Shown here: in pieces, positions 1 through 64,000 of the stretch | How the letters are laid out: every line of letters begins with the position of its first letter | Position numbering within the stretch: the first letter of the stretch is position 1 | Source of the DNA: a bacterium | GTDB lineage: Bacteria; Electryoneota; Electryoneia; Electryoneales; Electryoneaceae | DNA length: 64,000 nt | Reading direction: 5' to 3' | NCBI GenBank assembly: GCA_963669175.1 | Contig: OY769902.1 | Location: 512,001 to 576,000 of the forward strand | Program-made: the position numbers and the translations under genes | The notes under the pieces: model-generated | The model's database searches: none | What the model saw: only the letters and a program-made list of their open reading frames with translations | What the model was told of the DNA's origin: nothing

Positions 1-2
1 AT

Positions 3-443
3 CAAACGCACCTGACCAACCTGCACCAGGTAGAACGCTTGCGTGGTTGGCTGGAAGAAAACCTGGAACCGGGCTCACCCGTGGCGATTCTCGGTCTGGC
101 CTATCGTCCGGACACTCCTCTTGTGGAAGAATCCCAAGCGCTTCAGCTCGCGGTTTCCCTCGCGGAAAAGGGCCATGAGGTTCATGTTCATGACCCGGTA
201 GCGCTGGAAAATGCGCGCAAAGAAGTTGGCGACAAATTGTTATATCACAGCTCGGTGGAAGACGCGGTTACAGGTGTGGACGCGGTGATGGTGACCATGA
301 TGGACCCGCAATATCGGGATCTGGACTGGGATACCCTGGGCGAAAAAATGGCGTCCGGCGCGCACTTGTTCGACCTGTGGCGGCTCTATTTCGATCACCA
401 ACCCGACAAGATCAACTACCACGCACTGGGAGTAGGGGTCTGA
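3..443 (+). CDS. UDP-glucose/GDP-mannose dehydrogenase family protein, C-terminal part (5' truncated by window)
   Basis: Frame open from position 3; ILGLAYRPDT..ES and VHDP motifs typical of the C-terminal nucleotide-binding domain. Confidence 0.85.
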   Translation, partial: QTHLTNLHQVERLRGWLEENLEPGSPVAILGLAYRPDTPLVEESQALQLAVSLAEKGHEVHVHDPVALENARKEVGDKLLYHSSVEDAVTGVDAVMVTMMDPQYRDLDWDTLGEKMASGAHLFDLWRLYFDHQPDKINYHALGVGV

Positions 444-459
444 CTGGAAGAACAGACGC

Positions 460-651
460 TTAACAGGATGATAGGATAGAAGGATATCAAGGATAACTGA
501 TTAAAAAATTTACAAGATGAATAAGATAGTAAGGACAATACTGTAAAATACTGTCAAACACCTTTTATACACGGTATTACATAAAATTCTTATCCTTTAG
601 TTATCCTATTATCCTAATATCCTGTTAAGATTTTTGCTTTGCGTGAAACAT
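460..651. repeat. Family A AGGAT/ATCCT repeat pair forming an inverted structure around an AT-rich core, followed by a partial family B repeat
   Basis: ttaacaggatgataggatagaaggatatcaaggataa at 460 and ttatcctattatcctaatatcctgttaa ending at 628; ctttgcgtgaaa follows. Confidence 0.9.
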
Positions 652-668
652 TTTTGAGGACAAAATAC

Positions 669-1601
669 ATGAGAGTATTCCTGACAGGCGGAAGCGGGTT
701 CTTCGGACGGGCGTTGTTGAAGCAATTCATCGACGGTGGTCATGAGGTCGCCGCGCCCCGTTCCAAAGAAGTGAACCTGCTGGACACAGCCCAGGTGGAC
801 GCCTCGGTGAAAGCGTTTGAGCCTGACTTGGTGGTTCACTCGGCCGCGTATTACGGCGGTATTGGCATCAACCAGGAAGAGCCGCACAACCTGTTTCACT
901 ACAACACGCTGATGATCGCCAATATCCTGCACGCTACGGGCGAGGCCGGGGTCAAGCGTTTCCAGGGCATCGGCAGCGCCTGCGCCTATCCCGCAAAGGT
1001 GGACGGCGACTTGCGTGAGGATGAATTCTGGGAAGGCGAATTGCATCCCAGCGTGGTAGGTTACGGCTTCTCCAAGAAACTGCTTCAGGTCGGAATGATC
1101 GCTCATGGCCGCAAGTTCGGGTTTACCTGGCAACTACCCACACTGACCAACCTGTATGGCGAGCATGATGTCTTCACCGAATACCGCAGTCATGTGGTTT
1201 CCGCGCTGATCAAGCGTTATGCCGACGCCACCCTGGAAGGTGCGCCCTACCTGATGAACTGGGGCACCGGCAGCCCGATCCGTGAATTCATGTATGTCCA
1301 TGACGCGGCAGCGGCATGCTACCGTCTGGCCATGACTGATGCGGAAGGTGTGGTCAACATCGGCACCGGGATCGGCACCACGATCAAGGAACTGGCGGAA
1401 TTGACCGCGGAACTGACCGGCTTCAAGGGCGAGGTTCGCTGGGATCCGACCAAGCCGGACGGTGTCGCTCGAAAAGTGTTGGATGTGACCAAAATGAAAA
1501 AGGTTCTCGACTGGGAACCGGAATATGATCTGCATTCCGGCCTGAAACGTACCATCGACTGGTACATGGCCAACAAAGAAGAAGCAGACGCCCGGAAGTA
1601 G
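669..1601 (+). CDS. GDP-L-fucose synthase-like NAD-dependent epimerase/reductase
   Basis: MRVFLTGGSGFFG Rossmann motif, GSACAYP, YGFSK, NLYG, WGTGSPIREF, KPDG; gagga SD before ATG 669. Confidence 0.85.
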   Translation: MRVFLTGGSGFFGRALLKQFIDGGHEVAAPRSKEVNLLDTAQVDASVKAFEPDLVVHSAAYYGGIGINQEEPHNLFHYNTLMIANILHATGEAGVKRFQGIGSACAYPAKVDGDLREDEFWEGELHPSVVGYGFSKKLLQVGMIAHGRKFGFTWQLPTLTNLYGEHDVFTEYRSHVVSALIKRYADATLEGAPYLMNWGTGSPIREFMYVHDAAAACYRLAMTDAEGVVNIGTGIGTTIKELAELTAELTGFKGEVRWDPTKPDGVARKVLDVTKMKKVLDWEPEYDLHSGLKRTIDWYMANKEEADARK

Positions 1602-1614
1602 AAAGAGGATTTTC

Positions 1615-2469
1615 ATGGCAGCAACTGTACAAGCACCGTTTGCGCATGTGCCGCTGAAGAAGGTGGAAAACTACTGGAATGCGCGCCCCTGTAACATACG
1701 GCATACGACTGTTCAAGTCGGCACGAAGGAGTTTTACGACCAGGTGGAACAGCGCAAATACATGGTGGAGCCCCATATCCCCGTGTTCGCCAACTTTCCC
1801 CTCTGGAACGGCAAACATGTACTCGAGATCGGCTGTGGCATCGGCACTGACACCATGAACTTCGCCCGTGCCGGAGCAACTGTGACGGCGGTGGACCTTT
1901 CCACTGAATCGCTGAAACTGGCGAAACAACGCGCTGAACTTTACGGCCTTTCGGATAAGATCACCTTCTACCACGCCAACGCGGAAAACCTGTCCGAAGT
2001 GGTTCCGGTAGAAGCCTATGATCTCATCTACAGCTTCGGCGTAATTCATCATACACCTCACCCGGAAAACGCTGTCCGTGAAATTTTGAAGTTTACCAAA
2101 CCTTCCACTCGCCTGAAGCTCATGGTGTACAATCGTTATTCCTGGAAGGTGCTCTGGATTCTGATGAAGTACGGCAAGCTGCAATTCAACAAGGTGGACA
2201 AGTGGATCGCACGCCACAGCGAAGCCCAGACCGGCTGCCCGGTGACGTACAGCTATACCTGTAACACGGTAAAGCACCTGCTGGAAGGTTTCCGCACAAC
2301 CCGGATTCGCGCGGACCACATTTTCCCGTACAAGATTCCCGAATACAAACGATACCAGTATGTGAAAGTCTGGTATTTCCGTTGGATGCCGAAAAAACTC
2401 TTCAGACGGCTTGAACAGGCATTTGGGTGGCACTTGCTGGTCGATGCCGTACCGGAGGAGAACCGTTGA
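1615..2469 (+). CDS. Class I SAM-dependent methyltransferase
   Basis: VLEIGCGIG motif I, YDLIYSFGVIHH. Confidence 0.85.
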   Translation: MAATVQAPFAHVPLKKVENYWNARPCNIRHTTVQVGTKEFYDQVEQRKYMVEPHIPVFANFPLWNGKHVLEIGCGIGTDTMNFARAGATVTAVDLSTESLKLAKQRAELYGLSDKITFYHANAENLSEVVPVEAYDLIYSFGVIHHTPHPENAVREILKFTKPSTRLKLMVYNRYSWKVLWILMKYGKLQFNKVDKWIARHSEAQTGCPVTYSYTCNTVKHLLEGFRTTRIRADHIFPYKIPEYKRYQYVKVWYFRWMPKKLFRRLEQAFGWHLLVDAVPEENR

Positions 2470-3533
2470 TAAACAACACAACAAACACCGCCCGAAAACA
2501 GCCGACCCTTAGCCTTGTGGCAATGGGCCGTAATGATGACCACGGCGGGTACATGTATGAACGGACCAACGCTTTCCTGGATACATGGCGACTGCTGGCG
2601 GCTGAGGAAGGGCTGACGATGGAAATCGTGCTGGTGGAATGGAATCCCCCGGCCGACCGTCCCCCGTTGGCCGATGTGGTCCTGTGGGAGAAGACGCCCG
2701 GTGTGGAACTGAGGATCATTACCGTCCCCCGTGAACTGCACCAGTCGCTTCCCAACAACGAAAAAATCCCGTTGTATCAGATGATCGGGAAGAATGTGGG
2801 CGCACGACGCGCCTACGGCAACTGGATCCTGTTTTCCAACCTGGACATCATGCCGAATCGCCCCATGATCCGGCTGCTTAAATATGCCAGGCTGGACCCG
2901 CAAGCGTTTTACCGTGCCGCTCGCTGGGATTGCGGAGAACGTGTCATCCCGATGGAATTGAGCGCCGATGACCGCATCCGGTTCTGCGAACAGCACCAGA
3001 TCCGTGTGAATTTTGAGACCAAAACGATTCACAAGGGCGAGTTCCGTGAAACCTTCACTGATCCAACCGCCCTGCAGAATCCCGCAGAAATCGAGGACAT
3101 GCTCAAGCGTGGCGAAGGCAAGACGCTGTATTCCAACGCTTGCGGTGATTTCACCCTGATCCATCGTGACATGGTATTCGATCTGCGTGGCTATCCCGAG
3201 ATTCCCTACTGGTCCATTTTCATCGATGGCCTGATGCTTCACGCCGCGCTTGGTGCAGGCGGCAGGCAGGTGGTGATCGGTGATCCCGCACGGGTGTTCC
3301 ATATCGAACACGGTGCGGGCTGGTCGGTGGACAAGAATGTGTACGACAAGGAACTGTCTTTGACCTATAAAGGCATGTACCGTCCCTGGGCGAACCTGCT
3401 GAAAGAGGGCAAAGCGCCGCAGGTAAACCCGTTGGACTGGGGATACGCCAACTTGAACCTGCCGGAAGTGCTGGTTGAAAAGGCTGGCAAGGCGGTTGAT
3501 GTGAACGCAAACGCTGTAAAGGAGATGGCATGA
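2466..3533 (+). CDS. Glycosyltransferase-like (GT-A/GT2-like) protein
   Basis: GRNDD, IVLVEWNPP, KNVGARRA, FSNLD, ACGDFTL; TTG start overlaps upstream stop. Confidence 0.6.
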   Translation: MINNTTNTARKQPTLSLVAMGRNDDHGGYMYERTNAFLDTWRLLAAEEGLTMEIVLVEWNPPADRPPLADVVLWEKTPGVELRIITVPRELHQSLPNNEKIPLYQMIGKNVGARRAYGNWILFSNLDIMPNRPMIRLLKYARLDPQAFYRAARWDCGERVIPMELSADDRIRFCEQHQIRVNFETKTIHKGEFRETFTDPTALQNPAEIEDMLKRGEGKTLYSNACGDFTLIHRDMVFDLRGYPEIPYWSIFIDGLMLHAALGAGGRQVVIGDPARVFHIEHGAGWSVDKNVYDKELSLTYKGMYRPWANLLKEGKAPQVNPLDWGYANLNLPEVLVEKAGKAVDVNANAVKEMA

Positions 3534-4210
3534 GTTTACCCGCTGCTCCTGTGGTTGAACCGTTAAAGCTGGACCTTTCCGGGGACCGTGCGATTGAATG
3601 GTCCTGGATGGCGGCGAACATGCCGGACGGTCCCGGTTACGCGCTGGACTTCGGTCCCGGCGGTAGCCAGCTCTCAACCATCGCAGCCATGAAAGGCTAC
3701 GAGGTCACCGGGGTGGACATGCTCGAGGTTACTCGTCCTTTCATCCTGCCCAACTTGCGCTTCCTGCGTGGTGATCTGCTGTCCCTGCAACTGCAGCCGG
3801 GATCTTTTGACCTGGTGATGAACTGCTCCACGGTCGAACACTCCGGCATCACCGGACGTTACGAAATCACACAGGAAGACGAGGACGCCGACTTGAAAGC
3901 CATGCAGCACTTGCGTTCCCTGATGAAACCGACGGCAACACACCTGATTACCATTCCGGTCGGACAGGACGCTGTCTGGCGTCCCCTGCACCGGATTTAC
4001 GGGTTGGAACGTCTGCCGAAATTGCTGGCCGGGTATCGAGTTGCGCTGGCGGGCGCCTGGGTGAAAGACCGGTACAACCGTTGGGAAAAGAGTGATCTGG
4101 AAGTAGCGTTGAAGCGTCCGACAGCGCCGCAGGTTTACGGCCTGGGCACCTTCGCCCTGCAACGTGACGATCATCCAGCCCCGGCAAAGGAGGTGAAGCT
4201 GCCATGGTAA
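3530..4210 (+). CDS. SAM-dependent methyltransferase (DUF268-like)
   Basis: LDFGPGG, FDLVMNCSTVEHSG, ITIPVG, HRIYG. Confidence 0.7.
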   Translation: MSLPAAPVVEPLKLDLSGDRAIEWSWMAANMPDGPGYALDFGPGGSQLSTIAAMKGYEVTGVDMLEVTRPFILPNLRFLRGDLLSLQLQPGSFDLVMNCSTVEHSGITGRYEITQEDEDADLKAMQHLRSLMKPTATHLITIPVGQDAVWRPLHRIYGLERLPKLLAGYRVALAGAWVKDRYNRWEKSDLEVALKRPTAPQVYGLGTFALQRDDHPAPAKEVKLPW

Positions 4211-5550
4211 CTCTCTTCGCTTTGCCGAAACCGTTTGAAGGTCATAACGGCGTCATCCAGCGCAATGCCCTGCAAAGCTGGACAAGGATGATGGGCAATC
4301 CCCAGCTCATCCTGCTGGGTGATGATGCCGGAGTACCCGAAACCGCTGCCGAGCTTGGTTTGGAATACGGCGGCCCGCTGGAACGGACTGAATTCGGCAC
4401 CCCAAGGCTGGATCATCTTTTCAACCGTGGTCAGGAACTGGCGCGTCATGACCTGGTCGTGTATTGCAACGCTGACATCATACTCGCGCCGGATTTCCCC
4501 CTGCATTTTAAGCAGATCGGCGATCATTTCGAGAACTTCCTGATGATCGGCCAGCGCTGGGATCTGGACATCACCGAGCCGATTGATTTTAACGATCCCG
4601 ACTGGATGATGCAGCAGAAAGCGCGGATCATGCGTGAAGGCTGTCTGCATCGTCATTCCGGGGTGGACTATTTCGCGTTCCGCAAGGGCTTGTACCCGAC
4701 GATTCCACCGATGGCGGTGGGACGTGTTGCCTGGGACAACTGGCTGGTGATGGAAGCAGGACGTCAGAACGCGGCGGTTGTGGATGCCTCTGACGCCATC
4801 TTCGCCATTCACCAGAACCATGACTACGCCCACGGCGGCGGCTACCAGGCGGTCTGGAAAGGCAATGACGCTCAACGGAACCTGAAGCTCGCAGGCATGA
4901 AAAACGGTCTGGCCGGATGGATTCAGAACGCCGCGACATGGCGACTTTTACCCGGAAAGCTGGTTCCGGCGGCGAAAACACCCCCGGTCGATGATATCGC
5001 CCGTGCGTCCGCAGAATGGCCGACTTATCTCAAGCAGGCCACCACGCTGATTGAACAGGGCAAGGCACAACAGGTTCTGGCGCTGCTTACTCCACTCCAG
5101 AACGCCTTCGGGCATATCGAAGAGTATCACTACATCCGTGCCATTGCGCTTGCTCACGGGCAAAAGATCAAGGAAGCGGTTGATGCCTGTAATGCAGCGC
5201 TACGGATCAACCCAGGTTCCAAGCCGATCAAAGACCTGATGAGCCAACTCGGTGTTCAACCTTCGACCACCTGGTCCCAGGCCGGACCTTCGGCGCAAGT
5301 TGCTCCGGCACAAACGCAGGTAACGGCGGCGGTAGCTCCGGCTCCGGCTGCAGTGACACCTGCTCCGGCCGCAGCGCCCAAACCTGTGCCCAAAGCAAAA
5401 CCGCGCAGGGAAATTGAAGCGGATATCGATCGCGCCATGCGCCGCATTCCCGAAGATGTGGACAGTGGCCTGCGTGATCTGCAACAGGCATTTGAAGCGA
5501 TGTACGACCATATACACGAGGTTGGCGGTTCACCACGTTCGGTGCGATAA
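4204..5550 (+). CDS. Glycosyltransferase-like N-terminal domain fused to TPR and Ala/Pro-rich linker
   Basis: IQRNALQSW, YCNADII, DYFAF, WDNWL, HQNHDY; helical TPR-like segment; APAPAAVTPAPAAAPKP tract. Confidence 0.6.
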   Translation: MVTLFALPKPFEGHNGVIQRNALQSWTRMMGNPQLILLGDDAGVPETAAELGLEYGGPLERTEFGTPRLDHLFNRGQELARHDLVVYCNADIILAPDFPLHFKQIGDHFENFLMIGQRWDLDITEPIDFNDPDWMMQQKARIMREGCLHRHSGVDYFAFRKGLYPTIPPMAVGRVAWDNWLVMEAGRQNAAVVDASDAIFAIHQNHDYAHGGGYQAVWKGNDAQRNLKLAGMKNGLAGWIQNAATWRLLPGKLVPAAKTPPVDDIARASAEWPTYLKQATTLIEQGKAQQVLALLTPLQNAFGHIEEYHYIRAIALAHGQKIKEAVDACNAALRINPGSKPIKDLMSQLGVQPSTTWSQAGPSAQVAPAQTQVTAAVAPAPAAVTPAPAAAPKPVPKAKPRREIEADIDRAMRRIPEDVDSGLRDLQQAFEAMYDHIHEVGGSPRSVR

Positions 5551-5556
5551 GAAGTC

Positions 5557-5736
5557 TTGTCAGGTCTGACCAATTGTTTTGTCAGGTCATGCGCATGCGG
5601 TTTTTGTTTGTGGCAATTCTGCAACCCGAATTAAACGGTTGGTTTGAAGCGGGATGCGTGTCGGGTCACAATCCGCTTCGCGTATCAAGACCCGGCACAA
5701 CGCCGTAGCATGTTTTGTCAGGTCTTGCGCATGCGG
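5557..5736. repeat. Family C gtcaggtc/gacctgac palindromic repeats
   Basis: ttttgtcaggtc(a/t)tgcgcatgcgg twice plus gtcgggtcac..caagacccggc hairpin; same core as 18452, 25079, 25320 and the 322-bp element. Confidence 0.8.
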
Positions 5737-5741
5737 TACGC

Positions 5742-6073
5742 TAGAATCCCGAAGGGATTCCCTATTTTAGCATAGTGTACAGGCCGTCAGTTTGGCCTGC
5801 ACACTATGTCAGAAATTTTAACTAATAAACAACCCTGTAAGGGTTGCATAATAATCGATTAAAACTTGTTCATTAAATAAGTTAGAACGTATTTGATATT
5901 TATAGACATCAATTGACCGTAAATGATGCTTTATGCAACCCACTTCGGGGTTGAAACGGTTTTGTTTCTCTACCCAGGGTGCGCGCTAAAAAGACAGCGC
6001 GTACCCTGGGCTAAAATAGCATACTCCTTCGGAGTATAGCTTTGTCAGCAGTCTGCATACTCCTTCGGAGTAT
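5742..6073. repeat. Family E REPIN-like multi-palindrome element (copy 1)
   Basis: aatcccgaagggattc, caaccc..gggttg pair, tactccttcggagta; homologous to 54218-54521. Confidence 0.85.
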
Positions 6074-6274
6074 ATGATCTGGGCAAAATTTTACCACCGC
6101 CAAAGGGTGGACAGACAAAGATGTGTGTAAGAGTCAGGGGCTATTATCAGCCAACCACTACCGTGGTTACTGGAAATATCAACAGATACAACACACGAAG
6201 AGAATTTGCTTTAAATATCTGGGTTGGTTTGTAAGGCTGACCGGACTTGTTGAAGAAGTAGAAAGGAACAGATC

Positions 6275-7216
6275 ATGGAACGTATTCTCGTTACAGGCGG
6301 CGCCGGTTATAAGGGGTCCGTACTGGTGCCCATGCTGCTGGAACGCGGCTACCATGTCACCATTTACGACAACTTCATGTTCAGCCCGCAGCCGATCTTG
6401 CATTTCATCAAGCACCCCAATCTCGAGGTTGTGGAAGGTGATGTACGTAACGCAACCAAGCTGGCCGAAACGGTGCGTCGTGCTGATACGGTCATTCACC
6501 TGGCCGGTATTGTCGGCTTCCCGGCCTGTGCGGCCGATCCGGATCGCGCCAACACGGTCAATGTAAACGGCTCGCTGAACCTCGCGATGGCGATGAGTAA
6601 GCTGCAAAGGCTGATGTTCGCCTCAACCGGGTCTACGTATGGCGTGGTGGACGGTATCTGCACCGAAGATTCGCCGACCAATCCGTTGAGCCTATACGGA
6701 CGCAACAAGCTGGATGCCGAACGCATCTTCAAGGACCGCCTTGAGAATGTACTGATCTTCCGTTTTGCGACTGTATTCGGTATCGCCCCTCGTTTGCGTG
6801 TGGACTTGCTGGTGAACGACTTCGTCCACCAGGCCATCCACAACAAGCAGATCGTGATGTATGAAGGGCACCACCGTCGCACCTTCATCCATATCAACGA
6901 CTGTGCGAATGTCTACCCCTTCGCGCTGGATCACTGGGCCGAGATGACCACCAACGGCGGCATTTTCAATGTCGGCGATGAACGTGGCAACTACACCAAG
7001 CATGATATCGCGCTGATGATCCGTGAACGTATCCCCTTCTATCTGCACGAGGCAGACGTGGGTTCAGATGCGGACGCACGCGATTATACAGTCAGCTACG
7101 AACGTATCCGTGGTCTGGGCTACGAACGCACCATCACGGTTGAAGACGGTATCGAAGAGCTGGCAAAAGTGATGCCGCATGTCCGGTTCAACAACCCGTG
7201 GCGTAATCACGGATAA
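6275..7216 (+). CDS. NAD-dependent epimerase/dehydratase
   Basis: ILVTGGAGYKGS, HLAGIVG, YGRNK, RFATVFG. Confidence 0.9.
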   Translation: MERILVTGGAGYKGSVLVPMLLERGYHVTIYDNFMFSPQPILHFIKHPNLEVVEGDVRNATKLAETVRRADTVIHLAGIVGFPACAADPDRANTVNVNGSLNLAMAMSKLQRLMFASTGSTYGVVDGICTEDSPTNPLSLYGRNKLDAERIFKDRLENVLIFRFATVFGIAPRLRVDLLVNDFVHQAIHNKQIVMYEGHHRRTFIHINDCANVYPFALDHWAEMTTNGGIFNVGDERGNYTKHDIALMIRERIPFYLHEADVGSDADARDYTVSYERIRGLGYERTITVEDGIEELAKVMPHVRFNNPWRNHG

Positions 7217-7225
7217 GGCTTGATC

Positions 7226-10200
7226 ATGAACGAATCTGCCGTACAGATTGGCACCGACCGTCCCATCTTTGTCGGTGGGACCGGACGTTGCGGAACGTCT
7301 TTGCTGGTGCAATCCCTGGGAAAACATCCCGACCTGTTGATGTTCGAGGAGAGCCGCTATTTCGACAAGGAAGGCGCGATTATTCGAGCGCTGATGGGTC
7401 ATCCGATGGATGATGTCCTGCTGCGTGATCTTTTCGGCCATCGTCGCAAAATGCTGATCCGTTCCCTGGTTCGGCTGCCTGTGGATGGTGTGCTCGATGA
7501 GGTGGATTCGTTCTTTACCGAAGAAATCCTGGAACGTGAAGTTCAGGATGCGTTTGCCGGGACCGGCAACGCGGTGGAAGCGTTGCGTGTTCTGACTGAC
7601 AGGCTGTTCATGCGGCCCACGCGAGCCGTCGGAGCCAGCCGTTGGGTGGAGAAAACACCGCATACAGTCGAGCAGGTTCATCACCTGCACTCCCTGTTCC
7701 CGGATTTGCTGTACCTGCACACGATTCGTAATCCTCTGGACGTAGCTTCGTCCGTGTTCAAACGTCCCTGGGGACCAAAAAACGCGGAAGAGTTCGTCAC
7801 CTATTACAACGGCATCATGCACCGTGCCGAACAGGCGCATACCCTTCTGACACAAGCGGCGGGCAATGACGACCACTATTGTGTGGTGGAATTTGAAGAA
7901 TACTGTTCCCGTCCGGAAGAGACGCTTGCCGGAATGATCCGTTTCCTCCAGTTGCGTGTGGATGACGCCATCATGGAAACAATGGCCGGAACGGTGAACA
8001 AGGACCATATCCATTCCGGTTCGTGGAAGAAAGACCTTTCCGAAGCGGATGCCGAACTGATCCGTGCGCAATGTTTCCCGGTTCACCAGAAATGGCAGGA
8101 AAGAGCGCGCAGTGATGCGGCTCGTTGGGCAAGATCAAATGGCAACCATCAATCTGTTGATACATCACCATCTGTACCCGGAGTACCCATGCAAGATGAC
8201 CAGCCACAGGGCAAATACATCGCAGTGCTGACACCGCACCGTTTCGATCCCAGCTCGGCAATTCAAACCTTGTCGAAAGCAGGTGAAGCAGTGTTGTCAG
8301 TGCATGATATCAAGGCCGACAAGTTACGGATGGATCGTTACAGCCTGACCACGGTTGAGCTGGAACAGGGAATCGGTCAGCATCATCTCCCCTATCTTGA
8401 ATTCCTGGATGCGGAGCTGAACCGTCACCAGGCAGTTGTGGACTGGGACGGTTGGGCCCCCGACCTGATCCCCGGCCTGCATCGAGCCTTCCCGGTCGAT
8501 AGCTGTGTTTACCTGGTCAACAACGGCATCAACGAAGTGAATACTGTTTCGGAGATGTTATCTGCTGGAAACGATACCGCCCACACAATGGATTTGCTGT
8601 ATCGTGCCCGCTGGCGGTTGGCTGGGAATGATCCCGCACAATGGCGCAACCTTGGCAACTTCGAAAAAGCCTGTTTCGCCTGGGGCTGGTACGCCGGGAA
8701 GAAGCTGGAACTGACTGCGGCGCTTGGCGCGGATCGTGTCCATGCGATGACTCTGGAATCGTTGAATAACCAGGAAGAAGCCGCACGTTTCCTGTCCACG
8801 CTGACACCGGACACCCAGCTTCCTATCGACGGCTTCAAGGGATATGAGCCCGATGATGCAGTTGCAGCCTGGGCTTCATGGACCGATGACCAGAAAAACC
8901 TGTTCCGCCAGTGGTGTGGTCCGACCATGGAAACCTGGGGTTATGCCATCCCGAACGGGCAACATCCGGCACAGCAAGAGAGGGTTGAAGAAACAAAGAT
9001 CTCTGTGCAGCCGGAACCGGAACCTTTACCGGCACGCAAGGAAGTTATTCAGATCCTCGACGCCCTGAACCAACAGGTTCATGCCGGGCACTGGCAACCT
9101 GCCATGCAAATCACAAAGCAGCTCAGGCAAGTCGAATTGCTGGCCGGAGAATGGGAAGCGCTACGAAGCATCGCCGCGTCCCTGTTCCGTTTGCGTCCGG
9201 TCGGTCCGTACCCGTATTGGCGTTTCTGCCTGCCGGAAGTCCTGCCCGAACCGGCACAGATTACCATGCTGCGCAAAGAACTCTGGCAACTATTCCGTAA
9301 ACACCCGGAAGAAGCAAAATTCGTGGTAAACTGGTGGCATGACCTGAAGCTTAACCTCCAGTTGGCCGCTGATTCCGGACGTTGTTTCTACACCAGCGAG
9401 ACCCTTGAACCCAACGAGTTCGCTTTCCTGGACCGCGTGCTGCAACCGGGCATGATCCTGCTCGACATCGGCGGCAATGAAGGCTTGTTCAGCATGTTCG
9501 CCGCCCGCAAGGTTGGAACATCAGGCGCAGTCCATGCCTTCGAACCGAGCAGTCGTGAACAGCAGGCGTTCAAGGCCAACATGACGCTGAACAATCTGTC
9601 CCAGGTTCACTTGCATGAAGTCGCCCTCGGCGACACACCCGGAACCATCGAGCTGAACATCGCCGGGTTTGAACACATGGGCCATAATACGGTCGGCTCC
9701 AAGTTCTATTACGATAGTGTGAAAGCGGACCATGTGGAAGAAGTGCAGGTCATGCGCCTGGATGATGTGGTTCGTGAACAGGGTATCAAGCGCGTCGATA
9801 TGATAAAGATCGACGTTGAAGGCGCCGAGGTTATGGCCCTTCGTGGGGGACGTGAAACCATCGAGCGCTTCCACCCCCTGATCCTGAGCGAATACCAGAA
9901 CGGCTCCCTGCAACTGGCAGGCAGCAGTATACAGGAATATGTACAGCTCCTGGAAGAACTGGGATACGAACTCTACGAATTCGACGAAGAGACCGGACTG
10001 CCGGAGCGTTGCCCCAAAGCCCCGGAAAGAGACACCAACATTATCGCTGTCCCGCAAGGGAAATCACTGGAAGATTATTACCGTCGCCAGTCTGCACCAG
10101 AAGCACAGCCTGTACTGGTTCCCGTGGTGACAGAAGCCGACCCGGAAAAGGAAGCTGCAGAAGCGGTTTGGAACTTGCCCTATCAGCCACGCAAATACCT

Positions 10201-11836
10201 GCCGCTTACGGATTCATACAAGCCGTTGCTGGAACAGTTGCTCCGTATCTGGAAGATTGACGGTTCCCTGCCGAGAAAAGCGGATGGAAAACGTGTGCTG
10301 GTCGCCAGTCTTCATGGCAGCGGGGGACGTATCCCTGCGATGACGCAGGACATGATCATGGCGGCAGCGCTGGCAAAGCGTGGTGCGAATGTCAAGTTCC
10401 TGGTCTGTGACGGCCTGATGACCGGGTGTGTGCTGCGAACCCTGAAAGAGGATGGCGAACCGGGCGGTTGGATGAACCGTTGCATGTCCTGCTACGGTCA
10501 GTCCAAATCTCTGGTGGAATCTATGGGATTCTCCGCGATTGCGCTTGGCGATTATGTGTCAATCCCGAAACGGCAGGAACTGCGCCGCATGGCCGATACC
10601 CTTCCCCTCGACCATGTTACCGACATCACCTACATGGACATGCCGGTCGGTGAGATGGCCTATTCCAGCACTGAACGCTTCACCATGGGCAAGCTGAACA
10701 ATACCAATCCAGAATACGAACAGTATCTGCGGGAATACCTGTACACATCGCTGGTGATGACAGAAGCCTACAACGCAGTCGTGACCATCCTGAAACCGGA
10801 CCATATTTTAGCGGATCACCCGTGTTATGCGGACTGGGAATCACTATTGCTGATGGCTGGACGGGAAAATATTCCTATCACCATCTGGCATGCTTACTAC
10901 ATCAAGCAAAGTTACCTGTTCCGTACCTGCGCTCCGGGCGAACGTGGTATCATGTGGTACTACCCGCGTGATGAAGAATGGGCCAACATCAAGGATCGCA
11001 CTCTATCCCCGCTTCAACAGAAACGGCTGGATCAATACTACCACAATTTCATCCATCGTAAAAATGTCCGCATGTTGAGCCATGATCCCAAGCTACCGGA
11101 CCAGGAAGCATTACGCCGTAAATACAACCTCCCGCCTGATCGTCCGGTTTGGGGCATTTTCCCTCACTTGAACTGGGATGCAGCGGTGCTGGGCGGTGAG
11201 AAAATGGCTCACACTACTGCAACTGAATGGCTGGTGGAAACCCTGCGGATCATTCAGGAAGTCAAGGATGTGACCTGGGTGATCAAGATTCACCCGGTGG
11301 AATTCCGCACCAAGACCGAATACGGTAACATGCACCTGATCAGGCAGCACATGCCGGAAATTCCCGATCATGTCCGCATCATCCCCGGCGAGGATTCGGT
11401 GAATACCTTTGGCCTGCTGGGTGTGCTGGATGGTGTGATTACTATTCTCGGCACCATCGGGCTGGATGCGACTTCGTACGGCCACATCCCGGCGATTGTC
11501 TCAGCGGAAGTGCATTATGGATGCCGTGGCTTCACCAACGATTGCCTGACACGTGAACAGTACGAGAACGCTCTTCGGGACGTGGTAAACATCAAACTGT
11601 CTCCGGAACAGTACACCATCGCACGGAATTACGCGTACAATTTCCTGGTGGAACGGTTGATTCCGTTGAATTATTTCACGCCTGATGCTCGCGTGAGCCT
11701 GTTGAACCTGAAGTCGCTCGACGATCTTGATCCCGGGAAAGATCCGTACCTGGATTTCGTCTGCGACCGTATGCTGAACGGCGGCGGGTTCTCCATGCCG
11801 GAGGATATGATCAAGAAGTCGCCGTTTATGAGGTGA
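7226..11836 (+). CDS. Multidomain glycan-modifying protein: sulfotransferase + degenerate sulfotransferase-like + FkbM methyltransferase + capsule-biosynthesis GT-B-like domain
   Basis: GGTGRCGTSLL, EKTP and RNPLDVASS; DIGGNEG, AFEPS and KIDVEGAE; WVIKIHPVE and GTIGLD in the C-terminal third. Confidence 0.8.
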   Translation: MNESAVQIGTDRPIFVGGTGRCGTSLLVQSLGKHPDLLMFEESRYFDKEGAIIRALMGHPMDDVLLRDLFGHRRKMLIRSLVRLPVDGVLDEVDSFFTEEILEREVQDAFAGTGNAVEALRVLTDRLFMRPTRAVGASRWVEKTPHTVEQVHHLHSLFPDLLYLHTIRNPLDVASSVFKRPWGPKNAEEFVTYYNGIMHRAEQAHTLLTQAAGNDDHYCVVEFEEYCSRPEETLAGMIRFLQLRVDDAIMETMAGTVNKDHIHSGSWKKDLSEADAELIRAQCFPVHQKWQERARSDAARWARSNGNHQSVDTSPSVPGVPMQDDQPQGKYIAVLTPHRFDPSSAIQTLSKAGEAVLSVHDIKADKLRMDRYSLTTVELEQGIGQHHLPYLEFLDAELNRHQAVVDWDGWAPDLIPGLHRAFPVDSCVYLVNNGINEVNTVSEMLSAGNDTAHTMDLLYRARWRLAGNDPAQWRNLGNFEKACFAWGWYAGKKLELTAALGADRVHAMTLESLNNQEEAARFLSTLTPDTQLPIDGFKGYEPDDAVAAWASWTDDQKNLFRQWCGPTMETWGYAIPNGQHPAQQERVEETKISVQPEPEPLPARKEVIQILDALNQQVHAGHWQPAMQITKQLRQVELLAGEWEALRSIAASLFRLRPVGPYPYWRFCLPEVLPEPAQITMLRKELWQLFRKHPEEAKFVVNWWHDLKLNLQLAADSGRCFYTSETLEPNEFAFLDRVLQPGMILLDIGGNEGLFSMFAARKVGTSGAVHAFEPSSREQQAFKANMTLNNLSQVHLHEVALGDTPGTIELNIAGFEHMGHNTVGSKFYYDSVKADHVEEVQVMRLDDVVREQGIKRVDMIKIDVEGAEVMALRGGRETIERFHPLILSEYQNGSLQLAGSSIQEYVQLLEELGYELYEFDEETGLPERCPKAPERDTNIIAVPQGKSLEDYYRRQSAPEAQPVLVPVVTEADPEKEAAEAVWNLPYQPRKYLPLTDSYKPLLEQLLRIWKIDGSLPRKADGKRVLVASLHGSGGRIPAMTQDMIMAAALAKRGANVKFLVCDGLMTGCVLRTLKEDGEPGGWMNRCMSCYGQSKSLVESMGFSAIALGDYVSIPKRQELRRMADTLPLDHVTDITYMDMPVGEMAYSSTERFTMGKLNNTNPEYEQYLREYLYTSLVMTEAYNAVVTILKPDHILADHPCYADWESLLLMAGRENIPITIWHAYYIKQSYLFRTCAPGERGIMWYYPRDEEWANIKDRTLSPLQQKRLDQYYHNFIHRKNVRMLSHDPKLPDQEALRRKYNLPPDRPVWGIFPHLNWDAAVLGGEKMAHTTATEWLVETLRIIQEVKDVTWVIKIHPVEFRTKTEYGNMHLIRQHMPEIPDHVRIIPGEDSVNTFGLLGVLDGVITILGTIGLDATSYGHIPAIVSAEVHYGCRGFTNDCLTREQYENALRDVVNIKLSPEQYTIARNYAYNFLVERLIPLNYFTPDARVSLLNLKSLDDLDPGKDPYLDFVCDRMLNGGGFSMPEDMIKKSPFMR

Positions 11837-11908
11837 ATGCTTGTTACCCAGATTGCGATTCTGGATATCATCCAGCAAAGCTGATACATGACAGCGAGCA
11901 GTATGCTT

Positions 11909-11949
11909 CCCGACAGCAAGCAGTACGCCTCGGAGCACAAGTCGGGCCA
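11909..11949. repeat. Family F short palindrome (cccgacagcaagcagtcgggcca) carrying an 18-bp insertion
   Basis: Compared with uninterrupted copies near 34026, 57370, 29458 (rev) and 30224 (rev). Confidence 0.8.
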
Positions 11950-12009
11950 CATGTCTTTGTGTGTGTTTGTGTGTGTGTATCAGTATTCCAAGTTTTACTT
12001 ACGACACTA

Positions 12010-12178
12010 TTGGCCCCGTCCGGCTTGTCCGGCGGGGTTTATTTTAATTTAAATTAAAGAGTTAGTCCTTTAGTAGTCATGCGATGATAATCATGAACTC
12101 TCACACTATTTGATCAAAACCAAAGGTTGAACTCCTTCATTTAGAATAGACCACCGCCGGACAAGCCGGCGGGGCCAA
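12010..12178. repeat. Family D REP pair in inverted orientation around an AT-rich core
   Basis: ttggccccgtccggcttgtccggcgggg at 12010 and ccgccggacaagccggcggggccaa ending at 12178; single copies near 25156, 33950, 37708, 38155. Confidence 0.85.
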
Positions 12179-12480
12179 AAGGAAAATCTGTTCCTCACGG
12201 AAAATATTACCCCTGTCTTTCAACACAATCGTTGTTGTCACAACAACGTAAGCAATGTAATATCATATTGTTACAACACTTCTCGCTCATCCATATCCCC
12301 CACAAATACTGGCCCCGGGTTTGCTTTCATGAAGGTTGGAAGAACTGTACATCTGCGTAAAAGCTCAAGTGGTACATGAGTATTTCCTGATATTTCACCT
12401 CATGTACGAGTTTCAAGCTACCTCGTGTACAGGTTGATTACAGAAGACTTGCAGGCTGCACGGCAGCCGGGAAGACACTC

Positions 12481-13503
12481 ATGGAAAACCACGGCTCAAA
12501 CGGTCACTCTTATAGCCTGAACGGTAAAACCGTCCTGGTTACCGGGGGAAGCGGAACCTTCGGCAAAGAGTTCATTCGTATTATGCTCAAGGACTACGAT
12601 CCGGCGAAAATCATTGTGTTCAGCCGTGATGAATTCAAGCAGCATGAGATGCGAAAAGGCGGCTTTGACCACCCGAAACTTCGCTATTTCATCGGCGACG
12701 TACGTGACCATGAACGTCTCCTCCGTGCTTTCGAAGGTGTTGACGTTGTCATCCATGCCGCTGCGCTGAAACAGGTGCCGGCCTGTGAGTATAACCCGTT
12801 TGAAGCTGTCAAGACGAATGTAATCGGCTCGCAGAATGTCATCGGCGCAGCCATTGATGCCGGGGTGAAACGTGTCCTGGCGATCAGCACCGACAAGGCA
12901 GTCGACCCGATCAACCTGTATGGCGCCACGAAGCTCACCGCAGAGCGTCTTTTCCTGCAAGGTAACGCCTATTCCCATGCAGGCGGCGCGATTTTCTCCT
13001 GTGTTCGCTATGGCAATGTACACGGCAGCCGAGGCAGTGTCGTCCCGCTCTTCCAGGAACAGGCCAAGACCGGAACCCTGACTGTAACCGATGAACGTAT
13101 GACACGTTTCTGGTTGCCCATCGAACAGGGAGTGCGCTTCGTAATCCATTCCATCGAACGCATGCGTGGCGGCGAAATTTTCGTACCGAAACTGCCCAGC
13201 CTGAACCTGATGGACATCGCCAGAGCCATCGCGCCGGAAGCACAGATCAAAATCATCGGCTCACGTCCGGGCGAAAAGCTGCATGAGACCCTGGTCAGTG
13301 AGCATGAAGCCCCGAAAACACTTGAATACGACGACTACTACATCATTCACGGCGCCATTTTCATCCTGAATGAAGAACGCAAGAACGGCGGGAAGCACGT
13401 GGACATTGAGTTCTCTTACAAGAGCAACAACAATACCGAGTGGCTGTCGATACCGGATCTGCAGGAACTGATTTTCGGGGATGAAAAAGTCGAGGTCGCC
13501 TGA
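12481..13503 (+). CDS. pseB: UDP-N-acetylglucosamine 4,6-dehydratase (inverting)
   Basis: TGGSGTFG, FSRDEFKQ, HAAALKQVP, STDKAVDPINLYGATK, RYGNV.GSRGSV, RPGEKLHE. Confidence 0.92.
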   Translation: MENHGSNGHSYSLNGKTVLVTGGSGTFGKEFIRIMLKDYDPAKIIVFSRDEFKQHEMRKGGFDHPKLRYFIGDVRDHERLLRAFEGVDVVIHAAALKQVPACEYNPFEAVKTNVIGSQNVIGAAIDAGVKRVLAISTDKAVDPINLYGATKLTAERLFLQGNAYSHAGGAIFSCVRYGNVHGSRGSVVPLFQEQAKTGTLTVTDERMTRFWLPIEQGVRFVIHSIERMRGGEIFVPKLPSLNLMDIARAIAPEAQIKIIGSRPGEKLHETLVSEHEAPKTLEYDDYYIIHGAIFILNEERKNGGKHVDIEFSYKSNNNTEWLSIPDLQELIFGDEKVEVA

Positions 13504-14705
13504 TGGGCACAGATGACACTTCTGCGGACAAGTTAGCGCTGGAAGGTGGTACACCTGTTCGCGATACTTTGCTCCCTTATGGCCGACAGACGATTGATCA
13601 AGATGATATTCAGGCCGTGCTCACGGTTCTGCAATCCCCTTTTCTGACAACCGGCCCCGAAGTAAGCGCGTTTGAACAGGATGTCCTCTCCTATACCGGA
13701 AGTACATATGCAGTGGCCGTTGCCAACGGTACCGCTGCGCTTCATGCCGCCTGTCATGCGCTGGATCTGAAACCGGGCGATGAGGTGATTGTCCCGGCAA
13801 TGACCTTTGTTGCCACCGCAAACGCCGCAGTATTTCAAGGAGCGATCCCGGTGATTGTCGATGTTCTGGACGATTCCCTGCTGATCGATCCGGAAGCGGT
13901 TCAGAAAGCAATCACAGAAAAAACCGCTGCGGTAATCGCAGTGGACTATGCCGGACAACCGGCTGATTACCCCGCACTTCGTGATGTGTTGAACGGAACC
14001 GGAATCGTCCTGGTCGCGGACGGGTGTCATTCGATTGGCGCGCAACGTGACGGGATCAATGTTGGTAAACTCGCGGACCTTACCTGCCTGAGCTTTCACC
14101 CGGTAAAAACCATTACCACCGGTGAAGGCGGGATGATAATGACCGATAACGAAGAGTACTCCGAACGGATGCGACGCTTCCGGAACCACGGCATCAATCG
14201 TGACAGCCAGACCCGTTCCGACGCCGGAGACTGGTTCTACGAGATGGTGGACCTGGGGTATAACTACCGTATCACCGATCTGCAATGCGCATTAGGACGT
14301 TCCCAACTGAAACATCTGGATGAGTGGCTGAAACGCAGGCGAGCGATTGCTTCACGTTATGACGAAGCCTTTGCGAAGCTGGAAGGGATTGAATCGATCA
14401 GGATTGATCCCGGGACGATTTCCGCGCGCCATATTTACCCGATCCGTGTCAAGCCGGATGTTCTGCACCAGGGACGTGGTGAGGTGTTCAGGGCATTACG
14501 TGCGGAAAACATCGGGGTGAATGTTCATTATCTGCCCGTGCATCTGCACCGGTTCTATCGTGAACACTTCTCCACCTGGATCGGTATGTGCCCGGTCGCG
14601 GAACAAGCGTATGAAGAACTGATCACACTTCCCCTCTTCCCTGCGATGAGCGATGCAGATGTGGAAAGCGTCATCACCGCTATTCACAAGGTTGTCTCAC
14701 ACTGA
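13503..14705 (+). CDS. pseC: UDP-4-amino-4,6-dideoxy-N-acetyl-beta-L-altrosamine transaminase (DegT family)
   Basis: LPYGRQTID, NGTAALH, SFHPVKTITTGEGG, GYNYRITD; adjacent to pseB. Confidence 0.9.
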   Translation: MGTDDTSADKLALEGGTPVRDTLLPYGRQTIDQDDIQAVLTVLQSPFLTTGPEVSAFEQDVLSYTGSTYAVAVANGTAALHAACHALDLKPGDEVIVPAMTFVATANAAVFQGAIPVIVDVLDDSLLIDPEAVQKAITEKTAAVIAVDYAGQPADYPALRDVLNGTGIVLVADGCHSIGAQRDGINVGKLADLTCLSFHPVKTITTGEGGMIMTDNEEYSERMRRFRNHGINRDSQTRSDAGDWFYEMVDLGYNYRITDLQCALGRSQLKHLDEWLKRRRAIASRYDEAFAKLEGIESIRIDPGTISARHIYPIRVKPDVLHQGRGEVFRALRAENIGVNVHYLPVHLHRFYREHFSTWIGMCPVAEQAYEELITLPLFPAMSDADVESVITAIHKVVSH

Positions 14706-15100
14706 TCCTGGATTCGCACAAGAATTCACAGGATGAACAGGATGGGTAAGGATACTCAGGATAACAGATTGATTTTAATGATAAAGTTTATTGACGATCT
14801 ATACGAATCCTAAACAATGAAAGCCTTTTTCTTTTCTTTGCGCCTTTGCGTCTTTGCGTGAAACTGAAGTTCTTCCTTGTAATCCTCCTGTAGTGCTCAT
14901 ACTTTTCTTAAACCTTTACCTGAAGTTGTCACACGGTTTGCTCCTGATTTTCATGGATGAGGATGGGGACTGGCAGAAGGTTGTCAGAGAACGGAAAATG
15001 GGGATTGACTCCTGTTGTTGTTCTCCCAGGATTCATCTGGACAGACGCAGGTCCAAAAACTGGCAAAAACTGGGGTCTGTCCCTATTTTCCCTATTTTCC
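14705..15100. repeat. Mosaic spacer: family A AGGAT run, family B (tttgcgcctttgcgtctttgcgtgaaa), family G ggggtctgtccc-type palindromes
   Basis: Direct comparison with the other spacers in the window. Confidence 0.75.
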
Positions 15101-15118
15101 ACGTAGACAGGGAACAGT

Positions 15119-16108
15119 GTGAAGAAGGTTACGCTTCTTGCTGATGGCGGTCCCGGTGTGGGATATGGTCACCTGGCACGATCCACCCTGCTGGGACATG
15201 AACTGCTGAGACGGGACATCCAGGTCCGCCTGGTGACGGAACCAGGCGCTTCAACCTCCCCGCAACTTCGGTCGTGGCAGCGAGATACGACCTTCCTCGC
15301 CACCTCCCACGACACATTTTGGTATGAAATATTGGATGACCAACCGGACTGGTTGGTGATAGACAGCTATCGAATCAGAAAAGACCAAGTAGAATCTTCA
15401 TGCCAAGAAGAAGTGCGAACACTGGTGTTCTGGGATCATGAATCCCCACCTCCTGCTGCTGACCTTGTGGTGGATGCATCCCCGGCGCGACTAATCGCTG
15501 AACCTGCGAAAAAGCACTGCCTGTATGGCCCGAAGTTTGCCTTACTTCCAGTGGAAACAAGCAGTAGCGATAGGGTTGTAGCGAATACTGTAAATCAGGT
15601 ACTGGTTACCTTTGGCGGGACAGACCAATCTCACCTGTTGCCGGATGTGCTGGAATATGTCCGTAGGTCATTTCCGCTGGCACAGGTAGAAATTGCCGCC
15701 GCAGGATGGGTAAAACTGGCGGAAAAGGTTGTGGACAGCGACCATGAGACGATTGTGCTCCATGGTCCCCTGCCCAGTTTGGAGCCGTTAATCGCAACTT
15801 CGGATCTGGCTATTTGTGCTGCCGGGCAGACGTCCTTTCAACTGGCTCGCGCCGGGGTGCCGGGTATCCTGATTGCTCTTGCTGACAACCAGCGTCCGAA
15901 TCATGCTGGCTGGATAAAGTCTGGAGTGTTTCTGGATGGCGGAAACTGGACCGAAGGAATCACACGGGAGAAGTTAGAAACTGCCCTGAATCAGATACAG
16001 GAAAAAGGTGTGCGTGAAGACCTGAGCGCACGTGGAAAAGAACTGGTAGACGGTAAAGGCGCGGAACGTATTGTTGACGCCATGATGGAGGTAGAGCAGG
16101 ATGGGTGA
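15119..16108 (+). CDS. pseG: UDP-2,4-diacetamido-trideoxy-altropyranose hydrolase (PseG/SpsG family)
   Basis: GVGYGHLARS, VIDSY, LVTFGGTD, AAGQT, ADNQ, VDGKGAERI. Confidence 0.8.
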   Translation: MKKVTLLADGGPGVGYGHLARSTLLGHELLRRDIQVRLVTEPGASTSPQLRSWQRDTTFLATSHDTFWYEILDDQPDWLVIDSYRIRKDQVESSCQEEVRTLVFWDHESPPPAADLVVDASPARLIAEPAKKHCLYGPKFALLPVETSSSDRVVANTVNQVLVTFGGTDQSHLLPDVLEYVRRSFPLAQVEIAAAGWVKLAEKVVDSDHETIVLHGPLPSLEPLIATSDLAICAAGQTSFQLARAGVPGILIALADNQRPNHAGWIKSGVFLDGGNWTEGITREKLETALNQIQEKGVREDLSARGKELVDGKGAERIVDAMMEVEQDG

Positions 16109-17150
16109 AATTCTGCTGGAATCGGGAAAACGTATCGGTGATGACCATCCGGTGTACATCATCGCGGAAGCGGGCAGCAACCATAATGGCAGTCTGAACC
16201 AGGCGTTTACCCTGATCGATATTGCCGCCGATGCCGGCGCGGACGCGGTAAAATTCCAAACCTTCCGTGCAGATCGGCTCTATGCCAAATCAGCCGGACG
16301 CAGCGACTATCTCGGCGAAGAACGTGAGATCAACGACATCATCGCCGAGCTGGAAATGCCGTTCGACTGGATTCCCCAGCTTGCTGCGCATGCACGTGAA
16401 TGTGGTATCGACTTCCTCTCCACTCCCTTCGATGAAAAATCCGCTGACTTGCTGGCCAAGCATGTCCCGCTGTTCAAAATCGCATCCTATGAGATGACGC
16501 ATATTCCTTTGCTGCGTCATGTCGCCACATTCGGCAAACCGATGGTGGTATCTACAGGAACCGCAACACTGGATGAAGTGCGCGCCAGTGTGGCCGCCAT
16601 GACAGAGGCTGGAATTCGTGACCTGGTCCTGATGCAATGCACCGCCAGCTACCCGACTCCACCGGAAGCGGCGAATGTGCGAGCATTGGTGACCCTGCGT
16701 GAAGCGACACGGTTTATGACCGGGCTGTCGGACCATACCCGTGATCCGTTAGTCGCACCGATGACCGCGACTGCTCTGGGCGCTGTGGTAATCGAAAAGC
16801 ATTTCACCATCAGCAACCTGCTTCCCGGCCCGGATCATACCTACGCGATTGAACCGAATGAATTACGGGAAATGGTACGCTGCATTCGTGAGGTGGAAAC
16901 TGTGCTTGGTTCCGGGGAAAAGAGTGTACAAGAAGCCGAGTTGGAATTGCGTGATTTTGCCCGTCGCTCGTTGTTTACCACACAGGCAGTGAAGAAGGGG
17001 CAACCGTTCAGCCTGGATTTTATTGCGGCGCTTCGTCACGGCAAACGTACTCCCGGCCTGGCTCCAGACCAACTGGAGCGTGTACTGGCCTCAAAAGCCG
17101 CTTTCGATATCAAGGAAGATGAAGCCATCCGTGAGGAGATGTTGGCATGA
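16101..17150 (+). CDS. pseI: Nonulosonate (pseudaminic acid) synthase, NeuB/PseI family
   Basis: IIAEAGSNHNG, KFQT, STPFD, KIASYE, GLSDHT, IEKHFT, GPDH. Confidence 0.85.
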   Translation: MGEILLESGKRIGDDHPVYIIAEAGSNHNGSLNQAFTLIDIAADAGADAVKFQTFRADRLYAKSAGRSDYLGEEREINDIIAELEMPFDWIPQLAAHARECGIDFLSTPFDEKSADLLAKHVPLFKIASYEMTHIPLLRHVATFGKPMVVSTGTATLDEVRASVAAMTEAGIRDLVLMQCTASYPTPPEAANVRALVTLREATRFMTGLSDHTRDPLVAPMTATALGAVVIEKHFTISNLLPGPDHTYAIEPNELREMVRCIREVETVLGSGEKSVQEAELELRDFARRSLFTTQAVKKGQPFSLDFIAALRHGKRTPGLAPDQLERVLASKAAFDIKEDEAIREEMLA

Positions 17151-17677
17151 GTATAATTCCTGGTGATGGCATACGACTGCGTCCACTGGCGGAAGGCGAT
17201 ACCGAACGAATTGTCCGCTGGCGCTCACGTCCCGAGGTGGTCGCCGGGTTGTTCAGCGAACGTGGCCCGACTGCGGAAGAACATGAACGCTGGTTCAAAT
17301 CATACTTGCAGGATGATCACCGGCAGGAATTTGTCATTGAGATGATTGAAACGGGTCAACCTGTAGGCACCATCGGGTTGAACAACCTCGACTTTCACCA
17401 CATGCACGGAGAATTCGGGGTGTTGATCGGGGAAGACAGCGTGCGTGGCAAGGGAATCGCCCATAAGGCTGGCGTGGCGATCCTGAGGTATGCGTTTAAG
17501 GAATTAGGCTTGGAGCGGGTGTACCTGCTGGTATTTCCAGGAAACGAAGCGGCGAACCGGCTGTATCATCGTCTCGGCTTCGTCGAGGAGGGCATTCTGC
17601 GAAACCACATCTTCAAGGACAACGAGTTCCGTGATGTGGTGATGATGAGTGTATTGGTGGAGGATTTTAATGGCTGA
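17147..17677 (+). CDS. pseH: GNAT N-acetyltransferase (PseH-like)
   Basis: RGKGIA, N.AA.RLY..LGF..EG.LR; position in the pse operon. Confidence 0.75.
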   Translation: MSIIPGDGIRLRPLAEGDTERIVRWRSRPEVVAGLFSERGPTAEEHERWFKSYLQDDHRQEFVIEMIETGQPVGTIGLNNLDFHHMHGEFGVLIGEDSVRGKGIAHKAGVAILRYAFKELGLERVYLLVFPGNEAANRLYHRLGFVEEGILRNHIFKDNEFRDVVMMSVLVEDFNG

Positions 17678-18293
17678 ACGGGTCGCCATTGTCAACTACG
17701 GGATGGGAAACCTGCGTTCGGTGATGAACGCTTGCGAAGCATTGGGTATCCCGGTATCCATTGCCCATACCCCAGGCGACCTGGATAAGGCCAGTCATAT
17801 CATCCTGCCCGGTGTGGGCGCCTTTGCCGACGCCATGCAGTACCTGCGTGATGGCGGGTGGGTGGAACCGTTGTATGAGCAGGTTTTCGACCGGAAGAAA
17901 CCATTTCTTGGCATCTGTCTGGGGATGCAATTGTTGATGGAACGCAGTGAAGAAGGTGGAGACCAAGAAGGATTGGGCTGGTTCAAAGGTGCAGTGAAGC
18001 GACTGCCCGACGACAACGGCACCCTGCGTATCCCGCATGTGGGCTGGAACGATGTCCATTTTGAAAAGCGGGTTGGCGCCTTTGCCCAGTCTTCTGAGGA
18101 AGCGACGTTTTATTTCGTGCACAGTTTTGCCGTGGTCCCGGATAAGCCGGATGAAGTCGCCGGGTGGTGCGAATACGGACAACCTTTCGCGGCAGCGTTG
18201 TGCCGTGATCATGTCTACGCTACCCAGTTTCACCCGGAGAAAAGCCAACGGGATGGTTTGGCCATCCTGCGCGGGTTTGCGGAAACGGAATAA
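17670..18293 (+). CDS. HisH-like glutamine amidotransferase subunit (WbuY-like, glycan amidation)
   Basis: YGMGNL, LPGVGAF, GICLGMQLL, QFHPEKS. Confidence 0.88.
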   Translation: MAERVAIVNYGMGNLRSVMNACEALGIPVSIAHTPGDLDKASHIILPGVGAFADAMQYLRDGGWVEPLYEQVFDRKKPFLGICLGMQLLMERSEEGGDQEGLGWFKGAVKRLPDDNGTLRIPHVGWNDVHFEKRVGAFAQSSEEATFYFVHSFAVVPDKPDEVAGWCEYGQPFAAALCRDHVYATQFHPEKSQRDGLAILRGFAETE

Positions 18294-18451
18294 GACCGGT
18301 TTCACGCAAAGACGCGAAACTGGCAATATTGCAGAAATGGGAAAAATATCTCACGCAAAGACGCAAAGAAAGGCAAAACCTTTGTAATGCTGTGTTGGGG
18401 CTTTTGAAGTAGTGCAGCCGGATTTTCAGAAACGGAAAAAGCATTTTTAGT

Positions 18452-18670
18452 GTTGTGTCAGGTCTTGGCACGCATAGCCAGTTGTGTCAGGTCTTGGCAC
18501 GCATAGCCAGTTGTGTCAGGTCTTGGCACGCATAGCCAGTTGTGTCAGGTCTTGGCACGCATAGCCAGTTGTGTCAGGTCTTGGCACGCATAGCCAGTTG
18601 TGTCAGGTCTTGGCACGCATAGCCAGTTGTGTCAGGTCTTGGCACGCGAAGCGGGTTGTGACCTGACACG
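18452..18670 (+). repeat. Tandem array of a 29-bp unit (gttgtgtcaggtcttggcacgcatagcca), 6 perfect copies plus a 7th that closes into a family C hairpin
   Basis: Units start at 18452, 18481, 18510, 18539, 18568, 18597, 18626; ends gtgacctgacacg. Confidence 0.95.
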
Positions 18671-18740
18671 TAACAGGAAGAACAAGGATGGTAAAGGTCT
18701 CGCAACATATTCCGGGTAACCGAACCAGGGAGAAGCGCTC

Positions 18741-19538
18741 ATGCTGAAAGTGCGTCTCATCCCGGTGCTGTTGCTTCAAAACGGCCTGCTGGTGCGTAGC
18801 GAAACCTTCTCCATCCACCAGATCATCGGCAACCCGATCCACGAGGTTGAACGCTACAACCAGTGGAATGTGGACGAGCTGATCTACCTCGATATTACCC
18901 GTGAGGGTGGCTACGACCTGCGACGCGCCGACCAGAAAATCCGTAACCTGGCCGACCCGATGCAGATCCTGGAAGAGGTCAGCAAGACCTGTTTTATGCC
19001 GTTGACCTGGGGCGGACGTATCCGCAGCCTCGACGACATGATCCACTGCATCCAGCATGGAGCGGACAAGGTGGCGATCTGTACCGGGGCGTGGGATACG
19101 CCGGAACTGATCGAAGCCGGGGCGAAACGATTGGGTAGCCAGGCGGTGGTGGTGACAATTGATGTAAGACGTGATATAGAAGGAGTACCGTCCGTATGGG
19201 TGGAGGGCGGTTCTCGCGCCACCGACGCTCACCCGATAGAGTGGGCAGTTGAGGTGGAAAAGCGTGGCGCTGGTGAAATCCTGTTGCAGAGTATTGACCG
19301 TGATGGCACCGGGCGCGGGTATGACAGGAAACTGATCAGCGAAGTCGCGGAAGCGGTGAAGATACCGGTGATTGCGTTGGGTGGGGTAAGCACCTTCGAA
19401 CAGTACAAGGCTGGGGTGAAAGCGGGGGCTTCTGCTGTAGCGGCGGCGAACCTGTGGCACTTCAAGGAACTGGCGGACCGTCAGGGAAAACGTGCCTTGC
19501 AACGGGCGGGAGTCCCGGTGCGCGCACCTTCCAAGTGA
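18741..19538 (+). CDS. HisF-like cyclase subunit (WbuZ/AglZ-like)
   Basis: RLIPVLLL, VDELIYLDI, PLTWGG, GADKV, GAGEI, SIDRDGT. Confidence 0.88.
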   Translation: MLKVRLIPVLLLQNGLLVRSETFSIHQIIGNPIHEVERYNQWNVDELIYLDITREGGYDLRRADQKIRNLADPMQILEEVSKTCFMPLTWGGRIRSLDDMIHCIQHGADKVAICTGAWDTPELIEAGAKRLGSQAVVVTIDVRRDIEGVPSVWVEGGSRATDAHPIEWAVEVEKRGAGEILLQSIDRDGTGRGYDRKLISEVAEAVKIPVIALGGVSTFEQYKAGVKAGASAVAAANLWHFKELADRQGKRALQRAGVPVRAPSK

Positions 19539-19752
19539 GTCACAAGGGATTCACAAGATGTACAAGATAGCTAATGATAAACAGGATACGTGGTAGAATG
19601 TACAAGATGGGAAGGATAGTAAGGATACTAAGGATAAAAATATTATTAGGGTTAAAAGACAAAATGAAATTCTTAAATTATTTGTTTAATTAATATTATT
19701 TATTTGTTTTTCTTTTAATCTTTTCTTTGCGCCTTTGCGTCTTTGCGTGAAA
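19539..19752. repeat. Family A AGGAT run + AT-rich core + family B
   Basis: tacaagatgggaaggatagtaaggatactaaggataa; tttgcgcctttgcgtctttgcgtgaaa. Confidence 0.85.
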
Positions 19753-19802
19753 CAAATCAGTTCAAGTAGTTCAACGACAGACAACAGTTTTAAGGATTAG
19801 TT

Positions 19803-21020
19803 ATGCAATACTGTACACGCTGTGTCTACCCTGCGGTTGCTGCGACACCGTTGACCTTTGATGACAAGGGTGTCTGTTCCGGCTGCCGTGTCCATGCCCA
19901 GAAGGGTGAGATCGATTGGGAAGAACGCTGGGAGATGCTTGTTGATTTGGTGGAAGACTATACAACCGATGGCGACTACGACATCGTGATCCCGGTCAGC
20001 GGCGGCAAGGACAGCTACTACCAGGCGCATGTCGCCATTCACGAGTTGGGCCTCAAGCCCCTCTTGGTCACCTATCATGGCAACAACTACCTGCCGGAAG
20101 GCCAGCGCAATCTCGACCGTATGCGTGAGGTATTCGACGCCGACCATATCATCGTACGCCCAAGTACGGATGTCCTGATCAAAATGAACCGCATCGGCTT
20201 CAAGCTGATGGGCGACATGAACTGGCATGCCCACTGTGGCATTTTCACTGTCCCGATCCAGGTCGCCGCACGCTACCGTGTTCCGTTAATCCTTTGGGGT
20301 GAGCATGGTTTCCTTGACCTTGGCGGCATGTTCTCCATGTATGACTTCCCCGAGTTCACAGCCAAGCATCGTCTTGAGCACTCCTTGCGTGGCTATGACT
20401 GGTACGATTTTACCGATGAAGGACTGGAAAAACTGGGCCGCCCCGATCTGAAAGAAGGCTTGACCCGGAAAGACCTGCAATGGGCGATTTACCCGGACGA
20501 TGAAACCATCGACGAAGTCGGGGTACGTGGCATTTACCTGGGCAACTATGTCAACTGGGACGCCAACTCGCACTCGAAGCTGGTTGTGGAGAAATACGGT
20601 TGGGAGCCGGCACGGCAGCCGTTCGAACGCACCTACCGGACCTTCTCCAACCTGGATGACATGCACGAAAACGGTATCCACGATTACCTGAAGTTCATCA
20701 AGTTCGGCTATGGACGCGCTACCGACCACGCCTGCAAGGACTGCCGTAGCGGCGCGATGAGCCGTGAGGAAGGTGTCGAAAAGGTGCGTCAGTATGATTC
20801 CGTGAAACCACGCCGTGATCTTGAACGCTGGCTTGACTATGTGGGCATGACGGAAGCAGAATTCGACCGTATCTGTGATACTTTCCGTGATCCACGAGTC
20901 TGGTCCATCGAAGACGATCAATGGGTAAAGCAGAACATCTGGGGCGGCACATCGAGCTACGGCCCGGTGCATGCCATGCCGGAAGGACACGCCGGACGCA
21001 AACAGGCAGGACAGTCATGA
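19803..21020 (+). CDS. N-acetyl sugar amidotransferase (WbuX/PseA family)
   Basis: CTRC..C..C N-terminus, PP-loop SGGKDS, WGE, KFGYGRAT. Confidence 0.9.
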   Translation: MQYCTRCVYPAVAATPLTFDDKGVCSGCRVHAQKGEIDWEERWEMLVDLVEDYTTDGDYDIVIPVSGGKDSYYQAHVAIHELGLKPLLVTYHGNNYLPEGQRNLDRMREVFDADHIIVRPSTDVLIKMNRIGFKLMGDMNWHAHCGIFTVPIQVAARYRVPLILWGEHGFLDLGGMFSMYDFPEFTAKHRLEHSLRGYDWYDFTDEGLEKLGRPDLKEGLTRKDLQWAIYPDDETIDEVGVRGIYLGNYVNWDANSHSKLVVEKYGWEPARQPFERTYRTFSNLDDMHENGIHDYLKFIKFGYGRATDHACKDCRSGAMSREEGVEKVRQYDSVKPRRDLERWLDYVGMTEAEFDRICDTFRDPRVWSIEDDQWVKQNIWGGTSSYGPVHAMPEGHAGRKQAGQS

Positions 21021-22033
21021 GCGAAAAGACGATCAGGTTCAGTGAAGAGGATATCCGTCCGGAAAAATGGATGGACCGTCAGCGTGAAGCCTACAACCGT
21101 GACATGGCCTGGTTGTTGGAACGTGAAAATCGCTTTGTCCATGTTCCATGCCCCGCCTGCGCTGCGGATAACACGACAGAGAAGTACCTGAAGCATGGTT
21201 TTCATTACGTGGAATGCGCGAATTGCGGCACGCTATACACCAACCCGCGTCCGGATCAGGCCTTGCTGCACGAGTTCTATGCCCGCGCGGAAAATTACAA
21301 GTACTGGAACGATGTGATTTTCCCGGCTTCGGAAGAAGCGCGACGGGAAAGCATCTTCAAGCCACGCGCGGAGCGTACCGCCGAACTGTGCAAGCGTTAC
21401 GGTGTATCCGGCGGAACCATGCTGGAAGTCGGGGCCGGATTCGGCACATTTTGCGTGGAAATGAAGAAGCTGAACCTGTTCGACCGGATCTTTGCTGTAG
21501 AACCCACGCCTGACCTGGCGCAATCCTGCCGGGATCGTGGGCTGGAAGTCATCGAGTCCCCGATTGAAAAGGTGGACCTCGACCTCGGCGAAGTAGATGT
21601 CATTGCCAGCTATGAAACGATTGAGCACCTGTTCGATCCACGCGGGTTCATTGCCGATTGCGGGAAACGGTTACGTGCCAACGGCCTGCTGCTGTTGACC
21701 TGCCCGAATGGACGCGGGTTTGATGTGGCCACGCTTGGCGAACATTCCGGCACCATCGACGGAGAACACCTGAACTACTTCAACCCGGATTCACTGGCGC
21801 TGGCGGTGAATGAACTGGGCTTCGAAACATTGGAAGCGCTGACACCGGGACGATTGGACGCGGAACTGGTGCATAAAAAAATCCTGTCCGGCGAGTTCAT
21901 ACTTGAAAGACAACCGTTCCTGCAGGAAATTCTGGTAGATCGCTGGGAAGAACTGGGCGCAACCTTCCAGGATTTCCTCGCGGAAAACCGTTTGAGTTCG
22001 CATCTCTGGCTGGTAGCGAGGAAAATCGGATGA
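21017..22033 (+). CDS. Class I SAM methyltransferase with N-terminal Zn ribbon
   Basis: CPAC..CANC, LEVGAGFG, IEHL, HLNYF. Confidence 0.85.
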   Translation: MSEKTIRFSEEDIRPEKWMDRQREAYNRDMAWLLERENRFVHVPCPACAADNTTEKYLKHGFHYVECANCGTLYTNPRPDQALLHEFYARAENYKYWNDVIFPASEEARRESIFKPRAERTAELCKRYGVSGGTMLEVGAGFGTFCVEMKKLNLFDRIFAVEPTPDLAQSCRDRGLEVIESPIEKVDLDLGEVDVIASYETIEHLFDPRGFIADCGKRLRANGLLLLTCPNGRGFDVATLGEHSGTIDGEHLNYFNPDSLALAVNELGFETLEALTPGRLDAELVHKKILSGEFILERQPFLQEILVDRWEELGATFQDFLAENRLSSHLWLVARKIG

Positions 22034-23037
22034 GCATGTCCGAATTAAATAAGAGTGCCCTGATCATCGGTGGCGGGTCTATCGGCCTGCGTCATCAACG
22101 GCTGCTGGCTGAAGCTGGAGTAGAGACAACCGTTGTCGATCCGGACCCGAAGCGGTGCGAACTGGCGAAAAAGGCCGGGGCAATAGCATTCACGGTATTG
22201 GATGATGCTTTTTCGAGCGTCCCTTATACCTTGGCGCTGATCTGTACGCCGCCTTCGCTGCACATCGAGATGGCGTTGGCCTGTGCTGAATACGCCGAGA
22301 CCCTGTTCATCGAAAAACCGGTAGCGCATACTCACAGCGACTTGCGCCGCCTCCTGGATCGTTTTGGAAACAACGACAAGAAACTGCTGGTAGGTTACAA
22401 CCTCCGGTTTGAGCCGGGAGTTCGACGGGTAAAACGTGCGCTGGAACGTGGTGAAATCGGCGCTCCTTATTTCGTGCGTTCCGAGTTCGGCCAATACCTG
22501 CCCGACTGGCGACCGGGACGCGATTACCGTGAGGTCTACACCGCTCGTAAAAACCTGGGCGGAGGTATCCTGCTGGATGCCAGCCATGAGCTGGACCTGC
22601 TGCTCTGGCTGTTCGGACGTCCCTCCGGGGTGTTTGCCAGCCTGCGCAACATCGGCGAGCTTGAAGTCGATGTGGAGAGTTGTGTTGACCTGCACCTGAC
22701 CTTTCCCAAGGGGATTGAAGCGCAGGTGCATCTCGACTTTTTACAGGCCGGGTATCAACGGGTAACTCGCATAGTTGGACAAGAAGGCAGCGCGGAATGG
22801 GATTACGGCAAACGTCGTGTTTTGATCAACCGTAAGACTCGTGCGGAACGGATGAGCCTGGACCGCGATGTGGACGTCATGTACCGTGCCCAACGAGATG
22901 CTTTGTTGAAAGCGGCAGATGGTGAAACAACTATTGCCTGTACGTTGAAACAGGCCGCAGCGGTGCTCGATGTGATTGAAGCCGCACGCATATCCAGTGA
23001 AAACAAAACCTTCGAGACGATAACATGGTCGATTTGA
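22030..23037 (+). CDS. Gfo/Idh/MocA family oxidoreductase
   Basis: IIGGGSIG.RH, EKP, VGYNLRF, GQYLPDWRP, GGGILLD.SHE. Confidence 0.88.
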   Translation: MSMSELNKSALIIGGGSIGLRHQRLLAEAGVETTVVDPDPKRCELAKKAGAIAFTVLDDAFSSVPYTLALICTPPSLHIEMALACAEYAETLFIEKPVAHTHSDLRRLLDRFGNNDKKLLVGYNLRFEPGVRRVKRALERGEIGAPYFVRSEFGQYLPDWRPGRDYREVYTARKNLGGGILLDASHELDLLLWLFGRPSGVFASLRNIGELEVDVESCVDLHLTFPKGIEAQVHLDFLQAGYQRVTRIVGQEGSAEWDYGKRRVLINRKTRAERMSLDRDVDVMYRAQRDALLKAADGETTIACTLKQAAAVLDVIEAARISSENKTFETITWSI

Positions 23038-23771
23038 CAGGACAGACAGCGCTGGTAACCGCCGGGTCACGTGGGCTCGGGGCCGAGATCGTCCGTGAAC
23101 TGGCGCAGGCCGGAGCAGATGTGGCGTGCACCTATGTGCAGGATGAAGCCGCCGCGAATGGTGTCGTGAAAGAGGTTCAGGATCTGGGCCGAAAAGCAAT
23201 AGCTCTTCGTGCCGATGCGCGTGACTACAACCTTGCGCAAGAGGTTGCTGCAAAGGTGGAAGCCGAACTCGGACCGGTCAGCATTCTCGTATGCAATGCG
23301 GGCATCGCACGCTCCGCGCCAATCGCAAAAATGAGCGAGGAAGACTGGAACGCCGCAATGGATGTATCGCTCAAAGGCACATTCAACTATCTGCGTGCAG
23401 TAGCGCCGGGTATGCAGGCACGCAAGAACGGGAAAATTGTATGCGTCGGTTCGATTAACGGCCTTCGTGGACGCATGGGCAGCGCCAGTTACAACACCGC
23501 CAAGGCAGGCCTGGTGGGGCTGGTGAAAACTGCGGCGTCTGAACTGGGTACTGACGACATCAATGTCAACCTGATCGCGCCCGGATTTATTGAAACCCCG
23601 GGCCAGGAACGCACCCCCGAATTGATCCGTGACCTTGTCCGTAAAGAATGCGCGATCAAACGCCTCGGCACTCCGCAGGATATCGCACCGTTGGTTGTGT
23701 TCCTGGCGAGTCCGTTGGCACGGCATATCACCGGGCAGACCATCAAGGTAGACGCGGGGCAATACTTGTGA
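23025..23771 (+). CDS. Short-chain dehydrogenase/reductase (FabG-like)
   Basis: TAGSRGLG, NAG, YNTAK, VNLIAPG. Confidence 0.88.
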   Translation: MVDLTGQTALVTAGSRGLGAEIVRELAQAGADVACTYVQDEAAANGVVKEVQDLGRKAIALRADARDYNLAQEVAAKVEAELGPVSILVCNAGIARSAPIAKMSEEDWNAAMDVSLKGTFNYLRAVAPGMQARKNGKIVCVGSINGLRGRMGSASYNTAKAGLVGLVKTAASELGTDDINVNLIAPGFIETPGQERTPELIRDLVRKECAIKRLGTPQDIAPLVVFLASPLARHITGQTIKVDAGQYL

Positions 23772-24508
23772 GCCACCCGACCTGCACCGGGATCATACAG
23801 GCACGCATGGGCTCAAGCCGTTTGCCGGGAAAAATGACTGAACTCATCGGCGGTCATAGTTTGCTGGCGTGGGTGGTGCAGCGTGCCAAACAGGCAGAAC
23901 GTGTGGACAAATGGGTTGTAGCGACCACAGACCAGACATTAGATGATGTGCTGGCGGAGTTGGCGCTGGATTTGGGAGCGGAATGCATCCGTGGCCCGGA
24001 AGAGGATGTGCTGGCCAGGTTCAAGTTGGCGCTGGATGCGTTTCCGGGGGAACGTGTGGTGCGTTTGACCGGGGACAATCCCATGGTGGATGGCGCGTTG
24101 GTGGACCGTTGCCTTGAGCAGCTGGAAAAATCCGGCGCGGATATTGTGGATACGGCACGTGAAGGCCATTACCCGGTCGGGTTGTCGGTGGAGGTATTGC
24201 GAGCGGATGTACTCGAACGTGCGGCACATGAGGCGGTCAGTCCGGAGGAACGTGAGCATGTAACCCTGTTCGCGTACCTGCACCCGGAACGGTTCCGGCA
24301 TGTGAGCCTGCCGCGCGCAACAGATGATCATCATCTGCGGGTTACTGTAGACACGGAAGAAGATCTGGCGATGATGCGAAAACTGATAGAACGGTTCAAC
24401 CTGTCCTCGGATACGGATGGCGAAACGATGGTGGATCTGCTTCGGTCATCGCCCGATATCAACCAGATGAATGGTATGATTCAACAGGTGAAACCGAAAG
24501 TTAGTTAA
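23768..24508 (+). CDS. Cytidylyltransferase, SpsF/PseF-like
   Basis: QARMGSSRLPGK, DVLARF, RLTGDNP, REHVT, TVDT.ED; GTG start overlapping upstream stop. Confidence 0.85.
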   Translation: MSHPTCTGIIQARMGSSRLPGKMTELIGGHSLLAWVVQRAKQAERVDKWVVATTDQTLDDVLAELALDLGAECIRGPEEDVLARFKLALDAFPGERVVRLTGDNPMVDGALVDRCLEQLEKSGADIVDTAREGHYPVGLSVEVLRADVLERAAHEAVSPEEREHVTLFAYLHPERFRHVSLPRATDDHHLRVTVDTEEDLAMMRKLIERFNLSSDTDGETMVDLLRSSPDINQMNGMIQQVKPKVS

Positions 24509-24589
24509 TACTCCCATTATTATGAATCCATCATATTTTCATGTGCTGTATCACTGAAATATCAAATGTATAGCTGTAAAAGGGATATG

Positions 24590-25363
24590 GAAAAAGGGGA
24601 CTGCCTCCTTTCCCTGGGATAAAGCCTTCCCGCTGTGAATATGGTCCGGGAAAGGTGGCTGTACCTTTTTTCTTGAGTGCAGGCAGGGATTACACGGAAA
24701 AGGGGACAGCTTCCTTTTCCACAAGTTCAGTAAGAATGTTTCGTGTCAGAGCGAGGAAAAGGATTCCGTCCCCTTTTCCCGGCAATTATCACTATAACGG
24801 AACAAAATTGAGAACTGGTATAAGTTCTTCTAACAAAGATTTGAAATATTACACTAGATGAACATTCCGAACGTCATATAACTGAGACAATCAAATTTTT
24901 CACGAAGAGTTGAAACATCAAACAACTCTGAAGGAGTTTGATAGGTGAGCCCAGTGTACGTGCCGTCTGTTTGGCACGTATCCTGGGTAGGAATCACCCC
25001 TTTTTACAACCCCGAAGGGGTTACATAAGAGCTTGATAATAATAAGGATCGAACTCCTATTATGAGTCAGAACTATCCCGTCAGGTCACACGCATGAAAA
25101 ACGTGTGCGCAAGACCTGACGGAACTTAAAAAGGACTGGATTCTCTATATCATTTAGAATAGACCACCGCCGGACAGCCGCTTCCGCTTCGCTTCAGCGT
25201 GCTTCAAGCCGGCGGGACCAAATGGACACTCACATGGAATCTCGAGATCCCCGGTCAGGCTCGGGGATGACATAGAATGGAGACTAGCTTCGCACTTTCA
25301 AGCCTGCGGGGCAAAAAGAGTTGTGTCAGGTCTTGCCGCGCGAAGCAAGGTGTGACCTGACAC
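24590..25363. repeat. Mosaic spacer: family G, partial family E, family C hairpins, family D with insertion, family H
   Basis: gaaaaggggacagc / ttccgtccccttttc; caaccccgaaggggtt; gtcaggtc..gacctgac at 25079 and 25320; gatccccggtcaggctcggggatgaca. Confidence 0.85.
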
Positions 25364-25428
25364 GATTGAAGAAAACCAGGTAGAGTTAAAGAAAACTGGG
25401 TAGAGCAGCAACAAGGCAGGGAGAGAAC

Positions 25429-26463
25429 ATGTTTCATCCATTGGCTTCCAACCCGGACGGCAAACGTCACTACGGCAAGGCGATCAATCTGGGTTCGCTG
25501 AAACAGCGGGTGTTGAGCGATGTCAGCGCCGGGGTGGAAACCATCCAAAACGAAGCCGCACAATTCCGTGCCAAGGCCACCGTGAAACAGGATACCTGCC
25601 CGCTCTGCCATTCCACCAATGCCCGCCCCTATATCGAGGTGCATGGGTATCCTTATTACCGCTGCCCTGAATGTGAACTGGTATTCCTGTACGAACGCCT
25701 GAGCGCAACCGACCTGATCGACTACTGGGCACAATCCTTTTCCGCATCCATCTACAACGACATGGAACGCTGGGAATTGCGTCGCGAACAGGTGGAACGT
25801 CCGAAGTACGCCTTCTTCAAGCAGGTCTGGCAGGGGCAGCCGGGCAAATGGCTGGATCTGGGGTGTGGGGCCGGACAATTGATGTCGCTGGCAAAGGCGG
25901 AAGGTTGGGATGTGCTGGGGCTGGAACTGGCGCCGGATCTGGTGGAACTGGTGGAAGGACTTGGAATGCCGGTTCACCTTGCGGACCTGTTCGGCTATTT
26001 GAAACGTGATGATGCCTGCCGTGAATGGGATGTTATTTCCGCCATCGGCTATCTTGACGCCATTGACGATGTTCACACCGATGTGAAAACCGTATCCGAA
26101 CTGCTCAAGCCAGGCGGCCTCTATTTCACCCTCAGCCCGCACTATCCGTCATTGAGTATGACACTCGCGGAAAAACGGCCTGATTCAGTGTTCCGGTACA
26201 TCTGCCCACCGGGATCAACCAACTTTTTCAGCAGACGCAGCTATCAATACATGGAAGAAACCTTCAACCTGCGAGTCGTCCACGAGTGGTACATGGGCAT
26301 GGAGGTGTACGACCTGCTGAACCACCTTGCACATGCCGGGCGTGCTGTGCCGGGTGACGAGCATTACCGTGCGGTCTGGGACGCCATGCCCGCCATGCAG
26401 CTCGCACTGGACAAGCTCGAAATGAGTGATTACGCCCATGTCATTTTCCGGAAGGAGAAATGA
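25429..26463 (+). CDS. Class I SAM methyltransferase with Zn ribbon
   Basis: CPLC..CPEC, WLDLGCGAG, LKPGG. Confidence 0.82.
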   Translation: MFHPLASNPDGKRHYGKAINLGSLKQRVLSDVSAGVETIQNEAAQFRAKATVKQDTCPLCHSTNARPYIEVHGYPYYRCPECELVFLYERLSATDLIDYWAQSFSASIYNDMERWELRREQVERPKYAFFKQVWQGQPGKWLDLGCGAGQLMSLAKAEGWDVLGLELAPDLVELVEGLGMPVHLADLFGYLKRDDACREWDVISAIGYLDAIDDVHTDVKTVSELLKPGGLYFTLSPHYPSLSMTLAEKRPDSVFRYICPPGSTNFFSRRSYQYMEETFNLRVVHEWYMGMEVYDLLNHLAHAGRAVPGDEHYRAVWDAMPAMQLALDKLEMSDYAHVIFRKEK

Positions 26464-26466
26464 CCC

Positions 26467-27705
26467 ATGACTGATCAAGACAACGTCAAGATGCTGTTTG
26501 TGACCGGAATGTTCCGTTCCGGCACAACCCTGTTGACAAGGGTACTGGACGCCCACGCCAACATCACTGTGGGTGCGGACCTCTTCCTGCCCTTGTTCAA
26601 AGCCTTTCGCAATGCGGTGCAGCAGGATCTCAACCCGGCCCACTCACTTGAAGATGATGCGCCCCTGGATGATTATCATTTCCGGGGTGACAGCATTACC
26701 CTGTTTCAACGGTTGCAACAGGCTGATTTAAGTCGTCCGGTTGGCAAGCTGAACCTGCCGTTGTTGCGTGAACGGCTGGTCCACTATTCCGAGGCATTTG
26801 CTCCGAAAGTAGTGCCCTATCTCGCCAACCTCGAGGGTGATACTTACTTCGACCTGTTGAACCATGCATGGCAGGGATTGCAGCGTGGTATGGGCAAGGA
26901 AACCGTGATTCACGCAGGCTTCAAGGCGACCTGGTCCAGCGAGTTCACCCCGCATATCCTGAACGCTTTTCCTGATGCGCATGTGATCCAGATTGTACGT
27001 GACCCGCGCGCTACGGCAGCATCTTCCAACGTCCGCGAGACGGACAAATACCCCCTGATCTTCCTGGCCCGGCAGTGGCGGAAACTGGCGAACCTGGCCT
27101 GGTTGTACGGTGGTGAAGACTCGCCGAAACGTGATCCACGCGTGTTGTTGATCCAGTTTGAGGATCTGGTGCAGAATGAACGTGACGTTTCTGAACGAAT
27201 TTGTGAATTCCTGGATGTTCCCTTTGACCCGGCGATGGTGAAAGCGGATGAGTTCCGTGACGGTGACGGCAAACCCTGGGTACAAAACACCAGTTACACG
27301 GAAGCGAAAAAGGGCTTCAATACGGCTGTCATCGACAAGTGGCGCAAGGTGCTGGAACCCGCGCATGTGCGTTTTATCGAACAGCTTGCCCAGCTTGAAA
27401 TGAAACGATTCGGCTATAAACCTGAATTCGCAACGGAGCCGGGTTTTGAAGCGGACGACATCCTGAAACCGCCTGTCCTGGGGAAAGAGCTGCTGGCGGA
27501 CTGGATTCAGCCGTATTCCCTGACGGAACGTGATGATGTGATTGGTGAAATGGCGCTGGAGGAGTGGCGGTATCGTTTGATCTCGCAACGAGAACCGGTG
27601 CCCGACACGGTTAAGCAGGCGGTGACGCTGGATGAAGCTGTCTATGCTATGCTGGGAGCTGCGGGAAAGAAAAACTCCCGACTCGAAATCGGCTTCACTG
27701 TTTGA
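26467..27705 (+). CDS. Sulfotransferase
   Basis: GMFRSGTTLL PAPS loop, IVRDPRA, FEDLV. Confidence 0.88.
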   Translation: MTDQDNVKMLFVTGMFRSGTTLLTRVLDAHANITVGADLFLPLFKAFRNAVQQDLNPAHSLEDDAPLDDYHFRGDSITLFQRLQQADLSRPVGKLNLPLLRERLVHYSEAFAPKVVPYLANLEGDTYFDLLNHAWQGLQRGMGKETVIHAGFKATWSSEFTPHILNAFPDAHVIQIVRDPRATAASSNVRETDKYPLIFLARQWRKLANLAWLYGGEDSPKRDPRVLLIQFEDLVQNERDVSERICEFLDVPFDPAMVKADEFRDGDGKPWVQNTSYTEAKKGFNTAVIDKWRKVLEPAHVRFIEQLAQLEMKRFGYKPEFATEPGFEADDILKPPVLGKELLADWIQPYSLTERDDVIGEMALEEWRYRLISQREPVPDTVKQAVTLDEAVYAMLGAAGKKNSRLEIGFTV

Positions 27706-27709
27706 ACAA

Positions 27710-27983
27710 GACTCACAGGATCACTTTGACTCACAGGATATTAGGATGATAGGATATAAAGGATAACTACTTATTAAACGTAAAGAACTAATGGGATAAT
27801 AACTGTTTGTATTTACAGGATGGGTAGGATACTAAGGATAGCAAGGATAAAACCTTTTTGAACATTGATTAAAAACTTCTTTGATTTTGTATTACCAAAA
27901 TGTTGTATTTTCATCCTTCAGTTATCCTATTATCCTAATATCCTGTTAAGCTTTCTTTGCGCCTTTGCGTCTTTGCGTGAAAC
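27710..27983. repeat. Family A inverted pair + family B
   Basis: acaggatattaggatgataggat near 27733 versus atcctattatcctaatatcctgt near 27924-27946. Confidence 0.88.
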
Positions 27984-28011
27984 AAGTCGTTTGATTCTTC
28001 ATGAGGGAGTT

Positions 28012-29358
28012 ATGCCGAAGAACCGCATGATAGAAGAGCTGAAACAGTTGCATCCCCTGCGTTGGGCGCCGGTATCACCGGAGACCGATAAGGGCGTTGA
28101 GCTGCTGAAAACGATGCTCGATTTCGAGGTGTTTGAATACGCATCCGGGGCTGAGGTCAACGGTTGGGTTGTCCCTCAAAGCTGGTACCCGGTCAAGGCC
28201 GAAATCCGTAAGGATGGCGAGCTCATCTATGACGGCATGCGGCACCCCTTGGGCGTGATTGGCTATTCCTCCAGTTTCCAGGGCAAGGTCAGCCTCGAAG
28301 AACTCAAGCAGCATCTGTTTTCCCGTCCTGCACGTCCCAATGCGCTGGTCTATCATTTCCGTCTCTATTACCGTAACGCCTGGGACAGCAACTGGGGTTT
28401 CTCCATGCCCTGGAACCAGGTGCAGACTTTGCCCGAAGGCGAGTACGAGGTCGACCTGCAGACAGTCCACGAACCCGGCACCATGAAAGTCCTCGAAGCC
28501 ACACTGCCCGGCGAAACCACCGACACCATCGCCCTGACCGCGCATAACTGCCACGCCGCACAATCCAATGATGACCTGGTCGGGGTGGTCGCAGGTATGG
28601 AGATCATGCGACACCTGGCCGAGCTGCCCAAGCGACGTTACACGTACCGTCTGATCATCGGTGCGGAACATTTCGGGCCGGTATTTTACCTGGCGAATCG
28701 AGACAGGAACGTGCTGGATACTTTCCGTGGCAACATCTTCCTCGAAGTCCTGGGGCATCAGAACCGTCTCGCCCTACAACGCAGTTTCAATGGCGATACG
28801 ATCCTTGACCGGGCTGCGGAACATGTCCTGAAACATCGTGACCCGCGTGCCTATGTAGGCGATTTCCGTAAAGTGATCGGCAATGACGAGGTGGCCTGGG
28901 AAGCGCCCGGTTACGAGATCCCGACCATCCTGTTAACCCGTGCCGAACCGATGCCCCTGACCAGTGAAGGCGTGCTCCATTTCCCGGAATACCATACCTC
29001 CATGGACAATCCAGACATCATCCAACCGGAGATGCTGGAGGATGCAGTCGAGGCTACACTTGCTATTCTTGACGTGCTCGAGACCAATACGGCGATGGAG
29101 CGCAAGTTTGACGGACTGGTCGCTTTATCCAACCCGACATACGACCTGTATATCAACACGCTGGACGCCTCCAAAGGGGAAGCTCTGCCGGAAGTGCAGT
29201 TCGAATGGTTCAACCTGATGGATCGTCTGCCACGCTATCTGGACGGCTCCATGACCATTCTCGATATCGCCCTGAAACACGATCTGCCCTATGATCAGGT
29301 GAAAGAATATATCCTTCGATGGGAGGAGAAAAAGCTGCTTCAAAGAATTAAGAATTAA
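28012..29358 (+). CDS. DUF4910-like aminopeptidase-fold polysaccharide biosynthesis protein
   Basis: GWVVP, YY...WGF, AHNCH, ND..VG, NDE, PEYHTS.D, C-terminal DG..TILDIA; gggag SD. Confidence 0.8.
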   Translation: MPKNRMIEELKQLHPLRWAPVSPETDKGVELLKTMLDFEVFEYASGAEVNGWVVPQSWYPVKAEIRKDGELIYDGMRHPLGVIGYSSSFQGKVSLEELKQHLFSRPARPNALVYHFRLYYRNAWDSNWGFSMPWNQVQTLPEGEYEVDLQTVHEPGTMKVLEATLPGETTDTIALTAHNCHAAQSNDDLVGVVAGMEIMRHLAELPKRRYTYRLIIGAEHFGPVFYLANRDRNVLDTFRGNIFLEVLGHQNRLALQRSFNGDTILDRAAEHVLKHRDPRAYVGDFRKVIGNDEVAWEAPGYEIPTILLTRAEPMPLTSEGVLHFPEYHTSMDNPDIIQPEMLEDAVEATLAILDVLETNTAMERKFDGLVALSNPTYDLYINTLDASKGEALPEVQFEWFNLMDRLPRYLDGSMTILDIALKHDLPYDQVKEYILRWEEKKLLQRIKN

Positions 29359-29372
29359 AAATTAAGAATTAA
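29343..29372 (+). repeat. Heptamer run (aagaatt)x4 overlapping the DUF4910 stop codon
   Basis: aagaattaagaattaaaaattaagaattaa; related reverse run taattcc at 54880-54941. Confidence 0.75.
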
Positions 29373-29532
29373 TGGTTCACTGGTTTGAATCCTCTGTTTG
29401 TCAAGTTTGAGTCAGCCTGACTGGAGTTGTAGGACGAGGCGTATTGCACAGACCGTTTGGCCCGACTGCTTGCTGTCGGGTTTCGAGTCTTTCACTTTTT
29501 TTCACTGTCTACTTTTTTCACTTTTTTCTTTG

Positions 29533-29569
29533 AACAAACAAAAATCCCCACATGAATCCATGCAGGGAT
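29533..29569 (-). terminator. Probable intrinsic terminator of the 29958-29593 gene
   Basis: Minus strand atccctgcatg-gatt-catgtggggat followed by a U-rich tail. Confidence 0.6.
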
Positions 29570-29592
29570 GAAAAATCTATTGTAATCAGCAA

Positions 29593-29958
29593 CTACCTGA
29601 GTCCACGCCGCTGACGTTGACGTTGCTGACGTTCACGCTCCCCCAGCACAATCTGCACACGTGTTTCACCACGCGCTTCAACGAACAAAGCAGTGCGTGT
29701 GCTTCCCACGCCACGGCTGCGTACGCTCAACAGGGCGCGTCCCTCATACTGCGCCAGATCGAAGGAGAAGAGACCACGCTCGCTGGTACGTGCCTGTACA
29801 GTACGAACTCCCGCATTTGTCATGACGTTTATCTGTACCACAGCTCCGGCAATGCCAGTCCCACGAGCATCCACAACCTGCCCGACAACTTCCCCGGCTA
29901 CAGCGCCCGCAACCAGTACCCCGATCAGCGCCGCTACAAACATCAGCTTTTTAACCAT
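29593..29958 (-). CDS. Small secreted protein, carboxypeptidase regulatory-like (transthyretin-like) domain
   Basis: Signal peptide MVKKLMFVAALIGVLVAGAVA; GQVVD..G..IAGA.V; RT...G.F; basic RQ tail. Confidence 0.7.
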   Translation of the reverse strand: MVKKLMFVAALIGVLVAGAVAGEVVGQVVDARGTGIAGAVVQINVMTNAGVRTVQARTSERGLFSFDLAQYEGRALLSVRSRGVGSTRTALFVEARGETRVQIVLGERERQQRQRQRRGLR

Positions 29959-30271
29959 TTTCACTCCCCGGTTCGCGTTGTTGACCACTTTTAAATAGTA
30001 GTGCGAAATACTTCAAAAAACAATATTATCCTTTCAGTAATTCTCTGTTTCACTGTAGGATAGATGTGACTCGGTCACAAGTTTTTTGAAGAGGATTCTG
30101 TCTTGTTGGGCAACCACTGCGTGGTTGAAAAGAGGTATCCGATTCTCTCACAGGGGCGTGCCAAACTGACGACCCGACCCTGTGCTGTGTTCGGTAGTCC
30201 CTGCGGGATTATGACAGCTCGTGTGGCCCGACTGCTTGCTGTCGGGTTTCGAGTCTTTCACTTTTTGGTTC

Positions 30272-30593
30272 CTCGCACGAATTTGTGCATCCAGGCAAAG
30301 TTGTGGCAGGTCTTGACGCGACATTCCGTTTTCGGCTTTCGCTATGTATTTCTGAATGCACATGATACTGAAACCACCTCTCGTCCTGTTATTGTCGCGT
30401 TGTGACCTGCCACCGGTACCAGCACTCTAGCTGTCGTCAGGTCACTATGTGATGCCTGATGACGATCTATCATGCGAAATAGCAGCTGTGAAGTCGGACA
30501 GGTGTCTGAAATTGCGGAGAAGAACAAGAAAAAGGCATCACATCAAGACCTGACGAAACGTGCTCGTCGATAATATGCACAAATTCTTGTGAG
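30272..30593 (+). mobile_element. 322-bp MITE-like element, copy 1
   Basis: Ends ctcgcacgaatttgtgcat / atgcacaaattcttgtgag; near-identical to 46930-47251. Confidence 0.75.
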
Positions 30594-30690
30594 CAGCCAT
30601 AATTTTCTCAGTAAAAAACATTGTTTTCATCTTGGACATATATTTCTATCCTGTCCATCTTGTGAATGCAGTCCATCCAGTAAGTGCAAT

Positions 30691-31188
30691 TCATTCTGTC
30701 GAAGAGTTCTCTTCAAACCGTTTATCCGCCTGTTCCACATCGGAGGGAATACGATCCAGCCATCCGGCACGGCTGTCAGGAAGCGCTTCGAAGCGTGGCA
30801 CATAGGGTTTGATATCCAGAATCGGGGTGCCATCCAGCAAATCCACTCCCTTGATCGTAAGGACACAACCTTCCACCTTGACCACTTCCACCAGGTGCAG
30901 ACCAATCGGGTTGGGACGTGAAGGCGCACGAGTGGCGAACAGCCCACGTTCAACTGTATCCCGGTACGGAACCACTTTCGGGCGCCACCCCCCGGACTTG
31001 TGCAGCCAGCTTAACAGCCAGACATGTCCGAAGAGACCGACATCATCGAGTGCGTTACGGTATGCTTCATCAAGCACAACCTGTCCTTCAACATCTTTGC
31101 CGTAACGCGGTTGAATGGGTGTGCCATATTGTTCTTTGAAAGGTGTGTGAATGATCCCGATTGGGGTTACCTGGAACTTATCACGCAT
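30691..31188 (-). CDS. trmO: tRNA (N6-threonylcarbamoyladenosine37-N6)-methyltransferase TrmO/TsaA
   Basis: PIGIIHTPF, RGLFATRAPSRPNPIGL, DLLDGTPILDIKPY. Confidence 0.92.
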   Translation of the reverse strand: MRDKFQVTPIGIIHTPFKEQYGTPIQPRYGKDVEGQVVLDEAYRNALDDVGLFGHVWLLSWLHKSGGWRPKVVPYRDTVERGLFATRAPSRPNPIGLHLVEVVKVEGCVLTIKGVDLLDGTPILDIKPYVPRFEALPDSRAGWLDRIPSDVEQADKRFEENSSTE

Positions 31189-31320
31189 GTTGCCTCCCCC
31201 ACCTGAAAAAGTTTGTTTTTTTACAAAGACAATATACGCAATGATTAATTCATCTGTAACTTATAGTATACCAACAAGATGTCCACTTCATGGTACACAA
31301 ACTCTTTTCCGGAGGTTGCC

Positions 31321-31566
31321 ATGGCATCCTGTGAATTGACGGATCGATGTGCGTTCTTCAACGACAAACTGCCTGACCACAAAGGGCTTGCTGAAACGAT
31401 GAAAGCGCAGTATTGCAAAGGCAATTGGAAAGCCTGCGCCCGTTACATCATCTCTCAGAAACTGGGGCGACGGCAGGTTCCCATTAACCTTTACCCTGAC
31501 ATGATCGAACAGGCCGAAAAGCTGCTGGTCCTGCGAAAAGGTTCAGTATCTGCCTACAACCCCTGA
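31321..31566 (+). CDS. Small Cys-containing hypothetical protein
   Basis: ggagg SD; C-x5-CAFF ... YCKG ... CARY ... VP.NLYP. Confidence 0.7.
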   Translation: MASCELTDRCAFFNDKLPDHKGLAETMKAQYCKGNWKACARYIISQKLGRRQVPINLYPDMIEQAEKLLVLRKGSVSAYNP

Positions 31567-31601
31567 TGATTCTGCGAAGAATAATGTCAGACAATTCAGT
31601 T

Positions 31602-31857
31602 CCGTCAGGTCTTGACGTGGTGCAGTTACTGGAGAGGTATAATGTCGAAGCTCTATAACTTTTTCAAAATAGAATCGAGCTTCTGTTGTTGATTACATTG
31701 CAGCACGTTGTGACCTGACGATCTGACATGACTCTCGCGAAGTGGCAGGTCACAACACGACAAGATAAAGATTTTATATTTGATTTCTCATGACAGATCC
31801 CTGAACAGGCAATTTCAAGTAACCTGACCAACATGTCGCGTCAAGACCTGCCACAAC
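31602..31857 (-). repeat. Diverged copy of the inner part of the 322-bp element (no outer TIRs)
   Basis: Same order of gtcaggtcttgacg, gtgacctgacg, gcaggtcacaa and gtcaagacctgccacaac blocks as 44031-44286. Confidence 0.75.
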
Positions 31858-32011
31858 GAAATATGATTCTGCTCTGAAAACTCGACACCAGAGAATGAGC
31901 AAAACGTGATGTGCATCAAAGCATCATATGTTTTATTATGTGCAGTTTAGTATATGCTTGGGTGGGCACCGAAGCAGACGAGGAAGATCCCGTGCGATCG
32001 GGAGGGGTACC

Positions 32012-33922
32012 ATGCGAACATTCATTTCAGGTTTTCTGACCATTACTTTGCTGCTGGTCTTGGCGGGCTCCGGGCTTGCCGGGTTCAACCAGATCAGTGT
32101 GACCGGGGCAGATGGAGAAGAAATTCCGCTCTACAACAAGAGTTACGCCCTGGTTATCGGCGTCAGCCAGTATACCAACGGCTGGCCGAAACTGCCCGGT
32201 GTTGCTCAAGACGTAATCGACGTGCGTAAGGCGCTCGAAAAGCAGGGATTCGAGGTCGTGCAGGTGATGAATCCTACCAAAGAGCAGCTTTACGACGCGT
32301 TCGAGAACTTCATCAATGACTACTGCCGTGACCCGGAAGCGCGTGTCCTGCTTTACTTCGCCGGGCATGGGCATACAGTCCAGCAGGCCTGGGGCGATGA
32401 GATGGGCTATATCATCCCGGCCAACGCTCCCAATCCGAACATCGACCTGGACGGTTTCCTCGATACTGCCATGGACATGCAGCAGGTCGAGGTTTACGCC
32501 AAAAAAATCCAGTCAAAACACGCCATGTTTGTCTTCGACGCCTGCTTTTCCGGCTCGATTTTCGCGCTGTCGCGTGCCATTCCGGACCATATCACCTACA
32601 AGATCGCCCAACCGGTGCGCCAGTTCATCACTTCCGGCAGTGCCAATGAAGAAGTGCCTGATGAAAGCGTGTTCCGCAGCCAGTTTGTGGAAGGGATCAA
32701 CGGTGAAGCGGACCGTAACGGCGACGGCTATGTGACCGGGGCGGAGCTGGGAGAATATTTGCAGGAAACAGTCGTCAATTACTCCCACAGTTCGCAGCAC
32801 CCGCAGTATGGTAAAATCCGTCACCCGAAACTGGATAAGGGCGACTTTGTTTTTGTCGTGGAAGAGCACAAACCGGCAACACCAGCGCCGTCTGCCAACC
32901 TGCCGCAGTCCGAAGGCGGTTTGGACCTGGGTGATTTGCTGGAAGCGGCTGACGCCAGCGAAGCGGAAGTAACCGCATGGAATCAGCAGCTTACTTCCAT
33001 GACCACCGCTTATGAAGACGTGGAAGCCCTGGAGCAGCGTGACATTGATCCCGGTCTGAAGGCAGAAGCCTGGAAACGGTTCACCGAAGCCTATACCGAA
33101 GACAATCCTTTTACGACCCGTGACAACGAGATGCTCTCTTATGCCGGGGAGCAGATGGCCTACTGGAGTAATCCGGACGCGACCATGCGTTCCATTGCCG
33201 GTGGGCTGAACGGTCCTCTGCCGGGCATGACATTTGTGAAGATCGATGCCGGAAATTTCATGATGGGCTCGGACGGACGTGAACCCTCAGAAAAGCCGAT
33301 CCACAATGTGGAGCTGCCCCCCTTCTACATGATGACCACCGAGGTCACGCAGGAGATGTGGGCCGAGGTGATGGAGCGGAATATTTATGAACAGCGCGAC
33401 ATTGCCAACCCCAACGGGCAGTTGCGTGGCGTCGGGGATGACTACCCGGTTTATTACGTATCCTTCGATGATGTGAAAGAGTTCATCAGCAAGTTGAACC
33501 AGATAGACCCGGGCAAGAATTATCGCTTACCGACTGAGGCGGAATGGGAATACGCCTGCCGTGCCGGAAGCGCCACCAAGTTCGCCAGCGGCAACACCAC
33601 GGAGGATGTGGCCAAGGTGGGCTGGTACAATACCAACTCGCAGCAGTCTACGCACCCGGTTGGCGAACTCGAGCCGAATGCGTGGGGATTGTATGACATG
33701 CACGGGAACGTGGAAGAGTGGTGCGAAGACCTGTTCAGCGAATCCTATGAAGGCGCGCCCGTAGATGGAAAACCCTGGCTGCCAGGCAACGGTATCTACC
33801 GTGTAACCCGTGGCGGTGGCTGGAACCACAACGATTATAATATCCGTTCCGCACGACGGTTCGGGAAAGATCCCTCCAACCGGTATCATAACCTCGGATT
33901 CAGGTTGGTGAGGGAGAAGTAG
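32012..33922 (+). CDS. Secreted caspase-family (C14) protease domain fused to FGE-sulfatase (SUMF1-like) domain
   Basis: Signal peptide; ALVIG, YFAGHG and FDACFSG dyad; TEVT, RLPTEAEWEYACRAG, PNAWGLYDMHGNV.EW, GFRL. Confidence 0.88.
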   Translation: MRTFISGFLTITLLLVLAGSGLAGFNQISVTGADGEEIPLYNKSYALVIGVSQYTNGWPKLPGVAQDVIDVRKALEKQGFEVVQVMNPTKEQLYDAFENFINDYCRDPEARVLLYFAGHGHTVQQAWGDEMGYIIPANAPNPNIDLDGFLDTAMDMQQVEVYAKKIQSKHAMFVFDACFSGSIFALSRAIPDHITYKIAQPVRQFITSGSANEEVPDESVFRSQFVEGINGEADRNGDGYVTGAELGEYLQETVVNYSHSSQHPQYGKIRHPKLDKGDFVFVVEEHKPATPAPSANLPQSEGGLDLGDLLEAADASEAEVTAWNQQLTSMTTAYEDVEALEQRDIDPGLKAEAWKRFTEAYTEDNPFTTRDNEMLSYAGEQMAYWSNPDATMRSIAGGLNGPLPGMTFVKIDAGNFMMGSDGREPSEKPIHNVELPPFYMMTTEVTQEMWAEVMERNIYEQRDIANPNGQLRGVGDDYPVYYVSFDDVKEFISKLNQIDPGKNYRLPTEAEWEYACRAGSATKFASGNTTEDVAKVGWYNTNSQQSTHPVGELEPNAWGLYDMHGNVEEWCEDLFSESYEGAPVDGKPWLPGNGIYRVTRGGGWNHNDYNIRSARRFGKDPSNRYHNLGFRLVREK

Positions 33923-33949
33923 AAGCGCACATAAGAGATTTGCACTTTA

Positions 33950-34325
33950 TTGGCCTCGCCCGGCTTGTCCGGCGGGGTCTATATTAATTTATTTCAAGAG
34001 GTTAGTCCACTTGTTTTATTGGTATCCCGACAGCAAGCAGTCGGGCCATGCACTTCTGTGTAGAACTGGTAGAAACGTGCAGGATTATTTCGTCAAGAGC
34101 GTTATTCCACTCCCATTCGGGTGGCCCGATTCGCAAGTGGTTGATTTTCAACATCTGATGCAGCCAGAATACTCCCATACATACAAATTTTATCGCTTCA
34201 CTTTGAGCGCATCGGGACTGAGCAGAAGACACAGGCAAAAGGGGACAGTCACCTTTTCGACTATTTTCATCACTCAATAGCACACTTTTACGCGACGAAA
34301 AGGAAACAGTCCCCTTTTGCTGCAT
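33950..34325. repeat. Mosaic spacer: family D, family F short, 92-bp element (reverse, 34125-34216), family G
   Basis: Direct matches to copies in 37609-38314. Confidence 0.8.
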
Positions 34326-34460
34326 ATAGAATGTTCAACTCCCCTAACGCCTCTATCCTGTCGCATCGTTTTGTGGACAACTTCATCCAAAAGGTGTTCC
34401 AGGGAAAGGCGTGGGGCACTTTTCCCATCTTGTACACTTTTTTCACATGCATGTGAGGAT

Positions 34461-36353
34461 ATGATGGACACCACCACCAAGATCCTGGCGATACTCGCCG
34501 TGATCATCCTGGCCGCGATTCTGATTGCCGCCAACTGGTCCGGGATTATTAACAGCATGATGCCCGCCGACAGTCGTCCGGGTAAAATCGAATTCAAGGC
34601 CGAGCCGGTTACTGACGCCGAATTCGAGAAGATCGCCTCCCAGCTCCTGGCAGCCGATCCCGGCGGGTATGACCATATCGACCGTTTCCGAAAGGCCGGA
34701 ATCCGTGCCTACGAAGGCCCGCAGACCTGCTTACAGTGCCACGCCGAGATTCAGATCGAGGACGCCCGTACCGGCGCAGTGAAAACGGTCGACCTGATTG
34801 AAAACGTCACCACATCGGTCCATTACCGTTTCTACAGCATGGGCCATCCCGATATTTATGGTTTCAACGGTGAAAATGCAGACAATTTCCCCATGGGCAA
34901 GATCGACCGTCCCTGCCCCAAACCGGGTTCCTTCGCGTTTACAGCATGGGCGGAACTGGTGGAGCTGGAAGACGGCACCGTGTTGTCTGAAGGCTGCGGT
35001 CAGTGCCACATGGGCGGCCAGTACCAGGCGCCGCTGGGCGAGATCATGCCCGCCTACCATACCCAGCAAAAGGAATGGGAAGCGATTGACTGCCTGATCT
35101 GCCACGCGATTGATTATGACATGAATCAAAAGCAGGTCGTGGTTGATGATAATGGCCGTGCGCGCTGGGATCAGGACCGCAGCATGCTGGCCATGATGTC
35201 CATCGATTCTCCGACCTCGGAGAACTGCCTGCGTTGCCACCAGCACAATTTCGGTGGTGATATCTACGTGGACAGCACCGGCCATGAATATTTCCAGTCG
35301 ATGCTGAACAAGGGCCATGAACGTCCCCGCATCGCCCATCCGGGCAGCAAACGTGGCACACCGTTCTCCCCTGCATGGGACGTCCACGCCGCAGCGGGCA
35401 TGGAGTGCATCGAATGCCATACCACCGAAGGCCATTATATCGCCAAGGGTACCCACACCACGACTCAGCTCGCCAATGACCTGGTCGGCGTTGAAGTAAG
35501 CTGTGAAAAGTGCCACGGCAGCGAGCCACATTCCGCCAATGAGGATCTGGCGGATTTCTACAACATGCACACGGAAAAGATCGCCTGCCAGACCTGCCAT
35601 ATTCCGAACCTGCAACCGGATAACGCGACCATCCGTGATTTCGCCACACCGGAATTCGAAGAGCACCCGGGTATTTACGTGTACACCGACCATGAGAAAC
35701 TGGTGGACGGCCATGATGGCGGCATCATGTATCGCTGGTGGAACGGTGACGGCTCTTTCCTGGGTAACGCCATCGGGGACAACCCCAACGGGGAAAACCT
35801 GTACCGTTTTTATAAGCCGGAACATGTATGGCCGGAATTTGCCGACTTCGATTATGAAGGCTGGTATGAAAAGGTGATGCGTCCCATTGCCAAGCAGAAG
35901 CCGTCAAAATTGTACGCGATGAAACGCTTTAACGGGCGGCAGCATATCGACCTGGAGAACATCACCCCGTTCGGCGGTATGTATGTCCCCTACAACCTGC
36001 CGACTTATTACACCACCGGTGATCCGAAGGAAGCGGGCAAGAAAGAGCTGCACAAGAGCATGATGGGAATGATGTACGGCTTCATGTTCAAGACCTACCT
36101 GATGGATACGTTCATGTCCTTCATGGATGCGGACGGCTGGCACGACAGCCACTTCGCCGAGTTGCAGCAGGGCCAGCACATGGAAGCGCGGTATATCCCG
36201 CAGGATGCGTCCATGGAAATCAGCCACGCTATCCGTAGAGATGGCGCCCTGAGCTGCGACCAATGCCACAGCCCGGATGGTGTGCTCGACTGGGCCGAAC
36301 TGGGCTACCCGGAAGACGAAGTCGAGATGTACCAGATGAACCCGCTGGAGTAA
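34461..36353 (+). CDS. Octaheme c-type cytochrome (tetrathionate reductase Otr-like) with N-terminal anchor
   Basis: Eight CxxCH motifs: CLQCH, CGQCH, CLICH, CLRCH, CIECH, CEKCH, CQTCH, CDQCH; DVH and H upstream spacing typical of Otr-like proteins. Confidence 0.85.
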   Translation: MMDTTTKILAILAVIILAAILIAANWSGIINSMMPADSRPGKIEFKAEPVTDAEFEKIASQLLAADPGGYDHIDRFRKAGIRAYEGPQTCLQCHAEIQIEDARTGAVKTVDLIENVTTSVHYRFYSMGHPDIYGFNGENADNFPMGKIDRPCPKPGSFAFTAWAELVELEDGTVLSEGCGQCHMGGQYQAPLGEIMPAYHTQQKEWEAIDCLICHAIDYDMNQKQVVVDDNGRARWDQDRSMLAMMSIDSPTSENCLRCHQHNFGGDIYVDSTGHEYFQSMLNKGHERPRIAHPGSKRGTPFSPAWDVHAAAGMECIECHTTEGHYIAKGTHTTTQLANDLVGVEVSCEKCHGSEPHSANEDLADFYNMHTEKIACQTCHIPNLQPDNATIRDFATPEFEEHPGIYVYTDHEKLVDGHDGGIMYRWWNGDGSFLGNAIGDNPNGENLYRFYKPEHVWPEFADFDYEGWYEKVMRPIAKQKPSKLYAMKRFNGRQHIDLENITPFGGMYVPYNLPTYYTTGDPKEAGKKELHKSMMGMMYGFMFKTYLMDTFMSFMDADGWHDSHFAELQQGQHMEARYIPQDASMEISHAIRRDGALSCDQCHSPDGVLDWAELGYPEDEVEMYQMNPLE

Positions 36354-36355
36354 TC

Positions 36356-37045
36356 TGGATTCACAAGATGTACAGGATGGTGAAGGATTGACAGGATTGA
36401 TTGTTCATGGACTTACAGGATGATAGGACAAGAATGGTAAGGATGAGGTTAGTTGAATGTACAGGATATGAAGGATGGTAAGGATATAAAGGATAAAAAC
36501 GCTTTTTATGACAAGGGGCATGATAACGACACATTTTCTGTTATCAAACAATGCTGACTAAAGCAACACGTTCTTTACCGTTTATACATATTTGCGTCTT
36601 AGCGTCTTTGCGTGAGACATGCTTTTAAGAATTGTTATTGAAATAGTTTTAGGGACACTGGCATAGTCCCCCTCCTGATAATCGCCCTTCTGTTCGTCAC
36701 AGAAGGGCGGTTCTCGTTATTTGTCCCACAGGATAATAGGCTACAAGGATGTCAAGGATGAGTTTTGTTGAATGTACAGGATGATCAGGATAGCAAGGAT
36801 TTTAAGGATAAGCTGTTCTAACTACTATTTTATAATAACCTTGCAACTTCCAAACTTATTCAAGGTTGTGTGGCCCGGTGTGCTTGCACCCGGGGTTCTG
36901 TTGATTGTACAGAATGGAAAGGACAATAAGCTTGCTAATCCCCCACCAGGCATGGTCAGGCTACCTTCCACCTTCTTTACGTTTTTTACCTTCTTTGCTT
37001 TTTTCACCTTTTTCACCTTTTCCACTGCCCACTTTTTTCACTTTG
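36356..37045. repeat. Mosaic spacer: two family A AGGAT runs, family B, gcccggtgtgcttgcacccggg palindrome, ttttttcac runs
   Basis: Repeats visible directly; reverse counterpart at 39381-39443. Confidence 0.8.
36681..36712. terminator. GC-rich hairpin downstream of the cytochrome gene
   Basis: cgcccttctgt-tcgtc-acagaagggcg. Confidence 0.55.
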
Positions 37046-37107
37046 CGAGCCACTTTACTTCCCCGTTTTTCCCTGCTATGTTCTGCCCAACAAAAGGAGA
37101 ACGATTC

Positions 37108-37554
37108 ATGGCCTCAGCATTAGGCGAGTCACGCATAGAAGATGGCGCAGTCTTGACAAGAATCCGGGTTCCCTACGCCGATACCGACCAGATGGAGCAT
37201 GTTTATTACGCCAATTACCTGATCTATTTCGAGATCGGACGCAACGAGTGGATGCGCGCCCTCGGTATGGCCTACAGCCAACTGGAGGAAATGGGTTGGG
37301 GGGTGCCTGTGGCGGAAGCGCATGCACGCTACAAGGGACGTGTGTTCTACGATGATATCATCGAGGTGAAAGCTACTGTTACACTGCCCACGCCCACGCG
37401 CATTCGTTTTGATTATGAAATCCGGCGCCCTGGCGAAGAACGTGTGCTGGTGGAAGGGTACACCATCCATGCGGTGGTGGACATGAAAACCGCCAAGGTC
37501 TGCCGTGTGCCGGAGGTTTTAACCGACCTGATCACCAAGATGGAAGGAGAATAA
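37108..37554 (+). CDS. Acyl-CoA thioesterase (YbgC/4HBT hotdog family)
   Basis: RVPYADTDQMEHVYYANYLIYFEIGR; aggaga SD. Confidence 0.9.
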   Translation: MASALGESRIEDGAVLTRIRVPYADTDQMEHVYYANYLIYFEIGRNEWMRALGMAYSQLEEMGWGVPVAEAHARYKGRVFYDDIIEVKATVTLPTPTRIRFDYEIRRPGEERVLVEGYTIHAVVDMKTAKVCRVPEVLTDLITKMEGE

Positions 37555-37608
37555 GGATGGTGAAGTGTCAGCACAGAATATTGGATAGAGTGTAAAGCTA
37601 CTTCTCCT

Positions 37609-38314
37609 GCAAATGGGTACAGTCACCTTTTCGATCACATGCATCTCTCAATAACACACCTCTGCGCCACGAAAAGGAAACAGTCCCCATTTGCTGCATG
37701 TTTTTACTTGGCCCCGTCCGGCTTGTCCGGCGGGGTTTATTTTAATTTATTCAAGAGGTTAATCCATCTATTGTTGTCCACACGAAAAGGGGACGGAATC
37801 CTTTTCCTATGAGCACACCCGGACACTTTTGCTATGCTTGCGGAAAAGGAAGCTGTACCCTTTTCGCAGTGATGAACCCTGATTGTTCGCGCATCTTTTC
37901 GCAGTAGTCAAGCTTGGGAGTGTATTCATCACCCGACCTGCTCCTCCAGCGCATCACAGGTTCAATATCCGCTAACGTAGCCATCACTGAAGGAATATCA
38001 ATCTTAACGAGCGGCAAGTCGGGCCATACGGGCGAGTGGATGCAGCGAGCTCACTGGCAAATGGGTACAGTCACCTTTTCGATCACATGCATCTCTCAAT
38101 AACACACCTCTGCGCGACGAAAAGAAACAGTCCCCATTTGCTGCATGTTTTTACTTGGCCCCGTCCGGCTTGTCCGGCGGGGTTTATTTTAATTTATTCA
38201 AGAGGTTAATCCATCTATTGTTGTCCACACGAAAAGGGGACGGAATCCTTTTCCTATCAGCACACCCGGACACTTGTGCTATGCTTGCGGAAAAGGAAGC
38301 TGTACCCTTTTCGC
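37609..38314 (+). repeat. ~259-bp near-identical direct repeat (37609-37867 and 38057-38314), itself made of families G+D+G, flanking a 92-bp element
   Basis: The two copies differ at only a few positions. Confidence 0.92.
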
Positions 38315-38465
38315 GCTGTCGGTACCAGACAATGTGACACATTTTTTTTCATCAGTCACCCGCCTCATCCGCTCAAGGATTCTGCATAACACGATTCTCC
38401 ATGCTGGCAATTGTATACCCGGCACTGTATTTTGATTCTTTCGGCCAGGTAACCAGGAGTAGACT

Positions 38466-39368
38466 ATGCAGCGGCGTGACTTTATCCGTACGACCGGAGC
38501 GGCGGGTGTAGGCGGATTCGTGTTGGGTTTTCCCGTAGTGAAGACTTTTGCCCAGGAGAACCGTGCGGACCTGGTGCTGGTCAAGAATGGCGGTCCGAAG
38601 GAGCTGGTACGCAAGGCGCTGGAGCTGATGGGCGGCATCGGACGTTTTGTCAAGCCGGGCCAGACAGTTGTCCTGAAGCCGAACATGAGCTGGGATCGCA
38701 CCCCGGAATACGCCGCCAATACGAACCCGGAAGTCGCCGCCGAGATGGTGAAGCTCTGCCTCGAAGCCGGGGCGAAGAAAGTGCTGGCTTTTGACCGTAC
38801 CTGCCAGGAAGCGCGACGCTGCTACACTAATTCCGGGGTGGAGAAGGCCATGGATGACGCAGGCGCGAGTGTGCGTTTTATCCGCGATTCCCTGTTCGAA
38901 CCAGTAAAAATCGAGAACGGCCTGGCGCTTACCGAATGGGATTTCTATCGTGACGCTCTCGAAGCGGATGTGTACATCAACCTGCCGGTGCTGAAACATC
39001 ATTCCCTGTCACGCCTGTCGCTCGGCCTGAAAAATACTATGGGCCTGATCGGCAAGAACCGTGGCAAGATCCACACTTCGTTTGACAAGAAGATCGTTGA
39101 TTTGAACCGTGTGCTGGTGCCTCAATTGACCGTGTTGGATGCGACACGAATCCTGCGATCAAACGGCCCCTCTGGTGGAGATATCGCGGATGTGGAAGAG
39201 TGGAAGACGGTCATCGCCGGAACCGATCCGGTGATCGTGGATGCATGGGGCGTTAAGCTCTTCGGCCTCGAACCGGCCTCGCTCGGCTGGCTTCGTTACG
39301 CGGAACAAGCCGGATTGGGCAGCATGGATACGGCCACGCATGTTCCGTTGGAGTATTCATTTATTTGA
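38466..39368 (+). CDS. Tat-exported DUF362 family protein
   Basis: MQRRDFIR twin-arginine signal; VVLKPN, TNP.V, INLPVLKHH, LKN.MG, DPV..D. Confidence 0.88.
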   Translation: MQRRDFIRTTGAAGVGGFVLGFPVVKTFAQENRADLVLVKNGGPKELVRKALELMGGIGRFVKPGQTVVLKPNMSWDRTPEYAANTNPEVAAEMVKLCLEAGAKKVLAFDRTCQEARRCYTNSGVEKAMDDAGASVRFIRDSLFEPVKIENGLALTEWDFYRDALEADVYINLPVLKHHSLSRLSLGLKNTMGLIGKNRGKIHTSFDKKIVDLNRVLVPQLTVLDATRILRSNGPSGGDIADVEEWKTVIAGTDPVIVDAWGVKLFGLEPASLGWLRYAEQAGLGSMDTATHVPLEYSFI

Positions 39369-39380
39369 AGTGATAAAGCA

Positions 39381-39606
39381 GGCAGTGAAAAAGGTGAAAA
39401 AAGTAAAGAAGACAGATACCCGGGTGCAAGCACGCCGGGCCACGCGCCTTTATCATAAAAAACAGTCTTTTATCATTGATATCTTTACCATCCTGTAAAT
39501 TCAATAAGAAATCTCACCTTTGACATCCTTCTATCCTATCATCCTGTGAGACTATTCGTTTTCTTCATCCTGTTCATCTTTTCCTATCCTGTAAATCCTG
39601 TGAATC
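39381..39606. repeat. gtgaaaaa runs, cccgggtgcaagcacgccgggcc palindrome, family A in ATCCT orientation
   Basis: Direct comparison with 36869-37045 and 44344-44433. Confidence 0.8.
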
Positions 39607-39672
39607 CCTGCTGCGTTGACGAGTATCAGGTTGTATCTTGCACCTGACCATTCGACAACAACGAGCCCCTTC

Positions 39673-40590
39673 ATGTCCACGCCCACACCTGACCCGAATC
39701 CCCTGCACCGCTGGCGGGCGTTTCTGCTTTCCCTGGTGGAGATGACGTTGCTGGCTGTCGGGTTTGGCGCGTTGGCGTTGACACGCTCTCTCGATATCGT
39801 ATCCGCATTTTCCTATAGCATCAACCTGGCGTTGGGCTTGTTGTTTGTCGCGATACTGAAGATCTGGTTGACGCTCCTGGCCGGACGTGTGCTGTTTCGT
39901 TCCGATGTCGCTGCTTTGCTCGGCGCAGCCCTGATTGGGGCTTATGCCGCGGCCGGGAATGAACTGGTCACGCTTGGCGAGCTTCATGTCGGGGTGCCGA
40001 TCCTGGTGCTGGTGTTGGGAACCGGAATCGCCTTTTTTCAATGGAGCCGCCAGCAGCCGGAACTAAACCGTGTACGAGTCTGGACACTCACCGTTGGGTT
40101 GTTTTTCTTCTGGCTGATCATGGGCGTATGGATTACCCGGGAATTATTGTCCACGCCGATCAATCTTCCGGTCACCTTGCACACGCCGGGTTTGTTACTG
40201 GAATGGTTTGCGCTGCTTCTGGCCGGGCGCAGTCTCGCGGCCTGGTTGGCGGAAGGTGGTGTGTACAGCCGTTGGAGCAGTTTCCTGCTGCTATTGGGCG
40301 CAGGACCGTCACTCCCGGTCATGTACCTGCTGGCGCACCTGTTGTTTGCCCTGAAAGAACGGTTGAGATCCATTGGAAACGGCTGGTTGTTGCGCGGGTT
40401 GTACATCCTTTCCACTCTGACCGGAATGTGGTTGTTTTATGTGCATCAGCATATCTGGGGATATGTATATGCGTTCCTGTTCCTGTTGTGCGCGGTGGTA
40501 GTGCTGGTTATCAGGAAACGGCTGCTGCGAGTGGTTGCGGGGTCGCTGCTGGCGCTCGGCTTCGCGGTACTGATGGAAATCATCCGCTGA
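39673..40590 (+). CDS. Hypothetical polytopic membrane protein
   Basis: Many Leu-rich hydrophobic segments; no recognised motif. Confidence 0.65.
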   Translation: MSTPTPDPNPLHRWRAFLLSLVEMTLLAVGFGALALTRSLDIVSAFSYSINLALGLLFVAILKIWLTLLAGRVLFRSDVAALLGAALIGAYAAAGNELVTLGELHVGVPILVLVLGTGIAFFQWSRQQPELNRVRVWTLTVGLFFFWLIMGVWITRELLSTPINLPVTLHTPGLLLEWFALLLAGRSLAAWLAEGGVYSRWSSFLLLLGAGPSLPVMYLLAHLLFALKERLRSIGNGWLLRGLYILSTLTGMWLFYVHQHIWGYVYAFLFLLCAVVVLVIRKRLLRVVAGSLLALGFAVLMEIIR

Positions 40591-40598
40591 TTTGTCTT

Positions 40599-40870
40599 GA
40601 CTCACAGGATATTAGGATAGAAGGATAGAAGGATAGCAAGGATGAACTGATTTATTTACAAGATTTAAATGATAGATAAGGATGATCAGGATAAGATTGA
40701 CTGAATTTACAGGATGGAAAGGATTGTATGGATAAAATATTGATAATTTTAATGATAAAATCATGACCGGGACATAATTTTCAATATTCAAACAATGCCA
40801 ACTATTTCAGAACTTTGTTTACCTTCTTTCCGTTTTTTCTTTCTTTGCGCCTTTGCGTCTTTGCGTGAGA
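40599..40870. repeat. Family A AGGAT run + AT-rich core + family B
   Basis: ctcacaggatattaggatagaaggatagaaggatagcaaggatg; tttgcgcctttgcgtctttgcgtgaga. Confidence 0.88.
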
Positions 40871-40964
40871 TATCATCTATTCAGTGCTGGCAATTCTTCC
40901 TCAGGTTTGATGCTTATCTTCAGACCCGTATATTGGCTCAATCGTTCACCAGACGGGGCATCTC

Positions 40965-42389
40965 ATGCAATCCACGGGCATTAAAGCACCGAACACATAC
41001 CTGGTTATTGGCGCACTGATTATTGTCATGGCGGCGTTGACCTGGATTGTGCCGGGCGGTGAATTCGAAAAGCAGGAAGTGGACGGCAAGCAGCGTGTCA
41101 TTCCCAACACTTTCGAGTTTAAGGACCGCAACCCGCAAGGCATCGGGGCGATTCTCGGCGCGCCGTTTGAGGGCTTTGTCGAGGCGGCGGATATCATTGT
41201 CTTTGTGCTGATTGTCGGGGGCGCTTTTTATGTCCTGCAGGGCACAAAAGCGATTGACGCCGGGATTCTCGCTGTGGCGCGCGCCCATGAACGCTCCCGC
41301 ACCGTTCGCCTGTTGCTGATCCCGATCTTCATGGTGATCTTTTCGCTGGGCGGGTCGGTGTATGGCATGGCGGAGGAGACGATCCCGTTTGTGCTGATCT
41401 TCATCCCGCTGGCGTTGGCGTTGGGCTATGACAGCATCGTTGGGATCGCGATTCCCTTTGTCGGTGCAGGCGCCGGATTCGCCGGAGCGTTTATTAATCC
41501 GTTTACCCTCGGCATCGCGCAGGGGATTTCAGGATTACCACCGCTTTCCGGGCTGGGCTATCGTGTCCTGGTCTGGATTATTACAACTTCTGTCGCGACG
41601 ATATTCATCATGCGTTATGCCGCACGGGTGAAAAAAAATCCCCGGCTCAGCCCCTGCTACGAGACTGACCAGGCGAAACGCAGCAATCTCGACATGAGTG
41701 AACTGGAATCCTTCTCCGGCATCAGCAATCGTCACAAGCTGGTCCTTGTCGGCTTCGGGCTGGCGATGGGTTTGCTGGTCTTCGGCGTGTTACAATACGG
41801 CTGGTACATCAAGGAAATCGCCGCGCTATTCCTCGCATCGGGGATAATAATCGGTGTTGTTGGCGGCTTGAAAGCTTCGCAAATCGTGGACAATTTCTCC
41901 CGTGGCGCGAAGGACTTGCTGGATACGGCGCTGTTGATCGGATTGGCGCGTGGGATTCTTGTAATCGCGCGTGATGGCCATATCATTGATACGTTGCTGA
42001 ACTTTTTCGCATCGCTGATCGATGGCCTGCCTGCGGTGGCGGCGGCGTGGATCATGTTCTTCACCCAGACTGCCATCAACTTTTTCGTACCCTCCGGCAG
42101 CGGACAGGCTGCGTTGACCATGCCAATCATGGCTCCCCTTGCGGATCTTGTCGGCGTGTCGCGTCAGACTGCTGTATTGGCTTATCAGTTCGGAGATGGA
42201 TTCTCCAACCTGATCATTCCCACCTCGGGGATTCTTGTTGGTATATTGGCGTTGGCGGGGATATCCTGGACAAAGTGGGCACGCTGGATGTTACCTTTGC
42301 AACTTATCCTGCTGGGTGTGGGCATGATGCTGCTGATCCCGCCATTCGTGTTTGACTGGGCGGACTGGGCGCGGTTATGGACGCCCTGA
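40965..42389 (+). CDS. YfcC-family (DcuC-like) transporter
   Basis: TWIVPGGEF, GMAEETI, GYDSIVG, NPFTLGIAQ, PSGSGQA, AYQFGDG. Confidence 0.88.
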   Translation: MQSTGIKAPNTYLVIGALIIVMAALTWIVPGGEFEKQEVDGKQRVIPNTFEFKDRNPQGIGAILGAPFEGFVEAADIIVFVLIVGGAFYVLQGTKAIDAGILAVARAHERSRTVRLLLIPIFMVIFSLGGSVYGMAEETIPFVLIFIPLALALGYDSIVGIAIPFVGAGAGFAGAFINPFTLGIAQGISGLPPLSGLGYRVLVWIITTSVATIFIMRYAARVKKNPRLSPCYETDQAKRSNLDMSELESFSGISNRHKLVLVGFGLAMGLLVFGVLQYGWYIKEIAALFLASGIIIGVVGGLKASQIVDNFSRGAKDLLDTALLIGLARGILVIARDGHIIDTLLNFFASLIDGLPAVAAAWIMFFTQTAINFFVPSGSGQAALTMPIMAPLADLVGVSRQTAVLAYQFGDGFSNLIIPTSGILVGILALAGISWTKWARWMLPLQLILLGVGMMLLIPPFVFDWADWARLWTP

Positions 42390-42425
42390 TGATGTAAGTC
42401 TGGACCAAGACGAAAGAAGCTTACG

Positions 42426-43628
42426 ATGACTGATACAACAAAACGACGCATTCTCTACATCTGCCGGAAGTGGCCGTACCCACCGCACGGTGGCGCGTTG
42501 ATGCGTAATTACAGCATGATCGAAACCCTGGGCAAGCTGTTCGATGTGGATGTGGTCTGCGCCGGGAATCGTGGCGACGAACAGCCTCCAGTCCAAGCAA
42601 TGACGATTATCCCTGACTATTCCCCCAAGATGAAATCAGCGTTGCGGAAGACGAACTATATCTATCGTCGCGTTCCCTATTTCCTGGCGGATGTTTACCC
42701 GAAACGAGTGTACAGGACCATCGCGGAACATCTTGCAACCGGCGTATATGACGCGGTCCATGTGTCCGAACTTGGCGCAGCAACCCTTTTGCCACACGAC
42801 AACACCACTCCTGTGGTATACGATTCCCACAATTATGAAGCGGGTTTATTGGCACGACGGGCGGAGAAAGAGAAATTCCCGCTGAATAAGCTGGTCAAGC
42901 GTGATGCGAAGCTGGTGCGACGCTTCGAGCGTGGATTGATCAAACGCTCTGCATTAACCCTCGCTGTCAGTGAGATGGATCTGGAAGACCTGGAAGACCT
43001 TGTGCCTGCCCGGAAAGACCGGATCTTTGTCGCAGATAACGCCATCGATACTCGATTGTATAAACCTTCCCAGGACGCAGAACCTGATCCGAATACCATC
43101 CTGATCACCGGGACACTGACCTGGCGCCCGAATATACAGGGGCTGGACTGGTTCATCGAGGATGTGCTGCCACGTTTGACGGAACTGGTGCCCGAGGCGA
43201 TGTTGCGTGTCGCGGGACGTATGGACGACGAAATGGAAGCACGATTGGCGGCGATTGATCATGTCCAACCGGTTCCCAACCCGCCGGATATGATTGTCGA
43301 GTTCGCAAAGGCATCGGTGGTGGCGATCCCGGTACTGGCGAGCAGTGGCACACGCTTCCGTATGCTGGAAGCCTGGGCGGCTGGACGTCCCCTGGTCACC
43401 ACCAAAGCGGGCGCCTTCGGCCTACCCGGCGATGAAGGGGTTCATTATCACGTGCAAGACTCAGGCAAAGGTTTCGCGGATGCGGTCGCGGGACTGCTGC
43501 GCGATCGTGACCACTGGAACGCAGTGCAGAAAGGTGGCTATGACATGATCAAGCTGTACGACTTCGATGCGCTGCAAGAGAAACTGGTTACGGCTTACCG
43601 TGTTTTATTTCCTGAACTGGAGCCTTAA
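42426..43628 (+). CDS. GT4 family glycosyltransferase
   Basis: WPYPPHGG, DSHNYE, PN..GL.WF, SGTRFRMLEAWAAG.P. Confidence 0.85.
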   Translation: MTDTTKRRILYICRKWPYPPHGGALMRNYSMIETLGKLFDVDVVCAGNRGDEQPPVQAMTIIPDYSPKMKSALRKTNYIYRRVPYFLADVYPKRVYRTIAEHLATGVYDAVHVSELGAATLLPHDNTTPVVYDSHNYEAGLLARRAEKEKFPLNKLVKRDAKLVRRFERGLIKRSALTLAVSEMDLEDLEDLVPARKDRIFVADNAIDTRLYKPSQDAEPDPNTILITGTLTWRPNIQGLDWFIEDVLPRLTELVPEAMLRVAGRMDDEMEARLAAIDHVQPVPNPPDMIVEFAKASVVAIPVLASSGTRFRMLEAWAAGRPLVTTKAGAFGLPGDEGVHYHVQDSGKGFADAVAGLLRDRDHWNAVQKGGYDMIKLYDFDALQEKLVTAYRVLFPELEP

Positions 43629-43944
43629 TGAAGTGCTTTGCCTAAAAAACATAACTACTTGTTTCACGCAAAGACGCAAAGGCGCTAAGAAGTAAAAAAA
43701 GCAAAGAAGGTAAAAAAGGTAAAGAAAGTAACTGGTGCGCCAACCGGTGTATGATTGACCAGGCTTTCTCTACTATCCTACATATACGCCATTTCACCGG
43801 AAAAACAAAAAACTTGTTTCACGCAAAGCCCCCCGACTACAGCATTCGGGAGCAGGCTACAAGACGCAAAGAAAGAAAAAGAAAAGAAGGTAAAAATTGA
43901 AGAAAGTAAAATAGTGGTCATAAATAGAGTTATCGTAAAGAGAA

Positions 43945-43980
43945 ACAAAGGGACTGACCTCCGAAGGCCAGTCCCTTTGT
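43945..43980. terminator. Hairpin between convergent GT4 and deaD genes
   Basis: acaaagggactg...cagtccctttgt. Confidence 0.6.
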
Positions 43981-43991
43981 ATTTACGGTTG

Positions 43992-44314
43992 CTCACAAGA
44001 ATTTGTGCATATTATCGACGAGCACGTTTCGTCAGGTCTTGACGTGATGCCTTTTTCTTGTTTTTCTCAGTAATTTCAGACATCTGTCCGACTTCACACC
44101 TGCTATTTCGCATGATAGATCGTCATCAGGCATCACGTTGTGACCTGACGACAGCGAGAGTGCTGATACAGGTGGCAGGTCACAACGCGACAAGTACAGT
44201 ACGAGAGGTGGTTTCAGTATCATCTTGTATTCGGGAAAACATCGCGAAAGCCGAAAACGGAATGTCGCGTCAAGACCTGCCACAACTTTGCCCGGATGCA
44301 CAAATTCTTGTGAG
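43992..44314 (-). mobile_element. 322-bp MITE-like element, copy 2 (inverted)
   Basis: 19-bp TIR ctcacaagaatttgtgcat / atgcacaaattcttgtgag; reverse complement of 46930-47251. Confidence 0.78.
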
Positions 44315-44450
44315 AAACCATATTTACAAATATAAAAATGTCGTTATCCTTTACATCCTTACCATCCTTTTCATCCTGTAAATTCAATAATTCCTTATCC
44401 TTGATATCCTTCTATCCTATTATCCTGTGAGTCAGATCCTGCGAGTCCCA

Positions 44451-46253
44451 TCAGGCAGCTTTGAATTTACGTCCGCGTTGGCTTCCGGCAGCTTTATCCT
44501 TGCGTTTGCCGGCATCACGTTTTGGTTTGCCGCGGTCCTTGTTACCGCGTCTGTTTTCCTCGGTGATCAGCAACGGCCGTCCGGCAACCATGACCCGTTT
44601 CAGGTCGTGCAGGATTTCCGGCGGCATGCCTTCCGGGAGATCTACCAGGCTGAAGTCATCACGGATTGCGATCTTGCCGATATACTGCCCATCCAACCCG
44701 GACTCGTTTGCGATAGCGCCCAGGATGTTCCCGGCTTTCACCCCATGCGAGCTGCCAACTTCTACACGGTAAGACTGCATCGGGAAATCATAGCTGCGAT
44801 CCTGCTTGCCCTTGGAACGGGAGCGTCCGGATTCATTCCGGTCCCGTTTTTCCTTGTTGTAAGGCCGGTCGGAGTCGAACTCGTCACGCTCGCGTTTGGC
44901 TCTGGATTCGCGAACAGGTTTGCTTTCCGGCTTCAACAAGGGTTGTATATCATGGAAAACACGAATCGCTGCTGCCGCAATCTGCATCGGGTCCAGGTAG
45001 GTCTCGTGCTGCAATTCATACGCGATCTTGGCAAAATCGCCGAGGTCAGCCGCTTCTGCAGCCGCGACAACCTTCTCCTTGAAATCGGCAATCCGTCGGC
45101 GATTGATCTCTGCCGGTCCCGGCATGATATAAGGCTCAATTTCCTGGCGTGTCGCACGTTCGATCACATGGATCATATTACGTTCGCGCCGTGAAATAAA
45201 GAGAATCGCCTCGCCGTTACGTCCCGCGCGACCAGTTCTTCCGACACGATGGATATAGGCTTCCGCATCGTGAGGAACATCATAGTTGATGACATGGCTG
45301 ATACGGTCTACATCCAGCCCACGCGCTGCGACATCGGTCGCCACGAGAATATGAATACGTCCGGCTTTCAGGCTCTCGATGGTGCGTTCACGCAAGTGCT
45401 GCGGGATGTCCCCGTTCAGGGGTGCGGCGTTGAACCCACGATTGGCCAACTCCTCCGCAATTTCGACTGTAGCCGCACGGGTCCGTGCAAATACGATCAC
45501 ACCGTCATACGGTTCCGATTCCAGGATTCGGGTCAAGGCGTCCATTTTATGGATACCGTTGATCATCCAGAAACGCTGGTGAATGGTCGCGGCGGTTGTG
45601 GTTTCAGTCTTGACCGTGATTTCCTGCGGATCATTCATGAACTTGGTTGCAATGGCACGAATTGCCGGGGAAATGGTCGCGGAAAACAGGGTGGTATGCC
45701 GTTCCGCCGGGGTACGTTCCAGGATCCATTCCACATCTTCCTGGAAGCCCATGTTCAACATTTCATCAGCTTCATCCAGAACGATGCTGGTAAGATCATC
45801 CAGGTTCAGGGTGTGCCGACGCATATGATCCATGATACGGCCAGGTGTACCGACGACAATCTGTACACCCTTTTTCAGCTCACGTGTCTGAGTACGAATA
45901 TCCGCGCCGCCATAAACCGGCAGCACACGTACGCCTTTCATGAATTCAGCGAATTGTTCAAAGGCTTCCGCCAATTGAATCGCCAGTTCACGAGTTGGAG
46001 TAAGGACAAAAACTTGCGGGGTCCGCTTGCTGACGTCAAGGTAATTCAACAACGGCAACGCAAAGGCAGCGGTTTTCCCGGTTCCGGTCTGGGCCTGCCC
46101 GAAGATATCCTGCCCGGCAAGCATGGGCAGTATGGTTTGAGCCTGAATGCTGGTAGGGGTTTCATAACCCAACTTTTCGATTGCACGCAGCAATTCCGGT
46201 CTCAGTCCCAGGTGGCTAAACCCGGACTGAACGGAAGTCGATCCGTCCGACAT
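44451..46253 (-). CDS. deaD: Cold-shock DEAD-box RNA helicase with DbpA-type RNA-binding C-terminal domain
   Basis: AQTGTGKT, PTRELA, DEAD, SAT, HRVGRTGRAG; YRVEVG..HG...GNI.GAIANE; ggag SD before ATG 46253. Confidence 0.93.
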   Translation of the reverse strand: MSDGSTSVQSGFSHLGLRPELLRAIEKLGYETPTSIQAQTILPMLAGQDIFGQAQTGTGKTAAFALPLLNYLDVSKRTPQVFVLTPTRELAIQLAEAFEQFAEFMKGVRVLPVYGGADIRTQTRELKKGVQIVVGTPGRIMDHMRRHTLNLDDLTSIVLDEADEMLNMGFQEDVEWILERTPAERHTTLFSATISPAIRAIATKFMNDPQEITVKTETTTAATIHQRFWMINGIHKMDALTRILESEPYDGVIVFARTRAATVEIAEELANRGFNAAPLNGDIPQHLRERTIESLKAGRIHILVATDVAARGLDVDRISHVINYDVPHDAEAYIHRVGRTGRAGRNGEAILFISRRERNMIHVIERATRQEIEPYIMPGPAEINRRRIADFKEKVVAAAEAADLGDFAKIAYELQHETYLDPMQIAAAAIRVFHDIQPLLKPESKPVRESRAKRERDEFDSDRPYNKEKRDRNESGRSRSKGKQDRSYDFPMQSYRVEVGSSHGVKAGNILGAIANESGLDGQYIGKIAIRDDFSLVDLPEGMPPEILHDLKRVMVAGRPLLITEENRRGNKDRGKPKRDAGKRKDKAAGSQRGRKFKAA

Positions 46254-46550
46254 GGTACTTCTCCAGTTATGGGACAGCGCTATCAGCGCTGATGAAGGTA
46301 TCTTCTTACCGATACCTGTTATTCCATGCTTCCCATAACGTGCTTCACATGCCACATGTCGTGGATCAGGCAATGCTTTCAGTTGAGGATGTGAACCAGG
46401 TGCTCGAGGACGGCTGCTGCCGTAGAGCGGGTGAACAACTCAACACAAAATTACTATGGGGTCGATGGAACTTGTTCCGCGTTTACTTGACACGGAAGTT
46501 CAGCGACAAGTGTACGGCATTTCTTCGCTGGAACCTACAGCTATGTTTCG
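46254..46550 (-). promoter_or_regulatory. Putative long structured 5' leader of deaD
   Basis: Stem gttatggga/tcccataac enclosing two hairpins immediately upstream of the SD. Confidence 0.45.
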
Positions 46551-46611
46551 GAAAGAGAGCCCGTTTATGCTCTTTAGTTTGAACGGCCTACGGAGTAGAT
46601 CCCCGCCTGCC

Positions 46612-46830
46612 AGACTGTATCAGAATAGAAAACACTCTCATCCCAGCGAAGGCTAGGATCCAGGCAAATATCGACAAAATAACAACTTGGACACTTGAAC
46701 GGCTCTCAATGTACCGTGTATCTTGACAACACTTAACCTCTTGTAATATCGCAACCTGACTGGATCCCAGCCTTCGCTGGGATGAGAGCATCAGTGATTC
46801 TGAGACACCTTGCTGCGCTGGGGATGACAT
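46612..46830 (+). repeat. Family H REPIN-like element (ctcatccc..ggatcc arms)
   Basis: Inverted homolog at 49581-49826 including the core. Confidence 0.82.
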
Positions 46831-46929
46831 GCTAGGACACTTTCCAGAAATCAGTCCAGATCTTTTAGCATTGAAAGCCTTTTCATCCTTGATATCCTTA
46901 TCATCCTGTATTTCTAATAAAAATGGTTC

Positions 46930-47251
46930 CTCACAAGAATTTGTGCATCCGGGCAAAGTTGTGGCAGGTCTTGACGCGACTTTCCGTTTTCGGCTTTCGC
47001 GATGTTTTCCCGAATACACGATGATACTTAAACCACCTCTCGTCCTGTTATTGTCGCGTTGTGACCTGCCACCGGTATCAGCTCTCTCGCTGTCGTCAGG
47101 TCACAATGTGATGCCTGAGACGATCTATCATGCGAAATAGCAGCTGTGAAGTCGGACAGGTGTCTGAAATTGCGGAGAAGAACAAGAAAAAGGCATCACG
47201 TCAAGACCTGACGAAACGTGCTCGTCGATAATATGCACAAATTCTTGTGAG
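46930..47251 (+). mobile_element. 322-bp MITE-like element, copy 3
   Basis: Perfect 19-bp TIRs; no ORF with a transposase motif. Confidence 0.78.
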
Positions 47252-47264
47252 CAGCCATAAAAAA

Positions 47265-47572
47265 TTCATCTTTGATATCCTTCTATCCTATTATCCTGTT
47301 AGGTAAAATCCCGACTTGCTTTCGAGAGTAGCGTAACGTGCAAGATTTCATTCATAGCATTCTTTGTTTGGCGTGGCAGATCATCACAGGCAAATCGGGC
47401 CATACCTCGCGTCCAGTTATCAAGTTGCAAAGTTGCAAAGTTAATTAAATGAAAATCGTAATCACATCCGTCATTTTCCTTGATTCACATCCTGTACATC
47501 TGTAATTATCTTGTCAATCCTGTAAATAAATCAGTTCATCCTTGATATCCTTTTATCCTATCATCCTGTGAG
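47265..47572. repeat. Family A runs (AGGAT on minus strand), 92-bp-family element (47310-47399), aagttgc heptamers
   Basis: Direct comparison. Confidence 0.8.
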
Positions 47573-47589
47573 GCAATATTCTGTGGGGG

Positions 47590-48777
47590 TTAAGCTTCAT
47601 CCCTGTACTTTTCTGCAATGCCTTTTTTCTGCACATACTCCCGAATTTCCGCCCAACTGACTGGCACCGCTCGTCCCGCACGAAACTGTTCGTTTAACTT
47701 TTCGTAGAGCACTTCCACATCCGGATCTTCTGTGTCGATATGCACATCCGCGTTGTTCCGGTGGATCAGGTGCAGCAATCCAGCCTTCCCGGAAAGCGAA
47801 GTCAAGAGCGGTTCAATCGGATAGCCACTCACTTTCCCGGGATGGAAGGGCAGCAGGTGTTCCTTCATATCCATGTCATCCGGGGAGGTCTCGGCGGGAA
47901 GCTCCCAGGCACGCGCGCCGAGTCCGGGACGGTATTCATCACGACGCTTCCCCGGGGTTATCAGCGCCTCTTTCAGCTTGATCAGTTGCCGCAAGTCCAG
48001 TGGCTTGTCGACCATATGCATCAGCGCCAGTTCGGTCGGAGCCCACCCGGTCCCCTGCCCCAACCCGAACAGGCTGCAAACCGGCTCAGCGTGGGCACGT
48101 ACCCCGGAAAGCGTATTGGGGAGCGCCATGCCCAACAGGTCCGATCCCTGCACCGAGATTCGATCCGCCGCGATCCCGAATTCTTTCTCGAACCAGCGAA
48201 TCCATGCTGCGAGTGAATGTGGCAAACGTCCACCCGACAACGGATCGCCAAGCCCGGTGGAATCCACCAGCCGCCAGCGTGGAGTACGGTTGCGAACTTC
48301 CAGCACATGCAGCACACGATCCACTATCGCCGCCACATCACCAGGCTCCGCACGGCAGATATCGGTGAGAGCGATCTCCATATCGAGCCCGTGTAACGCA
48401 GCCGTATCCGCCTGACGTGCGGCGAATTCGGGAGTACGGTCAATGCCATGTGAGGCAAATCGCTGTTGCGCGTATGTCCGGCTCGCAGGAATCTCGAACA
48501 CGACTTCCCGCACTCCCAATTCCGCACATCTCTGGAAACGGTCGCTACGGGGTTCCAATCGAACCAACTGTTTAACCTGTCCCCCAGCCGCCACTTCCTG
48601 TATCGCTTGCAGGATTATCAGGTCGTCAGGATGGTCCACGTAGCACTCAACTCGTACGTCGCTTTTGTGAACCTTGGCCCAACGCGCCAGGGTTCGCACC
48701 ACCCGTTTTTGCCCCTCAACCACTACCGGGGCTCCGCCCCAGCGTCCCAGAGTCAAACTTATCTCGGTCCATCTCAT
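47590..48777 (-). CDS. DRE-TIM (Re-citrate synthase / LeuA-like) homolog with degenerate active-site motifs
   Basis: DSTGLG.P...RLPHSL, CSLFGLGQGTGWAPTE, SGKAG..., but QGSD in place of HxHND; start placed at the ATG after a gacagga SD-like sequence. Confidence 0.6.
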   Translation of the reverse strand: MRWTEISLTLGRWGGAPVVVEGQKRVVRTLARWAKVHKSDVRVECYVDHPDDLIILQAIQEVAAGGQVKQLVRLEPRSDRFQRCAELGVREVVFEIPASRTYAQQRFASHGIDRTPEFAARQADTAALHGLDMEIALTDICRAEPGDVAAIVDRVLHVLEVRNRTPRWRLVDSTGLGDPLSGGRLPHSLAAWIRWFEKEFGIAADRISVQGSDLLGMALPNTLSGVRAHAEPVCSLFGLGQGTGWAPTELALMHMVDKPLDLRQLIKLKEALITPGKRRDEYRPGLGARAWELPAETSPDDMDMKEHLLPFHPGKVSGYPIEPLLTSLSGKAGLLHLIHRNNADVHIDTEDPDVEVLYEKLNEQFRAGRAVPVSWAEIREYVQKKGIAEKYRDEA

Positions 48778-48864
48778 GGAAATTGTCCTGTCGCTTGCAT
48801 GTTCGAGTGAATCTACAGCATTTTTGCTGCGAAACCGAACACAACCTGATAAGGGAGACCGGTC

Positions 48865-49446
48865 ATGGATCTGACGGCAGCCATTACAACTCGTTTGGAA
48901 GAACATATTGCAACGGCGCAACGGATGCACGACATCCTGCCCGATGTAGAGCAGGCTGTGGAGCTGGTGGCGGAAACCTTCCGTAATGGCGGCAAAATCC
49001 TGCTGGCCGGTAATGGAGGCAGCGCGGCCGACGCCCAGCACTGGGCCGCGGAATGGGTCATCCGTTTGACGCATCACCTTGACCGTCCCTCCATGCCCGC
49101 CATCGCCCTGTCCACGGATACCTCCATTCTTACCGCAGGCGCCAACGATATCGGCTATGAAAACGTATTCGCACGCCAAGTGGAAGGATTGGGACGCGAA
49201 GGCGACCTGCTGATTGCGATAACCACGTCCGGCAACTCCGGCAACCTCGTCCTTGCAGCTCAAATGGCGAAAAAGAAGGGCACAAAGGTACTGGGCATCC
49301 TCGGTTGTGGTGGCGGGAAGATGAAACCTCTTTGCGATCATGCCGTGATTATTCCTTCTTCCAATACCCAGATTATACAGGAACTGCAGGAATTTGTCGG
49401 GCATATGATGTGCGAATTGAGCGAGCTGGAATTGTATGACAAGTGA
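48865..49446 (+). CDS. gmhA: D-sedoheptulose 7-phosphate isomerase
   Basis: GNGGSAADAQH..AE, AIALSTD, ND.GY..VF.RQ, TSGNS, IQE. Confidence 0.92.
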   Translation: MDLTAAITTRLEEHIATAQRMHDILPDVEQAVELVAETFRNGGKILLAGNGGSAADAQHWAAEWVIRLTHHLDRPSMPAIALSTDTSILTAGANDIGYENVFARQVEGLGREGDLLIAITTSGNSGNLVLAAQMAKKKGTKVLGILGCGGGKMKPLCDHAVIIPSSNTQIIQELQEFVGHMMCELSELELYDK

Positions 49447-49580
49447 TCGGAAGAACTCTGTTGGATGAGATTCAATTGATGATCCCTGACTGTTATTCTA
49501 TATCAAAACAGGCGACACTCTCGTCCCAGTGTTTGCTGGCTCTATCGGAATCACCGAGCTCTCATCTCAGTAAAGCATAC

Positions 49581-49826
49581 TGTCTCAGAATCACTGATGC
49601 TCTCATCCCGGCGAACCGAAGCGAAGCGTAGCATGCGGTGTGCGAAGCAATGCCGTGAACAAAGGCTGGGATCCAGTCATATTGCGATATTACAAGAAGT
49701 TAAGAATTCTCAAGAGACGCTGTGCATTGAGAGCTGTTTGTGCGCGCAACTTTTTGTATTGTCGATACTTGCCTGGATCCCCACCTGCGTGGGGATGAAA
49801 GTGTAGCCGATTCTGATATAGCCCGG
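49581..49826 (-). repeat. Family H REPIN-like element, inverted copy with an extra insertion
   Basis: Reverse complement aligns with 46612-46807. Confidence 0.8.
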
Positions 49827-50039
49827 AAGGTTTGGATGAAAAAGTAGCAATCCCATTTTTCGCCGCCATTCTCTCATCCTTACACAATCTGCTGCGCAGG
49901 GACGCGGGCCATAAGAATGGCTACTTCCTGTAGCACGTTGCCTTATTGACAACCTGTCTCAATACGACCTTCTGCCTGTTGCCCCACGTGCAGGATTGCG
50001 TATCTTTCAGGATTCAGGCAAGGATACAACAGGTGTGTC

Positions 50040-51068
50040 ATGCAGATTCAGAAAATATCCTATGTAATACCCTGTTACAACGAAGAGGAAACGATTGGCG
50101 AAATGCACCGCAGGTTGGTTGCTATCGCTGACCGGATGACCGAGTATGAGTTCGAATGGGTATTTATCAATGACGGCAGCCGTGACAAGACACCACAGCT
50201 CCTCGATGCCCTGGCCGCAGAGGACACCCGTGTAAAAGCCCTTCACCTTGCCGCAAACCGTGGACACCAGATCGCCTTGTCCGCCGGCCTGGATTACGCC
50301 AGCGGTGACATGGTTATTACGATTGATGCCGACCTGCAGGATCCTCCCGAGCTGGTTGACCAGTTTATCGAGAAAATCCGGGAAGGGTACGACCTGGTTC
50401 ACGCCAGACGTAAAAAACGCGCGGGTGAAACCGGGTTCAAACTGATCACCGCCAAGATGTTTTACGTCTTCATCAAGAAGATGTCGAACACGCCCATATA
50501 TGAAGATGTCGGCGATTTTCGAGCGTTTACCCGTGAAGTGCTGAATGCAGTCCGGGCATTCCGTGAACCGCACCGTTTCCTGCGCGGCATGTTTGCCTAC
50601 CTGGGGTTCTGTCAGACTACACTGGATTATGCCCGTGACGCTCGCTTCGCCGGAGAAACCAAGTACCCCTTGCGAAAGATGGTGAAGTTCGCACTTGACG
50701 CTGTGGTCAGTTTCTCCACCGTTCCCTTGAAATCCCTGATCTGGTTGTCGATCGGACTGTGGTTATTCAGCCTGGTGTATCTTGCCATATCGCTCTATGC
50801 CCATTTCGTCCTGCACATGACGGTTCCCGGGTGGACATCGGTTATTATCCTGCTAACGTTCTTCTCGTCACTGAACCTGTTTTCGCTGGCGATTATCGGC
50901 ACCTATGTTGGACGAATCTACGAACAAGGCCAGAACCGACCCCTGTACTGGCTTTCTGCAGCACGAAACATCAGCCTGAAAGAGGGAAATGACAACCCGC
51001 TTCCCTCACGTGAAATGACCTTGTCTACTCATACTGCTCACGGAACGAAAAACGGTACAGACCACTAA
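50040..51068 (+). CDS. GT2 polyprenyl-phosphate glycosyltransferase (GtrB/YkoT-like)
   Basis: IPCYNEE, NDGS.D, DADLQDPP, GDFR, R.AGETKY, two C-terminal TM helices, YVGRIY. Confidence 0.9.
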   Translation: MQIQKISYVIPCYNEEETIGEMHRRLVAIADRMTEYEFEWVFINDGSRDKTPQLLDALAAEDTRVKALHLAANRGHQIALSAGLDYASGDMVITIDADLQDPPELVDQFIEKIREGYDLVHARRKKRAGETGFKLITAKMFYVFIKKMSNTPIYEDVGDFRAFTREVLNAVRAFREPHRFLRGMFAYLGFCQTTLDYARDARFAGETKYPLRKMVKFALDAVVSFSTVPLKSLIWLSIGLWLFSLVYLAISLYAHFVLHMTVPGWTSVIILLTFFSSLNLFSLAIIGTYVGRIYEQGQNRPLYWLSAARNISLKEGNDNPLPSREMTLSTHTAHGTKNGTDH

Positions 51069-51143
51069 GGGCCAGTCCCTGTTTTTCGTCGATAATAAAC
51101 TCGTGGATAATCTGTTCGGAAATAGTTTACAGGAAAGGCAACG

Positions 51144-52028
51144 ATGGCAACCCCGGAACTGACGTGTAACGCCTGCCATGACGGATCAATCGACTGGAAC
51201 ACTCTCACCTGTTCATCCTGCGGGCATACGCTTGCGGTTGAAGATGGTGTCATCATGTACAGCGATATTCGCAATGAGGACGACTATCCTGAGGAGATGA
51301 CCGACGCCTTGGTAGGAGTCCAGGATAAACACTTCTGGCATACGTCGCGCAACCTGTGGTTGCGTGCCTGTATGATAGATATCATGCGGTACAATCCTCA
51401 TCCTACGTTCCTGGAAATGGGTTGCGGCACTGGGTTTGTCACGCATGCCATTGAAAAACTGGGTGTGGATGCTGTCGGCTCGGATATGTATGCCTATGGC
51501 CTGAAACTGGGCGCAACCTATACCGACAGCCCCCTGGTCAGTGCGACGATTGACCAGTTGGCGTTCCGGGACAACTTTGATGTGGTGGGGCTGTTTGATG
51601 TCATCGAGCACCTTGATGATGATCTTGCTGCGCTTCGCCATGCTACGACCTACCTGAAACCGGGAGGCCACCTGCTTATCACTGTTCCCGCCATGCAGGG
51701 ATTGTGGTCACGTTTTGATGAGGACCAGGGGCATAAACGCAGATATAACAGGGACAAGCTACTTACTGTATTGCAGCAGGCGGGATTTGAACCGGAACAT
51801 ACGACCTACCTGTACAGCTTTGCTTTGCCCATGGTCGCCCTGCAACGACTGGTTGTACAACGAACGCCGAAAAAGAAATTACATGACTACCTTCGTCCCC
51901 CGGCAGCACCGATAAATTCTATCCTGAAACAACTGGCAGTCCTGGAATTGCGGCTGCATTATGCACTGGGGAAACGTGCTTATCCTTTCGGAACATCGCT
52001 GCTTTGTGTGGCGAAGATGAAAGGGTGA
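51144..52028 (+). CDS. Class I SAM methyltransferase
   Basis: HFW..SR, EMGCGTG, FDVIEH, ITVPA..GLWS..D...GHKRRY. Confidence 0.88.
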   Translation: MATPELTCNACHDGSIDWNTLTCSSCGHTLAVEDGVIMYSDIRNEDDYPEEMTDALVGVQDKHFWHTSRNLWLRACMIDIMRYNPHPTFLEMGCGTGFVTHAIEKLGVDAVGSDMYAYGLKLGATYTDSPLVSATIDQLAFRDNFDVVGLFDVIEHLDDDLAALRHATTYLKPGGHLLITVPAMQGLWSRFDEDQGHKRRYNRDKLLTVLQQAGFEPEHTTYLYSFALPMVALQRLVVQRTPKKKLHDYLRPPAAPINSILKQLAVLELRLHYALGKRAYPFGTSLLCVAKMKG

Positions 52029-52048
52029 GGAAAAAGGACGGAGCAGCA

Positions 52049-53920
52049 ATGCCCGGTTTTATATTCAGGTTGAAATCGTTGGAGGTCGTATTCGCAGCCC
52101 TCATTTTCGGCTGCCTTGCCACCTTCAGCGAGCTCTACATGTATGGCGATGCCGGGGCAAACTTTATTGAATATCTCCCGGTCATCCAGCGTTTGAATGA
52201 CTCTTCCCTGTATCCCGTTGACTTCTACGTCAAAGAAGCGGTCGGGTTTTCCGTGCGCACTTATACCCTGCAAACCCTTGCATGGTTGTCTCAGGCATTG
52301 CCGTTGTACCTGGTCGTGTTAATTGCAGTCCTATTGGGAAACAGCCTGATCATGGGCGTGGTGTTCCTGATCGGGCGTGACCTGTTCCGTGATGACCGTT
52401 ATATCCTGACCGGGATGGCCTTTCTTGGGGCACTCAAGGGCATCAGCTTGGGCTGGGCTACATTTGCCATCTGGCACGAGTTCAACCAGGCAACCTATTC
52501 TGAAGTTTTCGCCCTTCTGGCACTCTGGCAAGGCTTGCGTAACCGTTCGCTTCCCGCCATCCTGTTTTCCATGGCAGCCGTAGCGATTCACCCAGTCATG
52601 GGTTTCTTGTCCGGAGGTGCGATTCTGTCCATGATGACCCTCAACCGCCTGTGGCTGGCCTGGGTACATCGTTCAGATGGCGCGTTGGTCAACTCCGCAG
52701 GAAGAGTGCTCGCGCCAGTTGGCGGGATGGCGTTGTTGATGGCGGTCTTATATGGCCTGTACATGGGCAGGTTTGCTTCTGAACCGACCAACGACCTTTT
52801 CTTCTATATCACCTTCTACTTGCGTGCTTCCCATCATTATGTGCCTTCGCATTTTATGATGCGAGATTGGGTGTTATTGCCCTTCTTCCTGCTGGGCTTT
52901 GGGCTGGCCTTTCTTGATTGGCGCAGACGTGAGGGCAATCATCACCCGATGCTGCTTCCCCTGTTTTTACTGATGCTGGTCGTGTTTGCGGGATTGGTGG
53001 TTGGGTATGCCGGAGTGGAGATTTTGCCGATCCAATCTATCGCTTCCGCCCAGTTGTATCGTCTGCTTTACCTGGTGAACCTGCTAGGGCTGATTTTCGC
53101 GGGACGTTCCGCTGCGGCCTGGCTGTTCACTGCCGAAAGCAAACCGCAACGCATCAGCGCCGGGTTGCTGTTCCTGGGCAATTACAATATTCAACCCATA
53201 GCCTACAGTTTTTCCCACCTTGGCGAGTATGCCGGACGGTGGCTTGGACGGAAATACGGGAAACCGGGTGAATGGGGACCACGGATCGCGGCGGGACTGG
53301 TTATCGTAGCGGGATGGGTGGTCATCTCGGTGCGTATCCGTGAAACGATCTTCCTGGCTATCCTTTTCGGCCTCGTCCTGCTGATCAATGCACTGGCCGC
53401 CAAATCCTGGCGAATGGTCGTGCCCACCCTGCTGGCTGCAATGATTTTTACAAGTCTTGTTGCCTTCCGTACATCGCTTCCCTTTGATCAACATATCGCC
53501 AACATTCGTATCGAGGATGGCGACTACCCGTTGGATGATGTCGCTCTGTGGGCACGTGAAAATACACCAGTTGACGCCTTGTTTATTACCCCCAGTAAAA
53601 GCGCCAGATTTCGCCTGGTGGCCCAACGCTCCATCGTGGTCGATTTTAAATGTTTCCCCTTCCAGGCTTCCGCCGCGCTGGACTGGTATCAACGCCTGGT
53701 GGACATCCACGGTGAACCGGACGGCCTCGGCTTTACCGCCATGAACAACTGGGATGAACGCTACCACGATATCACAGACGATAAGTTGCGTGAGCTTGGG
53801 TCTCAGTTCAATGCGGGATACGCGGTCCTCTTCAAGGATACCGATACGGCCTTGCCGGTGCTGGTAGAAGGGAATGAGTTTAAGATTGTACGGATTGAAG
53901 AGCCTTCGCAGGAACCGTGA
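52049..53920 (+). CDS. Polytopic membrane protein (DUF6798-like, GT-C-like topology)
   Basis: Many TM segments, DFY, HP, R.SHHY, WARENTP.DALFITP, FR..AQRSIVVDFK..P, W..R. Confidence 0.65.
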   Translation: MPGFIFRLKSLEVVFAALIFGCLATFSELYMYGDAGANFIEYLPVIQRLNDSSLYPVDFYVKEAVGFSVRTYTLQTLAWLSQALPLYLVVLIAVLLGNSLIMGVVFLIGRDLFRDDRYILTGMAFLGALKGISLGWATFAIWHEFNQATYSEVFALLALWQGLRNRSLPAILFSMAAVAIHPVMGFLSGGAILSMMTLNRLWLAWVHRSDGALVNSAGRVLAPVGGMALLMAVLYGLYMGRFASEPTNDLFFYITFYLRASHHYVPSHFMMRDWVLLPFFLLGFGLAFLDWRRREGNHHPMLLPLFLLMLVVFAGLVVGYAGVEILPIQSIASAQLYRLLYLVNLLGLIFAGRSAAAWLFTAESKPQRISAGLLFLGNYNIQPIAYSFSHLGEYAGRWLGRKYGKPGEWGPRIAAGLVIVAGWVVISVRIRETIFLAILFGLVLLINALAAKSWRMVVPTLLAAMIFTSLVAFRTSLPFDQHIANIRIEDGDYPLDDVALWARENTPVDALFITPSKSARFRLVAQRSIVVDFKCFPFQASAALDWYQRLVDIHGEPDGLGFTAMNNWDERYHDITDDKLRELGSQFNAGYAVLFKDTDTALPVLVEGNEFKIVRIEEPSQEP

Positions 53921-54217
53921 TTCGGTTGTTACAAAGTTATCACGTTTGAAAGTTGAAAAGTATTCTGGGTCTCGACAGAAATGTCCCGTTCTGTCATCCC
54001 TAAGGCAGAGCCTGTCCCCGAAAAATTGAAACCCTACAGTGATCCCTGCCTGAACGGGGAGTCGGGCCACTCGCCCATCCACTTCTGTCTTCCACTTAAA
54101 AGCGATTTCCACCCACCCCGATGGGGTGGAACACGAATAGCGCGGGGTGTAAACCCTGTCTCTTACCCACATCTTCTGAAAGCTGTATCAGTAAAAGAGT
54201 TGTGGACATAGCATTTT

Positions 54218-54521
54218 TAGAATCCCGGCGGGATTCCCTATTTTAGCATAGTGTACAGGCCGTCTGTTTGGCCTGTACACTATGTCAGGTATTCTAACGA
54301 ATAATCAACCCTGGAAGGGTTGCATAATACGCGATTCATATTAGTACGTTCAATAAATACAGGAAATAACGCATTTTATATTCTATACAAACCAATTGGG
54401 TGTAAATTATACGTTATGCAACCCTTCCAGGGTTGAGATAAGGTTTGATCTTTTTCGTAGGGTAGACGCTAAACAGACAGCGTCAACCCTACGCTAAAAT
54501 ATACCACCCCCTCTGGGGTGG
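54218..54521. repeat. Family E REPIN-like element (copy 2), embedded in further palindromes (54109-54735)
   Basis: Arms near-identical to 5742-6037, core diverged. Confidence 0.85.
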
Positions 54522-54946
54522 CAGAAACACGAAGATGTGAGCAAGAGACAGGGTGTAAACCCCGGGAGAACAGTCACCGTCCCCCTCCCACGATCCCGAA
54601 GGGATCGCACAACATTTTGGGAATAGGTGGTTTATTCATGTGAGTCCCCTTCGGGGACAGGTCATGGGTGAAACATCCTATTCCCCGGCACTTACGTACC
54701 GCGCTATTCAAGTGGTTCACCTTCGGTGAACTGGATTTGTCCGTAGTTCTGGATTACAATCCGATACAGCTTGTGCGATGAGAGAACAAAGTGCGGTTGG
54801 GTGGATCAAAATAGTGGACGAATCACATGAATCGATGGATACTGATCTGCGCATCATCGTTCAGGACAAAGCGCATCCCTAATTCCTAATTCCTAATTGG
54901 CAACCTGTCAATTCCTAATTCCTCATTCTTAATTTCTAATTGACAC

Positions 54947-56068
54947 TCACCGCGGTTGTTTCATCTGTTCATCATACAGGTGCAGCGCGGCGGTGGCGAC
55001 TTCCATGGGATCGATGGCGTTCAGGTCTCCGATAGCGGATTGGGAACCGCCACGGAAAACAATCGCCGGTTCATCGGATACCGGCCACCAGCGCCAGGGA
55101 ACAGTCGGGCCCATAGTGGAAACAGTCGGTACGCCCAAGGCAGCGGCGAGATGTAACGGTCCCGTATTGTTGCAGACCACGACACTCGACGCGGCGAGCA
55201 TATCCATAAACGTAGTCATGGGAGGCGCGATCACCAACGGCGCGGCTTCCAGCTCGATCAGACGTTCGCCCATGTCACGTTCGCCCGGACCGACAATCAC
55301 TGCCACATCCACACCTTTGCGTTGCAGGACACGCATGACCATCGCGAAGGACTGCAACGCCCACCGCTGGGACGGGAAATGAGCGCCCGGCATGATGACC
55401 ACCGGGTCTTGCAGGTGTAGCTCGGACCATTTCTCGTGCCCTCGGGCCAACCGGTCTTCTCCGCTGGGCAGACGTGGAATCGCATCTTCCGACATGGCCC
55501 CGATAGAAGCCGTGAGTTTCAAGTAAACTTCACGAGTCGGTAACGTGATCGGAGGAGGAGCTACCGCATGCGTATAATAGACGCCACGTCCCCCGCGATC
55601 CATGCCGACCCGGTTGGGGATACGTGATTTTTTCAACATCCGGGCGATCTTCAATTCCACCCGTCCGGTCAGGTCCACCACCAGGTCAAAGCCGCCATAC
55701 TTCTGCTGTAATCCCACCAGCGCCTCAGGGGGCGCAACATCTCCCCACCCGGCCCCGGCGAAAAGGTCTTTGGCGAAGGGTGGCGCTACCAGGGTACGTT
55801 TTGCCTGGGGGAATTGACGTCGCAGCGCGCTCAACGCCGGTTCGGCCAAAATCAGATCACCCAGCCTTTCCAACTGTATCACCAGCAGGGACGAAACGTG
55901 GTCCCGCGACAGGATCGGTCCCGGCCCCGGTTTGCCGTGAATGGTACGCAGCCATTTTTTACGGAGGCCGTACGCGAATCGTCCACGCCAGTGGGTTGAA
56001 TCAAGGGTGCGTGTATCTTCCGGCGGGGGCGGCATGCTGTCGCCGAAATCCTTCCAGCGGTCACTCAT
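54947..56068 (-). CDS. GT9 (heptosyltransferase) family glycosyltransferase
   Basis: LGDLIL, PGA....RW, NNTGPLHLAAALGVPTV..GPT...W.P. Confidence 0.88.
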   Translation of the reverse strand: MSDRWKDFGDSMPPPPEDTRTLDSTHWRGRFAYGLRKKWLRTIHGKPGPGPILSRDHVSSLLVIQLERLGDLILAEPALSALRRQFPQAKRTLVAPPFAKDLFAGAGWGDVAPPEALVGLQQKYGGFDLVVDLTGRVELKIARMLKKSRIPNRVGMDRGGRGVYYTHAVAPPPITLPTREVYLKLTASIGAMSEDAIPRLPSGEDRLARGHEKWSELHLQDPVVIMPGAHFPSQRWALQSFAMVMRVLQRKGVDVAVIVGPGERDMGERLIELEAAPLVIAPPMTTFMDMLAASSVVVCNNTGPLHLAAALGVPTVSTMGPTVPWRWWPVSDEPAIVFRGGSQSAIGDLNAIDPMEVATAALHLYDEQMKQPR

Positions 56069-57192
56069 CGGCGTTCCTGCAACAGCTTGTCATACATGGC
56101 CATAATCTGCGTCGCCTGGTTCTCGAGGGTAAAATGATTTAACACATATTTCAGCGCTGCATTGCCCATACGTTCCCGTCGGTCGCTGTCGTTCGCCATT
56201 TCAGAAAGTGCGACCACCCAGGCTTTCCTGTCTTCCAGGGGCACCAGCACCCCGGTATGTTCACGGTAGACCGCTTCATTCACACCGGGAATATCGGACG
56301 CTACAGCAGGCAATCCGCAGGCCGCGCCTTCGATCAGCACACGTCCGAAGCCTTCTTCGGTCGAGGGCAGCACTACAAAATCCAGTCCGGGCAAAAGTTT
56401 TTCCGGGTCATCTACAAACCCGATCATCTTCACCCAGCGCGACAGGCCTTCATCTTCGATACGTCTTGCCAGACGCTCACGTTCCTCAACAGGCTGATCA
56501 CCAGCAAGCACGAGGCAGATATCCGGCGCACGTTCCAATACATCTTTCCACAGGTCCAGCAGGAAATCATGACGCTTCAACGGTACAAAGCCAGCCAGGA
56601 AACCGACCAGCACCTTCTTTCGTGGCAGGTCGAACGTCTTGCGAATTTCCAACTTCTCCGCTTTGGTGGCAGCAGGTTTGAACAGCTTGGTATCAACAGC
56701 ATTGTAAATGATGCGCAGCTTGGGCAGGGCGACAGGGAGATGAGTGAAGCGTCCGGACACAGCTTGTGTCACCGCGATCAGACGGTCCGCTTCCTGGGCC
56801 AGCAATTTGTCGGAGAAACCATCGGGCGTGTTTACCCGCAGGTGCATGACCAGTTTGGCCTGACCACGAACCCATGCGGCAAGGTGACAGTTCCGTGGCG
56901 CATCGGCATGAATCACGGCGGGACGGACATCCCGGATAATCTGACGCAACGCCAGCGCTCCGCGAAACAGACGCAACGGGTGACGTGGGCTGAACGGCGG
57001 CCAGTCAAGGGAATAAACGGCGACTTCACGATGGAACAGTTCTCGCGATAACGGGCCCGGTTCCGGTACGACCACATGCGGGCTAAACCGGTCCCGGTCG
57101 AGATGCTGAATCAAGTGCAGCAAACTGCGCTGCCCCCCTCGACTCAGGTCGGGCTTGGTGCTGAGGTACAGGATGGGGACCGGTCTGTTCAT
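56065..57192 (-). CDS. GT4 family glycosyltransferase
   Basis: GGQRS, IIYNAVD, KRH, LPS.EEGFG..LIE..ACGLP.VAS. Confidence 0.88.
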   Translation of the reverse strand: MNRPVPILYLSTKPDLSRGGQRSLLHLIQHLDRDRFSPHVVVPEPGPLSRELFHREVAVYSLDWPPFSPRHPLRLFRGALALRQIIRDVRPAVIHADAPRNCHLAAWVRGQAKLVMHLRVNTPDGFSDKLLAQEADRLIAVTQAVSGRFTHLPVALPKLRIIYNAVDTKLFKPAATKAEKLEIRKTFDLPRKKVLVGFLAGFVPLKRHDFLLDLWKDVLERAPDICLVLAGDQPVEERERLARRIEDEGLSRWVKMIGFVDDPEKLLPGLDFVVLPSTEEGFGRVLIEGAACGLPAVASDIPGVNEAVYREHTGVLVPLEDRKAWVVALSEMANDSDRRERMGNAALKYVLNHFTLENQATQIMAMYDKLLQERR

Positions 57193-57276
57193 GCGGATAA
57201 GATACGAAACAAGGGGCCGCCTTTCCGATAGGACGAGACTCTTTTTACCGCTCACTTCGCTCGCAGATTCCCACAT

Positions 57277-57600
57277 GGATTCACAAGGATGAACAGGATA
57301 TGAAGGATGGAAAGGATAAAAATTTTCAGGGGTGATTATGTCGACTATTATACAACAGTCCAACCGAAACCCGACAGCAAGCAGTCGGGCCACGCGTCAA
57401 ATGGATACTCACATTGAATTATAGGATCCCCGGTCAATACACCTCAGCATACAAGGCCGGGGATGACATGGGAACTGGGGTGAGGATGACATGGGATATG
57501 GCGCTAACGATGATAGAATGGGACATTACACTATATCACTGCTTATATCACTACCAACTTTCTTTTTTTCACTTTTTTCACTGTCAACTTTTTTCACTTA
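57277..57600. repeat. Mosaic spacer: family A, family F short, family H with insertion, ttttttcac runs
   Basis: Direct comparison. Confidence 0.8.
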
Positions 57601-57641
57601 ACAAACAAAAACCCCTGATGCCATATTTCAGGACCAGGGGC
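57601..57641 (-). terminator. Probable intrinsic terminator of secD-secF
   Basis: Minus strand cccctg...cagggg then tttttgtttgt. Confidence 0.65.
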
Positions 57642-57665
57642 TGAAAGTTCTATCAATCAGGGCGT

Positions 57666-58577
57666 TTACTTCTTGGCGCGTTTTTCCGGTTTCCAGTCAT
57701 TCCATTCGATCAGGATCGGGCTTGCGACGAAGATCGAGGAATAGGTACCGACGACCACACCGGCCAGCAGTGCGAACGCGAAGTCATGGATAACCATACC
57801 GCCGAAGATGTAGAGGACCAGCACTACGATCAAGGTCGTGCCTGAAGTCAGGATGGTACGGCTCAGGGTTTCGTTGATCGAGATGTTGATCTGGTCAAAG
57901 AGCGGCTTGGCGCGCAGCTTCTTGACATTTTCACGGATACGGTCGAACACCACGATGGTATCGTTCAGACTGTAACCGACGATCGTCAGGAAGGCGGCAA
58001 TGATCGACAGGCTGATTTCCAACCGTAGCAGGTTGAACAGGCCGAGTACGATCAAGACGTCATGCGCCAGGGCGATAATCGCAGCGATAGCGAAGCGGAA
58101 TTTAAACCGCCAGCTAAGATAGACCACGATGAACAGCAGCGCCCAGATAATCGCCATGAAAGCGGCTGTACGCAGTTCGTGACCGATTTTCGGACCGACC
58201 TGCTCAACGCTTAACTCTTCCGTGATGGGGTTTTCCGGGAACTTGGCGTTCAACTTGTCGCGTAATTCTTCCACGACCAGTTCGCCCTCTGCGGTCTGCT
58301 TGATGCGGACCAGCAGGTCTTCATAGCGTCCCTGCACCACTTTTTTCACTTCCGCATCGGGATAACCGATGTCGGCCAATGCTTCACGCATGTCGCCAAC
58401 AGGAAGCGGATTGTCGAAGCGGTAAATAATCTGCACGCCGCCTTCGAAATCAATGGAATAATTGGGGCCGATGAACAGGCTGACGATGCCCCACAGTACC
58501 AGTACGCCACTGATCACAAACATGATCCGGCGTTTGCCCTGGAAGTCGTAGTTCGTGTTGTTAAAGATCTGCAGCAT
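57666..58577 (-). CDS. secF: Protein translocase subunit SecF
   Basis: IDFEGG, VGP.IG.EL, ALAHDV, GYSLNDTIVVFDRIRE, GTYSSIFVA. Confidence 0.95.
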   Translation of the reverse strand: MLQIFNNTNYDFQGKRRIMFVISGVLVLWGIVSLFIGPNYSIDFEGGVQIIYRFDNPLPVGDMREALADIGYPDAEVKKVVQGRYEDLLVRIKQTAEGELVVEELRDKLNAKFPENPITEELSVEQVGPKIGHELRTAAFMAIIWALLFIVVYLSWRFKFRFAIAAIIALAHDVLIVLGLFNLLRLEISLSIIAAFLTIVGYSLNDTIVVFDRIRENVKKLRAKPLFDQINISINETLSRTILTSGTTLIVVLVLYIFGGMVIHDFAFALLAGVVVGTYSSIFVASPILIEWNDWKPEKRAKK

Positions 58578-58580
58578 GGC

Positions 58581-60701
58581 TCAGATACTCAAGTTCTTGA
58601 CCGTACGAGTGGTCGTGTACCAGTCGAATATCGCCCGTGTTACCACCAGTGCGGTGAACATGGAAGCGACAATCCCTATCATCAATGTCAGCGCGAATCC
58701 CTTGATCGGGCCGGTACCAAACTGGTACAGCACCACTGCCGCAATCAGGGTCGTCACGTTGGCGTCCATAATCGTAACAAACGCCCGGCCGTAGCCCATC
58801 TGAATCGAATTCCACACCGTCTTGCCGGAACGCAGTTCTTCACGAATACGCTCGAAAATCAGCACGTTCGCGTCAACCGCCATACCGACTGTCAGGATGA
58901 TACCCGCAATACCCGGCAACGTCAGCGTAAAGCTGAAGCCGGCAAGCACTGCCATCATGAACAGCAGGTTCAGCAGCAGTGCGATGTCGGCTACGAGTCC
59001 GCTGAAACGGTAGTAGATCGCCATGAAGACGATTACCAACGCCAATCCGATCAGTGCGCTGTACGCGCCCTTCTTGATCGAGTCAGCGCCCAGGCTCGGC
59101 CCGACGGTTCGTTCTTCGTCAATCTGTACCGGAGCGGGCAACGAACCGGAATTCAGCACAATCATCAGGTCTTCAGCTTCTTCCATGCTTTCCATACCTT
59201 CGATGATCGCCTGACCGTTCGGAATCCGTGTGTTGATACGCGGGGCCATGTGGACTTTGTCATCCAGCACGATGGACAGGTGCTCGCCTACGTTCGCCTC
59301 GGTGATCCGTGCGAACTCACGTGCGCCTTCACGTTTCATGCTGAGGTTGACAATCGCCTCACCGGCGCGCCCGGGATCGTTGGAGCCGGAATTGTAGTTG
59401 ACCGAAGCCTCTTCCAACGCGTCACCGGTAAGGGAGGCTCGGGAAGCAACCAGGTACAGCCAGTGGAAGGTCTGACCTTCACGCTCGACTGCCTTGTTGC
59501 CCCACAGGAATTCCCATTCGGAAGGAATCGCGTTCTGGACTTCTTCACGGCTCAGGAAACGCTTCACCATGTTCACGTTGCGCTCGGATACGATGATCTG
59601 ACGATCAACGCTGGTCAGCAACGAGGTGAAGGGGTGTTCCTTGTCTAACGTGATCGCTGTATCAGCAGCAGCTTCTTCGTCTTCCGCTGCGAACATGTCG
59701 TCGATCAGGTCGGCGTTGCCAGTGTCCGCAGTAGCATCCTGCATGGTTTCCGGCGCGCCGAAAATTTCATCTTCAACGGCAGACAACTGCGCATCTTCCG
59801 GTGTGGCTTCCGCGTCGGCTGTTTCCGGTGCGTCCATGACAGCTTCATCGCCAAACGCTTCCACATCTTCCGAATTCGCCAGCAGCTTGTCCAGGTCTTC
59901 CAGCACCTTTACGGTGACTTCAACCGGGGCAACCAGCTTGAACTCGAGCAGCGCGGTACGGCCGATCAGGGAATGTGCACGGGCGGGATCCTGAATACCC
60001 GGCAGCTCCATGAGGATACGACGTTCGCCCTGGATCGTGATGGAAGGTTCGCTGACACCGAACTGGTCAACACGGTTGGCCAGGATAGTACGTGCGCGAA
60101 CAACCGCCTTCTCCGCCTCGTCCATCAACTGACTGAAGATGAACTCGTCAGACTGGTTGGGATCGCCGAAGTACTTGGCAAGGGGGACACCCTTCGCTTC
60201 GAACGTGCCCATGACCACCGTCTTGAAGTCAGCAGTAGGATCTTCGAGCTGTTCCTTGATAGTAGCGGTCAGTTCCTTGTATTCCTTGCTCTGGTTGTCA
60301 CGCGCCAGATGATCCATCAGCTCGACAACATCTACTTCAAGAACGAGGTACATCCCGCCCTGGAGGTCCAGACCCAGCTTGATCGCCCCGTTCTGAGCAT
60401 CAGCGAATCCCTTGTAGAAATCGCCACGCATGGACTGGACTTCCGAAGCCAGCTCGTTACGGACCTGCGGATCGACTTCCTCACGGTGACGTATGTCAGA
60501 CGCGAGGTCATAATCCATCTGGAATATCTTATCCTTCAGGAGGGTCGAGGAAATACCGCTCTTGTCACTCATTGCCGTAATTCGCTCGTTCAGCTCTTTG
60601 TTGAGCACGAGCGTTTGCGCGGTTGGGATCAAATAATAGACCGCCAGAACCACTAGCGCGAGGATGATCAGCGCCCGGAATAGTTGGTTTCTTCGTTGCA
60701 T
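58581..60701 (-). CDS. secD: Protein translocase subunit SecD
   Basis: LGLDLQGG, RVDQFGVSEP, GSLPAP, VGPSLG, LTLPGIAG, GMAVDANVLIFERIREE. Confidence 0.95.
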   Translation of the reverse strand: MQRRNQLFRALIILALVVLAVYYLIPTAQTLVLNKELNERITAMSDKSGISSTLLKDKIFQMDYDLASDIRHREEVDPQVRNELASEVQSMRGDFYKGFADAQNGAIKLGLDLQGGMYLVLEVDVVELMDHLARDNQSKEYKELTATIKEQLEDPTADFKTVVMGTFEAKGVPLAKYFGDPNQSDEFIFSQLMDEAEKAVVRARTILANRVDQFGVSEPSITIQGERRILMELPGIQDPARAHSLIGRTALLEFKLVAPVEVTVKVLEDLDKLLANSEDVEAFGDEAVMDAPETADAEATPEDAQLSAVEDEIFGAPETMQDATADTGNADLIDDMFAAEDEEAAADTAITLDKEHPFTSLLTSVDRQIIVSERNVNMVKRFLSREEVQNAIPSEWEFLWGNKAVEREGQTFHWLYLVASRASLTGDALEEASVNYNSGSNDPGRAGEAIVNLSMKREGAREFARITEANVGEHLSIVLDDKVHMAPRINTRIPNGQAIIEGMESMEEAEDLMIVLNSGSLPAPVQIDEERTVGPSLGADSIKKGAYSALIGLALVIVFMAIYYRFSGLVADIALLLNLLFMMAVLAGFSFTLTLPGIAGIILTVGMAVDANVLIFERIREELRSGKTVWNSIQMGYGRAFVTIMDANVTTLIAAVVLYQFGTGPIKGFALTLMIGIVASMFTALVVTRAIFDWYTTTRTVKNLSI

Positions 60702-60774
60702 CGCTGCAGCGCCTTGCTTCAGTTCTCGCCGCTCCAGGAGCGACCGCCATTTATCTTACCAGCTAACCTTACGT

Positions 60775-60811
60775 AAAACAAAAACCTGTCCGAGCAATAT
60801 CCGGGACAGGC
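60775..60811 (-). terminator. Terminator-like hairpin upstream of secD on the same strand
   Basis: Minus strand cctgtcc...ggacagg then tttttgtttt. Confidence 0.5.
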
Positions 60812-61030
60812 CCTGTTATTACGGAACTTCGAAATATAGGGGCGGAACCTATTGGAGTCAATAAAAATAACCCAATGGCTCTGCTTGAGCGCCGTTTATG
60901 AATAATCTGCTTGGCTACATGGCTACTCTACGTGAGCGCAACGGTATCCTACCTACACTTGTCTTGAGTGCAGTTGCATCCCCGGCTACCATTTTTCACG
61001 GACAGCTTTTTACATTATGGAAGAACAATA

Positions 61031-61565
61031 ACTTTGGAACTTTCCAACTTTTCAACTTTCAAACTTATTTACAGGATGAACAGGATGGGAAAGGATAATC
61101 AGGATAATAATACGGATAGTAAAAACTATTGTGCTGTCTGATGTGTTGTTTCTTTTTTCACTTTTTTCATTGCCTACTTTTTTCACTTTTTCATGTCCTC
61201 CCCAACCTACATGTCATCCCCAACCTACATGTCATCCCCGGCCTACATGTCATCCCCGGCCTACATGTCATCCCCGGCTTGAACGGGGATCTCGAGGTTC
61301 AACGCACCAATCTTCCCCGCTTCGCCATCCGCTCCCGACTTGCTCAGCGAATGCAGCGCAGTGGAAAGTGTGCCATACAGCACCGTTACTGCAAGAGCGT
61401 TCACCTGCACACCCGGCAAATCGGGCCATGCGTTTTCTGTTGCTTTTTTCACCTTTTTCACTGCCTACTTTTTTCACTTCTTCAAATCATTCCCGGCCAG
61501 GCATGGCCGGGCTGCCTTTCTTTACCTTTTTTACTTTTTCTACCTTCTTTACTTCTTCCTTCTAA
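61031..61565. repeat. Mosaic spacer: heptamers, family A, ttttttcac runs, 18-bp tandem array closing into a family H hairpin (61192-61293), 92-bp element (61334-61425)
   Basis: catgtcatcccc(aa/gg)ccta x4 then gtcatccccggcttgaacggggatc. Confidence 0.88.
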
Positions 61566-61647
61566 GTCTTTTTTTTCGAGGGATGCGAACAATTTGCATT
61601 CAACAGATTGAATGACTAATTTGAAAAGCCGAGCATATGGAGAGACT

Positions 61648-64000
61648 ATGAAACAAATGAACCGCAGGTATTTTTGTAAGCAGTATGTCGTTCAAGCGCT
61701 TAGGAACACCCACACACAGTTCAGATGGCATTGCTTTCCCCGCCTTTTCTATCTGATGCCAGCCCTCGTGTTGTCAGTTTGTACCCAACTCCGGGAGGCT
61801 CTCGTGAGTATGCTGGAAAGTTCAAGATTCCCGACTTGCTCATCAAATGCAGCGCAGATAGAAGTGCAGGGAACATCGCTGCTATCGCGAGAGCGTCCAC
61901 CTTCACAACCGGCAAATCGGGCCATGCGTTTTTCTGTTTCTTTTTTCACCTTTTTCACTTTGCTTACTTTTTTCACTTCGAGTTTAGCGGAGACATTTGT
62001 TTCCGGCGAAGTTTCCGGCGTGTGGAACGTGGAGGGCTCGCCTTACCTCGTCACCGACACGTTGACTGTCCCCGAAGGGGATACCCTTCGGGTTGAACCC
62101 GGTGTCACTATCACCTTTCTGGATCAGACCGACAGCACACGCACTCCTTTCATCGTGGAGGGGACATTACTAGCGTTGGGCACGGAGGGCGACTCCATTC
62201 GTTTTACCTCACCGGAATGTGGCTTTTTCGGCATCTATGTTCCCTTTGAGCAGTATAACGCCACTATCCACATGGAATATTGTGTGATTGATTCGGCCTA
62301 TAATGGTATTTGGTCCAACAACTGTCATACTGTAGTTAAACATTGCTGTTTTACTGTGGGCTATTGGCCTGTCACCGTGACGAATGGCAATGTTCGGGTG
62401 GAATACTGCACCTTTTTCAAGAGTGCCGGTGGAAACACGAATCTCACGCATGCGGTTTTTTCTTCGGGCGATTCTGTATCCATTCATGATGTGTATGCGC
62501 CTACGACACGAATTCAAATCGGTTCCTGCGGGTTTGTGGATACGGTCTTCAATATCATTGCAGATCAGCTCAATATGAATTTCAGTGCGGCAGAAATCAA
62601 ACAAACTGAGGTGAAGTACATTCATTTATCGAGTGGCAGCTACCATATGTATGATCTGGGCGAGGAAAGTTACCCGGCAGTGCGTTTTTATCGGGCTGAC
62701 ATTCTTGCAGAAGATTGCCACTTGTCCAACGTGATTTTGTCCGAAAGCAGCGGTGTTATTCGTAACAATGAAATCAACGGTGCATCCGTAAGTTTTCGCG
62801 GAGTGCTTGACTTGAACACCTCTTCAGATGTGGACATCTACAACAACATTTTCAATGGAACTGTAACAGCCATATCGATTGGGACGACGGACAATGTAGC
62901 CATTTGGAACAATACTCTTCTATTCGGCTCCAACGGCATTTACCAGACCAGCAGCACGAATATCTCTGTCTGGAACAACATCTTTCAGGGTGATGGGGTA
63001 AGCTGTACCGGCATCAATTGTCTGACTGAAGCGCCGCCAGAAGAGATTCATTACAATACTTTTCATAACCTTTCTCAAGTCACCAACGGTTTTGAGCTGG
63101 ACGAAACCAATCTGGTTACCGATCCCTTCCTTGCTGGCGGTGATCCTTTCGACTACCACTTGCAGGCCAACAGCCCGTGCATTGACGCCGGTGATCCGGA
63201 AAGTCCGGACGATCCCGACGGCACCCGTGCCGATATCGGCTGCTTCTATTACGACCAATCCTTAGACAACCCTCCAGTCCAAACCATCCCCGAAGAAGTC
63301 TTCGCGCAGACCGGACAACTGCTCCGTATTCAGATTATCGCAATCGACGACAACGGCCCCTTCAGCTTCACGTTACCGGACCTTCCGGACTGGCTGACCG
63401 AAGAGGACGAACTGGATTGGGTCAGTGATACGACCGTGGTATCGGGAACCGTGCCCGAAGATGCGGAGGACTTCAGCTTCACGGTGATTGTGGAGGATGG
63501 TGAAGGGCAGACGGATACCTCCCTTGTCACGGTGGATGTTGACCAGCGTAACCTGTTATATGGTGAGATCAGCGGTGTTTTGCATGTTGAGGACAGCCCG
63601 TTCTACGTAGTCGAGGATATTGTCGTCCCCGAAGGTGACAGCCTGGTCATCGAACCGGGATGTGAATTGCAGTTCAGATATGTGGAGGATGAAGAGCAGA
63701 GGATCCGGGTTTACTGTAATGGTTCTCTTATCTGTGAGGGTGTGGAAGGAGACAGTGTTTTTCTGAGAGGAAGCATACAAGATTTGGAATCGGAACAATG
63801 GAGTGGGATAGAACTGACAACGACTTCCAATGCGAACATTGCATACACTAGATTTGAAAATGCCGCAATTGCTATACAAACTAGTGAGGAATGTGATATA
63901 CATGTAGCAAATACATTGTTTTCCAGAAACAATCATTCTATAGTAGCAATAAATGACAGTACTATAACAATTAACTTATGTAGTTTTAGAGCAACAAACA
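61648..64000 (+). CDS. Large secreted parallel beta-helix repeat protein with Ig/cadherin-like domain, 3' truncated by window; start at 61648 or 61924
   Basis: Manual translation finds no stop from 61612 to the window end; GEVSGVW..EGSPY.V...L.VP.G..L..EPG module twice, NN-rich beta-helix turns, DYHLQANSPCIDAGDP..DGTRADIG, LPDWL; absent from the ORF track because no stop lies in the window. Confidence 0.88.
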   Translation, partial: MKQMNRRYFCKQYVVQALRNTHTQFRWHCFPRLFYLMPALVLSVCTQLREALVSMLESSRFPTCSSNAAQIEVQGTSLLSRERPPSQPANRAMRFSVSFFTFFTLLTFFTSSLAETFVSGEVSGVWNVEGSPYLVTDTLTVPEGDTLRVEPGVTITFLDQTDSTRTPFIVEGTLLALGTEGDSIRFTSPECGFFGIYVPFEQYNATIHMEYCVIDSAYNGIWSNNCHTVVKHCCFTVGYWPVTVTNGNVRVEYCTFFKSAGGNTNLTHAVFSSGDSVSIHDVYAPTTRIQIGSCGFVDTVFNIIADQLNMNFSAAEIKQTEVKYIHLSSGSYHMYDLGEESYPAVRFYRADILAEDCHLSNVILSESSGVIRNNEINGASVSFRGVLDLNTSSDVDIYNNIFNGTVTAISIGTTDNVAIWNNTLLFGSNGIYQTSSTNISVWNNIFQGDGVSCTGINCLTEAPPEEIHYNTFHNLSQVTNGFELDETNLVTDPFLAGGDPFDYHLQANSPCIDAGDPESPDDPDGTRADIGCFYYDQSLDNPPVQTIPEEVFAQTGQLLRIQIIAIDDNGPFSFTLPDLPDWLTEEDELDWVSDTTVVSGTVPEDAEDFSFTVIVEDGEGQTDTSLVTVDVDQRNLLYGEISGVLHVEDSPFYVVEDIVVPEGDSLVIEPGCELQFRYVEDEEQRIRVYCNGSLICEGVEGDSVFLRGSIQDLESEQWSGIELTTTSNANIAYTRFENAAIAIQTSEECDIHVANTLFSRNNHSIVAINDSTITINLCSFRATN

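Follow-up and report, generated by a model that had tools for sequence, protein, structure and literature searches.

Recognition of its own repeat in trans has been published for RAYT and for Ssn. For Ssn, an NTS/SRM pattern is described together with a layout in which ssnA lies between SRMs. A literature search found no published link of GxxExxY or four-helix-bundle proteins to repeats. We analysed a window of 64,000 nt (positions 512001–576000 of a 5.45-Mb genome) whose spacers are loaded with dispersed repeats. Features of the window are given in window coordinates, and genes elsewhere in genome coordinates.

A previous sequence-only reading described the spacers as mosaics of repeat families, and this description was borne out. 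When ten marker families were searched with regexes, 21 of the 22 window spacers of at least 50 nt contained at least one family, 16 contained at least two, and six contained at least three; repeated bases made up at least 20% of 21 of these spacers. The same regexes, which are loose, found at least one family in 82 of 440 genic controls matched in length and at least two families in six. A blastn comparison of the window with its own genome, using Pfam-supported ORFs as the gene map, showed at least three other genomic copies for 6618 of 13411 intergenic bases and 1253 of 50589 genic bases. Within the window, a repeat search listed no fewer than 60 families of direct repeats. For 14-mers present at least five times, the 64-kb bin of the window ranked 15th of 86 in density (4.86%; median, 2.97%). 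The families extend beyond the window: when copies that span at least 70% of a window reference were counted, the whole genome had 120 of F, 87 of H, 70 of T, 67 of C2, and 48 each of B and D2. The mean identity of the copies was 99.3% for F, 97.9% for D, 97.5% for H, and 97.2% for B, and the A arms were only approximately 90% alike.

The claim that the window has no mobilising gene agreed with the profile searches, which gave zero matches to Y1, GxxExxY, PF05635, and small GIY-YIG within 512001–576000. The families are not orphans, as had been supposed, because small nuclease-like or transposase genes lie in the same repeats elsewhere in the genome or in a relative. An unbiased screen was performed on 156 ORFs located between blocks of 14-mers present at least five times, and the ORFs were ranked by inverted flank similarity. 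Seven Y1 genes make up most of the top 11, together with two PF05635 genes, the small GIY-YIG gene at 2717995, the GxxExxY gene, and a gene of the window that merely sits between two A elements. DUF559, also listed earlier as a candidate, plays no part; its sole match is a weak one within a frame of 1987 aa.

With a probability of about 0.7, we read the spacers as places where gene-less members of four or more systems have accumulated, each system being composed of one small gene and its own inverted repeats, with the gene-bearing copies elsewhere. Units of one small protein with its own dispersed repeat had been proposed, and A/B, T/heptamers, and H conform to them, as their genes, in this genome or a relative, are bracketed by the same repeats. 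The label "non-RAYT" fails for C, E, F, F2, G, and weakly D, which flank Y1/RAYT-type genes.

The genome has ten Y1 (IS200/RAYT-type) genes seated between REP/REPIN-type repeats, and C, E, F, F2, G, and probably D, the window families of this type, each flank one or two of these genes. Their position beside Y1/RAYT-type genes elsewhere in the chromosome indicates that C, E, F, F2, and G, and weakly D, are ordinary REP/REPIN-type repeats. The repeats on both sides of the Y1 gene at 5087366 are 89–91% identical to window C, and those at 2242304 are 91–100% identical to window F. These two Y1 proteins were tested with the NCBIfam model REP_Tyr_transpos (cut-off, 80 bits) and scored 89.3 and 83 bits, respectively. 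A 29-nt tandem array with seven copies of the left half of the C hairpin (18452–18670, plus strand) ends in a complete C hairpin (18625–18669), which shares 89% identity with the flanks on either side of the Y1 gene 5087366–5087854. Two other C hairpins (25078–25127 and 25319–25364) enclose a long-loop D hairpin (25131–25225) and an H hairpin. The 345-nt C2 element (30261–30605, plus strand) has terminal inverted repeats and consists of two nested C-type doublets; further copies lie at 43982–44326 (minus) and 46917–47255 (plus). The E element (5742–6036) has a set of three hairpins on each side of an AT-rich centre, the second set being the inversion of the first. Its left set matches the 5' flank of the Y1 gene 2672106–2672561 in hairpin order and linkers, and both sets are present at the Y1 gene 5013752–5014207. 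At 54114–54613, an E-type 3+3 hairpin set is contained in a ~400-nt element with terminal inverted repeats (54154–54553), and a 100% identical copy is found at genome 1502570–1502969.

A D doublet (12002–12181; hairpins 12002–12074 and 12136–12181) has other copies at 33948–34016, 37706–37766, and 38153–38213, and is weakly linked to the Y1 gene 4919199–4919765, which has four D cores within 1.5 kb. The F hairpin GGCCCGACTGCTTGCTGTCGGG (29451–29485) is found on both sides of the RAYT gene 2242304–2242858 and again in the window at 11909–11949, 30216–30251, 34022–34052, and 57365–57398. The conservation of F is not matched by that of RAYT: in the relative G003, the F hairpin is identical at 22 of 22 positions, whereas the closest RAYT there shares only 46% identity with the F-flanked RAYT. 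The F2 pair (GGGTGGCCCGATTCGCAAGTG ... GAGCGCATCGGGAC; 34118–34230, with a related copy at 61329–61576) also flanks the Y1 gene 4081897–4082460. G forms hairpin doublets (GGAAAAGGGGAC..CCTTTTCC; 24519–24823), and G2 copies are located at 34232–34326, 37606–37700, and 38054–38148. G has the core ACCTTTTC ... GAAAAGGNANCNGTNCC in common with both flanks of the Y1 gene 3618158–3618820, and this tie of G to a Y1 gene is weak, as only cores are shared.

H and a ~250-nt element fit the published Ssn-related motif, and they flank two small GIY-YIG genes. H shares with that system the NTS/SRM pattern and the layout of the gene between the repeats, so the earlier suggestion of an undescribed system does not hold for H. 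An array of 18-nt half-sites (CATGTCATCCCC...) runs into the full hairpin GTCATCCCCGGCTTGAACGGGGATC at 61192–61300 (plus strand) and is 83–97% identical to the flanks of the GIY-YIG gene 2717995–2718276; across window H, the identity to these flanks is 78–97%. Minus-strand H/SRM hairpins are located at 25245–25275 and, with half-sites, at 57425–57496. The ~250-nt element (46579–46829, plus strand), whose ends are NTS-like hairpins (CTCATCCC..GGGATCCAGG / TGGATCCC..GGGATGAGAG), is found on both sides of the GIY-YIG gene 4649975–4650292 with 84–97% identity. Its second copy (49548–49879, minus) has a 46-nt insertion in one hairpin loop.

On sequence grounds, A (AGGAT words every 8–9 nt) makes up the arms of the only GxxExxY/PDDEXK_3 gene in this genome, located between nuoH and nuoI. 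B, with TTGCG words at a spacing of 8 nt, makes up the arms of another GxxExxY lineage, which relatives carry and this genome does not. The families listed earlier are real, and so are the repeats then called motifs; the period of B is 8 rather than 9, and A, B, and T, instead of being plain motifs, consist of words repeated in phase. The distance from one AGGAT to the next is 9 nt in 440 cases and 8 nt in 207, compared with 8–57 cases for each other spacing from 5 to 30 nt and a maximum of 19 cases for the scrambled control word AGAGT. The spacing of TTGCG peaks at 8 nt (95 cases), and that of TTTCAC at 9 nt (76) and 16 nt (67).

The flanks of the GxxExxY gene are 87–96% identical to window A. 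A gene-less A hairpin (457–629) has a left arm at 457–496 (CTTAACAGGAT and three more AGGAT words) and, by repeat search and blastn, a degenerate second arm at 508–541 and a right arm at 590–629. As single-stranded DNA it folds with a predicted −21.3 kcal/mol (z = −4.05), and the arms pair word by word. The A and B arms are frequently combined on the plus strand: an A left arm (14724–14764) precedes a B right arm (14826–14864) inside the glycan operon; two A left arms (19549–19589 and 19598–19640) precede a B right arm (19715–19755); A left arms at 36359–36399, 36457–36508, and 36723–36811 accompany a B right arm at 36591–36625; and three A left arms (40596–40651, 40654–40694, and 40705–40738) lead to a T2/B right arm (40821–40873), with 40601–40627 being 96% identical to the left flank of the GxxExxY gene. 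At 27725–27989, A left arms (27725–27773 and 27811–27853) are followed by an A right arm (27909–27950) and an adjoining B right arm (27951–27989); 27730–27764 is 91% identical to the same left flank. On the minus strand, two reversed B arms (TCACGCAAAGACGC...) occupy 18296–18375, and a B and T2 arm (43653–43731) is accompanied by a second B arm (43814–43879), which is broken by a 33-nt F-like hairpin on direct reading of the sequence. A right arms, also on the minus strand, occur at 39472–39607 (ATCCT words, with a T-type left arm directly upstream at 39380–39411), at 44335–44436 (94% identity to the GxxExxY gene flank), and on both sides of a C2 element at 46878–46910, 47260–47307, and 47480–47577. 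A heptamer run of the AACTTTC type (61024–61066) leads into an A left arm (61067–61107, plus).

A tblastn search of this genome with 61 GxxExxY proteins gave one place, of the AGGAT clade, and no GxxExxY gene for B. In G024, a 125-aa GxxExxY gene is flanked by TCTCACGCAAAGACGCAAAG... and ...CTTTGCGTCTTTGCGTGA, and the same B-flanked layout occurs in G003 (twice), G022, and G051. The persistence of 48 B arms without a cognate gene fits poorly with strict cognate dependence. GxxExxY remnants were not found in the gene-less A and B copies of the genome; therefore, these copies are not recent deletion derivatives. In the phylum, TIGR04256 matched in 36 of 79 genomes, and the arm-arm match exceeded the 95th percentile of mismatched pairs in 38 of the 58 cassettes with both flanks. 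Across the tree built from 60 GxxExxY proteins, word labels, given by eye, changed 23 times compared with 39–47 times in 300 shuffles, and genome labels 48 times compared with 47–54; relatedness inflates any clustering on the tree. AGGAT triple arrays numbered 296 in G000, 198 in G001, and 71 in G003, and 0–4 in 68 of the 79 genomes, including all checked genomes with other-word cassettes. In other phyla, 36 loci coding for the nearest relatives of this genome's protein were inspected by eye, and approximately half also carry ACAGGAT-type words. Filled and empty states, which relatives had been expected to show, are present at the orthologous nuoH–nuoI site: among 16 family genomes, six have the gene with arms (one with an in-frame stop), four have hairpins with other words and no gene, and six have array-free spacers (37–76 nt in five and 131 nt in one).

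By comparison of flanks, three four-helix-bundle (PF05635) cassettes have the TTTTTTCAC runs or nonamers and the AT-rich heptamers as their arms. Window T is up to 100% identical to the flanks of the gene at 899082, T2 is 87–94% identical to those of the gene at 896733, and the AAGAATT heptamers are 97–100% identical to those of the gene at 5095661. T arms lie on the plus strand at 29490–29528 (TTTTTTCAC words; 94–97% identity to the flanks of the gene 899082–899447), 57564–57602 (57564–57599 is 100% identical to its upstream flank), 61147–61193, 61438–61494, and 61930–61976, and a T2 and T arm at 36969–37044 (plus) matches the flanks of both genes near 897–899 kb. The AAGAATT array (29343–29373), which has 36 copies genome-wide, matches both flanks of the gene 5095661–5096047. 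An AATTCCT array (AATTAGG on the other strand) lies at 54868–54942; TRF detected 43 arrays of this unit, and no gene of this genome is flanked by exactly this unit. The arm-arm match exceeded the 95th percentile of mismatched pairs in 20 of 27 PF05635 cassettes with both flanks.

In the proposed scheme, C (including C2), E, F, F2, G, and probably D would depend on Y1 genes elsewhere, and H and the CTCATCCC..GGGATCC element on the two small GIY-YIG (Ssn-type) single-strand nuclease genes. A would derive from the nuoH–nuoI cassette, B from the missing lineage, and the nonamers and heptamers from the three PF05635 cassettes. The scheme assumes that every protein recognises, in trans, the repeat that belongs to it; for the GxxExxY and four-helix-bundle proteins, this is our inference. 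Copies would survive at harmless sites, directly after stop codons and between operon genes, and nested or fused copies could form composites that are then copied as units, giving the mosaic. Several families delimited earlier are pieces of larger composites: the 345-nt double C doublet, the 3+3-hairpin E mosaic, and the B-H and A-B units. Neither transposition intermediates nor insertion polymorphism within the species were seen; the genome closest to this one shares only 70–82% identity in genes.

The sequence-only reading went further and proposed that the repeats of one system are specifically recognised by another and serve as its insertion sites. Family co-occurrence was 84 against a mean of 58 (maximum 74) in a length-weighted null, and 23 spacers had at least three families against a mean of 7.3 (maximum 14), although this null was built on a crude ORF map. 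Nesting also agrees with the proposal: the B arm at 43814–43879 is split, the ~400-nt element is nested in a C2 copy and a G doublet, an F2 doublet is nested in a G doublet, and A hairpins near genome 5305200–5306400 contain heptamer and T2 arrays. By eye, of 54 B-pattern places, a few of them in coding sequence, 12 have A arrays within ~110 nt on the upstream side, and 13 are followed by an H hairpin ~35 nt downstream. However, insertions into host repeats showed no recurrent point of entry, several of the B-H units arose as tandem or duplicate copies of a single composite rather than as independent events, and element interiors are simply the sole neutral DNA close by. Tolerant spacers and composites copied as units account for the co-occurrence equally well, and we consider specific cross-targeting unlikely.

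Two other explanations, both unlikely in our judgement, concern the repeats as a whole. The arrays and hairpins could be RNA or DNA signals serving the host (stems for transcript processing, stabilisers, terminators, or protein-binding arrays) with the small genes as incidental passengers. The B arms indeed follow transcription, since in 34 of the 40 copies that lie outside ORFs the arm and the gene behind it share a strand; of 127 outer ends of A arms, 38 are no more than 25 nt away from a stop codon (expected share, 0.09); the cassettes fit exactly from the stop of one gene to the ribosome site of the next; and, according to a published report, RNase III excises a 23S rRNA intervening sequence carrying the same protein family. 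However, arm mismatches in 63 cassettes showed no excess of sense-strand G.U (72, against 85 of the antisense kind and 193 transversions), words are kept but the sequence separating them varies, even from one arm to the other of a single cassette, the words follow the protein lineage rather than the host, and close relatives have the same nuoH–nuoI spacer empty. Alternatively, the families could be inert fossils of past invasions that cluster only because few spacers are tolerant, with nothing acting now. The single GxxExxY gene for 196 A arrays and none for B, an in-frame TGA in one PF05635 gene, an in-frame TAA in the G003 nuoH–nuoI copy, the lower likeness of the A arms, and the modest excess of co-occurrence would agree with this. 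The very high mean identities of F, D, H, and B (97.2–99.3%), the identical copy of the 400-nt element, and the insertions nested within other young-looking elements argue against it. The catalytic residues of GxxExxY also speak against decay: D71, E81, and K83, together with G29, E32, and Y35, are invariant in 58 sequences. The nuclease features of this protein extend to its predicted model (pLDDT 93), whose nearest structures are Cas4 SSO0001, MGME1, and lambda exonuclease.

The source genome (G000) is a single contig of 5.45 Mb with 50% G+C. A gene map of the window was made with Pfam on 52 ORFs, with NCBIfam additions. The window contains a long sugar operon (epimerases, a DegT-type aminotransferase, a PseG-like protein, NeuB, a WbuX-like amidotransferase, HisH/HisF-like proteins, and methyl-/sulfotransferases) as well as genes for a multihaem cytochrome, DcuC, DeaD, SecD, SecF, and several glycosyltransferases. 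No transposase or small nuclease was found among the 52 ORFs with either database. A repeat search detected at least 60 direct-repeat families in the window. In a blastn comparison of the window with the genome, 6618 of 13411 intergenic bases had at least three other genomic copies versus 1253 of 50589 genic bases; roughly half of the window's intergenic DNA thus consists of such elements. At least one of the ten families was present in 21 of the 22 spacers of 50 nt or longer, at least two in 16, and at least three in 6; among length-matched genic controls, 82 of 440 contained at least one family and 6 at least two. The sequence-only reading had described the spacers as a mosaic of about ten recurring families, and these counts bear it out.

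The words of the arrays are phased. AGGAT (family A) recurs at distances of 9 nt (440 times) and 8 nt (207 times), with 8–57 occurrences at the remaining distances and at most 19 for a scrambled word. TTGCG (family B) peaks at 8 nt (95 times), and TTTCAC, the word of the nonamer-type T arms, peaks at 9 nt (76 times) and 16 nt (67 times). A very permissive TRF run was swamped by coding periodicity and was kept for unit tallies only. Every repeat family is spread over the whole genome rather than confined to the window, which ranks 15th of 86 bins in a repeat map and is therefore rich but not extreme. The map was built on 14-mers since a 12-mer map was too noisy. The public read data containing the region comprise two DNA runs from one study, and no RNA run is listed for it.

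Candidate cognate genes were found elsewhere in the chromosome. A whole-genome family search gave ten matches to Y1_Tnp (PF01797), three to the PF05635 four-helix bundle, one to GxxExxY (TIGR04256), and two to small GIY-YIG proteins (plus one 647-aa ORF). All of them lie outside the window, as expected from the earlier statement that it holds no cognate mobilising gene. DUF559, which had also been listed for testing, did not hold up: the genome contains no small gene of this family, and the lone 22-bit match is within a 1987-aa open frame. To link families to genes, the gene flanks were read and intersected with the window-versus-genome blastn matches, and nearly every window family could be tied to a gene by flank comparison. 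The question of which gene family each repeat flanks was also addressed by an unbiased screen. G000 contains roughly 2975 repeat blocks, and 156 ORFs situated between such blocks were ranked by the inverted similarity of their flanks. The top 11 consisted of seven Y1 genes, the GIY-YIG gene 2717995, the GxxExxY gene, two PF05635 genes, and one window gene that merely sits between two A elements. ORF 39616–40590 (324 aa; no Pfam or NCBIfam match), fourth in the screen, is preceded by an A right arm and followed by an A left arm, an inside-out arrangement that also occurs around GxxExxY genes in the relative G003. The window is thus a mosaic of gene-less members of four repeat-plus-small-protein classes with gene copies outside it. 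All four logics coexist on one complete chromosome, and it offers clear cognate pairs for cloning.

Two of the four classes, REP/RAYT and SRM/Ssn, are published. The Y1 ORFs of G000 (143–260 aa) stand alone, and the two Y1 proteins that were tested, 2242304 and 5087366, passed the NF047646 model (REP_Tyr_transpos; cut-off 80) with 83 and 89.3 bits, respectively. Comparison of their flanks with the window showed that the hairpin families C and F flank Y1 genes 5087366 and 2242304, respectively, on both sides. Likewise, F2 flanks Y1 gene 4081897 on both sides, and the three-hairpin sets of family E flank 5013752 on both sides and 2672106 on one side only. The flanks of Y1 gene 3618158 share only a G-like core, and D cores cluster loosely around 4919199, which is a weak link. 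Inverted doublets were observed for D (12002–12181), G, E, and C2, the last of which (345 nt, 67 copies) consists of two nested C-type doublets. Most repeat copies lie outside crude ORFs; for F, this holds for 94 of 120 copies, and about 15% of the genome is outside such ORFs. At 18452–18670 in the window, a 29-nt unit comprising the left half of the C hairpin and its loop is repeated seven times, and the array ends in one complete hairpin.

Clusters of REP elements are known as BIMEs. C, E, F, F2, and G directly fit the arrangement of REP/REPIN sequences and RAYT genes described by Bertels and Rainey (2011; PMC3116915). Short palindromes and inverted doublets occur in extragenic space only, at tens to about 120 copies; each family has one gene flanked by its own repeats; and several families share one genome, with their repeats clustered into mosaics. 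In contrast, A, B, T, and the AT-rich tandem heptamers are phased arrays of 5–7-nt words, not single palindromes. Their genes encode PD-(D/E)XK nucleases and four-helix bundles, not HUH-Y1 enzymes, and the GxxExxY and four-helix-bundle genes are located inside operons. The F hairpin is present in about 120–121 copies in G000, 25 in G003, 11 in G009, and 3 in G001, and the best relative of the F-flanked RAYT across the family is at most 49% identical. The 22-nt F hairpin is identical in G003 (at least 11 exact copies), although shared genes are only about 67% identical, and the G009 variant differs from it by two changes near the middle (CTGCGTGCAG).

The small GIY-YIG proteins of G000 consist of 93 and 105 aa and match PF01541 at 4e-16 and 1e-15. 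GIY-YIG gene 2717995 lies between H hairpins with half-site arrays, and 4649975 between copies of a ~250-nt element that is also found in the window at 46579–46829 and 49548–49879. The Ssn single-strand nucleases and their NTS or Ssn-related motifs (SRM) are described in a 2025 Nat Commun paper (PMC11893778). As judged by eye, H (..GTCATCCCCGGCTTGAACGGGGATCTCGAG) and CTCATCCCTGCGAAGGCAGGGATCCAGG fit the NTS/SRM patterns given in that paper, and a small GIY-YIG gene between its motifs is the ssnA layout presented there. As in the Ssn system, a small single-domain GIY-YIG gene has oriented hairpin repeats on both sides, and the same repeats are dispersed in the genome. However, H also makes long arrays of its outer half-site with an 18-nt period, and the second family is a two-hairpin element of ~250 nt. 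By sequence and layout, H and its GIY-YIG genes appear to be of Ssn type, as judged here from genes and motifs. The 18-nt half-site arrays at 61192–61281 are built like the C array at 18452–18670.

The sole GxxExxY gene of G000 (3093208–3093603) is located between nuoH and nuoI and is bracketed by CTCACAGGATATTAGGATAAAAGGATATCAAGGAT and its inverse; these arms are 87–96% identical to the A arms of the window. The protein scores 142 bits with TIGR04256 (cut-off 35) and matches PF13366 (PDDEXK_3) at 1e-40. Gly29, Glu32, Tyr35, Asp71, Glu81, and Lys83 are invariant across 58 sequences, including a conserved D..E.K triad. A PDB sequence search with the protein gave no match at E up to 1. The AlphaFold model (pLDDT 93) has a PD-(D/E)XK fold and is nearest to Cas4 SSO0001 (E = 1.6e-5, TM 0.55–0.60), followed by MGME1 and lambda exonuclease. 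These three enzymes act on single-stranded DNA or DNA ends, and the resemblance of the modeled fold hints that the GxxExxY protein may do so as well.

There are 196 A arrays in G000; for 38 of the 93 left arms, a right arm is found at a distance of up to 700 nt (median loop, 109 nt). In 127 of 183 cases, the outer end of an arm points towards a stop codon, and 38 of these 127 ends are within 25 nt of it (expected share, 0.09). A gene-less A element folds into a hairpin whose arms pair word by word (z = −4.05). Arm mismatches were examined for the sense-strand G·U wobble that an RNA stem would predict and showed no excess or asymmetry (72 vs 85, with 193 transversions). Moreover, even within one cassette, that is, one gene bracketed by its own inverted arms, the two arms have different spacers between their words. 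The words, rather than the pairing, look like the conserved unit. Because of the lack of G·U excess and the divergent spacers, recognition of DNA words by a protein seems weakly favoured over an RNA stem on these sequence comparisons.

TIGR04256 is present in 36 of the 79 genomes of the phylum set. The flanks of about 66 of these genes were inspected; nearly all the genes lie between phased words, which vary from lineage to lineage (AGGAT, CAGAG, CGAAG/CAAAG, CGGAT, CGGAA, CGAAA, CAGAT, GCAGAT, and GCAAAG). In 38 of 58 cassettes, the similarity between the two arms exceeds the 95th percentile of mismatched pairs. In a phylogeny of 60 GxxExxY proteins, the word label, assigned by eye, changes 23 times (39–47 in shuffles), and the genome label 48 times (47–54 in shuffles). 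Since the word label is clustered and the genome label is not, protein and word travel together and, for the most part, without regard to the host. High numbers of AGGAT arrays are confined to genomes with AGGAT-type cassettes: eleven genomes carry 296, 198, 71, 45, 27, 23, 22, 19, 16, 9, and 6 arrays, and the remaining 68 carry 0–4 (control, at most 2). A cassette with phased-word arms of 8–9-nt period and the same word in gene-less arrays is present in both G000 and the phylum. The closest relatives outside the phylum include Verrucomicrobiota, Planctomycetota, Lentisphaerae, Hydrogenedentota, Chloroflexota, and a Nostoc, and about half of 36 loci in other phyla are flanked by ACAGGAT-type words, as judged by eye.

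At the window spacers, no clean filled/empty pair was found in G001 (same genus), whose contigs end at repeats. G001 is 70–78% identical to G000 in the secDF and glycosyltransferase genes, and its spacer upstream of secD has a G-type hairpin in place of the G000 arrays. The nuoH-nuoI junction was used instead, and both filled and empty states, which the sequence-only reading had proposed to look for in relatives, were seen there among 16 family genomes. The gene with AGGAT or AAGAT arms is present in six, the copy in G003 carrying an in-frame TAA. Gene-less hairpins made from other words are found in G005, G015 (three in tandem), G013, and G014, and that of G005 uses CGGAT, the word of its own GxxExxY cassette elsewhere. 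The spacers without arrays are 37–76 nt in five genomes and 131 nt in one.

All four classes have gene copies outside the window; family B has none anywhere in G000. The exact B 18-mer occurs 41 times in G000, 8 in G001, 39 in G003, 8 in G022, and 3 in G024, and it is absent from 26 other genomes (reversed control, 0). GxxExxY genes between B arms are found in G024, G003 (twice), G022, and G051. The B clade (support 98) is separated by the deepest split from the AGGAT clade, which holds the only gene of G000. No B-clade gene was found in G000, nor in G001 despite its eight 18-mers. A tblastn search of G000 with 61 GxxExxY proteins found one place only; thus, the gene-less A and B copies contain no remnants of the gene, and G000 has no B-type gene. 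Nevertheless, the B arms of G000 are 97.2% alike, and 34 of 40 are co-oriented with the upstream gene. A count by eye covered 54 B-pattern places, a few of them in coding sequence and several being tandem or duplicate copies. At 12 of these places, A arrays lie upstream at up to about 110 nt, and at 13, an H hairpin follows about 35 nt downstream. B is a natural orphan family with which it can be tested whether such repeats need their own protein. At 1515817–1526185 of G000, B left/right arm pairs with AT-rich loops of ~150 nt are clustered between paralogous genes, and one of these arms carries at least eight TTTGCGCC words.

The PF05635 genes are associated with the remaining arrays. Genes 896733 and 899082 lie between T2 and T arrays, whose identity to 57564–57599 of the window reaches 100%, and AAGAATT heptamers, 97–100% identical to 29345–29373, flank gene 5095661. 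All three ORFs are enclosed by complementary arms and lie between protein-coding genes, not in the 23S rRNA gene. The gene at 896733–897098 has an in-frame TGA at codon 17, yet it has the best score of the three (131.8 bits). In the phylum, 61 of 79 genomes contain PF05635. At almost all of the 30 loci inspected, tandem heptamers in inverted orientation enclose the gene, with a unit that varies between lineages, and in 20 of the 27 loci with both flanks the similarity of the arms exceeds the 95th percentile of mismatched pairs. In five genomes of two other families (G048, G018, G019, G046, and G047; loci L111, L113–L115, and L121), cassettes occupy apparently one orthologous junction, with similar DNA upstream and downstream and a different heptamer in each. 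The pattern suggests that the cassettes have long been resident there and that their two arms changed together.

Tandem heptamers in many dispersed arrays are also known as STRR in the intergenic DNA of filamentous cyanobacteria; they have been used for fingerprinting and are not known to have a function. The heptamers studied here are similarly intergenic and dispersed, and at 20 of the 27 PF05635 loci with both flanks they form matching inverted arrays. The same protein family (PF05635/TIGR02436), in a small ORF enclosed by complementary arms, is found in the 23S rRNA intervening sequence of Coxiella burnetii, where the arms form an RNase III substrate; this intervening sequence is also regarded as a selfish element (PMC4990558). 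The present cassettes differ in their position between protein-coding genes, in arms made of tandem heptamers or nonamers, and in the dozens of dispersed gene-less arm arrays.

The sequence-only reading had proposed several non-RAYT systems that target each other's sites. Its notion of gene-plus-repeat systems stood: A arms bracket the GxxExxY gene in G000 and B arms bracket such genes in relatives, heptamers go with a four-helix-bundle gene, and H goes with a GIY-YIG gene. The "orphan, non-RAYT" label failed for C, E, F, F2, and G, which flank Y1/RAYT-type genes elsewhere; since H fits the Ssn motifs, about half of the families so labelled are ordinary. In favour of targeting, 84 spacers contain at least two families (length-weighted null mean, 58; maximum, 74 in 500 redraws) and 23 at least three (mean, 7.3; maximum, 14). 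Nesting is also real: an F2 doublet lies inside a G doublet, a D hairpin and a GIY-YIG-type hairpin have loop insertions, the B arm at 43814–43879 is split by an F-like hairpin, and A hairpins near 5.305 Mb enclose arrays of heptamers and of T2. A ~400-nt element at 54154–54553, containing an E-type 3+3 hairpin set, has ~19-nt terminal inverted repeats (CTGTCTCTTACCCACATC... / ...GATGTGAGCAAGAGACAG) and is apparently flanked by the direct repeat GGTGTAAACC. A 100% identical copy lies at 1502570–1502969, and others have inserted into a C2 copy and a G doublet; 39 occurrences of the left end were counted in the genome. The ends of the element resemble those of the IS4/Tn5 type. Among the nested insertions, no recurrent insertion point was found. 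Furthermore, a 447-nt tandem duplication (37673–37867 and 38120–38314; 195 nt at 98%) of a G2 doublet, a D hairpin, and a G doublet indicates that composites are copied as units. Tolerant spacers and such composites explain the nesting and co-occurrence as well as targeting does.

Taken together, GxxExxY with phased words and four-helix bundles with heptamers or nonamers may be two undescribed, self-recognising protein-plus-repeat classes parallel to REP/RAYT and SRM/Ssn. The arms would be modular, and B could thrive genus-wide without its own gene, 97% uniform, transcription-oriented, and often fused to A arms or SRM hairpins, so that arms would be serviced across systems or move as hybrid composites. 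We hold this reading tentatively, at a probability of roughly 40%; both the activity of the elements and the roles of the GxxExxY and four-helix-bundle proteins are what we infer. A literature search, confined to listings, found no paper linking GxxExxY to phased words or PF05635 to heptamers or nonamers, only incidental mentions. If the reading is true, mosaic spacers are the product of interacting systems, not of passive accumulation. Two very large families of unknown function (PF13366/TIGR04256 and PF05635/TIGR02436) gain a concrete testable context here, as do the phased nonamers and tandem heptamers whose arrays have been a puzzle in many genomes.

The repeats also have practical consequences, as they break the assemblies of relatives and generate spurious ORFs. 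Nearly the full length of ORF 61129–61611 (160 aa) is made up of T arms, an F2 doublet, and arrays of H half-sites; no protein family matches it, and it probably does not represent a gene. Similarly, ORFs 27865–29358 and 36772–37554 have called starts that reach into A/B arms.
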